A DNA stretch of 64,000 bases from Adineta vaga (taxonomy: Eukaryota; Animalia; Rotifera): positions 11,780,001 to 11,844,000 of the forward strand of contig CP075494.1 of assembly GCA_021613535.1 (NCBI GenBank), given 5' to 3'. The notes under the pieces were generated by a model that was not told the origin of the DNA, did not search any database, and saw only the letters and a program-made list of their open reading frames with translations. This document shows positions 1 through 64,000 of this stretch, one piece after another. Position 1 is the stretch's first letter. Every line of letters starts with the position of its first letter. The position numbers and the translations under genes were made by a program.

Positions 1-87
1 CTTGCAGTAATTAACGTTTGAGTATTAAGATCCTAAATTAATTTATCGATTGTGAAAAGAATCAATCTAAGTCAAACAATACCCAAT

Positions 88-118
<31 letters not shown>

Positions 119-1069
119 AAACAAAAGAATAGACATGTAGACATAACTGTTTACTTTAATTATATTTCCACTCATATATACATTAGTATTTTTGACTCTT
201 ATCAAGATAGATACATGTACAGTTTGCATGTTTGAGAAAGAAAGTAAAAGTATGAAAGTTGGAAAGTGACATGTGCATGTTTTCCTCAAACAATTACTCA
301 GTAGTTACTATTCTCTAACATGAAGATATAATTAATCAGTCAATATATCATATAAAAACAAACTTTAGACGTCAGAAAACTATTCATTATGATTTTTCAC
401 TCTATTAAACAATCGTCCATCATGATCGTACTTTACTTCAATGATGTAATAGATCATCTATGCAATGAATGTTACTATTTTCTTGCATAATACTGATTAG
501 TCAACATTCGTTTATTATTTTTTTTCTCAGAAAAGAAAGAATGCTTACTTGAACATAATGAAGATGCATTTTAAATTTTTCGAAAAATAACCATCGTTTA
601 GCTTCATCGGGATCGAGATCATGAAAGAAATCTCTTGCGAAAAAGCCAAATGAATGAAAATCTAAATTTGGTGTTAATAAAATTGTAGTTGGCGTTTTTT
701 GATTGATTACACCTAGAAGTACTCATTTGTAGATGAAGGAAAAGGTTGAAAGTGAGACAAACCGGGATCATTTCCATCAACTTTGCGCATCATTAAAATC
801 GAATCAATATCTCGTGTAAATGCAAATGCATAACCACTATATGTTGTACCGAAATCAATGGCGACAACAACGAAGTGTTGACTCGATTTTTGACGATAAT
901 TTATTGATGATTCATTTCCTGAATCATCTGATGTAATAAGTTTAGTAGGATTTGTTGGGTATCGATATGATCCAGGACTATAGGAAGATGAAGCCATGTG
1001 TTTTTGATTTGAAGAAGGAAGTTCATGTGATGAATGAGGATAATCTTCTGATTCATTGGAAGGATTCAT
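1..1069 (-). CDS. HSPA12: HSPA12A/B-like atypical Hsp70, 5' part (exons 1069-763, 712-549, 32-<1; runs off the window)
   Basis: GT-AG spliced translation gives [16 protein letters not shown]...[62 protein letters not shown], matching the HSPA12 N-terminal actin-like ATPase motifs. Confidence 0.93.
88..118 (+). repeat. (GA)n microsatellite, intronic
   Basis: Direct reading: gacagagagagagagagagagagagagagaa. Confidence 0.9.
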
Positions 1070-1572
1070 TGATTGTGATTGATTGAGATTGATAGCTTCA
1101 GGTGAGTCTAAAAGTCATCGAAAAAAGAAAAAGAAATCTTTAGATATTTCCAGACAAAAAAAACTTTTGTTTTTCTTACCCATAAATTTCGTCCCTTTTT
1201 CTTTTCAAAAGAAAGATTATCAAATCATTGTCTTATATTTTTCTCTAATAATCGCACAAAAAAAAATGTTTTCGTCTTCTTGTTCTTACTGAGTTTTAAC
1301 GTATAAAATAAACATCAATGATTACTCTAGTCGAGAGTTATAGAGATGGCAAGAAGCAAATGATGAATGATCGGTTGTTCGCACGACGAAGAGAAGAAAA
1401 AGACGGTGTTTATTCCACTCACTGTACAATTCTATCTTCCTCTTCTTCTCTTTCTTTTGTTCTTCTTTTCTTTATGACTGTCTTGATCGAATACAGGAAA
1501 GAAAAGGAACAAGAAAAGATGATGATAAAGCACAAGCATCATCGTACAACGACTACTGCCATCATACTACTA

Positions 1573-1617
1573 TCATCATCATCATCATCAACAACAACAA
1601 CAACAACAACAACATCA
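1573..1617 (+). repeat. Compound (ATC)n(ACA)n microsatellite
   Basis: Direct reading: atcatcatc... followed by acaacaaca... Confidence 0.85.
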
Positions 1618-3822
1618 ATGAAAGAAAGAGAATATGAACTCTCATACAGCATCAAGAATGGCAAGGTGATCTCTTTTGCTATCCTATCAGATGATATGTC
1701 GGATGGTATCTGCTCAGCAGTAGATTCTTTGCCTTACTATCAAAGATGATGATAAGCAGATGGCTAATAGAGAGAGAATGAGGAGAATCTACGTATGAGA
1801 GGATTATTAGGAATAAGAAGTAAGGATTAGACTAAGACAAAAAAATAAGGGAGAAAGAAAGAAAGACAACCTCTTGACACACTTGTCTACTTCATCTAAT
1901 CATAATTGTTTAAACATACACAAATGCATACAATCATTATGTTCTCAAATAGGATTAAAGAATAAATTCATTTGATACATATTTCGATGAAAAGAAGAAC
2001 GAAAAGACTTTTTAACTTGCCTGTCTCGGATAATTCGTCACTGTCGGTCTTGTCATATGTATATGTCGTTTCTTCACGTAAAACATAATATGTCTTTGTT
2101 AAAAGTATCGATGGTAATATCATCAAATCATCCGTTACCATTATTTGACAAATGTAAAATGAGAATGATAAAATGACAATAATATGAAATCGATCATTTG
2201 AAAATGTTTCATTACTTTTTGGATCAACTAACAACTCACAATCGATTACATTGTCCTTTATTATATGTACATATATCGAAAGAAAGAAAAGAAGAATCGC
2301 ATCACTCGAAAGACAATGTTTAATAGAGTTATAGGAAAAGAACTAATCTTTGACGACGATGAGATACAAACGGATAAATCGTCAAAGAAGAAAAAGAAAT
2401 GCAGATAGTCAATGTAACAAGGAAGACAAATGAACCTCAGTGTTTGCTTTCTCTGTCTCTTTCCCTTCTATGATCCAATTTCTTGGTCTAAAGAATCTAT
2501 ATGATGTGCAATAACCAATAAATATCTCGAGTCGATCAATAATCAATGACGCAATACTAGACGATAAATTCTTTCCACAAAAAGTAACCATATGCGAGTG
2601 ATAACATTCCAACAAATACTTTCGCTAGTCTAATTACATTTCGAGAAAAAAATGTTTTCTCTTTTCGCTTTTATTAATTGAAAAAAAAAGAGAAAGAGAA
2701 AGAGAAAACTTCTATTTACCTTGATATTTATTATAGAAATTCTTTTCATAACCACAAGAAAAAAAAAACACCGGAACAATATACGTCAATGAAACCTAAT
2801 CATGTGTCTGTTTCGACTTATTTATAGCAATCATCGATCAACAATAGTGCTTGTCTGTTATTTATTGTCACCGGTTTTGTCATCAACGAACGGTTCTTTT
2901 TTTCCTAGCTAAAATCAAGTTATTGATGATGACATATGTTGACATATGTATATCACAATGGGAGAAAAAATAGATAGCTTGTGTATCTTTCCTTTGATTG
3001 ATTTTTTCGAAATAGGATTATTTGAAAAATAGTTTTATTTAAGCGGTTTGTCTAGAATATCCGAAGAAATGTAATTGTCAAACTGATATACAGATTAGAA
3101 TTTGATAAATGTGCTTTTTTCGACTTTATTCAAAGTATCATAAATTACACCTAAATGAATTTGTCAGATTTTTCTCGATCAGTATCAAGAATGTTGACTG
3201 CAAAACGTTTTTCTATGATTTCTCATGCGTACTAATTGATTTAGACTAGTAATATAAGCACAAACAATATCACAGTTGATGTTTCCATATGGTTTCTGGA
3301 GATTAAACAGACTTGTCGTATAATTAGTCTTTTTTAGAATGACCTCGATATTCGATTATCAGTCCAGATTGTTTTTCGTTATTTTTCCGCTTGAAACAAA
3401 TCGATTTTCTTAATTATTATTATTATTATTATCGTTCTTTAATCTAATCAATTTCAATAAAATAAACCCATAACGAACAAATATAACATTATGTATAATA
3501 AAACAAGAACATAACAAAATATAAAAACGTCCTCACAATCATTTCATACGCAAGAGACAAAGACGAATAATGAAATGATACAAATGTTGTCAGATAGACG
3601 TATAATGAAAATGTTTATCAATATTGTTGTTTTCGACGAAACGATGACGAATTCTAAAATGAAAAATATCAATATTCAAAAGTTATATGCAGATGCCATT
3701 TGTCGAAATCTAAGACAATAGATGAAGGAATATCGAGATCATATGCATGGAATATGTTGGTTTAGTTGAGAAGACATAATATTGATCGACTAGATTAAAA
3801 GAGGAAATGTATTTTTTTGTGA

Positions 3823-6800
3823 TTATAAATTCATTCGTCGACTAAGGCCATTTGGTAAATGTGATATTAATATTTCATCATTATCATAGGACATGGAAAG
3901 TGATTCTTGATTTTGACAACGTTGAAAATAATCTGATGGTTTAGATTTTTGAAATGAATAATGCATTGACGGTTCTGTAAGAAAAGCATCATTGTCCGAT
4001 GATGAAAAATCGCCATAACGTGATTGATGATCTCTGATGGAATGATGAATGGGTATGACTTCACATATCAAAGTATCTTTATCGAATGGTCGAGTATAAA
4101 AACATTCTAAAGGTGCAGAAAATTCAATTTCAAATTCTTGTTCAAAAAAATGTGCCCAATCATCGAAATGTATTGTATGATCAGTATCCTTGGTTGGTTG
4201 ATGACAGAAATCTTCAACGGAAGATTCATTCATATCTTCTACAATAGACGTTGTTTGTTCATGATGATTGGAATGGTGTTGCCGATTTTCTGTGATTGAT
4301 ACTTGAGTATTATTATGGTGAGTTGCTCGTTGTTTTACAATGCCTTTATATGAATCTCGTTCATTATTATCATCTGGATCATATTTATCTAGATCATCTG
4401 GAAATTTATCATCAGTAGGTTGAATTTCGTGCCACGATGTTGTTAAATCTGATCGAGGATGATTAATTAAATATGCATTAGTAATATGAATTTTCTTTTC
4501 GGGTTGTACACCGGTTATAAAAGTCGATCGTACGATTTCAGGCGAATTCCATGAATCTTCATCTTCGTCCGTTTCAGTTGGTTGTATAACAATACGTTGA
4601 ATAGCATTTAATAGATGTTTACTAGATGATGATGATGATGAGGATGATGCTTTATCCGTTGGTTGAGATAATGCCCGACCTTCTTGCAACCAAAGACAAA
4701 ATCCACGTGATAAAATATTATCAGCATTTTGTTTCGAATCTTTATCTGATTTATCTGAATTGATGACTTGTATTACAAATTCATCATCTTCATCATGAAT
4801 ATTTTCATCATCACTGGAGATTTCCTGGTGATCAGGTTGTATTTCAGGTGTTGAAGGATAATCAAATTCATTGGTGAGAAGAGATTTTGCTTCATGATCT
4901 TTTGCTAACATTTTTGGTCGAGATTTTTTTACTGGAATATATTCAGATGATGATGTTGTTGTTGCTGTTGATGTAACATCAGGTTCATCATGAGAATGAG
5001 TTGATGATGATGGACATATTTCATTGGTATTCAATTTTTGACGAATATATTCGGGAAGAAATAGATCTAATTTATCATCGGTATTCGATTTATCTTTTGA
5101 TGGAATAAGTTGAGAATCGATGTTTTGACTTGATAAATTAGTTGATACCATACAAAATGAAGTATGAGATTTCTGAAGATCGGAATCAATGTTAATATGT
5201 GTAACATGCTTTGTTATAGATATATTTGTTGAAGAAGTTGATGTATCGTCGTCATCCGGTTTAGTCCTTGTACAGATTTTCTTCTTTCGTGATCTAATCC
5301 TTCTTTTATTTGCTATAGTTTTAGTTTGTTCATCTTCAATGTGGGTAGATGGTGTTAGAATTTCTGTTATTGGTTCGTCGAGTTTTGTTGAGATTTGATT
5401 CAATGATTCAGAGGGATTGTTCGGTTTAATTGATTCTGCTACATGGATATCATTGTCTTCTTTGGGAATATCATCAGCTGATGCAGTTGATTCTTGAAGG
5501 ACAATAACTAAGGATGTGGATGATTTATCAGTCGACAATATAGTTTCAGTATTTTCAATTTCATGTAACGATTCGATATTTTGAGTAGTAATTATTTCAT
5601 AGTCAGTAGTAGTGAATGATGTTTCATCTGAAGTTAAAGGTAATTTGTTTTCTGATGAAGTCTCTTCGACAGATAAAGGAGTTGAGTCAGCATTATTGCG
5701 TGATGATAATGATGGTTTCACCTCAGCCTCTGTTTTTGTCTTCATCGATTTTTCTAATATATCATTTTGTGATGTCTCACTAATGGAGATAATTTCTGAT
5801 GGGAGTGAGTCAAATGTGGTGTAAGTATCATCAGTTGACTTTTTATCATTAATCGATATAAGATTTGACTTGTTGAATATTGTTAAAGTTGTATGTGAAG
5901 ATTTGGGTTTTTGCTTTTGAACTACTTCGGAACCATTATTATCGTTCTCTGCCACAGTGGTCCTCTCGACGTCAGTAGTCGTAGTGTTTACTGTCGGTGA
6001 TTGTTTTATAATATTGACTTGACCAGTTCGTTTTGTTGGAGATAACTGAAACGTCTTGAGTATCGACTGAGATTGTTTAGTTTCCTGTTGGTTAGATCTG
6101 AATGGTGTTACGATGGTACTATTCGTACAAGGAGTTGATCGTGATGCTGAAGTTGGACGACCATGGATAGAGGCAGATTTTGGATTAGTATCGTGGCTAA
6201 TACTTTGGTTGCATGGAGTTTTTGCTAATGAAAAGATACGAGCTTTCTCAGATACAGGTGCTGATTTCATACGTTTACGATGACGTACAACTTGAAAACC
6301 ATCGTTATCTTCTTCTGAATTTGTTTGCTTCAAAGAAACATTTGAATTTTTGGCAGTAGATGATGGCGTTACTGAGCTTTGTGATTTTGATTCTTGTTCT
6401 TTGATAGTAGATTTGGAACTAAAAACTAATTCGTTTTTGTTAGGAATATTCGATGTTGTCAAAAGATTTTTCTGTTTATTCACTATTGGTATATTCAACA
6501 TATCCATATGAGAAGTAGAAATTGGTTTCGAAGTAACAATTGATAATGGCTGTATTTTTTCACAGCCTGGGCCTGAACGTACACGTTTGCGATTCGTAAC
6601 TAATTGGAATCCTTCGTTGTCCTCTTCCTTTTCTTCTTCGTTCAATTGTAGAGCAAGACGAATAGTAGCTGTCTTCTTTATAGACGATGTTTGACTCGAC
6701 GAAGGAGATGGTAGAGTTGATTCTGGTGAAGGTGATAATTTTGGCTCGGTCGAAGTAGCAGTAGTAGTAGCGATAGATTTTTTCTTCTTTACTGACTTCT

Positions 6801-9800
6801 TTTTGGATTCAGCAGTAGAAAATACATTTTTCACTTCGGATTCTAAAACTTGATTGATCACAGGTAAGGTTTGAGCCTGTATATCGACGTCAATGGCTGT
6901 TGCTTCGGGGGTATCGAATTCGATTAGTTGTTTTTTAGTTTTCTTTCTTCTTCGATGTCTTTTCTTGCTGGCTGTACTGACAGTTTCAGGAAGAGTTGAA
7001 GATGTAGTGGTTGAGACAGCTAGATGATCGTGTAAGGGAATAGGTTCAAGATCGATATCAGAACTAAGTGTTGATTTAGTTGAAGTGCTAGGTGAGATTA
7101 ATGTTGAAGGAGTTTCCAAAAAATGTTGTTGAATTTCTTCGAGCTTAGAAGACTTGTTATCATTGCATGTTTCGATTTGACGTACAGTAGGTTTTGGTGT
7201 TTCTTCATTAACTGCAATGGTATTTGATAATGAACTATCTTCTTGTACAACTCTTGCCATTACTGATGATAAATCGACTACGGGTTGAATAAGTGTATGA
7301 AGTCGATCAAGTAACAAAGAATATCGAAAATGTAAATCAACACTTGAGATCATCTTTGCTTGTGTATCATTATCATTCGAGATATTCGATTGCTGTTGTT
7401 CATTTGAAAGTTCTTGGGTTGCATTAATAATCGATGGTTCATTAATCTTCGGATGTTCCAGTTTCACTACTGTTGCAGATTGCAGAATATGAAAATCCTG
7501 TTTGTTGTCATTAGATGTTGTTAGTTCAGGAGCATCAAATGATACAATGTCTTCCTTATTATTCCTTTTCTTTTTATGTTTTTTCTTAGCGACTATACCC
7601 ACAGGTTGTGAAATAGGAATGGAAGTATTTGCACGTTCATGAAGTACAACTGGTTTAGGATCAATATTGGGACTAAGAGATAATTTAGTGGAAGATATAA
7701 GTGTTGGTAATGGCGAAGGAATTCGTTTACTACATTGAAAATCATCTTCATCCTTGGTTCCTGTTTTGAGGTTTTGTGGATTGATCTGTTCAAGGATTTG
7801 TTTCTGATGTTCAACTGGTGTTGCGAGGATAGACTGTTTTCGAGAACAATTGAGAAGATTATGTAATTGTGCCATTTTTGTTTCAGCATCAACAATAATA
7901 TAATAACTTGAATACCATGGATAATCATCATAGATAACTTGTAGTTTTTGGTCTACTGTTTTGTTTTCAAGTTCAATTTCGGGCGTATTCTCAGAACTCG
8001 AGACTGCTTGAGTGAAAAGCAGACGTTCAGATTCAGTAGAAGCAATTTTATATTGACTTGAATACCAGGCACGATTAGAAGGTTTAAGTCGTTCCTGGAT
8101 TTGTTTATCTTTTTTTGATTCGATAAATATAACCGTTGAATTCGTATTTAATTGGTCAATTTCATGGTCTGATGTTTGATTTATTTGAGATAAGGTAGAT
8201 TCTTCAACATCGTTTGGTTGTGATTGTACATGATCAGTATGTTGAACGATGTCTTTTTTATCTTTCTTCTTTCTTCTTTGTTTTCTCTTGTTGATTGTGT
8301 TGGTAGTTTGTGAAATGGTGGAGGAGCCAGCCGTTGAGATGTTCAGATGATCAGAACTAAGAACTGGTGGTGATAGTGGTATTGTCTCATGGGTTGCTGG
8401 TGATGAAATATTTTCAGGACATTGACGAATATTATCTGCAATGTTGACTTCATTTTCATTGTTTTGTGTAGTGATTTGTTCATCTGATTCAATCGAAGAT
8501 TCGACTATTGTAGAAAGAAAAGGCTGTTGATGATTAAATGTTAACATGCTATATAACTGAGCAATTTTTGTTTCAGCATCAGCAATCATGTAATGACTTG
8601 GATACCATGGATAATCATCATTGAAGATTGGAAGTTGTTGATCAGTTGATTTTTGTTCCACTTCATTCTGTGACTTATTATCGAAAGTGTATGGTCGTTG
8701 AGTAGAAAGCCAAGAATCGTCCGTAGTTTCTGTTGTTTGTTGTTGTTGTTGTTGTATTGATGCGCTTTGATCGATATCTTCTATGTGTTTATCAACCAAA
8801 TGTAAAGATGAATCTGAGATAATAACTTTTTTATCCGATATAGTAAAATCTGATGTAGCTGCTGAAATATCATCTAATGCACCAACAGATGATGATGATG
8901 ATGATGATGATTGTGTCTGGAATAAAACGAAAAAATAATATTGACATAGACTTGAAAAACAAATTGTACACTTACTTCTGTTTCCGGTAGTTCTCCAAGG
9001 ACGTGCATTGATGATTGTATCGGTAATGAATCATATATACTATCCGAATCTGAATTGACATTTACTACTGTTACATGAGAGATCTCACTCGATAAAGGTT
9101 CTTCTTCTTCTTCGATTGTTTCGAGGAAATATGGTTGAAGATCTGTAAGCACAGAATTTAACTCACGATCGGATATTTCTTCTTCTTCTTCTTCTCCTTC
9201 TTCTTGGTATAAAAAGATATTTGATTGAATGCCGGCTGTAAGGATTGTTTTATCTCGTAGATCGGCTTGATTTTTCACTTGTTCTTTGGATTCAATGATG
9301 TCTGATGGTGAGATTTCTTCGATATACATGGATTGACATTGTTCTTCAGTTTGAGATGTCTTTTCCATAGATTTAAATTGTTCATCTTCTGATTCATCGG
9401 AGAGATTGATATAAGATATTTCATCGACAGTATTATCGACAACGCTAGAAATACCAAATATTTGATGATATTCTTTCGAAGGTAAATTAGAAACGATTGA
9501 AAATGATTCTAAATTGAAAGATTTGATATGATTATCGATCTCAGATTGTTTTTCTGCTAGTCCTGCTTCATTAATTAATGTTTGAGTATGACGTTGTTCT
9601 TGTAACTCATAATAGATTTTGGTAAAATCAGATAAATCTTTTTCCTCCAGAAGTTGTATATCATTGAAAGGAAGATATTCGGTTCGTAAAAAGTTCCACG
9701 AAGATATTTGTTCAGCAATTGCTGTCATATCCGTTAAGTTTTCTGCAGAATTTTGTATAGAAATTGCTGGAATGTCAGTTAAAGTAATAACTGAAGACGT

Positions 9801-12691
9801 TTCGATAGATTTTTGAAGAGTATCATGAGTGTTTGTTTCGTTCGAAAGAGAAATATGAATTAATCCAGGAGCAAGTAGAATAGGTTCTAATTTGGATTCA
9901 TTGATAACATTGTGCAAAACAGATGGTGCTGCAGTTGTACCGGGTGGTGATAATGCAGATTTATCAATATGTGAGATTGTTGGAAGAGGTAAGGTAAAGA
10001 GTGGAGACAATGATTTCGTTTGAGGATCAGATGTTGATGAATTGTTATCAAATGGAAGGCATGTATTATTTCTTTTGTCAGAAGTTAATGTGGAAAGATC
10101 TTCGCGAATACTACTTTCGTTCGACATTGTAGATGTGAGATGTGTAGACTGGTTGATAGTTGTTTTACTTTCAGCGACGATTTCCGAAGCCAACTCGATT
10201 AATCCAACGATTTTTTCAGATTCCATAGAATCTCGGTCGCTTGTGTTTGTGGATAATGCTGACGTAGAATTTATTGGTTTTGAAATTTCAGTGACGGAAT
10301 TCTTAGTTAATTTTGATATAATGTCTTTTCGATACTCGGTAATTGATGGAAATTGAATATTAAGTGTTTTAATTTTATTTGTTTGAACTTTATTAGTAAG
10401 AGAGTCCAGTAGTAATTCTACATTTTCATTATTGTCATTAGCAGGACTGATTGGTGTTGATGTTAATGATTGTTGATTGCTATTGATTGCTGTTTTTTCA
10501 TCTTCTAGCAAAGAACAAGTTCTGGTTGGTTCATTTTCATTGATGTCTCGTTGTTGTTCTTCTAAAGGTATCTTTGTCATTGATCGTCCAAAAATATTTG
10601 TTTCCTGTTTTCCAACAACTTCGGGCGAACTAGTAATTGATTTTACATCTTGTTCTTTTGTAATCAATGTACGTTCTACTTTCATTTCGGTTAATGGTAT
10701 AGACATAGCTATTATACTTTCATTTGTAGATATATTTTGGTGAGAAATTGTTTCTTTTGTAGTGTCAATGAGTAAACATACATCTTCCGATTTGTTCAGT
10801 GTTTGTAAGCTTTCAATATGTGATTCTGATTGATTATTGTTTGTTCTTTTTTCATATCTAATTAAAGGAAGAGAAAACGATTCGATTTCAACTATGATAA
10901 ACTTCATATCTTACTTATGACGAACGTAATCTCCAGATTCTTTCGCTGATGTAAACGATTGACAGCTATCATCAATAGAATCGTGCCTTGCTTTTGCAGG
11001 TGCCAGTAACGATCGATAATCATGTTTTTCATCAAGTTTTGGAACTTGAATGTTTTGATTCAAATCCGTTGAACAATACTCAGGTATCGATGACTCATTT
11101 TCATCTTTGTTACAATGATCGATCGATGTTATTCTTTTTACAATCATTTCATGATTATCATGTTGAACATGAGTTTGTTTTTCAACATTGAAACATGATG
11201 GATGAGATTCATTTGTTTCTTCGTCGACATTATTTTGATATTTTTCTTTAGTTTTATCGGATAAATCTGTGTTGTGTTCATCTGACTTTTGTAAAACAGA
11301 CTGTTTCGAAATATCTTTAGCGATCATATCGATATTAGTAAATTGATCACCTACATAAGAGTAAGCATACAAATGAAAATGGACATACTTTTATTCTAAT
11401 GGATATATAATTATAATGTTAAGAATCGAAAGAAACAAAAGCAAGATTTTGATTGTTTAAAAAAAGAATTATTAGATTTCATAGAAAATCGATCGATCGA
11501 TACGTAATTTAAACGATGATGTCATATGGATTGTTGTACAATCAAGAACAAAAAAACCGGTTATTACTCATTTTGAATAGACTCAGTATGGCATATACTC
11601 GTTTAAGAGACCTATTTTATGCTCTCATGCATCAATTAATGATCGATATGAATGATTCTTTTCGTTTGAATGAAAGCCTTAACCTTTATCAACGTTCAAT
11701 CTCATCATAGTCTTCTCTGGATTAGGAAACCATGTTTGTATTCTAATCTCTATTCATGTTATCAAGGAAATTACTTACCAGTGGTAATTGAAGGAATGCA
11801 TTTGTCAGCTAGATAGTTTGTTGCTGTTAATTGATGATTATCACCGGGTAAATCATTGTTAAGCTTACTATAATTATCACCAGTTTGAATGATCGAATTG
11901 AAATTTGTTGTTTTAATTCGTTTACGTTTTGTACGTCGTTTTTTAATTTTACGAAAATTTCGAGATTCTATACGCGTATGATTAATTTCTCTTGTCGATT
12001 GAATTTGATCACCTGAATATGTGATTTCATAAGAAATTTCTTCAGTTATTGTAGGTTCAATTTCTTCAAATTCAAAATAATCTTCAATCTGTAATTCGCC
12101 TTGTTGTCGAACAATGGTTTTTGTATCATTACCCCAACGTTCAATTAATGTTGGATAATGATCAAGATATGTTATGTCAAGAATTTCATCATCAAGAATT
12201 TCATCATCTGATTCATTTAAATAATGTGTTCTACGATAAGGAGATAATGATGATGTAGTACGAGGCACGGAGGAATACAATGGTTCATAATCTTGAAAAT
12301 GATGATTCATTGAATACGTTGGATAAGATGTGTACATTGAATATCTTGAACGATTCATGGAAAGAGAGTTATTTTGATCTCTGATATTACTGTTGAAGGA
12401 TGTTGAGACCAGATTCGTCATTGAATTGTTGACGATTGGACGAATGTACTGTTCGCTATGAAACGATGTAACTAAATCAATACCTTTTTTTATTTGTCGC
12501 TCTCTTTCTTTCTCTTGGTCGGTGTCGACCGATAATTTTCTCTTCACATCATCTTCTCGTCTTTCTCTTTCACCTTTTTCTTTTTCTCTTTGATTTTTGC
12601 GAGTATCATTAATATTTGTTCTTTTCATTCTAACTTCAATAGATTGCTCATCTCGATTAATATTGTTATGATTATTAGAACTATTCATCAT
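3823..12691 (-). CDS. Giant (~2,770 aa) Ser/Thr/Glu-rich, mostly disordered protein with internal repeats; function unknown (exons 12691-11779, 11350-10915, 10857-8976, 8916-3823)
   Basis: Four long ORFs join in frame through canonical GT-AG junctions (phases 1, 2, 0). Contains repeated DDYPWY...DAETK, GFQxVxxRKR and basic-cluster/FDxPE modules. Confidence 0.8.
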
Positions 12692-13538
12692 CGTATTAGT
12701 AAACCTAGGCAACTTACTTTCAATCTATGTGGTTACTGTATGTCATTTCTAGGTCTAATTCCATATGCAAAAGAGATTGTAGTATATGTATATGTTTATT
12801 ATTGATTCGTCTCTATTAATAATCTTGTAATATTTCATTAGTTTCTTTTTTTCTCTTTTTTTCTTCTCGCTTCCCATTCTGTTTTCTACATTCCCCATAA
12901 AGAGAAATATTAGTCGACTGCGGAATGTACCACTTTGTATTCAAAGTCTCATCGTATGTTACTTTTTTTTTCTCTGATAAAAAAAACATTGTGCTAGTTA
13001 GCTCCTGATTTTGTTCTTCTCGTAAACATTCTTTCGCTTCGTCGTCTTCTTCCTTTTTCTCTCTTCTAGTATGCCATCGTCAATATTATTATTAGTAATA
13101 TATCTGAAATAACACTCTCATTCGATTGTTACATCGATGAATTCTTTTCAAATTTTGAAGAGGTTAATAATTCTAAATATTTATTCAACAATGAAACAGA
13201 TGATGTCGAAAGAGAAGAAATGTAAATCATGCACGTCTCGTTATTCATTGTTGTCTTTTTTTTTCTAACATACATGAATTTCGATTATCAAATTTCTCTT
13301 CTGTTTCAATTGAAGAATTTTGAATGACAAAAGAGAACAAGAAAAAAAGAAGTACAACGAACGTACACACACTCGAAAGGGTGTGTACAAAAAAGAAAGA
13401 GAAGAAAGAAAAGAAAAGGAAATATATGGCTGTGTAGGTGTTCTTAAACATACAAGAATATTAGTCAGACAATGATGCGTAATATATTTTCATCATTACA
13501 CTTGGCTTATAATATATGAATAATATGTTTATATCAGT

Positions 13539-16500
13539 TCAATTGGTTGTATCTGTCGTAGGCGTACTTGAAACAACCGTAGGTGTTGATGAATCTGCAT
13601 TGGTATTAATCTTTGAAAATGACTCATCAATTTCAGAACATGTTGTATTCTTCGCTTCAGTATCAGTTGAGAATGATTGCTCTTGTTGTTTCTGTTCGTC
13701 AGTTGTATCTAAAAAATTCAAGATAAAGTAAAAACATTTAATCTCTATATGTTTGATGATATCTATTAGATCTTGTGAATATTCATTAAATATCCTATTA
13801 AGAATTAGCATACAAATAGAGAAAGAAGAAGAACAAGAAAAGATACTGTTTTGTTTTTTCGATTTATTATTGATCTTATCATAAAATCGATATTTAACGA
13901 GTGTTACAAAATTATGATATGGTTTCAATCATTAAAGCAGAACAAAAAAAAAACGAAAAAAGTAACCCGTTGAATGATGATTATTTTTGACAGATATTTT
14001 CAGTTATATATTGTCTGTTTGCATGCTTCAATGCTCTATCATATACTTCATCATATCTTTTGACACTTCTATTATTCAGTACAGTGTACAGATGTAAGGA
14101 TCCCGCGACACACATATTTATTACCTTTTCAAATAATGAAATGAAGACAATAATTACTACTAAATAGTATGATTTGTTGTGAGCTTTATACTTTCGTTCT
14201 CTCGATATGTTTAATGAGAAGAGGGTCGATCAAAGAAAAATATCTTCTATCAATACAAATAGACAAAATATCGTGTCGGGATTCTATTTACTGCTTTTCA
14301 ATTAAACGAAGAGATTATTTCTTGACAACATGCGATATATTTCTTTTCTCAAGGAAACGAAAATAAACCAATACTCGACAGAAGATATCTCATCTGTAGT
14401 AATAAGATCATTTATATGGATGTGAAAGTATATCGTTAATAGAACAATGTATATGATGTACTTTTTCATATCTTTTTTCTATCTATATAATTATACTAAA
14501 GAATGTTTGACGATGAGCATAGTATTGAATGAGAGAGCGTGACTCTTTCGCATGTGTCGTCTTTTTATCGTCGCAATCTTCATCACACTTCTGTCACCAA
14601 GCATGTGACTATGAGTTAACTCAATGATTTTCATCAGCGACACAATGAGACAGAAGAAATTCATTCATTGATAAGATCAATAGCGCATAGTGTCAATGAC
14701 TGACCTGTTCATAAGTAAATGAAATGAACAAATTATTCACATATAAAAATTTGATGAGAGAGAGATCAATACGATCTGATTAAATCGGCGAAAAATGAAA
14801 AGCAACGATCTTGAATATCTTACCTGCTGTTTTATGAATTGAACCAGTAATTGTTGCTATTTCTTCATCAACAAAAACATCTTCAGCATCGAACGATTCA
14901 TTTCTTTGTTGATGACGACGTTGGTAAGAATTATTCGACGAACGACGATATTTTCGTTGTGAATGCGATGATGATGAAGGATAATTTGAATTCGACGAGA
15001 CCGATTCACTTTTTGATTGTTGTTGCTCTTGTTTGATAGGTAATGGATCAATCGTTCGTAAAATATCAATCATAATTTTTGTTAAAGAATGAATACCATT
15101 GAGATGTGTTGGTGGAGACTGAAGGGGTGTCTCAGGACCTGAATGTGAACGTTTTCGATTAGTTGTTGATTGATTTGGAAAAACAAAAGCACGACTGGAA
15201 TGCACCCGTTGTCGTTTTGATGAATTTCGACTTGGATACAGACTATCATCTGTTAATGGTGCCATTAATGGAGAGTAGAGTGGATAGGCTGGTTTGGAAT
15301 GATAAGAAGATGCTGTACTTGATGAATTACTATATTCTTGTTGCCACCATGTATTCGATGATGCTGATTGCGGACTATTCATACTCCATGATTGACGATG
15401 ATGAGGAACGTATTGTGGAACAAGTGAAAGTAATGGTCGAATTGTTGAAGGATTTGTTGGAACAGAATGATTATATGATTCAGAATAGTAACGTGAACGT
15501 GAATAGCGATTATTATAATAATCAACTTGTGTTGCACGTCGATGTAAATGAGCTGGAGCTAATTCAGAACGATACGTTGGAGAAAAATCAATCGGAGTAA
15601 AATCAGGTGCATCAGGATTCAAATGAATTTCACTGGTTGTATTATTCTCATTTCCTATATGCAATAACCGAGTTAATTCACGTGTTGCTTCACCTAAATC
15701 CATTTTATTTGTTGTTTGTGATGAGACATTTTCATTTATATCACCGAGTTCAGATGATGAACAAGATGATGTCGAATGACGATGTTGTTGTTGTTCACGA
15801 ATACTAACCGATGCTCGTTTATCATCGGTTGATAAGATTTCACCAACTGATACTTCCACGGATGTTGATGGTAATCTTTGCGAAACGTTTGTAATTGTTG
15901 CTGATTTCGGACTATCTAAAGATGAGACTAGTGATGAAGCAGCAGCTGAACGTGCATCGACAGGTTTTGGGCGTATTTTCGTTGCTAAAGGATTTGATGA
16001 TGGATCACGATTTTCGTCACTCATAGTTCGATTAGTATTTGATGGGGAAATATTATCGATATCAGATGGATGTGTGGAACTGCTTTTCTAAAAATGAGAA
16101 GAATACTTAATCAAATCGAAGTGAATTAAAACAGATGTGCCTATGACAATATAATCGGGTATAAATATAGAAATAAACATGAGATTATCAATTCTATTAG
16201 TAAAGATCATGTAATAAGTCTTATTTAAGAATATTGTTTCAAAATAAATTAAAGAAAAAAAAACAAAATTCTTCTTCATCAAAATCTCAAATTAGAACAT
16301 AATAAAGAGGAGTAAAACATGATGGAGACAGCTTGAGAATCGAATAGACAGATAGGTAGTGGATGAGGACATTTCTGTTTCGGGAAGTAATGAGAGAAAG
16401 AAACAGCTGTGCATGTGTGTGTGTGTGTACAGGCAAAAATGATCATTCTAATAAATCTACTGAAGAAATCTGAAAATAATACGCCTCTCTATTTAGTTTG

Positions 16501-16959
16501 AAAGAAAATTTTCTTCTCTGTATCATATTCAATGAACGAAAACACCTTTGATTATTCTTTCTGAAAAAGAAAATAGTCATTTGTTTTCACGATCATTGTT
16601 AGGATATTTGTGTGCAATGACCTTTTTTTTTTAAATAAAATTATATATATATATAATTATAAACCAGTCTGTTCCATGTTTTTTCGTCAAAGACTTTCAG
16701 CCTATGTAAGGAGAAAAGAAAGGAATAGGAAAGAAAAGAACAAGTTCTGTTAGGCCGGTTGGTGGCTAGAAATGAAGAGTCTAAACATAGGGACTTGCAT
16801 CCGCACACTATTTGCCCAAGGAAACAAGACAAGTTAACATTAAAAGTTTTGAAAAGGAACTTATAAAAAGGACGCCGTTGATGAGAAGAAGATATTTACT
16901 TGAATATGATCTGACAAAACCTGCTGTTGTGATGATGTCTGTTCACTGTTAGATGCCAT
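13539..16959 (-). CDS. ~497-aa Ser/Pro-rich protein with a PAM2 (PABP-interacting) motif (exons 16959-16900, 16087-14824, 13708-13539)
   Basis: In-frame GT-AG joins. HLNPDAPDFTP at ~15593-15625 fits the PAM2 consensus LNxxAxEFxP. Confidence 0.7.
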
Positions 16960-17737
16960 TAGATTCAACTGAATGAATAGATGAATGAATGAGTTAGTTA
17001 GTTAGTTTTTTCTTCAATGAAACATGTCGGTATGATATTTTTCGTTGTCGTCATTTACGTTTATCACTCGTGGAATGTTCCATTTAAAGCTTGTGGTTCC
17101 ATCGTCAACGATAAGAAGTGTGATTCTCTCATTTTCATCTTCCGTTTTATCGACGTCGACGACAGTAGCTAGAATAGAAGAAATAGTAGGGGCAATAGCA
17201 TTGAGTATGATGGCAACGATTCTTTCTCTAAAAAAACCCGACTGCTTATATTCCGTTTTTTCTTCATCGTCTCTATTTTTTCTTCTTTTTTTCTTTGTCG
17301 TTCTGTGGCACGTTCAGAACGTCATTATGAGTTGCATTCCCGTTTGCATGCATACTGTTCGTCGTCGACGTCAATTGTTGTTACTGCTAGTTCTGTTATT
17401 TTCCTTCAAACTCAACAAATAATGAATGTTGTTGTGTAGAACGTGTAGGAGTAGAAGATGAATACAATGAAATCGTGATCGTTCTCCTTCGCGACGTGGA
17501 AACGACGTTCTCCGAAAGAAGGAATTGTCATGCATAATCAAAAGATAGCAGATATGAGAGAAACAAATACAATGTTCTTTAATATATTAGAAAATATAGA
17601 TATTGTCGTATCAAATGGCGACTACTTTATTTTTTATTTCTTAAATGACTATAGACAGAATTCATTCAATCATTTTTTTCTCTTGTGTAAAAAGAAAAAA
17701 ACATCAAAGCACGATGATCTTTCGTACTATTCTAATT

Positions 17738-18978
17738 CTAATTCAGTTTCATAAATTTAACTGAATTTGGATCCTCATAATCTCCGTCATAATCCGTTCC
17801 ACCGCTGCCGATATCTGTTGTAGAATTGAATACTATGGATAGAATTGTACCACCGAATAATTGTTTATTGATAATTGTTCGATTAAGAAATGCATTAAGT
17901 CGAGTTACATTTTGATAGCGTGTAAAACCTAATGTAAAATCACCAATGATACTTCCATTACGATAGTTAAAAACGACACATGCGGAATAAAAGATTGCAT
18001 ATTTAGTTTTACGATCTGAGAGTGTTGTACTAACCTAGAATAGAAGGGAATTACGACGATATATGTTTGATAAAATACTTACTAAAGTACAAAATTCTCT
18101 TTGATAATTTTTCGCTAATGTTGATGAACTAGAAAGAAGAACCGGATCAAAACGAGATCGTACAAGTATATAACCAGTATAATAATCCGTTGTTGATTCT
18201 TTAGGTTTTCGAACTAGAAGAAAATAATATTTTGACTTGATATCGTTTTTATGCCAATCTCTTACCTAGAATAACAGCAATAACAATAGCAACTACAATC
18301 ATCACTATGATCGCAGTAATAGATAGACCGATGATAATTCGACGGCGTCTTGTTTTCAATTTAGATGAAGTTATTACAGATGTATCTTGTTCATTTTCTA
18401 CTCGTCCTGGTCGACGATAAGATCCTAGAACATATGGTATATGTCCATTTTCTGATTCAACTGTAGAAGCAGCTTTTTGATAATATCGTCGAGAAAGAGG
18501 AGGAGATTTTTGACCACTTCGAGCAGCAATACGTTTCCATTGTTCTGTGTGTTAAGTAGAAAATAAACAAAGCGATTGTTTTGAGTAATAAAACTTACCA
18601 GTATTTTGTAAGCCAGGCATTTCACTTAGTTGTAAATCTGCAAGAGTTGTTTCTGCTACGAGATCATCAAATGGTTGAATTTCTTGTCGAACTGTTAATG
18701 GATTTCTCTAATTATGATATCAAAACATTGAATTTAAATTTTACTTATTAAGAAAAACAAATTACTCGATGAAGTTTATCACTAGGAATTGATACTGATT
18801 CCTTATCATTCGAAGTAGGACCATTGAGCTGTTTTGATGTGATAAAATTTTGATCGATATGCAAATTCTTCAGAGGAGAATTGTTTGAAACATGTTTTCT
18901 AGAAAAATAATGATCGAGAAAATAAACAGTAGCACAATCATTTACTTACGAAGTCTTCTTTTTAACCATTGTTGACAT
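17738..18978 (-). CDS. Type II single-pass membrane protein with an extracellular SEA domain (6 exons)
   Basis: Spliced reading: cytoplasmic N-terminus, then RRRR + IIIGLSITAIIVMIVVAIVIAVIL TM helix, then FDPVLLSSSSTLAKNYQREFC...VVFNYRNGSIIGDFTLGF (SEA-type G^S motif). Mostly missed by the ORF track. Confidence 0.75.
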
Positions 18979-19504
18979 GTCTGGTTGATGGGCAATTCTG
19001 TTTCACCAATCAGTAATATCAATGCAACTCCCTGCACGTGTGTTTAGTCATCCGTAGACACAAAAGATACATCTACGTTTTTTTTTTCGTTCTTCCTTTT
19101 TCCCAGCCCACCATATTACTTTACATTGCCTGAATGATGTACAATGAAATGATACATTGATTTAGTTATCGTAGATGAGTTATAATCGTAGAACTATGCA
19201 AAAAATTTGCTAATAGAGTATTTCTAAATGTCGTCGATGCGTCTGATTGAAAGAAAAAATATTTCATAAGTAATAAGAAAATTATCTGTATAAACAAGGG
19301 CGTATGTTCGTTCAATATCGATCGATCAGTGATCAATTTTTTTGTAGTTACGTAGTAGAAACTAGTTTTATTGTTTGAATAACTTATCGTTAGGTTAAAT
19401 TCAAACGGTGAATGCTTCCTTTCCTTTCAATCAATGACTGTGATGTGTATGGCTATTTATTTTTCTATAGTTTCATTTTCTTTTAGTAAACAAACAGATG
19501 TAAA

Positions 19505-21418
19505 TTACAATTTCATTCTTCGCATGCGTTCGAGATTTTTTCTTCGTTGTTGAAGATTGGGATGATCTTCTGGTAATGATTTTTGACCAATTTGAACAGC
19601 ACGTTCAAAAAATGAATAAGCTTCTGCATAGTTATTCAGCGCTTCATACATTAAGCCGATATTGTTACACGATGCACCCAATTGAGGATGATTCGGAATG
19701 GATATGTCTTGTTGAATTTTAAGAGCTTTTTCATATGAAACAAGTGCTTTCGAATATTCATTCAAATTTTTGTAAACAACACCAATATTATTATAGGTCA
19801 TAGCCAAATCAGGAAGATTAGGAGGTTGAGCTTGCTGTCGAAGTGCAAGAGCTTTTTGATGATAATCAAGTGCTTGTCGATAATCATTCATGTTGTTATA
19901 AACTACAGCAATATTGTTGTACGAATTAGCGATATTAAAATGATTGAGAGGCTGTTTTTCCTTTTCAATTGCTAATGATTTTTTATAGAATTCAATAGCA
20001 TCTTGATATTGTCCTTGTTTGTCTTTGATTGAACCGAGTTGATGATAAATCGACGCTTTTTCATTCTTATTCGTTGTCTGTTCAAGTAACATTGAATAGA
20101 TTTCTTCCGCTTTCCCATGTTGATTCATGTCATTCAACACCAAACCTAATCGATACCAACCTTCCGTATCTGGAAAACTTGCTTCTCGTATGTAATTAGT
20201 GAGTATACATAAGTCTTTATCATTGTCACTAGTAAGAGATAAATTTACTTCGTAGAGTCGATTAGTTCCATTGAGTGATTTAATATCATTAACACGGAAC
20301 ACGCTATGCATAGAAAATAATATCTCATTTTCCTTCGGATAGTAACTAATACCACGAACAGAAGCAAATGGTATTGTTGATTGGCTTGGATCTATGTTCA
20401 TCACAAATAGAATTCCTATTAATTCCGGATTATTCAATTTGTCTTTTGCGAATTCAAGAGCAATATCACGAGTTTCACTGGTAGATAAAAAGCTATCAAA
20501 TGACATTAATCCACCCTTTGTTTGAGTTAATTTCTTAAAATTTTCATGAGATAAATCCTGTCCACGATACACGGTGAAGCTTTTATCAGAAGATTGACCA
20601 CCATATTGTTCTTCATGTAATTTTTTAATATGTTGACACAGATCCTTGATAAAGAATCCCATTCGTGTAATAATATCACCATCCATCTTTCGTATTCCAC
20701 TGTTCAGCATACGATATAGAAAGGAAGGACAAGTATACCACCAGATAGGTGTCTTCTGGCGATATATACCTTCCAATAGTTTAATATTCTCCAATTCATG
20801 GGTATTGCCAACAAAAAATTCTCGACAATAATCGACATAATCTTGAATGTGTTGATCTTCGAAGTCAATGGTCAGAAGTATTTCTTTGATAATTAGTGTG
20901 TACATAAAAGATGGATCTAGTTGATTCGGATTCTTACCAATTGGTACAAAACTCATAGATACATAATTTTCTTCGCATTTTTTAGCCGTTTCCTCCAGAG
21001 CTCTACATATAGATGTTATTTCTGTAAAAACACCTTTTATTTTTCCCCATTTTTTTGCCCATCCTTCGTGATGTGTTCGATTTCCACAAAAGATAAATAT
21101 GGAATCGATTTGGGACATATCATGTATTTGAGGCACGATATGCTGACCAAGTGCACCTGAAATAATCATACAAGCTTTACGATCTGTAATGGTTTGTATG
21201 AATTGGATGCAATCGTCACCATCCATGCATATACAGACATCATTGATAATGCGTTGAAGTAAAGTAATTGTATTCTGATAATCTTTGCTGTCTTCATCAA
21301 TGTTACTATCCAACCATATAAGAAGAAGACTTTGCACTTTTTGAATATCATTACGACGTCGTCGTTCATGTGTTTTGTTTGAGTATTCATCTGTATCGTT
21401 GTATTTGTTGCTTGCCAT
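19505..21418 (-). CDS. ART-TPR protein 1: receiver-like N-domain + arginine-type mono-ADP-ribosyltransferase + ~5 TPRs; intact, intronless CDS
   Basis: Motifs VYRGQ, SFLSTS and ENEILF (R-S-ExE); 42-aa repeats AxSYNNIGxVY...AL..YEKAL; terminal helix HPNLQQRRKNLERMRRMKL. First ATG at 21418. Confidence 0.9.
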   Translation of the reverse strand: MASNKYNDTDEYSNKTHERRRRNDIQKVQSLLLIWLDSNIDEDSKDYQNTITLLQRIINDVCICMDGDDCIQFIQTITDRKACMIISGALGQHIVPQIHDMSQIDSIFIFCGNRTHHEGWAKKWGKIKGVFTEITSICRALEETAKKCEENYVSMSFVPIGKNPNQLDPSFMYTLIIKEILLTIDFEDQHIQDYVDYCREFFVGNTHELENIKLLEGIYRQKTPIWWYTCPSFLYRMLNSGIRKMDGDIITRMGFFIKDLCQHIKKLHEEQYGGQSSDKSFTVYRGQDLSHENFKKLTQTKGGLMSFDSFLSTSETRDIALEFAKDKLNNPELIGILFVMNIDPSQSTIPFASVRGISYYPKENEILFSMHSVFRVNDIKSLNGTNRLYEVNLSLTSDNDKDLCILTNYIREASFPDTEGWYRLGLVLNDMNQHGKAEEIYSMLLEQTTNKNEKASIYHQLGSIKDKQGQYQDAIEFYKKSLAIEKEKQPLNHFNIANSYNNIAVVYNNMNDYRQALDYHQKALALRQQAQPPNLPDLAMTYNNIGVVYKNLNEYSKALVSYEKALKIQQDISIPNHPQLGASCNNIGLMYEALNNYAEAYSFFERAVQIGQKSLPEDHPNLQQRRKNLERMRRMKL

Positions 21419-22154
21419 CGATTTCACCTGTTTGTAGAGAATGTAAATGCAAATGGCTTCAAAAATAATGCATAAGAATCTTCTTCACAAGTCTGTTTTC
21501 TGTGTTGTCAACTGTGTTTTTATTTTTACGTTTTTGTAAACCATCATTTTTTTCTCCGAAAGATTGAGTGATGGTAGATGAAGAACGACAAAGTTTAACA
21601 AAATGTTGTTTTAGTTAATAGTCATGAAAACACTTGACGAAAAGATTTATTTAGTCTACTTAAGAGAAGAGAAATGTTCTCAAATATTTTTCATTCTATT
21701 CATAGTTGTATTGCTGTGTATGATTGGAGAGATATACAAAGTATTGGCATCATATTTAAGATAAACTTCTTTTTAATTGCTTTTTTCGTATTTATTCTGG
21801 TATTTGAAAATTCCACATGATGAATACTCAGAAGAAGGGATTATTGTCTTTGAAAAAATTGACGCTACGAACAAACGAAGAAACACAACGAAATTTCGTG
21901 AAAAGTATCTTCATTATTCTTTAGATCGTCGTTGAATCTCATAGCTCGAAAGATACTTCAATAAATGCTCAAACAATATTCTCACGCTCAGGTATCTATC
22001 CTACCTTGATCATTTTTATGGAAAACATCATGGTAGTAAACATGTTGACACAGATTGAAAATACATATCTATTCTTTCTATAAATAAAGGTTTTACGGAA
22101 ACGATCAGCCTAGACAATAAGCAAATAAGTATTATCGTGCTGTATTTTTCTTTC

Positions 22155-24377
22155 TTAATATCTGTTGAAAAGTGTGTGATTTTGATTCGCCGCTTTTTTT
22201 CTATACAGTATAAGAGAGAATAAAGTGAGTATCAGAAAAATGTTACGAAAACATGACTGAAAGATTCTGACTATTTCACTAATATTGTTATAGATACCGA
22301 CCAATTTACGATGATTCAGAAGATCTGATTTTTGCCAAATGACTAAGGCTTTTTCGTACGATGCAGTTGCTTTCAGATAATCACGCATTTCACGATGCAC
22401 AGTACCACGAGCATAGTAAAATCCGGCTAAAGAAGGATGATTAGAAGGAAAAGATTGTTGTTGAATCAGGAGAGCTTTCTCATAACAAGAAAGCGCTTTT
22501 GCGAAATTGTTGAAGGACAGTGCCAAATCAGGATGATTTGGAGCAAGTGATTGTTGTCGAATAGAAAGTGCTTTTTCATGATATGAAAGTGCTTTTCGAT
22601 ACTCACCCATGTTGTGATATACTAAACCCATATTGTTGTACGATCCTGCCAAATTAGGATGGGTGGATGGACGTATTTGTTGCCAAATTGCAAGAGCTTT
22701 TTCATATGAAGACAGTGCATTTTGATAGTCACCCATATGTCGATATACCTCGCCAATATTGTTGTAGTAGGCAGCTCGATTAGAATGACTAGGAGAAAAT
22801 GATTGATGTTGAATTCCAAGAGCTTTTGTATGAGATAAAAGTGCGTTTGGATAATCACTCATAGCGTCATACGCATTACCAATGTTATTGTAAGATGCAG
22901 CCAAGATAGGGTCATTAGGAAGAAGATCTTTTTGAAATATGTTTAGTGATTTTTGATGAAAGTTTAGTGCTGCATGATACTCTTGCTGATTGTATTTAAT
23001 ACAACCGAGTTGATGATACATCCATGCCTTACTGCTCTCATTCGTTGTTTGATCAAGTAGAATATGACAAATCTTCTCTGCCTGGTCATTTTGATGCATT
23101 TCAGTTAGTAAAAAACACAATCTGGACCATCCTTCATTATGTGGAGAACTCTCTTCTCGAATATGATTTGTAATTGTATTCAGTTCTGCATCGCTATCAC
23201 TGGTCAATGATAGATTTATTTCGTGAATTCGATTACTTTCATCTACTAATGTGATATCATGAATACGAAAAACACTATGCATCGAAAAAAGAACTTCGTC
23301 TTCATCCGGAAAGTAACTAATACCATGAATAGAAGCAAATGGAATTGTGGACTGGTTTGGATTAACTTTCATAACAAACACAATTCCTACCAAATCTAGA
23401 TTGCTTGCATTACTCTCGGCATAAAGATACGAAATATGTCGATCTTTACTAGTAGACAAGAAACTGTTGAACGACAGCAATCCACCTTGGAATTTCATCA
23501 GTTCATCGAAATCTGCTTTTGGCAATCCTTGACCACGATAAACTGTGAAGATTTCAGACGTAAGACGGTCTTTATATTGTTCCTTGTGCAGTCTTTCGAT
23601 ATTTCGATGAAGATCATTGATGAAAAATCCCATTCGAACAATAATATCGCCATCCATGGTTCGTAATGCACGATTAAGCATAGAATACAGGAAGCCTTCC
23701 CAAGTATACCACCATATGGATGTTTCTTGATGATATTTGGATTCTAATAACTTGACTTTGTCTAGTTTTTGTTTATTGTCATCAAATGCATCACAACAAT
23801 AATCAATGAATTTTTGAATGTGTTGTTTTCCAAAATTGATGCTCAACAATATTTCTTTTAAGAGTTGAGTATACATAAATGTTGGATCTAATTGATTCAA
23901 TTTCTTACCAGGTGTCACGAAACTTATTGGTATAGAATTCTGTTCACATTGATGAGTTATTTTTTTGACAACTTCGCAGATTGACATCATATCTTTGAAA
24001 ACACCTTTGATCTTTGACCATTGTTGCACTAAACCTTCACGATGTTTTTTCTTGTCACAAAATATTAAAATAGAATCCAGTTGTGAAATATCATGAACAC
24101 ATGGAACAATATGTTGTTCGAGTGACTGAGAGATGATCAAGCATATTTTATTATCGTTTATACTTAGAATAAATTCGATGCATTCATCACTATCCGTGAA
24201 TACATTGATGTCGTTCATCATATCTTGAAATTGTACAGGTATGCTTTGATAATTTCTAAAATTGTTATTAACACAAGTGTCTAACCAAACAACAACAACA
24301 TTTAGTAGCTTGTCAATGGTAATACATCGACGGCTAGCTACTTCTGTACGAGTTATAGGAATTTGTTCGTTTGTCAT
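22155..24377 (-). CDS. ART-TPR protein 2: same architecture, with a degenerate/truncated TPR end
   Basis: VYRGQ, SFLSTS, EDEVLF. About 7 TPRs, one with a 10-aa deletion. The last repeat breaks off into non-homologous sequence and the family C-terminal helix is missing. Confidence 0.85.
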   Translation of the reverse strand: MTNEQIPITRTEVASRRCITIDKLLNVVVVWLDTCVNNNFRNYQSIPVQFQDMMNDINVFTDSDECIEFILSINDNKICLIISQSLEQHIVPCVHDISQLDSILIFCDKKKHREGLVQQWSKIKGVFKDMMSICEVVKKITHQCEQNSIPISFVTPGKKLNQLDPTFMYTQLLKEILLSINFGKQHIQKFIDYCCDAFDDNKQKLDKVKLLESKYHQETSIWWYTWEGFLYSMLNRALRTMDGDIIVRMGFFINDLHRNIERLHKEQYKDRLTSEIFTVYRGQGLPKADFDELMKFQGGLLSFNSFLSTSKDRHISYLYAESNASNLDLVGIVFVMKVNPNQSTIPFASIHGISYFPDEDEVLFSMHSVFRIHDITLVDESNRIHEINLSLTSDSDAELNTITNHIREESSPHNEGWSRLCFLLTEMHQNDQAEKICHILLDQTTNESSKAWMYHQLGCIKYNQQEYHAALNFHQKSLNIFQKDLLPNDPILAASYNNIGNAYDAMSDYPNALLSHTKALGIQHQSFSPSHSNRAAYYNNIGEVYRHMGDYQNALSSYEKALAIWQQIRPSTHPNLAGSYNNMGLVYHNMGEYRKALSYHEKALSIRQQSLAPNHPDLALSFNNFAKALSCYEKALLIQQQSFPSNHPSLAGFYYARGTVHREMRDYLKATASYEKALVIWQKSDLLNHRKLVGIYNNISEIVRIFQSCFRNIFLILTLFSLILYRKKAANQNHTLFNRY
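23266..23769 (-). repeat. 504-bp inverted repeat, copy A (partner 51290-51793)
   Basis: Base-by-base comparison shows 5 mismatches and no indels in 504 bp. Confidence 0.95.
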
Positions 24378-25398
24378 TGACTTTACTGACTTGTAGTTTA
24401 AAACGTGAATGTTATAGTTAGTTGTAGTCAATTTCAAGAAATGACTTATGAAATAGTAATACGAATCTATTCGTTTTTATAATATTCGCGTGTTAAAAAA
24501 GATAACGAGTCGTCTTTTACATTCTTTACTTTGGTCTTATCAAAAAGCTATAAAAGTTTGGATAGACTTTCCTTTTATAGTAGTCAACAAAGGACGAAAA
24601 ACTACCAAAGTCAATGAAAACGAATCCTTGTTTTTCTTAATGATGTAGGAAATGAAATGAATACTAGGCATCAATATCATCATTCATATTTTCTCATCTT
24701 TACATGATGAAGACCACAGCCTATAGATATGTAAATTCTTTTGATTAATTCTCTACTTTCTATTCGAAAGTTGTATATATTCAATGTTTAAAAGAACAAA
24801 TCACTTTTTTTTGAAATATTATATTCAGAACAATACACAAACCTTTTCCAATAGAAAAGTTTAAGTATTGAGCATCCAAACACACTCATTCAAAATGGCA
24901 TAAAATCAATAATTTAGACATTGAATCTCAATAGTTTTCATCAAGTCTGATGTTTGTTATGTAATCATTAAGAAATGTAAAATGAAATAAGCGAGTAAAT
25001 CACTTCCCAATTGGTGTGTCAAAATAAAAGTATGGCTTGTGTTGAAAAGTCTCGAAGTATGTATCAAAAAAACATTATTATTTTCTCGTTAATCAACCAC
25101 ATTGGACGACGAAATATTTACACTTCTTAATTCTGTATTCTATGAAAATAAAAAAGACAGGTAGATCGTTATCGTACAAGAGGTGTCTGAGAGAGCGTAC
25201 CTTGAAAACTTGATTTCTCTTGTGAGACTATATAACCAAGAAAGAAAAATGAGAATAATATATGTGTTCACGATTTTTACTCAGAATATATATCCTTAGA
25301 ATATGACCAGACAATAATCGTACTTCGTTGTAAAAAATATACCAATTTAAGCACAAACTGAAGATATTATTCTCTTTTCACTTTATTGAACTATATAG

Positions 25399-25722
25399 AC
25401 GTCAATTGTGGATACTATGGAAGAAGCGGACGAAGACAAACAAGTAAATCCGTCCCCTAGTTGGACTCCCGTATACCAACGTTTGAAGAATATAAATAAA
25501 TATGCAGAAAGATTCTTTTCAACTCCATTTCGTATATTAGAAACTGTTCTTGATAACATTCACAGTTTTGTTACTCAACATGCAGTATCTTATTCATTTT
25601 GTATGTGTATAACAATAACTGCAACCGTTTCAGCTACAGCTATTGCTGTTGGAGTCGGTACTGGTGTAGGAATTGGATGCAGTAATACAAATGGAAATAG
25701 TTCAAATTCAACAAGTAGTTAA
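25399..25722 (+). CDS. Small membrane protein with a C-terminal glycine-zipper helix (main exon; possible short upstream exons from ~25142)
   Basis: ITITATVSATAIAVGVGTGVGIGC followed by N-x-S/T sequons. Acceptor AG at 25397-25398; AATAAA downstream. Confidence 0.65.
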   Translation, partial: TSIVDTMEEADEDKQVNPSPSWTPVYQRLKNINKYAERFFSTPFRILETVLDNIHSFVTQHAVSYSFCMCITITATVSATAIAVGVGTGVGIGCSNTNGNSSNSTSS

Positions 25723-25814
25723 TGAACTCTGAATTTGTTTGATTTCTCTATCTTTGTTAAAGATCGATATAAAAATAAAAAACTGAATCGTTTATAACAA
25801 TGTAAAATTTTTAA

Positions 25815-26289
25815 TTAAAAAATATAATAAACTTGATAGCTCGTTCCGTTTGTTGTGTTACTCACATCGGCATCTTTCGCACAAGTTAATCCAACACCAA
25901 GTCCGACACCTAATCCAATACCGACAGAACAAGATATACTCGCCACTGAAACGGCAATCATTCCTGGACCTACTATACTATTAACAGAGAGTAATGTTGG
26001 AATGATATTTGTTATTCCAAGTTTTCCTAATATATATAGCGGAAAAGAGACAATGATTTCAAAAATTAAACCCAACATTTTATATATTTCTCCAGTGAAC
26101 TGCCATAAAGTTGGTGGTTTCGATTCTTTCCGTTGTTTTCTACTTGTCGAACGGTAATTCATCAACATCGCTAGTGCAAATAACTGAATAAATATAATAT
26201 TGTTAACATCAAATCTCTTTCTCACTTGACTTTATCTTGTAAATATAAACCTTGAGTTGAAGATTCCCACCGAAATTTATGTTACGCAT
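25815..26289 (-). CDS. Small membrane protein with a C-terminal glycine-zipper helix, probable paralog of the convergent neighbour
   Basis: IAVSVASISCSVGIGLGVGLGVGLTC followed by NTT/NGT sequons. An upstream exon (26289-26226) splices in frame; start uncertain. Confidence 0.65.
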
Positions 26290-26569
26290 CGTTTCATCAA
26301 GGTAGTAACAGGATGCTAATAAGAAGAGCCTTCTTCAAGGTAAATAATTCTGATTGCATCGATAAAATTAATCAATCATATTTCAATAAACATATACCCT
26401 CTCTTGAGTTTTTTGTCAACTAGACAAAAAATGAGCACCGTACTTTTATGAATATCATATTAAATGCTATGTACAAGGTCACTCTTTCTAATTAAATCTA
26501 CAATTTATTTTCATATCTATAAGATACATTTCGCTTAAAGTATTAAATGTACAGAAATATATAATGAAT

Positions 26570-27450
26570 TTATTTTCGATCTAAACGACGTGGTGTAGCA
26601 TAAGCAGGTGATGATTGTTGTCCATATCCCGATGATTTCACATTTTTTAAAAGAGTTCTTGTTGTAGTAACAGATTGACTTCGTGATGATGGTGGTGTAT
26701 TCAAATTTTTCTTAATGTAAGTTGATTGCATCTGTTTTCTATTACCAATAGGTGTTGAAATGCTAGCATTCAAAGATGCTTGACGAGTAAGTCGATTTTC
26801 AGATAAAACCTATGTAGAAAAGAGAATGTTAGTAACACAGAAAAATATTGAATTATATCTTTTACAGATTTAAGACTTCGAATTTCATTACGACATTCTG
26901 CTACTTCTTGCATCAATGCATTCATTTTATCTAGAAAACATAAATAATGTGACTTTCTCTTCAAATAAAGACAGCTAACTTTGTTTTGATGGATCAATTT
27001 CTTTAACATAAATTTGCCCACGATTTTCATCCATTATTTCAATAGCATCAGCAACAGAACTACCGGATTCAACAACGTAAAATTCCTATAGAGAAAAGCA
27101 AATTCATAAAATATCGTGATATTTTCTTCTTTTACTTTGCATGGTAATGATGCTGGTAATTGGTCATGATGAATTCTAAATAAAGATGCAATTTTATAAT
27201 AAAAAAATAATCTATGATAGCAAACAATTTCGAATATTTTTCATCATTATGATATTGAAATAATGACAGAGGTCCGTATGTGTATTGACCATCAGCAACG
27301 GCATAAACACGTTTATAATTTGAATCTGGATTATAACGATTTTCTATTATAAAAATAAAAAGAGATATTTCATGAAGAAAATGTAAAGATTAATTTACCT
27401 AAAATTGCAAATGGAAAATCAAATGGAATAATGATATCAGTGGAATTCAT
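26570..27450 (-). CDS. Uncharacterised ~200-aa multi-exon protein with a short coiled coil and basic Ser/Thr-rich tail
   Basis: Six short exons join as MNSTDIIIPFDFPFAIL/ENRYNPD.../IHHDQLPASLPCK/EFYVVESG.../NKMNALMQEVAECRNEIRSLKS/VLSENR...NVKSSGYGQ. One donor site is weak. Confidence 0.6.
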
Positions 27451-27902
27451 GATGATCAACAGTGTACTTTCAAAATTGAGAACAGAAGAACGGAACAATA
27501 ATTGAGAAAACAGGAAGGAACAAAGACTCTCATCGTGACAAAGACCCGGCCAAAGTTTTATTTTTCAATTTAATTTAAAACTTTTTTTCCAGTTTTTCTT
27601 AAGTCATTTTCATTATAAATCATTTGAAAAGTAGAAAATCAATCTATATGTATGAAATATGTCATTTATATAGATGGCACTAATATCAATTTTATAGTAT
27701 AAATCATGTTTCATTAAATAAAAGAAAGAAAAGAAAATTCATGATACATGTAAGCAAAAAAAGTATATATACACATATATACGCGCATAGAGAAATTATG
27801 CAAGTTTTGATTCCAGATTAGTGTTCGCCGTTATTTGCATAGCAAAAATTAAATGTGTGTATATATATGTCAGTATGGAATGTATTATGTTAGATGTCTT
27901 GA

Positions 27903-30900
27903 CTATGGTTCTTCTTCAATAACTTTCAATTCTTTACGACGTTTTTCCTCATCTAAAAATACAGAAACAATATTTGCCAAATCAGTTTACTTCAGTACAA
28001 ACCTGCTTCTCGTATCCATCGTTCACGATTTTCTTTCAAATATTCTGCCCATGGTCGTCGAAAAATCGCTGATCGACCTATAGGTGTGGTCATTGAAGAT
28101 GGTTTTCTTTCACGTCTGTACAAAAGAACATATATCTCTGAAAATATGTCTATTTTTTCCGTGTTTATTACCCATTTTCTAATTGGTCATCTTGATGTGT
28201 AGTTGATTCATTCAATGATCTTGGTGATGCTGGTGGTGAAGGTGATGAACTGACACTTTTAGCCGGTATCGATGGTGATGGAAGTTCAGAATCTGGTACA
28301 GATAATGATTTCAAAATTTTCTCAAGCATATCACCCATAACAACGAATGATGGTTCGACGATATACTGAATGAAACCTAAGAAAACAAGCAAATATAAAT
28401 AATAAAATATTTTTCTCTCGATTGATTAATCTACCGATTTGAGATTCAGCAACAAGTGTATTATCTCGATCACATAATGGTGAACATGGTAAACCAAGTT
28501 CTTTTTCTTTTTCACCTTGTTTAAAATATTCTTCCATTAATGATTCTGTCCAAGAATAATGAATACTCCAAGGTTTTCCTGGATGACTAATATCCGCACT
28601 ATGTAGTACCAATGCCAATGCTTTTGATTTTTCAATACTAGAACTTTTTTGGGTTAAAACATAAAAATAACTCGAGGAGATAAATAACTTACTTTTCTGG
28701 CATACTTAAGAGACTTTTCATCGTTTTTAATTGAGCAAAATGTGAACTCATATCTGTAGCGAGAACCATTTCAATAACCAAATGACGAAAATTCCTTTCA
28801 AAAATAAATAAGTTAATAAAAAACATTCTTCAATTCGTTTTTATTACTTACTTATATTCATCCGTTGAAAACTCCGATACAATATTATAATCGTCGATAC
28901 GCATCAAACGAAATGCAGCACTTACATGGTGATTTTCCAGAACAGCGCGATCATTGTAAATTAATGCCACATCAGACCTAATTTCAACGAAGAAACGACA
29001 TTTAACTACTATTTTTAGAAATATATGTCATAACAACATAGAATTCATGACTCATTAATTCTCCTTGTAGTTTATTTTCACACTGAATTAAAAGCTATTT
29101 TAATCTACAGAAAAACTATCAATTTATTTTCCTTGTCGACTTATTACCTCGATTGAATATGAAAATTATTTGATGTTCCAGTATGTTCAAAATCATGTAC
29201 AATCGCTGCAATGAACATGGCAAATAATTCATGATCATTAAGCCAATTCTATACATAGGATCAAAAAGACAAAATTGATTTCAATCGTAAATGAAGATAT
29301 TTGACAAAGCGTCTAATTCCAACTATGCTAGGCAGAAGCAAAAAAAAAGAACTAAGAAATCGATCGCTATGTTTTCACAAAAAATAACTACGAAGCAATT
29401 TAAACAATGAAACTCCATTAACCTCTACCATGAGACCAGAATTGTAGATAATTTGATATGTTGTTTGCAGTACATCAGCAGCATGAATTAAATTATGATA
29501 TGGATTACGATATTTACTATAACCACTTTCCATTTGTTCAAGAAAATTTTGTAATGCAGTGATAGAAATCTAATTTTGAGAAAGACAAACAATGATCATT
29601 GTTATTAATAGAAAGATAAGTTTTTACATGAAGTTTATTTGGTAAATTATATCGTTGCATAAGTTCAAAACCCACATAACGTAAACATTGTCCACTGGTA
29701 AATTCATTGACGGAAAATACATCAAATGTCCATTCATTAATTGTCTACATGAGAAAAAAAGATTCGTTCTATCATCATAATCTTCAATATTTCTACAAAA
29801 ACAACATAAAAAGCACGTCGATTATTGATTGCATTCATGCAGAGTAGAAAGGGAACTATCCAACTTACTTGTCGACAAATATCATTCGAAAGAACCAAAA
29901 CATTCCGTCGAAAAAGTCTAAAGGATGTTCTCAATTTTTTCTTTGTCATTTGCAATGAATGATGTCAAGCGTATAGTTTTATCAAGATGCGTGATTATAG
30001 AATATGCAACAAAAGTGAATTTCAGAGAAAGAAGTAAGAGACACAACTCAGATGAATAAAGTACCTTAAATTTTATATCGATAGATAAACGTCTTAAATA
30101 CCTAGAAAAACATACACATAGAAAAACAACAAATAGATGCGAAACATTCAAATGATAAACATAAATTTCTCGAATCAAATTACATGCTTCTCATAACAAT
30201 TATACCTTAAATTTCGTATGAAGACACCAATCTTTTACAACTCTGACAAAGATGGAAAGTAATGATGTAGTCAGAAAGATGTCTAATTCTCAATCCTATA
30301 CAATTTTTCTTTGTCTCTTTTTTTTTCTCATTACGAACCTGTCGACCATAATTCCTGCTCGTATAGCTTGTGCAACACTTTTGAATTTCGGTTTGTCGGA
30401 TGGTCGTCGTTTAATTGTAGACATCGATCGAGTAAATGTCATTGCTAACCAATCTCGTACTTCATTGGGTACTGAATCTGGTTCAATTTCTGATAATGCT
30501 CCATCATCTTCTTCCATTAATCTTCTACAATACAAAGAAAACCAAGATGAACATGAATATTTTCATCGGTAGATAGTTCTTTCTTCTCTTCAATCGACAC
30601 ACTACCATCATTGTCAAAATGATAATAGTGGATGTCGTAAGTGCTACTTCTTTTTTTTTCAATAGAAAAGGTCTAAATCCACATATACTAGAATGATTGA
30701 TTACAAATGCAGATTTCTTTCATGAAAATAAATGAGAAAAGAAAAAAATGAGACACAGAGAGATAATAAAGTAGCTTATTTAAATCTACTAGATCTGACT
30801 ATTTATTACCTAGTTTCATCTTGATGAACAGCTTCGAGAATACTGGCAATATAATCTAAATTACGAAGAAGATCGTCACGAGAGACACCAATATTACAAT

Positions 30901-31893
30901 GGAGGGCAGCAATGATGGTTCGTAATCTGAAAAATTGACATATTCAAAACATGGTTTTTGCAAAAAAAGTATCTTTTACCTTTCACTACCGATTTGTAAT
31001 GCATCGAATGAGTCAGCTGGTGGTAAATATTTTCCATCACCCAAAACGGCGACATCATGTTCAATAATATCAAATGGTGTTTTATTAAGATCATCTTCAT
31101 CAATATGTCTATCATAAAGATGGTTTTCACCAATTGATTTTGCTTTATTGGAGAAGATCGGTGAAAGATGGTCTGCAGATAACATTAAGTTAAATTGATT
31201 TATTTTCACAAGAAAAAAAAACGAGAGAAGACGATGTTTTTCTCTTTGTAACGAAGACTAATGTAAGTTGAAGAGGAATCGTAAATGGATTGACATCGAA
31301 ATAACTAATAGATCTCAAGAGTAGGAAGTAACTGACAAAATAGAATAGTTATATTTGCATTCTATCAATCTAGGAAACAGGAAAAATGTCGTATTTTTCT
31401 TTGTTGATATACTTGTCTGACATCAGATAATATTCGAACTATTGTCATCAACATTGAAGAATGACACTCTATTGTTGACAGACAAATATCAAAGTCTTTT
31501 CGACAACTAAACGAGACTGTTTCTTGTCTTGGAAAAGAACGAACCTGTATCGTGATGTATAACTGCTGATGTAGATGCTAGCTTTGGTGATCTTGTTGAA
31601 TGATGATGATGATTATGATTTCGTTTGCTAGTTGCAGATCCGGATACTTAAAACAAAAAGAGAACAGAGATATTTCGTATTTGTATCAATACTACTGAAC
31701 AATATAAACAGATTTTGTAATAAAATAGAAAAATGCTATGATTTTGAATTGATTCCTACTTATGTCATGTCTCGAACAATATTCGTAAAACTAATTAATC
31801 ACCTTTGATTGTTTTTGATGCGGAATTTGTTAATGAAGTACCAATGATGATAAGGGATGAACCTGAAGTTAATCGAATTTTTCGACCGGGCAT
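27903..31893 (-). CDS. PDE1: Ca2+/calmodulin-dependent 3',5'-cyclic nucleotide phosphodiesterase 1
   Basis: Exons encode NLDYIASILEAVHQDETRRL, VPNEVRDWLAMTFTR, KPKFKSVAQAIRAGIMVDR (PDE1 regulatory region), then NPYHNLIHAADV, HDFEHTGTSN, LENHH, VLATDM, HSADISHP and SQIGFI (class I PDE catalytic domain). Confidence 0.95.
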
Positions 31894-32386
31894 CTTGTTA
31901 ATTAAGTAGGAAGTATAAACATGTATAAAAAAATAGATGTGTTGCTGTCTTCAAAAAGAAAAATGAAATTTGTCAGTCAGTTTGCTTTGAAATAGATGTG
32001 TATATGAAAAAGAAGAAGAGAAACTTACATTGCAATGACGATCTACACTCGACGAATAGATAGGAGAGTGAGAAGACGAGTTAGTAACACTACATCGTCA
32101 AAACATTATCCTTTTTCCGTTGCACGACGACTGTGTGATGACGTTTTTCAAGAAGATTTACCTATAGAAATAATGATGATCATGTCAAAGAAATTACTGA
32201 AAGGAGAAAAAGAAAACGGAAGAATAAGAAAAGATTATTTTGTGTTCATCAACATCCTTTTTTTGTAGCAAGAACATAGAAATAATGACGACGACGACAT
32301 ACTACCTGTGCTCATCGGCAGCTTCTACTTCGTCGTGTTCTTTTTTTTCTTCGTTTTCATTCTCTTTTGAAAATTATCATAATTAT

Positions 32387-32420
32387 AGAAGAAGAAGAAG
32401 AAGAAGAAGAAGAAGAAGAA
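32387..32420 (+). repeat. (GAA)n microsatellite
   Basis: About 11 tandem gaa units. Confidence 0.9.
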
Positions 32421-32991
32421 AAGATATAATATATATATGAGTAACACGACATCCTTCGTCGTTAATACACAAATATCTATAGTGACCGTCCAAGTACACA
32501 AAAAAAGTAGAGGATTTCTCATTTAACTTTTTTTTTCTTTTTTTCTCGTCATAGAAATCAAACAAATTTCTATCATTAGACTAATTTTAAAGACGTATTA
32601 TCTTCAAAAGAAGATTATCTGTGCAATCGCGCAGAAAATCTTGCTTTTAGCAAGCTTTTTAACCATATCTCTACAATGTATTTCTATGATTTCCTGGTCA
32701 TGACGAAAAAATTTGGCTCTGTTATTGGACCAAGTGTTGTCCTGGAAAAGACTCTTGAACTTTAGATTATTTTTAGAAAGAGTCAATAGAAATGATTAAG
32801 AATAAATCCAGAGATGACCTTGAAGCAGGCGAGAAGACATGCAAAATTGAAACGATCATGCCGACCTGTGGATTGAAATATCAGATGATAATGACATTGA
32901 AGTAAAAAAAAACAAGATATTTTCAATTCGTCTCATATTTATTTGAATTTTTTGTTCTTTATACAAATTTCAAAAAAATAAGAACCAGCAA

Positions 32992-33005
32992 ACACACACG
33001 CGCAC

Positions 33006-33035
<30 letters not shown>
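32992..33035 (+). repeat. (CA)n microsatellite with CG interruptions
   Basis: Direct reading. Confidence 0.9.
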
Positions 33036-33036
<1 letters not shown>

Positions 33037-33257
33037 GAAAAGCATGTCGTATAACAACAATAATAATAGCAAAAAAAAACAAGCCTACATAAAAACGATG
33101 TAGAATACATCGATTTTCACAATTACTAAAGTAGAACAGCACCAACAGCAACAAAGACGCACGCATCGGTGATTTTTTCTCTTTTTGTTTTGGTTTTTCG
33201 CATAGAATACGATGAAAATGGACGGTATAAAAGAAAAATGTGCAAGCCAATAGAAGA

Positions 33258-36200
33258 TTAAGATTTTGTTATTGTTTTCGTTGTTGGATATATGGATCGA
33301 TTGGTTTTTGCTGTTTCTTTTGCTAACGACTGTTCATATTTAAAAAGTTCAGCAAGTGTTACATCAGTTGGAAGATAACTTTTCAATCCTGAATAAGATT
33401 CCAAACGAGAGGCAGCCATATTTGCACGTGCTAATCGAATTGATGTTTCACTAAATACAAAAAAGAATGTATAGTTTTTTTATTTTCATCTTTTGAATTT
33501 GTAGAAAGAATAAAAGTCATCTGTTATTTTCCAAACTTATTTGGTTCACAAAACACCATGCTATCGAGCATCATGCAAAGAATGTAAGTTATTAGTTTAC
33601 CTGAGTTTTATACACATGAAAAAAGATATTTATGAACTAAAATTGGATAAAAGACGTATTTGATCGATAGGTAACCTTAATTAAACTCGTTCTCATAAGA
33701 CATTTTATGTAGATAGACGAGTAAAAATCTAAGATATTTGAAAAATCTTTACCTTGATAATAGACTTTCTCTTGCTCGTTCAAATTGTGAAGCTGATTCA
33801 GTATGTAATTGTTGAGAATCTTTAACTAATTTATCTGTTTCATCTAAAATTGCTTGTTGACTTTTACTTAAACCTTCCATATGGGAAAGATTGCCATTGC
33901 TCAATTTCGATTCATATTTGGAATTATTTGGAGTTGGATAACGTGGTGTTGGCCGATGAATAGTTCGTACCATTTCATTAGTATTGATTTGATGATCGGG
34001 AAAACGTGGTGGAAGAACTGGTGGTTTCGATGGAGTTGAGGTTAGAAATGAAACATCGAGCAATTGAGGATGGCTGGCAATATTTTCTTGATTCGTTTGT
34101 GTTGTTAGATTTTCTGCACTTGTACTTAAAAATGATTTTAATCGTTTATTCACTATCGTACGTGGAGTATGTTCAAAGATAGTTGTCGTTGTTGTCGTTG
34201 TTCGCATTGTCGGTTGATTTTCTAAGGAAGATCTTTTCAATTCTAATTGATCAATTTTAATATCTAATTGTTTTTTTGATGCTTCAAGTCGTTCACGATA
34301 AACAACAAGATGTTGTCGAGTTAATTCAGCCATATCTTCTTCATATTGTTGCATTTTTAATTTAACGGTTTCATTATCAACAGATGTAGCATCGAATGAC
34401 AGTGCACGTAGAAGAGCATCTAAAAATCAATTATCAAGATTATAGAATGCGTTATTCGTTTTTCTACGATTAGCAGAAAAAAGATAATTACCTGTTTCTC
34501 CAATGATATAATTTAATTTTGCTTCGGTTAATTCAACCCAAATATTCGATCGATTCCAATTCAATGAAAGTAAATCAAGTATATGTGCCCTTTCACGACA
34601 TAATTGTGAAATTTCTTGTTCAATGTCACTTGACGATGTGCTTATATTTGCATTATTGATTATTGTATTTTCAAATATTTCATTGGAATTTGGTGATGTT
34701 TCTCGAATCAATGGACGTGCTGTTAATTCAGATGTATCTTCACTATCGGATGATGAACTTTTTCTATCCACTTGTAAAGCAATACTTGATTTCATTCGAT
34801 GATTTTCATCAATAAGTATACCAGAATCAGAACTACGTTCAAGTGTTGGTGGATGTGTAGGTATAAGTTGTAAATTTGTATGTGTTTGTGTTCCATCTTG
34901 TGTTTTTAAAAAACCGGGTATTTGATAAGGTGATACTTGTGTAAAAGATGTAACTGTTTCAACATAACATTGTAAATTTTGATCATATTTCATAGGTGGA
35001 CTATACTGACATGAACGATCGACTGTTTGACGTATGGTAATTGGTGATGTACCTGTTGTTTGAAAGAATTTATTAGAGATTAATGGAATTGGTGATAAAG
35101 CAATTTCATGTGTTGTTGTTTCTTGTGTGAGGTCATTTGAAGATGGAAGAGTATTGATTGTTGGCTGTGTTTTCTTTGGAGGTTTAAATGAACTACGCCA
35201 TGGTGTACTACTTCCATTGATAATTGTATGATCATGCCAAGAATCGATAATTTCAACTTTATCTTTTTTTCCTGGATGAGATGTTCGATGATGTTCACGA
35301 TATTGATTTGATATAGATTGTGTGACGGGCTTTTCTAATTGAGATTGAAGGGCATTGTTTGAATAAACAGATCCTTGAGTTATAACAATAGATTCACATA
35401 TCGAATTAAGCATTGTTGATGGACCATCGATATCAATAGAGATCATATCAGACTAGAGAAATAAAATCAAATGAAATTATTAGAATTCTTTACTATCAAT
35501 GTTTAGATTTACCTCATCGAAATGTTTAGGATTCGTTCCAATAATCGGTATTTCAATTCCTTGTTTTGTATATTGAAAATTTTCATCTTCTTGTAAAGAA
35601 TTATAACCATTCGTAAATAATACTGAACTATATATTTGATTCAATAAACGTCGTCCTTTAAAAGGCATACGAATATGTGGATCACGTTCCATTATATCAG
35701 GTCCAGCTTCAATTCGTTTCGTTAATATCACTCGTTGATCTGTACCTTGTCGATCAACATAACCAATTTTAAAACCTTTACCTTGTTTCATAATTTCTAA
35801 ATCAGATACTTTATCAATTCGTTGATGTTTACATTCCATCGATTGAATATTTGGTGGCTTAAGAATGGATAAGGGCTGTTTATTTTCGAGATGAATCGAT
35901 TGTTGTGAAAGAAGTTTTTCTGTAGACGTTTTGATATGATCAAGTTGATACATTTCATCGACAATCGATGTTAAATTTTCAGTATTTTTTGAGGAACTTT
36001 GTTCTAATTGATCAAATATATGAATATTAATAACTTCTTCTTGCTGATGAACAAGCGTTTTATTTGCTGAATGATCTAATTGTGCTAAACGATCAGCGAG
36101 ATCACTGGCATCAAGATTAATATCAAATTCTTGATCGATTGTTATATAATCTTCTTGAGTAAGTGGATGTACAATTGTTTGATCTGTTTGTTGAATAAAA

Positions 36201-39200
36201 TTCGTTGAATCAAGATTTTCATTGTAGAATGCAATTGGTTCGATTTGATCGATAAGATACGATTGTTTATAATCAAATGACTGTATTGGAATTATTGATG
36301 TTAAGTTATCTGAATATTGAATATCGTTTCTATTAGGCAAATTGTCTGATAGAACTGTATCATCAATAGATTGTTCCCAAATACGATTATCAACATCACA
36401 GAAATGCATTGATTTCATTTGCTAGAAGAAAAAAATGAAATTGTTTTTCATATTTTATCTAGATATTCGTAAAGTGACTATGGTTCGGACTTACTTGACT
36501 TTGATCTGGTGATAATGGACGACTATTTATGGATGAAAGAGGTCTTGATCGTGGCGATGAAAATTCTGAACCAATCAATCCATGATCATCGTCACTCATA
36601 TGATACGGATAATTTTCATCGGAACTTCCCTTATTAATTTGATGTTCTTGTTCAAAAATATCATCACTATCAATACTTGATGCATATTGACTTGCTCTGG
36701 AACTTGGAATTGTTGAGAGAGAATGTGGTCGAAATTTAGCTAATTCTAAATACGTATCTTCAATTTGCATGACAGCCGGTAGATCTTCTTTATCAAAATC
36801 AATCGATATAGTCAATGGTTTTTCTTCAATTTCAAAAATAGATTCTAAATCATATTCTTCATTCATTGATTGTTGTTGTTGTTGTTGTTGTTGTGAAAAA
36901 TTAAAAACAAAATCTAATGGTTCTTTTATCATTGATGTCGGTGGTGGTGTTTGTGGTGGTAGTGGGGAGGGTGGAGAGAGTGGAGGTTCATTAAGAATTT
37001 GTTCACCTTCGAATGATTGTATACTTTCAAGATCTGATTGTATCGATGTTGAAATAACACGATCAGCAAATGGTTCCGAAATATCTGCACCTTGAAGCAG
37101 ACCAAGATTAGCTGAATTCGTTATCGATGATGATTGTTTCATCAATGATGTTATATCAAATGATTTCGATTTCGATTTAGTTATGGATTTTTTTTCAACA
37201 ATTGAAAAAATATCATTATGACTACGAGATTTTTCCATCATCGATTGATTCATAGTCGAATAAGAGTTGGATAGACCGATAATATGTCGAAGTTTATAAT
37301 CATCGAGATCACCATCATCCTTCTCACTAAATGTCACATCAAGTAATGATAACCACATTTGTTCTAAAGTTTCATGTGTAATATTTAAATGTGCATATGC
37401 ATCAAGTGTTGTTAACGAATAGGAACGTTGATTCACAATAATTTCATTAGTTTTCGAAAGTAAATTTGGACATGAACAAGATGAATGAAGTGTTTGAGGA
37501 GAATAATAAAATTCATCTTCATTATCATCAATTGTTTGAGTTTGATGAAGAATACGAAGTTGATGATCATCGGTTTCACTTGGCTTCTTCGTTTTCGTCG
37601 ACGATGGAACTTCTTGTAACCATTCACAACGGTACTGTTCAGCAAGATGAAGAGCAGCAGAACTACCGAAAGCTTTATAATACATTCCTGAAAATAAGAA
37701 ATACAATCAATTAATAGATGAGACGTTCTTATTCTCAATCATCGAGATATATATCTGCTACGAAGTATCAAACAGAGCACAGTTTTTCTTTTCAGATCAA
37801 ATTTCATTTTGTCACGAGTAGTTTATCGTTAACGAAATGTCTATTAGAAAAACATCGTGTTAAGTTTGATGCTCTGACTTTGCTCTTTATGATAAGAAAA
37901 AACTTTAATCTTTTTTGTCTATCGACAACATATTATTCTCTTTCTCATTGACTTGGTAAGATATGTGACTTTTAGTTCATGAATCGTCATTCGAGATTTC
38001 ACCTTAGTGAATCGTTTGTCATTAATGAATATTCTCGTTATTGAAATTCTCTCGAGATATTTCTCCTCCAATAATAAAAAAAACATACCAGTTTGTTTTT
38101 CTTTTGGTATTAAATGTTCCGATGAACTTGATGATACTGTTTGATGTACACTTTTTTCATCTTCTGTTAAATATAATTCATCATTTACATATATCGTTGT
38201 ATCATTGTTTTGCATTGTTTCATCGTCAATATAACTATCTGAATCGATTGCTAGAATGATTAAACAAAAGAAAAAGAAATCGTAATTATCATAATACAAA
38301 GAAGTCTGAATGACAAAGAAAAACGAAATCATCTCTTTTTTTTCTTCTTCTTATAGTTTAATGATAGTAAGAAAAAAGCCAGTCATATTAAGTGTGCGTT
38401 AACACGTACGTATATACCTTTTACTGTATTCTCTCATTATTTCGTGTGCCATAAGCGTGTTTCGCATCTCATTTTTAACATATTTGTATACGTATAAAGT
38501 CTATTTTAGACATGCTTGTCTTTCTTCAACACGTTCACATTTTCTATACTTCATTAGATGGTCAATGTATATAGACAGAGGAAAGGTGAGCGTGATGAGC
38601 TCTTATCGAAGGGCGAGAACACATCGAAGGATTAGTTAATAACCAATCAATATAAATTGAATGGGAGTGAGACAAACGGATGGACATTGTACATGTGTCT
38701 AATGACATATCAAGACATTTTACCAAAGCAATTCAAGGATAATTGAACTGAAAAATGCACGCATGACTAAGGATATCTATGATAATCTTTCCTTCTATTT
38801 CAATCTAGTTAACAATTTTTTTAGCTGTATCTTTAACCTTTGATCTATTCGATAAATTTCAAAAGAAATATATTTTACTTTTATCTTGAAATGTTGTAGA
38901 TGATACGATTCGTTCTTGTTCATCATCATTATCCGATATCTGTGGTCGATGGAAATTATCATCAGATAAATCCAGTGCTGAATCTTTCGAATAGAAATTT
39001 GATGAGAAAAATTGATTTGTTTTTGTTAAGTCATCATTCGATGATATCGTTGTAGTATCCATTTGTTGATCAAAAGGAAGAAATGAATCATCTTCAGAAT
39101 TTGGCAATGATGTCACGTCATCAGTATGTGTTGGAATGTGTTGTTTAGAAATTTGATTCGTGTTAAGTTCACTAAAATTCTCTTCATCATCATCTTCATC

Positions 39201-42200
39201 ATCGTCGTCGTCGTCGTTGTCGTCGTTCTGTTGTAGTCGTTCGTTATTCATCAGCTCTACAAATATAAAAATGAAAATACATTTACATCGGACAACTTAG
39301 ATGTGCGCATTTTCAAGTATTCTTTTCGGGAGGTCTAGTCATCTTTGTGTACTCGACTATTGTCTAAGTATTCGATATCATTATTAAACAAGACGAATAG
39401 GATTTTATGTCTGATTTTTGATTGAAAATAACAATGCAAATCTTAGCTTTACTCTTTTTCTCGTTTACTACATTGATTACGTCTTAAGATTGATTACTTA
39501 CATTGTCGAAATAGATGACCTCCTTCATGATTGAACAGTTCAAAGAATGTGTTAAAAAAAACGAAAGAAAAGGAAATGCGTATCGATGTGTGTACTCTTT
39601 TTTCTTTCTCTTCCTCGTTCGTTTGTTCGTTCGTTCTTTCTCACCTTGCTGTTCAAGAGCAATGACACATATATGTACATATGTCATTCATTTTCTATAT
39701 TGGTAATAATAATAAAAGCTCACCTTGATCATCATTTTCAATCGATGATGTGATTGATGATAATAATGATTCTGATCGTTTTGTAATGGAAAGAATTTCA
39801 TTTTGTTCATTTGTTATTGAAGGATTGATCTTTTCATAATTGCTATCGATAATATATGTATCAAAATCGACCTTTTCACTACTGAAACTTGAACTTGACA
39901 TGTCTAAAAGAAAAGAAATGAAGAAGAGAATACAAAAAAGAAAACGTGGTCAGAACTATTTCTATTGTTTATGCATTGAACTATCATTGCCATCAAAACC
40001 ATTTGTTCATTTTCTCTTCAACCTTCATCAATACATCTGTGTACGCCTTAGGATAGATTTCTCTTTGTCATTTATTGAAAAAAAAAATGCGGTCAAGTAG
40101 AAAAAAAGAAAAATATTGATTCTAATTTTATTGAAAAAAGAAGACTCTCTCTACTAATTATTTTTAAATTTCAACAAATGAATGAAGTTTCTTCGTGATA
40201 TGATTGATAGGCATATAGCGATAGGTAATGTCAAGTTATACATTTTGTTCTATTTACAATGTGACGTATAAAATTCTAAGGACGAACTGAAACGAAATCA
40301 GTTAGAAAGAAAAAGACAGCAACAACAACAACAACAACAATGATAATCATCGATCATAACGAGTTTCTCAAATAATTAGACTGATACCATCAAATCGACT
40401 CAATTATTACCGATTCTATACATACGAACATGCTTTTTTATGTATCGAATGAATCGTTCGTTATCGGGAAAGTTTCTCTCTGATAGAAACATATTTTTCT
40501 TCTCTAGTAGCTTTCACGACTATTATCACTCTTCGAATGTGAACACATGTGTAATGTGCACTTAACACCTCTTTTTCTTCCTATTCACTATCCTTCGGAT
40601 CATTCATACAATTTAAGTGAGAGTATTGTATTCATGAGAATTTGATGTAGTGATTGAAGAGTCTTTCAATTGGAATGCGTCAGATGGAATTCCGGATGTT
40701 TTCTTCTTGTTCGATGAACAAAAAAGAAAAGTACTTTGAAAGAAATTTTCGTTAGTGTTCATAATTAGGTGGTGTTACTAAAGCGAAAGATAAGTGTGAA
40801 AAGGTTTCGTACTGAGTTACATTTGATCTGCCATAACGAAGCAGAACACTAGCATCAAGGTCTAATGTTATAACTAAATAATATTTAGATGAATATCCTC
40901 CCACATTGATCATATGCATGAATCAAGATTTTTTGTTTCTTGATTAGTAAAATACTCGCGTCTTCGTATTGTTATATTTTGAGCAACTCTAGGTAAGCAT
41001 TAACTATCTAATTTGCTTAGAGCTATTACTAACCATAGCTTTGAAGAGAAGAATGATCTGATTCAAGACTAGCGCGCTCCATTGCTTGATTTTCCTGGAC
41101 ACACTCAGGACCCATCAGTACCATTGTGTTTCATATTGTAACAATGCTCAGGGTTATTCTACGTCTGGTGTCCTCGAGACTCGAATACAATACCTTGATA
41201 GAAGACGTCAAATAACTTTATTACTCAGTCGAAAGGGACGGCACAATTTTACTAGAGGCCAAATAAAGACTATTGGAAAAACAATCAAGAAAATAAATTC
41301 AAACGAAAACGAATATTAATTTATATACATTTTTTCGATTTCAGTTATCGATATATATATATATACATATGTGTACGCGTTTTTTTATCATTAGAGAAGT
41401 ACAAATTGGAAAAAAAAGTATACATACCATTAAAACTATGCTCATCTTCATCTTCGTTATTATTCGATGGTGATGATGATTGTGTTTGACAAAGTTCGAC
41501 ACTTTCAGTTCTTGATAGATTTTGATTTTCGAGAACAGTTATCATTTGAGATGATGAAGATGTATTAATTGTACTTTGTGAACCATGAATTGAAACATCT
41601 GATGATGATCGACTTGATGAAATTGTTTCAACGGGATGTTGATCTGCTTCAGAAAGAAATGTATTAAATGCACGATTGATCCATTCACCAAATGATGGCA
41701 ATTTAAATTCAAATTCAGGAGGAATCGATGATGGAACAGAATTTGCTGGTGGTGGTGGTGGTGGTGATGGCTCAGAAGTGATCAAATATTCATTGAAATC
41801 ATCTTTTCGAGCATCATCATCTTCTTCATCAGTAATACTTTCAAGTTCGTAACCGCGATAGTATTCTTTTTCGGGTGTTAATTCACTTTTTGCAGTAAAA
41901 TAAGTATCTTGTTCAGTCGTAAGAAGGGATGTAAACAATTCACTGTTCTCTGCGCCCAATCGATTTATAGATGTTTGAAAATCAATATTCACTAATGAGT
42001 CTTCGGATAAAGTTAAATTATCATTCTGGTTTGTCATTTCTTCAGATGGCTGTTCATCGATAAGAGTAGTAGGATTTGATTGATAAACTTTCTCTTCACT
42101 ATCTATATCAACACCTGTATTAGTAATCCATAGAGATGATCTTTTTAGATCCATTTCATTTGCAGCTGTTAGATGTGTGTAAGATTTCCCATGAGCGTTA

Positions 42201-45200
42201 TCAATGTTTGTACCTGAGTGATCAATAATTTCGGAATAATGTGAATTGAGTTCATCGACATCTTCATCTGTACTTGCGTAGGATATTTGCTTTGGTTTCG
42301 ATATCATTACATGATTTGTTAACAAAGGACTGTTTTGTTGGGATTGAATCACAGTATGTGATATATAGTTAATATCTGAATGAACTACCGAATGATTTAA
42401 TTCATGAACATCATCTGGCTTAGAATCACTCTTCGTCACATTATTCTCTGATACTAAGAAAAAAAGAGAAGAAAGAAAATGATCTCTTATTCAACATTGT
42501 ATTCATTATAAGATATAATACCTTGATGAATTTGATTTTGTTCATTTGTAATACATTTTTGATGAAGTATGGGTGGTGCTGAAAGATTTTTTTCATCACT
42601 GGATGAGCCACTATCCGTATTACTATCTGATCCATATTGTGTATGATATCTTCTTAATAATTGTTGATATTTATGTAGACGATCATCACTTTGTGATTTG
42701 ACAATAGAATATCGAAGATGTTTTCCATTCCCTTCAATATTCCATTCAATATTCTTTGTATTATTCAATAATGATGGTTGAGAACGTTTTGTAGTTGTGA
42801 TAGAAATAATATGTCCATAGAAATTTGTTGTAGTATTATTTTGTTGCACTTCTGATGGCGAAGAGACAATATGAAATGCTGATCCTGTCGAATTAAGACA
42901 TGACGATGTGAGAATTGACTCTGGTGATGGATCAAAATTCTGCCAACAATCGATCTGACCACATTGTAAGGTGATATTTTTGGATGCAATTGGTATCGAT
43001 GAATTCTTTTGATTGATTATTGGTTGAACTTGTTCAATTGAATAACGTGGATAAGTGTTTTTGTCATCTTCATCCTTATTCAATGATGTACTTTTCCAAA
43101 CACACGTGATCGTTTTGGTTAAACCAAATGAATTAGTTGGATGTATTTTGTTTGTTAATTGAATGAGATAGAGTGATGGTGCTGGAGTTGAATGATTTGA
43201 TTGATCAACTGTAGATACATATGTCGAATGTGGACGAAGTGGACGATCTTGTTTTGGTTCTGATAGGGAATCATCGGAGAGAGAAGAGAGAACTTGAGTT
43301 GGTGATGAGACTCGATATGAACGAGATTTTCTACGTAGAGGAACTGCTGAAGTCGATGATGAAGACGAGGACGACGAAGTAGAATTGGTGACAGATATGT
43401 CATGAGACGATGATCCAGATTTTGAAGGACGACCTGGACAAGAAAAGAAATAACAAGTCAAGATATATGTATGATGCAAAGAAGATATTGAAATGCATTT
43501 TCTAGGTAACTGTCATCATCTGAAGTGTTTTTACAAAACACACACACACAGATTTCAATTGTTTAATTGTCAAATCGAATCCGTCATCAGTATGATTCTA
43601 TTATTGATTGAATTATAATCGAAAACACTTGAAACATAGTTTCTATCATCTTTATTTTGATGCAGTGACTGACAGTCGATGCAAACATAAATAATAAGGA
43701 TTTGATACATTGAATATTCAATGGCGTTCATTTCTTTAAGTACGAAAAAGTATCATAAGAACTAATGTTGACTTCAGGATATAACTGACTTCTATCTATC
43801 TTCATCCTACTATCTAAATACAACAACAACAACAACCTTTAACAAATAAATTATATCTCTTTCGGTTGTTTTGATATGTATATCTGATAATAAAGCATTG
43901 ACTTACCACGAAGAACAAGTTTTGTTTTATTGAAAAATGTACCAATTGAAGGAAACATAGATAAATATCTTAAATCGATATTATTCGAATGAAATCTTTC
44001 GATATACTTAAATCAAATTAGAACAATAAAAATATTTCGATCGATTAAGTCGTATCGTACAAAATATAATACATAATGGTAATAGTATTCATTTATTGTC
44101 GACACCGCCTCCTTAGTAATGACATTAAGAGAAGAAAAAAAGAGAGAAAACGACTTGATTATTGTTCATCGTCTATTTCTTTTTATTCTCTCATTCTCTT
44201 TCGTTGGTCATCAAGAGACAGAGACTTATGTCCACAAACGTGTACTTATGATTACTAATTATAAATAGTAGTCTTTTTTTTATCCATCTCTCTCTCTCTC
44301 TCTCCCTTCATGATTAACTATAATGAAAAGAAAAGAAAAGAAAAGAAGTCAATCTCCTTAGATTTGTTAGATTGACTTTGGTCATGAATAATTCTAATTC
44401 TCTAATGAAAAATTCTACATGTATATTATTGATCACCTGGATCAATCTATGCATGCAAAATAACCAATGATCTGCAAATAATAATGGTTTTTACCTTCTG
44501 TCATCCTTTCTATTGTTCTACTTTGATCAAATTTCACTACCGTGTGGACGACAAACAAAATCTGTCTGACCGAAAACAACTAAACATTGATAGAGTTCTC
44601 AATTTTCTCATTTTACAATGATTTTTTCATATGTAAATATGTTGATGATGAAATAAGTACAACAAAAAGAAAAAGAAAAGAAAATATCCGATCAACTTGC
44701 ATATGAAATATATGTATATTTCTTTCTTTCTTCAACGTAATCATAAATGAATTTCTGCCGTAGTGATTTGTTTGATAATAATCGTTAAAATATTCAAAGA
44801 TTATTCTATCGAAAGAATCTGTATATCGATTGTAACATTCATTGTCGTTCTGTAATTATTCATCTACTACCGTCTACGTATTGATTATATTGTTAAACAA
44901 TAGGTAAAAGAATTCCTATTGAACATTTCGGTAGAATACCTTCTTTTTTTTTATACATGATAATACTGTCGATAGACATGATCAAAATTTCAATCTACTT
45001 ATACTAATATCAATGATAGAATTAGTATGATTTGGATTTCTCTTAATGAAAGAAAAAAAAGTAATTTGAGAAGAAATTTTTCTTTGGTTTTTTTTTTGTT
45101 ATTGATGAAGTATATTTGTATATGTCATTACTAATCCATACTTCACTAACATCGCAAATAGAAGAATCATTTACTTATAAACAAAACAAGCTATTCTATA

Positions 45201-47198
45201 CCTTCTCTATGTCGATAACGTCGTTGTCGTTTGTCCGTTGTTGTTGTTGCTGCTGCTGCTGGTGATGATGATGACGAATTATTATGTCTATAACGTCGTT
45301 TTTTCTTCATTCCCATGAGATTATTTAATTGATTGTTTTCATTATCAGACATTGTCAACGGTATTTGACATGTATCATCATTTAAACTAGAAAAAACAAA
45401 ACATTAAATTAAATCAAATGATTAAAAAGAAAAAGTAGCTTCTTCTTGTTCTTCTTCTTTCTATTCCTTCTCTTTGACATCTGTTCGATTATTAATAACA
45501 AATGTTTTTTCCATATCAATTTAGAAGAAAGTTTAAATTACCTGTTGATATGAACATATTCAAACGAAAAAGAAGAATAAGTAAAAAAAAGAATCTAGGA
45601 GAATAAAGTGAAAATTCTTTTTCACTTTAACAACAGAGCAGCATTTTTTTCAAGTGTTCAAAGTAATGTTAACCTTGTGGAATACGAATAGTAACTACTT
45701 CTATACACATATGTATGTGAAGAGGAAAAAAATGGATTTAGCTTATTTACTAATAGTTATTAGAATGTATTAATATAAACTGAATGAGATTGAACAAAAA
45801 GTTTTCGCTTCTCTTTGCTTTTGCATAACTAACGTGTGGATTTTTTTCTCTCTCTCTCTCTCTCTCCCTCTCTTTTTCTGTGTATCAACGAAGAAGAAGA
45901 AGAAGAAGCCGTGGAAGAGAAGCGTGCATATAAAATTATTTATTTTAAAGTTCTCTTCATTTCACAGACAACTTGTGAATTGAAATACAAGATCGTAAGT
46001 TTATCTTTGCTTCGATTTCTCTCTAATCGAAGAGAAAATCCTTGAAGTAATACACCTTTTCTATAATCAATGTTAGCAAAAAAAACGTTTATATTGTGAC
46101 AAGTGAGGTTGTTTGTTCTCAATTGAGACTCTCGTCTTCTCCTTCCTTTGAATAATTGTATCGATAAAATTTTCCAGAAGTTCTTTTTTGTTTATTTTAA
46201 AAATATAAATAAAAAAAAACTGAAAGATGTTTCGAACGTTGAGTCTGTCGATAATTATCTTTGAATATAAAGAAATCAAAATACACGCATTCATTGTTAT
46301 GATTTTCAACATTCTCAGACTGAACTTTAACGTGTTATTACTACGCGTAAGTGTGAAGATTTCAAGAAAAGCAAGGTTATAGACAGAGAAAAAGTATGCC
46401 TTTTGAATTGATTTTATGATGGAATTAACGGAGAGTTGTCTATCATAAAAATAGGTGTCTATTGTATGAGATTCAATTCTTCTTTTTTTTCTAAAATTTT
46501 AAACGAACGTGGTGATATGAAATCCTTGTGCTGTTTTTGATTATAAATGAAACCTTTGTGTATTCATTCAACGAGTTTCTATGTTCTCATCAAATATCGA
46601 AATAGAAAATTTTTGTTATCGATTACCTATCTATTTCATATTGAGTATCGATGGTCACTGCTGGTGATGATGATGATGAATTGTGCTTTAAAATTAATCG
46701 TGGAATTTTACTTTTCTGATTTAATAAATGAGTTTTTGTTATTGATGATGATGAAGATGAATATTCACTTGTCGATGTTGAAATTCTCACAGGTATTTTT
46801 GATTTGAAACGTTTTGATTTATTTGAACTTTCAGGAGATTTGATTGTATTTATTAATAAAATTGATGAATCATGTGAAATAGCACGTCGTTTATTTATCA
46901 TTGATTGTTTAATTCTTGGTTCGACTTGTTCATGATGATGATGATGACGAAAATTTGAACATGTTGGGTCATGTTTATGTTGGGGCATGGAATAGGATGA
47001 TGAATTAGGTAAATCTTTTAATGATTCACATTTACATGTTGCGCAACGTGGGCACGGAGGAAGAATAATGCGCTCGTAACCTTGTAATAATGGATCACGC
47101 CAATCTCGTAATGATTCAGCAAAAACTAAGTGTTCATTGGAAGGCGTGGCACGAATATTAAATAATCCATGTTCAGGATTCGTTCCTGATTCAGCCAT
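33258..47198 (-). CDS. Giant (~2,450 aa) low-complexity protein with a C-terminal coiled coil; about 12 coding exons; function unknown
   Basis: ORF blocks at ~47198-46627, 45386-45202, 43433-42522, 42453-41428, 39904-39723, 39257-38878, 38250-38088, 37688-36496, 36421-35513, 35452-34492, 34419-33753 and 33450-33258 connect with phase-compatible GT-AG sites. It could be more than one transcription unit. Confidence 0.65.
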
Positions 47199-50100
47199 GG
47201 AATTGAAATTCAATTGATCTTAATCTGTTTAATACTCGCCGTTCGACACCCTGAAATAGGTTTATGTATAAAGAAGACGATGCATTGTTAAAATTTAAAA
47301 AGGTGTGCGTATATATGTGTGAATGTGTAGAGAAAGAACAAAATCAAAAGCAATTGATTTCATTCCAAAAGATGAAAGAGAACATAAAATACGTTCAATT
47401 GTTATCTATCTTTCGTACTTATGTCTTCAGGGTTGAATTGAACTTTTGCCAGTCATATTCTATCGTTAGTAGCGTAGTTATTATAACAGTTATTCTTTCT
47501 TTTTCTTTCTCTCGCTCTTTTCTACTGTCCTTTATATATGTATAGATCCGATCTTTCGACAGGTGTAGCACGCACAATATAACATAATACAGATCTCATG
47601 TTCATCTATCCTCTTTAAGATGAAAAGAAAAAAATTTCTTGTCTAATATTCTATGAGAAGAGAAGTGAATATATAAACAGATCTAGCATGATTTCAAAGA
47701 CCAATCTCTTAATGAATAGGAAAAGAAAGACAGAATAAACTCGTTGATACGCTCAATATTCACGCATATGATGAGTTACTTTATTTTGTCTTGAAATTAG
47801 ACACAATAGAGAAATGATGAAATTAAAATACAAATTAATCAAAAAGCATGTCTTTCTTATTAGTCTAGCCTACCGATTCACATCCGTCGTGGGCTGACTA
47901 TTTAATGTTTCTAGAATAAACGATTTCCGTGAAAATGTCTACTAAGATGCGATCGAGCCAATTGAACTCAATCGATCTATCATCTCAGAGACATATACAT
48001 GATCAAAAAAGAAAATGAAACAATAGAAGAAGTAGGAAAAAAACGACAATGTTGATGGTATTGTTAGTTTTTTTCTCTCTTCTCCTTCATCAGTTACTAA
48101 TGATCGAATATTCTCTTGAGAATCAACAATGACATTATTAGGTTTCTCTCACCTTCTTCTTTCTTTCTTTCTTTTTTTGTTTGATTCAATTGCAAATCAA
48201 TAAAATCGAAAATTTGTAGCAAATAGATTCTGATTTAATTTCATTTCTCACTTGAAAAAAGTTGGAGAAAAGAATGAATCATAACAAAATTCTTCCTTTC
48301 TTCTTCATATACTTCGATGCTTACGCGTCAAGTGCTCGAAGAAAAACAATAAGTGGCACTGATACGGTAAACTTCAATAAAGACCGATGGACAATGGAAA
48401 AGACAACAAGAGAAGAAAAAAAAAAGAGGACAATCGATATAATTCTTACGTCATGTACTCGAGCATATTTTTCTTTGCATCTATTACAAAAGATGATTTA
48501 TTAAACTATATATATATATCATTGTTTATATTATTACTCAACAATGCGCGATTCAGATTTTAATCAAAGAGAAAAAACACTGGAATAAAAAGTGCGAAAA
48601 AAAAGAATCAGAAACAGAGTGTCAAAATATAAACAGAACAAATGTATGGTAAAGAATTTACTAATTAATCAGCAGCGAGTATTCTTTTCCTCCTTTTTTT
48701 TCTTTCATGCCTAAGACGTATACACCGTCGATAGAAAAGGATGAATGAGCAGCAATAGTTATAATCACTAGCAGAAAAAGAGGAGAAGAAAAAAAAACGT
48801 GTGTTATGTGAAAAAGATTTTTCTTCTTTTTTTCTTTTCAAACAATAGTAGTACCACCTGATCAATATTAGTTTGATGATGTGAGCAGTGCACATAGTGA
48901 ACATATTGTATGGCTTGATAGATCTAACATGTCATAATGAAAAGAATTATGTTTTTTTTAAAGTGAAGTGAAGTTAGTTCCGTACATGCATATGCATATA
49001 TGTATATTAATCATATGAAAGTCAGAAGTACATTTTTCATATCGATGTTAGAATTCAAGTACTTTACTATCGTTTTCATTCTAATAGTGATAAAGATACC
49101 TTGTACTTAATCATATTAGTTGAATATGACATATACCTCGATGAATATATTTGACAAAGGTCAGGAATGATTGTGCATATATAAGATTATTATTATTATT
49201 ATTATTACGAAGCTTAGTCTTAGAAAAAGGTGTCACTTGGTGTGTCGATAATCGAGTATATACATCTTTGTACATGTATATGTAACATTTATTATTACGC
49301 TTTTCTTTTAATACATGTATATATTTGTATGTCAACGGATGAAAATGTAAATCGAGGAGAAAAGAAGTAAACTACATTACAGCTTTGTTGTAATCAAAGT
49401 TAGGTTTCATTATCGAAGTATAACCTTGATAGGAAAAATTATAAATGGATAAACGATATTTTTTTTTGATCAGATCATGTCTGGATATGAATGGTAAATA
49501 GTCCATTTACTCAGCTGATTTATGTGATTGTAGGAGAAGGTCTTACGGTAAAAAGGAAATCATAGTACGCATTAAAATTCGAGCGAGTTCCGGATTTAAT
49601 GATTTATCTGTGACAGTAATATGTTTTCATTTATAATTTGATGTCGAATTGTCCCCGAGTACTAGGTCATAACCGGAACGGAACTGGCTCGACGAAGCAC
49701 ATAATAGTATCAATTCAATGTCTTTTCTTTCGAAACTTTTCATTATACAGGAATTATTCAATATGTTGACCGCTGTATAGTTTTATTGATTGATGGCAAT
49801 ACGTCTTTTTTTTGTAACGATGAAGTTATATTTATTGATACAAAATCAATAATAATACAATAAGTAGACTTATCAAATGACATCTGTCATACATCTAGAT
49901 AACCTATTCAATGTTATGAGTAATATTTACGTCAATTCAAGGAAGTATTCGTCGCTTTTTACGTAACAAATTGATTTCATATTTTGTGAAATTTTACGAC
50001 TTATGTAGAGTGAATAAAACTTTTGAACTTTGAGAAAGAACAGTTCTTTCTAATCATTGATGGTTATAATTTCAACGTTTGTTATGATATCGTATATTTG

Positions 50101-50687
50101 AATAGAACAAGCTGCTTCTGTTTAATTTTATTATTATCTATCATAATTTACGAACCCCGCATGTATCTAAACTGCTGCGAGCATTAGAAAATATATATAT
50201 ATTAAAATATACGAAAACTCTTATTTCAATACAATCATGTTGCAAGTTTGTCTAATTCTTAATGTATTTAACTAAATCAATACTTTAACTTCTGTTGGCT
50301 TTCGATCATTCAATAATACAAAACAACTAAGAGACAGACAGAGTCCAATTTTAATGAAACTTAGACCGTTAAATAGACAAAATACATTTTTTGTGGATTA
50401 TTTCGATAAATATGGGCAAAAATGACATTTATTTGGATTCTACCCACTTAAAATGTTGATTATGAATGCTTGTATTGATCTGTCTTGTTTTTACGGCTAA
50501 GCAATTTAACAATAAAAATCAACGAGAAAAGGCATCTAGAAAAGTAATAATTACTTATAAAAGAAATTATGTTTACTTATTTTTCTTTTAGTGAGTCATG
50601 CATGCGTTGTAACTTAAATGAATCGCATTCATATAAGTCGTCAGTAAAGTCAGTTATAACCAAAAAAAACAAGGTAGTGTCAGAAGC

Positions 50688-52958
50688 ATGCAACAAGTAA
50701 GAGGAACACCAGGAGTACTAAATAGACGTCGTCATATTGACATTGAGAAGACACAAAATATGATTCTAGTATGGTTGGACAGCTACATTGATAATAATAA
50801 TGAGGAATGTCAAAATGAAATTGCAGAACTTCAATGTGTTGTTAATGATATCAATACATTTACAGATAATGATGAATGTTTTGAATTTATTCTAAACATT
50901 AATAATAATAAAGTATGTATGATCATTTCTGGATCACTTGGACGGCTTGTTATGCCTTGCATACACGATATTCCTCAACTGGATTCTATCTTAGTCTTTT
51001 GTGCTAACAAAAAACATCACGAACAGTGGGCCAATGAATGGTTCAAGATCAAAGGCGTCTACTCAGATATAATATCAATTTGTGAAGCTCTTAAACAAGT
51101 ATCGCGTCAATGCGAACAGAATGCCGTACCGATAAGTTTGGCAGCATCTGGTAAGAAACTGAATCAACTCGATCCATCCTTTATGTACACTCAACTTCTA
51201 AAAGAAACACTGCTAGATATCACCTTCAAAAAGCAACATATTTAAGAATTTATCGATTATTGTCGCAATATATTTTCTGATAATGAACGAAAACTAGACA
51301 AAGTCAAGTTATTAGAATCCAAATATCATCAAGAAACATCCATATGGTGGTATACTTGGGAAGGCTTCCTGTATTCTATGCTTAATCGTGCATTACGAAC
51401 CATGGATGGCGATATTATTGTTCGAATGGGATTTTTCATCAATGATCTTCATCGAAATATCGAAAGACTGCACAAGGAACAATATAAAGACCGTCTTTCG
51501 TCTGAAATCTTCACAGTTTATCGTGGTCAAGGATTGCCAAAAGCAGATTTCGATGAACTAATGAAATTCCAAGGTGGATTGCTGTCGTTCAACAGTTTCT
51601 TGTCTACTAGTAAAGATCGACATATTTCGTATCTTTATGCCGAGAGTAGTGCAAGCAACCTAGATTTGGTAGGAATTGTGTTTGTTATGAAAGTTAATCC
51701 AAACCAGTCCACAATTCCATTTGCTTCTATTCATGGTATTAGTTACTTTCCGGATGAAGATGAAGTTCTTTTTTCGATGCATAGTGTTTTTCGCATCAAT
51801 GAAATCAAATCAATAAATCCTAACAATCAACTGTTTGAAGTGAACTTGTCACTTACTAGCGATAATGACGAAGATTTAGTTGCACTCACTGATCAAATTC
51901 GAAAACACAATTTTTCGAACTTACAAGGGTGGAAAAAATTGGGACTTTTACTGTTTGACATGAGCCAATCGAACAAAGCTGAGGAGGTTTTCAAAATGTT
52001 ACTTCATCAAACAGCGGAGGAATCTGATAAAGCAGTGTCTTATAATGCGTTTGGAAGAATCAAATATGCTCAGGGCAAATATCAGGAGGCATTAATATAC
52101 TACGAAAAGAGTCTTTCCATCTACGAAAAAGATCTTTCTCTAGATCACTCTAATGTAGCTTTTATGTACCAAAACATCGGTCTGGCATATGATGGTATGG
52201 GTGATTATCCAAAAGCACTCTCATACTACGAGAGAGCCCTCCCACTTCTACAGAAAATTTATCTCCATGATCATTCTGATTTGGCTGGCCTTTACAACAA
52301 TATTGGCTTAGTGTATTGCAACATGAATTGCTACCCAAAAGCACTGTTATCTCACGAGAAAGCTCTCACAATTTGGCAAAAAGTACTTCCTTCCAATCAT
52401 CCTGATATAGCTTTGTCCTATAATAATATTGGTATGGTGCATCAGTGCTTGGATGACTATGTGAAAGCACTTTCATTTCATGGAAAAGCTCTTACAATTC
52501 GACAACAGTCACTTCCACCTAATCATTCAGATTTAGGTACATCATATGACAACATTGGTATGGTGTATCAAAATATGAATGAATGCCTAAAAGCATTAAC
52601 TTATCATGAGAAAGGTCTGAAAATCAGACAAAAAGCACTTCCTTCAAACCATCCTGAATTGGCTAAATCCTACAGTAATATTGGTTTAATATATCGGTTC
52701 ATGAAAGACTATTCAAAAGCGCTTTCATTGCATGAAAAAGCTTTAGCCATTCGACAACAAACACTCCCATCAACTCATCTTGATTTGGCTTTCTCCTACT
52801 ATAGCATTGGTGTAATTTACACAGACTTGAAAAACTATTCAGAGGCCTGTTCATATTTTGAGTATGCAATACGGGTTGTCCAACAATCATCATTACCAAA
52901 TCATCAATGGTTGCAAGAATTTTTTCGAAATCTCGAATCTACGAGAAAAAAATTGTAA
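50688..52958 (+). pseudogene. ART-TPR protein 3 with one in-frame TAA (51243-51245); ART domain and ~8 TPRs otherwise intact
   Basis: ORFs 50688-51245 and 51378-52958 are in the same frame. KQHI*EFIDYC aligns to KQHIQKFIDYC of paralog 2 (CAA>TAA). Confidence 0.85.
51290..51793 (+). repeat. 504-bp inverted repeat, copy B (partner 23266-23769)
   Basis: 499/504 identical to the reverse complement of 23266-23769. Confidence 0.95.
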
Positions 52959-53408
52959 TTAATATCTATTTTCCTGCCTGAAGAATTATTAGCACAGTTA
53001 AATAAAATACAAAAAGGGCACGCAAAGAAAACCGTCCCATACCATTGAGACCACAAACAGAACAAGATTCTCGAAAAGAATTTGAAATTCAATGATTTGT
53101 GTTTCAAAACGAAAGAATTTGAAACTAACAGAAACAAAATCTATTTTACAGTAGGATAAACTACATTGAAATGCTAATTTGTGCACACATTTTATCAGAA
53201 AAACAATAATATCATACTACTAACTTTCATCATACTCAGCATTTACAATTTATCATTTATTTTAGAATTTCTATAGAAGTATGATCATAATAAAATGATA
53301 AATGATTCTCTGGAAGTATTTTTAAAGAATAAAAGACGTTCAAATGAATAATCTTGTCTATTATGATATTATAACTAAACTATATGAATTCCAAATATGT
53401 AGAAATGA

Positions 53409-54525
53409 TCAAAATTTTCTTTTCATACAATGTTTCATAAGTTTCTTTTTCTTGCAACCAAGTTTTTGTCTACAAAATAAATGAAAAGAATATATAAATC
53501 ATTATCTCATGTAATAATAAACATACTTAATGCGTTTTCGATCAGTACAGATTCGAGTAATTTTATATCCAAATGTTTTTAATCGAACGATCAAATTCTT
53601 ATATTTACCAAGCATATGTGCTTAAAGAAGAAACAAATAAATAAATTCTATCAACTATGTAGATCAATTACCAGCACCGATCGCAAAAAAATATCGATTT
53701 TTTTTTGATCGTTTTAATAATGTGTGAATATGTCTGGATATTTGTTCATCCCGTTGTTCCAATTTTTCTCGTTCTTCTGATGATTTAAATAGAGTTTCAA
53801 TATAGTTACCATTTATTTCATCGCAAATATATTTTTTTATTGTTAATTCTTTCAAATATTCACTTTCATTAATGGTATTCATTGATCGATTTTTCATTTC
53901 TTTTTTAACAATATTTAAAATCAATAGCCAAGTCGATAAATTATATCGCCAACCTTCATTCTTCAAAGAAAAATGAATCGTATTCAATAAATATAGAAGA
54001 ATTCAATACATACCTCACAATGATATTCAGCAGATTCTAAACTTCCAACACTTTTATTTAAACGACGTGCTTCTTCAGCAAGATGAACATCAAGTATATC
54101 ACCTTCCATAATTAGTTTATCTAAATATTAATAAAAAAACGAAATTTTTTGATTTTTATAAATGAACTATATATTAACTTGATCGCCGTGTTCGTATTGA
54201 TCGATTTAATAAACACTCATGGAAATCATCCCAATATGCTTCATTTTTTGCATCGATTTCTGCATAAAAATGAGTACTAGATTGAAATGCTTGGCGAGTT
54301 TCATTAGATACGTGAGGCCATACAAGATTGTATGGAATATGAATTGTACCAAAAATATACGATGGAGGTGAGACTTCAATACGCCAAAGTAATGTTGCTG
54401 AACATATCTTTTTAACAAAATAGAAATTCAAAAAACGATCAATTTTTCTTTTCTTTTTTTGCAAAGAAATTGAAACAAACCGAACAAATAAGAAGTAAAA
54501 TAAAACCGAAGACCAAGCTTGGCAT
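53409..54525 (-). CDS. Compact TIKI/TraB-family metalloprotein, 274 aa, with signal peptide (exons 54525-54481, 54407-54179, 54120-54014, 53960-53672, 53620-53527, 53469-53409)
   Basis: MPSLVFGFILLLICS signal; LLWRIEVSPPSYIFGTIHIPYNLVW; YAEID; ILDVHLAEEARRLNKSVGSLE; YFFAIGAAHMLG. These match TRABD2/TIKI motifs. Confidence 0.85.
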
Positions 54526-57413
54526 GATTGCAAATGTTCTCTTTTTCATTTAGTTCTATCATCATATTTATCTCTTTGTACTTTCACATCGATAGATTTT
54601 ATTTCAATAAATATTAATAACACTTTTTTTTCTTCTTTATTTCATCCGATTATTTCTGACACATGCTCATCTTCTTAATCTATCTTGGATAAACAAGAAA
54701 AGATATTCTTGTCTAGTATCCCATGGACACATCAGACAGATTATTTATATACACTTTCTTTCTCCTCTATAGAATCATCACGACTGGAGTTTGATGATGT
54801 AAATCTAAAACGTATATAATTCGTTTCTTTCTTTCTTTCTTTTTAATCCATTGAACTAATCAAATATATGTCTCAGGTATATTTGATAGTCAAACAAAGT
54901 TCATTTTCTAAATCGATCATTGTTGCTATCAGTCTCATTGCCTATGTCGATTATAAAGACATATCGAATGTTGATAAATCCAAACAAAACAATGGAAAGA
55001 AAGAAGTATGCTTTGTCGTCAATATTTAACAAACATACGATCGAGAAAAGTGCTCTCTTTCCCATGGCACTTGTCACACGCGAAATAAATTTTCTGCATA
55101 TATATATATATTCTTCTTTTTTTTCAAACCAGATCAAATTTCTTTCGAAAATGGAAGAACGAGAAAAGGGTCCGATTATCATTGATTTTCCGTTTATGCA
55201 TACACCTGCTTGAATGCCGCTCTATGATTAATGATCAATTGCAAGGATGAATGCATCCACGAGTGGGTGACGTTTTAATTATGATGTACGCACATCGTTG
55301 TCTTATCCTAGCAATAATCAGATCAAATATCTTCGTTGCTTATATATGTTTGAAATTCGATCTTCAACGTCGTTGTCGTCAGGAGAAATCTGATGTGAAT
55401 GTAATAGACAGAAGAAAAAAAAATTGTGTACTAAATAATTAGTAAAGGGATAAGAATGATGAAGAAGAAAAATCTCACGAACCAATTGGAATATGTAAGA
55501 ATGAAGTTGTCAACCAATCAGGACAAAAAAAGAATCTCTCTCTCTCTCACTCTCTCGTCATCTCTTTCTCGCGGTTCTTTTCTTCGCTTCTTAATACTTA
55601 TCATCGTTGTCACTTGATTAGTATTGACACATCGAAATTTGCAAGAAAAAAAGAACAAGAGGTACGTAAGAAAAAAAAGAAAAGAAAACGGAGAAAGATT
55701 GATGATATCAATGTCCAACGAATTTGATATCTATGTACTAATTATACGATGTAGAGAAAGTGAGAGTTAACAGAACATTGTAGTCTATCATGTAATTTAA
55801 ATCGCGATTTCTATATGACTAAAACCACGAATGAATGACAGTTATGGTTGTTATTTTAATAGATTAAATACTTTGTTTAAGAACATCAAAACAAAAATGC
55901 AAACATTATCCAGTTATGTCAACAGGATAGAAGTCAGTTAATGGCATATATTCTCTACATTGTCCTTTTGATTTCTTTCACATACCGAGAGTCCATTAAG
56001 CAGAGCACATATTTTCATATTATATATGTATAGTACACACGACGTAATCTTAGCTTTGAAACGAATCAAGGACATGATGATGATGATGATGAGATGGATT
56101 TTTCTATATGTACAAATTCATAATTGAGCGGAAATAATGTTTTCACACCAGCAGGGGCGGAGAGACGATAGTTATTCCTTAATGCTTACTCAAACATAGG
56201 ATACAAATGAAGGGATTATATATCGATCTGACACTTTGCTAATCTGACTCGAGTAGAAATATGTTCGCTTAAAATTGTTTATCAATTTCTCATTTGCATA
56301 AACAAGTGTTAATTGATTGAGTGTGTCCTTTCTATTGAAGAAAAGACAGAGATATCGATTGATAAAGACAAATTCACGTGAAGTTTTTGATAGAATTATT
56401 ATCAAAGAAAAAAGTGTGACCGGATAACATCAGAATGATGATTTTCTCACATTCTTTTTATTCCACTATAATTAAATTCATTAGAATAGATTCGTAAATG
56501 GAGATTTTTAATTCTCTGATCATCAAAATGTAGAAGGAGGAAAAAACCGGTAGGAAGAAGATGAAAAAAATGAGTTAATTAGAAATTTGAAACTTGTCGA
56601 ACATGTGTGCTGATTTTTAATTGTTAAATTGACAGATTCGTGTGAGTAACGCGTGAATAACAAAATTGATAATAAATCAACCAGACAGACAGACAAGTGC
56701 TCGATAAACGTTGAACATATATATATATGTATCTAGGACATATCGATATTATATTTGACCTTTTTTAATCGCTTGAAATATTCTTTTATAGATCAGACAA
56801 TAAATTTCCAAATATTTTCCAACAACAGGTGGGCGTCTTTTCTTCCTCTTCTTGTTCTTGTTCTTCTTCTTCCTTTATTTCGATTCGTTTAAAAACAAGA
56901 AGAAACGATGCGTTCTCTCTCCTTCTCCTTCTCCTTCTTCTCCTCTTAGTTTATTCTCATACCTGATAAAAAGGCATCACCTTTCTCTCTTTTCAAGTCG
57001 AAGTGTTTGTCTATTTGCTTGCATTACCTTACAGAAGGAATAGAGGTAAGATTTCACTCGTGTTAAAGTAATCAGATCCTAAACAGATAGTGTTTTTCTT
57101 TCCCTTTTTCTCTTTCTCTCTTGTGTACGCATTTATTTTTAATAAAAAAACTCGAACATAGTCACGTCCAAAATGATATATCATGTTAATGCTTAGATTT
57201 TTTGTTATGATTATAGAAAATCATACATGCACGCATGTATAATGTTCAAACAGGTAAGAAGAAATGAGGAAAGATCAAATGAATTTTCAACATTGGAGAT
57301 GGGTGAATACTGCTAAATTTCTGTAGGTGATAGGTTTTTGACTTGATAAGAAAGAAACTTTCGTCAATAGATTATTTATATCCTTTCGACTCTTTATTTT
57401 TAGTCAACCATCT

Positions 57414-59130
57414 ATGGCGAGCTATTCATTTTCATCGTCGGGTTATGTTAATATTCCTCCGTATTACAATACAACACCTAACGGTTACTCAGGTTTAAAT
57501 TTTCAATATTCATTACCAGACAGTAAGATTTTCTTTTCGTATCATTTTTTTTTCTAAAATCTTTCATCAGGTTATTCAACAACTGGAGCTTCATCAGCAA
57601 CTAGTACCTCACCATATAATACTCAACCAGTATGACAACTAATAACAATCTCCCTTTCTCCTATTTCAATTTAATCTTTTCTTAGAGTCTTGATCCAACT
57701 TATTATCATCAATTTCAACCAACACTTGGTTATCCATGTTATCCATCATCTGCATATCCTTCGTCATATAATTTCAATTCACCAAATCAATTAACATCTT
57801 CAATCAAACTTTCGCAAGGATATCCAAATGAATCGATTCCTTCTTCACTTCTCGGTATGTGTAATCTTTAATTTTATCAATTAGAAAACTTACTATTCGT
57901 TCCTTTTTTTTAAAGATCATTCAAATCCTAGTACATCGAATTCTCCATCTCCGACAATAAAAACTGAAGGCAAACCATGTTCAACATCGAAAGCAAAAGC
58001 TAATCGAAATCGAAATAAAATTCAACAATTATCACCCGATCCTGATAATAATATTGAACGTATATTTATTTGGGATTTAGATGAAACAATTGTCATTCTA
58101 AATTCCTTATTAACTGGAACATATGCTCAACATTATCAAAAAGTAAAGTTAAATTCTGTTCTTTTTTTCCTCATGCAAAATGTATTTTTTTTGTCTCCTT
58201 TAGGATCCTCAAGCAGCGATGAGTTTTGGTGTACAAATGGAAGAAATGATTTTTAATTTAGCAGAAATACATCTATTTTTAAACGATCTCGATGATTGTG
58301 ATCAAGCACATATTGATGATATTGCATCAGATGATAATGGACAAGATTTAAGGTATATCAATCATTGATTTAAAATGAAGTTTATTTTTGATATTTTAGT
58401 AATTATAATTTTGCAATTGATGGTTTTCATTCGTCATCATCAAATGTAAATAATACTGTTCGTGGTGGTGTTGATTGGATGAGAAAATTAGCATTTCGTT
58501 ATCGACATATTAAAGATGTTTATAATAATTATCGATTAGATATTCAAAGTAAAAGAGAAAAAAAAATTACTTCAAAGAATCATCTTATTTTATGTTAATT
58601 ATTTAGATTTATTTGGTCAAGAAAAATATGAACGATTACTTCAATTACGTATGGATACGGAAACAATGACTGGTGCATGGCTTACATTAGCATTGAAAGC
58701 ATTGAATATAATTAAACAAAGGTAATTAGAATTGAACATCTTCTTTTCTCTAATGTTTCATTTGTTTTTTAGAAAAAATTGTATCAATGTTCTCGTCTCA
58801 ACAGATCAATTAGTTTCAACTTTATCTAAAGTTCTTCTCTATGGTCTTGGTGGTGTATTCGATATTGAAAATATTTATAGTGCAGCAAAAGTTGGTCGAG
58901 AAAGTTGTTTCGAACGTATTCATACAAGATTTGGTAGAAAACCAACCTATGTCGTTATTGGTGATGGACGTGACGAAGAATCAGCAGCTAAACAAGTAAT
59001 ATTCAAATTTTTCTGTTGGAAAATCTTAACATGTTCTATTTAATTTCAGCTTGGTTGGCCATTTTGGCGTGTTAACGAACACCAAAATCTCACGGCATTA
59101 GTTCATGCACTTGAATGGCAATTTCTTTAA
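57414..59130 (+). CDS. eya: Eyes absent (EYA) HAD-family phosphatase / transcriptional co-activator
   Basis: P/S/T/Y-rich N-terminal exons, then [55 protein letters not shown] and WPFWRV...ALEWQFL*. Confidence 0.95.
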
Positions 59131-60695
59131 AACATTCATTTCTCATCTCTCTAACCTCTTTTGTTTTTGTGTTACTGTTGTCTTCTCGTTGTTTGGCTTT
59201 GTTTGTTTTTCTTCTTCGTCTTTGTAATTATATTCACACACAGTGATCGGATTGATTATCTACGTTTGAAATTTCTTCGTAGGCTTATCTTTTGATTGTT
59301 TATTATTTAAAAATATGAAGAAAACGAAGACATCAAGACATTTACGTGTATGTAAAAAATTTAAGATTTTTTTCTAAAATTTATTTAAATGAATATTAAA
59401 GAAGAAGATTGATGATTTTACTGTTGGAAAATGTACGGAGAGTTTCCAAAATTTGAGAATTATCAATATTGTCCTTGGAGCACGTATCGTACCTGTCTCT
59501 ATGACTTTTTTTTATCATTGTCTGAACATTAGTTATTGAAGATTCGATGTCATATATGCAAGTAAGTAGTTCATATTTAATCTAAAAATATCGGGCATCT
59601 TTTTTTGAACTGAGGAAACATGCAATTCTATCCTTGAGTAAATTTATAAACGTTTATGAATAGATCGTCTGCATAAGCTTAACGTGATCTTCTACTGTAA
59701 ATAATTCGTTGATTTTTAAATTACGCATCGATATTCTCAACAACGTTGGTTTATTTTTATGCGAACCGTTAATAATCTTCTTACAATGAGTATATTTTTC
59801 TCTATCCATTATTAGTTCTTGACATTTTCATATTATTCTTAGTAAGAATAAAAATGCATCTAAAGTGCCTTTTTTTAAATATTTTTATAAGTTTTCTTTC
59901 TATTTACTTTAAAGTAAAACAAAAATGTCGAGTATTTGAGCAAAAAATACCGCCTTTTATTTTCCATTCTTCTAGCTTGCTGCTTTGTCCTCATCGAACA
60001 TGTAAGAAAAACTAGAGTAACGATACCAAAAGACATGACAGATGATGCTTCTCTAATTATCTCTGAATGTCAAATAGGCACAAGAAGATACAAAACTTCC
60101 TGACATAAAAATAGACAAAAATATTCGAACGAAATCCATCGAATTTCTTTTATTTATATAGAAAAGTTCCCAATAGAGCAAAGTATAATTTAAGAACAGC
60201 ATTTTCATAGAGTGATTCTATTTATACTTTGAAATTAATGATTCTTCACTCTACTGGGGTAAAAAGCACATGATTCATTGTACAAACGACGCAATTCGAT
60301 TATTCTTATCGTAGTCATGGCATGGATGAATAGCTTTTTGATAAGAAATAGACATTTGTGAAGGCGTTTAAGAATGTTTTTCTATCATAAAAAAAACTTC
60401 ATCTGTTTGATTGTAATTTTAGTTATTCTTATGTAAAAGTTTTCGTTACTTTTCTCAATTTATTAAATATATATATATATATACATATACGTATAAACAA
60501 TAAGTATATTCACAGTTCTATGATAAACAAACTAATATAATTAAAAGAAAATTTACAATAAAATATGTTTTGGCTCTGCCAAACGCAAAGATTTTAATGG
60601 TTTATTCTATTCATCACAATATATATGTATGTACAGAGATTAAAAATGATCAGTAGAAGGTATGTACAAAAGTGCAGAAGGGAGATAGGAATTGC

Positions 60696-61544
60696 TTATT
60701 CATCATTATCGATTGGATAGATCATAAATAATTGATCAGGATTTTCATCATTTGACAACATCAAACTATTGTTTGGTGATAAAACATGAAAACCAAGAAA
60801 CATGAATGTTTTTACCAATGATGCTCGATCGGAACGTGTTTTATCAAAATATACAATCACATTTTTACATTTCAAAATATCATCAGCAAATTCCAAAAGG
60901 TTAACAAATCTAATTGGAATAAAACGAAAGAGATGAAATTATAATTAAAAGCAGAAAAATATACGAGGTTAATTACTTCTCTTTCGAGCCTTCACAAAGT
61001 TGTTGAGGCAATTCAACATAGAGAGAATCAGCGTGTAGTTTTATCAACCAAAGAAGATCATGTTCATCTGTAAACTCCAAGATTTCCTTTTGTTTAGTTT
61101 GTGGATTTTCATCACCACATACGTGTTCAACAGCCGTCTATATTGAGAACAAATATATTAAAACTATTAATGGTAAAATATGTCATACCAACCTTTGGAA
61201 ATTCTACAGGCTTGATACTACATTTATTGTGGCGCGAGGCTAATACTCGTCGTCCAACGCTGCCGCCCTCTGCGCTTATACTTGATGTTAAGACTACAGC
61301 AGCTAAAAAAGATTCCAATCAGAAACATACATATAGATATACATAATCAAATTGAATATTTCTAACTAACCGTTGGCAACATCAGGAACACCACCTTAGG
61401 TCGGCCGCGTTCGTATAACAGAAACGATTGATACTATATAAATAGAAAGGAAAAAAAACAGTCAGCGAAATTATTATTCACAATAAGATTAGGTCTAGAA
61501 AAAACTTACGCTTCACTATTTGATTGAATTTTAGTACACGACAT
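60696..61544 (-). CDS. OAZ: Ornithine decarboxylase antizyme (28-aa ORF1 plus +1 frameshift into ORF2; 5 exons)
   Basis: ORF1 ends ...LRWCS* (TGG TGT TCC TGA T). The +1 frame continues through splices to GSKEKFVNLLEFADDILKCKNVIVYFDKTRSDRASLVKTFMFLGF. Confidence 0.95.
61381..61393 (-). promoter_or_regulatory. +1 programmed ribosomal frameshift site UGG-UGU-UCC-UGA-U
   Basis: Matches the metazoan antizyme shift site. TCC at 61387-61385, TGA at 61384-61382. Confidence 0.93.
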
Positions 61545-62313
61545 AATGATTAAGTTTAGTAGGAAATAGTTACTTTGATAATGTTTTCGCGTTAATAGTA
61601 TGTAGTTTTGAAAATATCTTTTTCAGTACTTATGTATAGAACAACAGCAATACAGTCAAACGATTGCAAACTGAAGTCAATGTCTATGTAGTTTGTTTTT
61701 ATAGGATCTAAAAATAAACAAAGAAAAAAAAAGAGACGGCAATAGACAGAATACAAAAAAAGAAAAGAGAGAAAATAAGAGCGCTACTACTTATTTTTTC
61801 CTTTTCTTCTACATAATGACATTTTCTCATTTATTCTAAGGGTTGAAAACCCCACTTTTCTACTTTTTTCTCTTCCTCTCTGCTTTAACATTATTCATTC
61901 ACCTGAAACGCGCCGATATCACATCTGTTTGAATATATATTCAACCTTAAAGAACAAAAATCCTTTTTACTGTCATATACCATGACGTGTTTATATCCAA
62001 ACAAAAAACAGATTTTTTATCTTTAAGTTAATAGATTGATCAGACATATACAAATAAAAGGAATGCGAGCAAAAGACGATATATACATAAATATGGCCGA
62101 AAAAAAAGAGAGAACAAAAGCAAGTCGAACATTTCAAATAGCGTTTGTTAGTTAGTTTTTCAAATAAGATAATGTGGAATTTGTTGATGCCACTGGACGG
62201 CATTATCATCAGGAAAGAAAGAAAGAAAGAAAGAAAGAAGAAGAAGAAGAAAAGAAGGAAAATTATCGCACCGGAATAGTTCGTAAAAAACAGATATTAA
62301 AAAACAAAACAAG

Positions 62314-64000
<1,687 letters not shown>

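Follow-up and report, generated by a model that had tools for sequence, protein, structure and literature searches.

Probable recent gene conversion between two inverted ADP-ribosyltransferase–TPR paralogues of the rotifer Adineta vaga

Conversion between duplicated genes

Interlocus gene conversion is well known between linked paralogues, such as the human CYP21A2/CYP21A1P, TLR1/TLR6, globin and opsin genes and the members of plant resistance-gene clusters. The two genes described here, A and B of chromosome 5 of Adineta vaga, resemble these cases in that nearby duplicates share a short (hundreds of bp), sharp-edged and in-frame stretch of near-identity that includes synonymous sites, in that one partner may be a pseudogene, and in that the inverted orientation allows exchange without deletion. 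They differ from most documented converting pairs in being far more diverged (dS >1, about 30% of the nucleotides, and no identical run above 15 nt in the flanks). Pseudogene-templated diversification, as in the chicken immunoglobulin V genes, the trypanosome VSG genes and Neisseria pilE/pilS, draws recurrently on many donors and is aimed at the variable part of the gene. The A-B pair has in common with it a patchwise copying between a possibly silent and an expressed copy; unlike those systems, it presents a single event with one partner, and in the conserved catalytic part.

In A. vaga itself, meiotic crossovers and gene conversion have been shown, and allelic conversion tracts of ~100 bp to a few kb are documented together with NAHR (PMC13564844, PMC8494291). 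These allelic conversions and losses of heterozygosity (PMC8494291; PMC13564844) concern the same organism, have similar tract sizes and presumably use the same break-repair or meiotic machinery, but they take place between homologous chromosomes that are ~1-2% diverged, whereas A and B are paralogues on one chromosome. An earlier note on this DNA had seen in the A-B tract a way to shuffle modules without meiotic sex. Since crossovers and conversion do occur in A. vaga, that premise is dated. Within the literature library searched, nothing specific was found on interlocus gene conversion in bdelloids.

The paralogues and their ART domain

The window, that is, the whole 64,000-nt stretch of DNA that was analysed, carries three paralogues (Table 1). 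The tracts shared by A and B are inverted and 27.5 kb apart. Over 1822 nt, A and B are 76% identical, and no introns cross the tract in these genes. The ORFs of the segment between the 5' ends of A and B gave no Pfam match.

Table 1. Coordinates of the features in the window
Feature	Position	Strand	Description	Basis
Gene A	22155..24437	-	intact 760-codon ORF	ORF list and translation, Pfam, AF2 model
Tract in A	23266..23769	-	conversion tract, codons K204 to second base of R371	499/504 identical to 51290-51793
Catalytic R-S-ExE motifs in A tract	R281 23535-23537; S308-T-S310 23448-23456; E359-D-E361 23295-23303	-		
Gene B	50688..52958	+	collinear 757-codon frame, architecture as gene A, one in-frame stop inside	translation; Pfam on its two pieces
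Tract in B	51290..51793	+	conversion tract	alignment; Logan contigs break at both ends
In-frame TAA in gene B	51243..51245	+	45 nt upstream of tract	translation; independent 2013 contig covering 50996-51335
Gene C	19505..21427	-	tandem neighbour of A, same architecture	55-82% identity to tract
Segment between 5' ends of head-to-head A and B	24438..50687	.	26 kb	geometry

Gene A probably starts at the ATG at 24377, giving a product of 740 aa with an N-terminal alpha/beta domain, an ADP-ribosyltransferase (ART) domain and a TPR array whose C-terminal part is irregular (AF2 model, mean pLDDT 78). Pfam recognizes PF03496 (36.2 bits for a cut-off of 23.4), PF01129 (23.3 bits for a cut-off of 22.3) and TPR_12/TPR_10 in this protein, and B and C score similarly. 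Both A and B carry R281, S308-T309-S310 and E359-D-E361, and these columns show little or no variation in an alignment of 40 family sequences. By profile, A, B and C belong among the R-S-ExE ADP-ribosyltransferases, A and B also by these motifs, with a predicted NAD-dependent activity. The same Pfam matches and the same R, S-T-S and E-x-E motifs characterize the Adineta and Rotaria entries annotated as 'ADP ribosyltransferase domain-containing protein' (PF03496 ADPrib_exo_Tox, PF01129 ART, plus TPR). The family as a whole, with its putatively receiver-like N-domain, R-S-ExE ART domain and TPR array, forms a very large and varied group among bdelloids (3725 matches at E<=1e-30), and relatives are counted in thousands in bdelloid proteomes; a literature search on ART-TPR proteins in rotifers found nothing specific to them.

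No Pfam family matched the N-terminal alpha/beta domain, which was modelled by AF2 over residues 1-198 with a pLDDT of 72.5. When this model was compared with the PDB by Foldseek, the best matches were weak ones to REC domains and to an N-terminal portion of Arg/Lys decarboxylase chains, which we take to be their wing domain (E 0.006-0.07, TM 0.4-0.47). The ART region, used as a query in a PDB sequence search, matched no solved structure.

The shared tract and its edges

Within the tract, A and B differ at five positions (B 51498, 51560, 51649, 51659 and 51761, corresponding to A 23561, 23499, 23410, 23400 and 23298), two of which change an amino acid (T/S and N/S), and the first 208 nt and the last 32 nt are perfectly identical. 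Identity in 60-nt sliding windows is 97-100% inside the tract, as against 55-83% outside. The drop is abrupt: in A, mismatches at 23770 and 23265 set the edges, and the 30-240 nt just beyond them are 67-74% identical on the left side, as against 58-60% on the right side. Outside the tract, the longest identical run is 15 nt. The mismatch rate of 26-42% in the flanks makes the occurrence of five or fewer mismatches in 504 nt a matter of P = 1e-60 to 1e-78 (binomial), and a GENECONV-like permutation test gave z=20.5 for this tract. The copies are collinear, with a sharp, in-frame edge on either side, and the junctions show neither indels nor added bases. Across the 100.8-Mb genome, the tract has matches of at least 98% at these two places only, the next best being 72-73%. 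Gene C, judged by its identity to the tract, took no part in the exchange.

Near-identity of a catalytic region might be ascribed to constraint. The NG86 estimate of dS between A and B is 0.030 in the tract, 1.16 in the N flank and 1.30 in the post-tract flank, and dN is 0.005 in the tract and 0.28 and 0.45 in the flanks. Synonymous sites have been homogenized as well, so that purifying selection does not account for the identity. The tree of the tract makes A and B sisters (100/100) on branches of 0 and 0.012. In the ML tree of the N-domain they sit on separate long branches (0.56 and 0.26) of one clade with an internal order that is not resolved, and a quick, poorly resolved search on the post-tract region does not group them together. 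In these alignments the tract tree conflicts with the flank trees. The description in the earlier note, a tract running from KLDKVK to MHSVFR that takes in the WWYT helix and the three catalytic motifs, five differences of which two alter the protein, a steep fall of identity on either side and an adjacent paralogue that stood apart, agrees with the translations, codon coordinates and alignments, and its reading of the tract as a recent ectopic conversion between inverted paralogues is well supported by the homogenized dS, the in-frame edges, the conflicting trees and the junctions found in independent reads.

The reads bear on another explanation, namely that assembly collapse or short-read polishing pasted the ART region of one copy onto the other. 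Such an error would be favoured by the use of a collapsed haploid reference and by the repeat-rich nature of the family. The read evidence consists of short-read contigs from three studies with independent runs (2013, 2015 and 2022); the linkage of the N flank to the TPR flank of each copy was taken from the published assembly. A 3226-nt contig, recovered from the runs of 2015 and of 2022 alike, begins 30 nt inside the tract and extends into the right flank of B with zero differences, and a 2013 contig crosses the left tract edge of B and the stop codon, so that junction-spanning contigs of all three years agree with the assembly. The Logan contigs of the tract end precisely at 51290 and at 51793, and the loose contig ends at both tract edges are the flanks of copy A. 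Read depth roughly doubles in the tract relative to the flanks (64 vs 34; 392-507 vs 177; 369 vs 172-197), which also suggests that the tract is homozygous. Within the tract the reads vary at no sites other than the five A/B differences, which the assembly has kept, and the runs contain no contig leading from the B flanks into another ART sequence. Runs X2 and X3 are without a contig on the left flank of B, a gap which proves nothing. The finding of the B junctions in independent contigs, together with the doubled depth, makes an assembly or polishing artefact unlikely, to the point of being hardly credible.

Origin and meaning of the tract

The data are best accounted for by a single recent non-crossover interlocus (ectopic) gene conversion of about 504 bp of ART coding sequence between anciently diverged, head-to-head paralogues 27.5 kb apart, and we regard this as very probable. 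A DNA break in one paralogue would have been repaired with the nearby inverted paralogue as a homeologous template, perhaps by synthesis-dependent strand annealing or a similar pathway, and some 504 bp of the ART region of one paralogue would thereby have been copied into the other. A crossover inside the 504-bp inverted tracts would instead invert the 26-kb segment that separates the genes. An identity of 15 nt falls far short of what homologous recombination is generally taken to require, and with no longer identical run in the flanks the exact recombination pathway is uncertain.

This short homology is what could favour another templated mechanism, either template switching at microhomologies of the MMBIR/FoSTeS type, for which the proximity and inverted arrangement of the copies would also be suitable, or repair from the cDNA of the expressed copy. 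Indeed, contigs with the flanks of copy A were found in a probable RNA run, so that copy A appears to be transcribed, and a cDNA template would leave no mark since no introns cross the tract. However, the clean junctions contain nothing that would set such an event apart from ordinary conversion, and any microhomology at them is unreadable now that the original sequence of the recipient is gone. We consider these mechanisms highly improbable.

Which copy was the donor is suggested by none of the comparisons with any force: the ratios of branch lengths fit either copy, and deviations at conserved sites are equally frequent in A and B. The genome holds no relative of either flank above 76%, and the N flanks of A and B (71.6% identical) are marginally each other's best match. 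Best matches taken segment by segment give a weak hint that the flank and the tract of A share relatives (L003/L004). A word search of protein databases with the N-domain of A (E<=1e-62) returned only P0121, the NCBI model of the same locus, and metagenome contigs, scanned with a degenerate pattern for the WWYTWEGFLYSM motif that is specific to A/B, gave no match.

The mutual best match in the N flank might also be taken to mean that the tract is merely the latest round in an island of concerted evolution, where the ART cores of A and B have been homogenized repeatedly since the duplication, perhaps through selection for a shared enzyme. This would explain how recombination could start in spite of flanks that are ~30% diverged. 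It would be expected to leave shoulders of intermediate divergence, yet identity is already down to 58-74% in the first 30 nt outside the edges, and the perfect identity of the first 208 and last 32 nt means that the latest event itself set both edges. Selection for a working enzyme common to both copies is also hard to reconcile with the nonsense codon of B, and we hold this history to be improbable.

That codon stands where A has CAA and C encodes Gln. TAA is the terminal codon of all three genes, and the internal TAA of B is therefore a genuine stop codon; an alternative code that reads TAA as Gln was rejected on the same ground, and ORF statistics under it were no better. An intron skipping the stop was likewise rejected, A and B being collinear there, without extra sequence. 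The probable RNA run that contains copy A held no B-specific sequence.

The stop codon weighs on a further claim of the earlier note, that the catalytic module alone was exchanged, which would homogenize or swap the enzyme while the sensor repeats stay different. Such an exchange could serve to diversify a sensor-effector family. All catalytic motifs do lie in the tract, the N-domain and the TPRs are untouched, and bdelloids have a very large and variable complement of the family. Nevertheless, the tract (residues 204-370) ends inside the predicted ART beta core, within the strand 368-377, and leaves out the last predicted strand (384-391), so that it does not represent the whole domain. In addition, B has its stop upstream of the tract and lacks B-specific RNA contigs, and since the exchanged part is the conserved one, little diversity would be gained.

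A family-wide scan points the same way. It sampled ~54 members of at least 97 candidates, about half. The A-B tract was the only one of its kind, both in a sliding-window scan of 54 members (1472 alignments of at least 800 nt) and in a permutation scan of 1126 pairs. The other significant mosaic fragments measure 700-1200 nt and cover the N-domain and half of the ART domain, to which they are not confined; the clustering of tracts on the ART domain, which the earlier note had proposed to look for across the genome, did not emerge from either scan. Two members with high permutation scores, L022 and L056, have 5' parts that are not homologous to A and were left out. A sole tract among some 50 members, in an animal with published meiotic crossovers (PMC13564844, PMC8494291), does not fit a device for shuffling modules without sex, and a functional swap of this sort has in our view very little chance of being correct. 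Judging from one nonsense codon and a single probable RNA run, the tract is most probably a neutral side product of repair and not a domain-shuffling device.

A bolder, and rather doubtful, extension is that break repair in bdelloids routinely accepts templates ~30% diverged. Sharp-edged patches of 0.3-0.6 kb between ancient paralogues would then occur genome-wide at a rate unusual for animals, the ART tract being one instance, and the C-to-T nonsense change of B, 45 nt from the edge, would be what mutagenic single-strand resection left behind, marking B as the recipient.

We see in the tract a further case of a familiar process, gene conversion of the ordinary kind between duplicates, and one event, with a stop codon in one copy, provides no evidence of adaptive module shuffling. 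It is a textbook-quality, read-supported case in an animal noted for its asexuality and its unusual DNA repair. It indicates that exchange in A. vaga extends beyond homologous chromosomes, and that a gene can have its catalytic core overwritten by a paralogue from which it differs by 30-40% in the other domains. Should patches between very old paralogues prove to be common, they would bear on the strictness of the homology requirement of bdelloid recombination and on how large defence-like families stay partly homogenized.

Extent of the shared tract and its relation to the ART domain

Genes A and B, two head-to-head members of the ADP-ribosyltransferase (ART)-TPR family, align over 1822 nt with only 76% overall identity in a self-comparison of the window. 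Within the tract, 499 of 504 bases are identical. The five differences lie at 51498, 51560, 51649, 51659 and 51761 in B coordinates; two are nonsynonymous (Thr/Ser and Asn/Ser), matching the counts in the earlier note. Indeed, the abrupt drop in identity that it described on both sides is borne out (97-100% in 60-nt windows within the tract, 55-83% beyond), and gene C, the tandem neighbour of A, does lack the tract, to which it is 55-82% identical. The first 30, 60, 120 and 240 nt beyond the edges are 67-74% identical on the left side and 58-60% on the right side, so that neither edge has a shoulder of intermediate similarity. If the tract had the mismatch rate of its flanks, at most 5 mismatches among 504 sites would occur with a probability of 1e-60 to 1e-78. 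Nei-Gojobori dS is 0.030 in the tract versus 1.16 upstream and 1.30 downstream (dN 0.005, 0.28 and 0.45, respectively), so that constraint at the protein level cannot account for the identity.

Features of the window discussed in the text
Feature	Position	Strand	Remarks
Gene A	22155-24437	-	intact ORF
Gene B	50688-52958	+	collinear with A; single in-frame TAA
In-frame TAA of B	51243-51245	+	CAA in A, Gln in C
Gene C	19505-21427	-	tandem neighbour of A
Tract in A	23266-23769	-	A residues 204-370
Tract in B	51290-51793	+	
ORF chains between A and B	33749-39251; 41345-43479	-	ORFs of 130-415 aa
Two very long ORFs	3823-10907	-	1658 and 677 aa
Direct repeat within 3823-10907	7860-7975; 8550-8665		116 nt, 78% identity

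Pfam places ADPrib_exo_Tox (PF03496) and ART (PF01129) above cut-offs, followed by TPR_12/TPR_10 arrays, and leaves the N-terminal 185 to roughly 200 residues (185 in B) without a family. With a mean pLDDT of 78, the AlphaFold model of A from a 40-sequence alignment predicts an alpha/beta domain (residues 27-154), linker helices (165-197), ART helices (202-268), an ART beta core (277-391) that carries R281, S308-T-S310 and E359-D-E361, and TPR helices from 416. Folded alone (pLDDT 72.5), the N-domain gave only weak receiver-like PDB matches (E 0.006-0.07). On the predicted structure, the left edge of the tract falls two residues inside the first ART helix (202-217) and its right edge midway along strand 368-377, so that the remainder of this strand and the beta-core strand 384-391 are not covered. 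Thus the earlier description of an exchange confined to the catalytic module stands as regards the motifs, all of which lie inside, but not as regards the boundaries: the tract differs from the modelled structural domain, and the ART fold of the recipient copy would now be chimeric.

The NCBI model I4U23_025716 (database protein P0121, 921 aa; 19505-24437 and beyond) mixes pieces of A, of C and of unrelated neighbouring exons, and lacks all TPRs and the greater part of the ART domain of A; two neighbouring single-exon genes seem to have been mis-annotated here. At 22155-22700, one repeat in the TPR array of A is truncated (…SFNNFAKALS…) and the C-terminal tail is aberrant and hydrophobic; residues 707-740 have a pLDDT below 50 in the model. 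Near 22220-22290, a small deletion may have occurred or a short intron may have gone unrecognised.

Independent reads and the age of the event

Short-read contigs (Logan) from four studies of the same organism were compared with the B region, 50200-53200. The 2015 and 2022 runs each yield a 3226-nt contig that begins within the tract (at 51764, 30 nt from its right edge) and continues into the right flank of B without differences; a 2013 contig starts at the same position. Another 2013 contig (50996-51335) spans the stop codon of B and the left edge, including 46 nt of the tract; the left flank of B has no contig in the runs of 2015 and 2022, a gap that proves nothing. The contigs of the tract itself end exactly at 51290 and 51793, the contig ends left unmatched at either edge belong to the flanks of A, and the depth of the tract is about twice that of its flanks (64 versus 34; 392-507 versus 177; 369 versus 172-197). 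Within the tract, no position varies apart from the five A/B differences. Two loci that share the tract in the organism would produce such a pattern, whereas polishing that had pasted one copy's tract onto the other would not be expected to; both the junction contigs and the doubled depth argue against an assembly or polishing artefact of the kind the earlier note had considered. These being short-read contigs, the linkage of the two flanks across the tract comes from the published assembly.

Flank contigs of the 2013 run show 1.4-2.3% divergence from the assembly and presumably represent the other haplotype. At 1%, the divergence of A and B in the tract is no larger than this allelic divergence, meaning that the event is evolutionarily recent; the tract occurs in all samples from 2013 to 2024. 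At 23775, in the left flank of A and 6 nt beyond the tract, the 2013 contig that carries this flank has C where the assembly has T (…GACAACA… versus …GACAATA…), apparently allelic variation right up to the tract edge. In X13 and X15, sequencing runs labelled as two other organisms, 5-10% of the 31-letter words of 50200-53200 are present, so part of this region is near-identical in other species, a similarity that might help to date the event.

Origin and singularity of the exchange

A collinear, in-frame, indel-free patch between linked inverted repeats 27.5 kb apart is the product expected of non-crossover gene conversion. Such an interlocus event between A and B probably made the tract, and the recent ectopic conversion proposed earlier gains support from this structure and from the low divergence. 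Crossovers, NAHR and allelic conversion tracts (~100 bp to a few kb) have been described in A. vaga (PMC13564844, PMC8494291). What is unusual here is how far the partners have diverged: their longest identical run beyond the tract is 15 nt. Strand invasion and re-annealing that tolerate ~30% mismatch are one possibility, and a template-switching or cDNA-templated route is another. An older, nested homogenised island could also have supplied the homology; against this, identity is perfect over the first 208 nt and the last 32 nt of the tract and shoulders are missing, which indicates that the latest event set both edges. Since A and B are head to head, a crossover in the tracts would instead invert the intervening 26-kb segment, and would also exchange the TPR arrays between both N-domains. 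The ORFs in this interval, which have no Pfam match at E<=1e-4, probably belong to multi-exon rotifer genes.

The genes have their closest relatives in Adineta steineri, A. ricciae and Rotaria, and belong to a very large family (3725 database proteins at E<=1e-30) with at least 97 candidate loci in A. vaga. When the 100.8-Mb genome (six pieces) was searched with the tract, A and B alone matched at 98% or more, the next match being 72-73%; no N flank found anything above 73%, and no post-tract/TPR flank anything above 76%. With flanks lacking close genomic relatives, A and B are old, isolated family lineages, and these searches suggest that one donated the tract to the other, with no other recent exchange in either gene.

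Among 54 sampled loci, 200-nt sliding windows over 1472 long pairwise alignments single out A-B as the sole pair with a ~100% tract on a ~70% background. A GENECONV-like maximal-segment test with column permutation, applied to the N-domain, ART domain and linker of 50 members, likewise ranks A-B first once two 5'-truncated members that gave false signals are removed (z=20.5; A nt 609-1112; 4 mismatches in 414 polymorphic sites). The remaining significant fragments measure 700-1200 nt, exceed their background similarity only moderately, and cover the N-domain and part of the ART domain, several stopping near nt 929. None of these is restricted to the ART domain in these 50 members, and the suggested clustering of tracts on this domain is thus not seen in the sample. 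Loci L027-L029, compared with L030, L035, L048 and L049, reach 85-88% at polymorphic sites over A-gene nt ~69-929 versus 77-80% overall; this mosaic extends from the N-domain halfway through the ART domain, where it breaks near the S-T-S motif; an earlier recombination or a change of evolutionary rate may lie behind it. Homology to A starts only at nt 423 in L022 (G000:C1:7349340-7352832) and at nt 238 in L056 (G000:C6:3853000-3860000), probably 5'-truncated or rearranged copies.

Condition of the two genes and place among known conversions

The internal TAA of B lies 45 nt upstream of the tract. Reading it as a sense codon was ruled out: A, B and C all terminate at TAA and ORF statistics do not improve with TAA as sense, hence it is a genuine stop codon. 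The next in-frame ATG of B is at 51378, and the product from it would lack the N-domain and the first ART helices. The frame of B is otherwise intact, and deviations from family-conserved residues are equally frequent in A and B; therefore its inactivation, if real, is recent. The nonsense change is C-to-T relative to A; to ascribe it, from this one case, to repair-associated mutagenesis at the nearby conversion edge is pure speculation. In X14, a run guessed to be RNA, three low-depth contigs join the tract to A's own flanks with A letters at the diagnostic sites, and B-specific flanks are uncovered except for three 23-24-nt TPR matches from another family member's contig. This single probable RNA run suggests that A is expressed and B silent.

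The tract is a case of interlocus gene conversion, a well-known process, and as such a real but ordinary event. Published bdelloid work treats conversion between homologous copies, whereas A and B are paralogs, and our literature search found no paper that mentions 'bdelloid' together with 'interlocus gene conversion'. In the present case the process has acted on an ART-TPR pair of a bdelloid and is backed by independent reads, which raises the genome-wide question of how often, and by which pathway, short patches are copied between such diverged paralogs in A. vaga.
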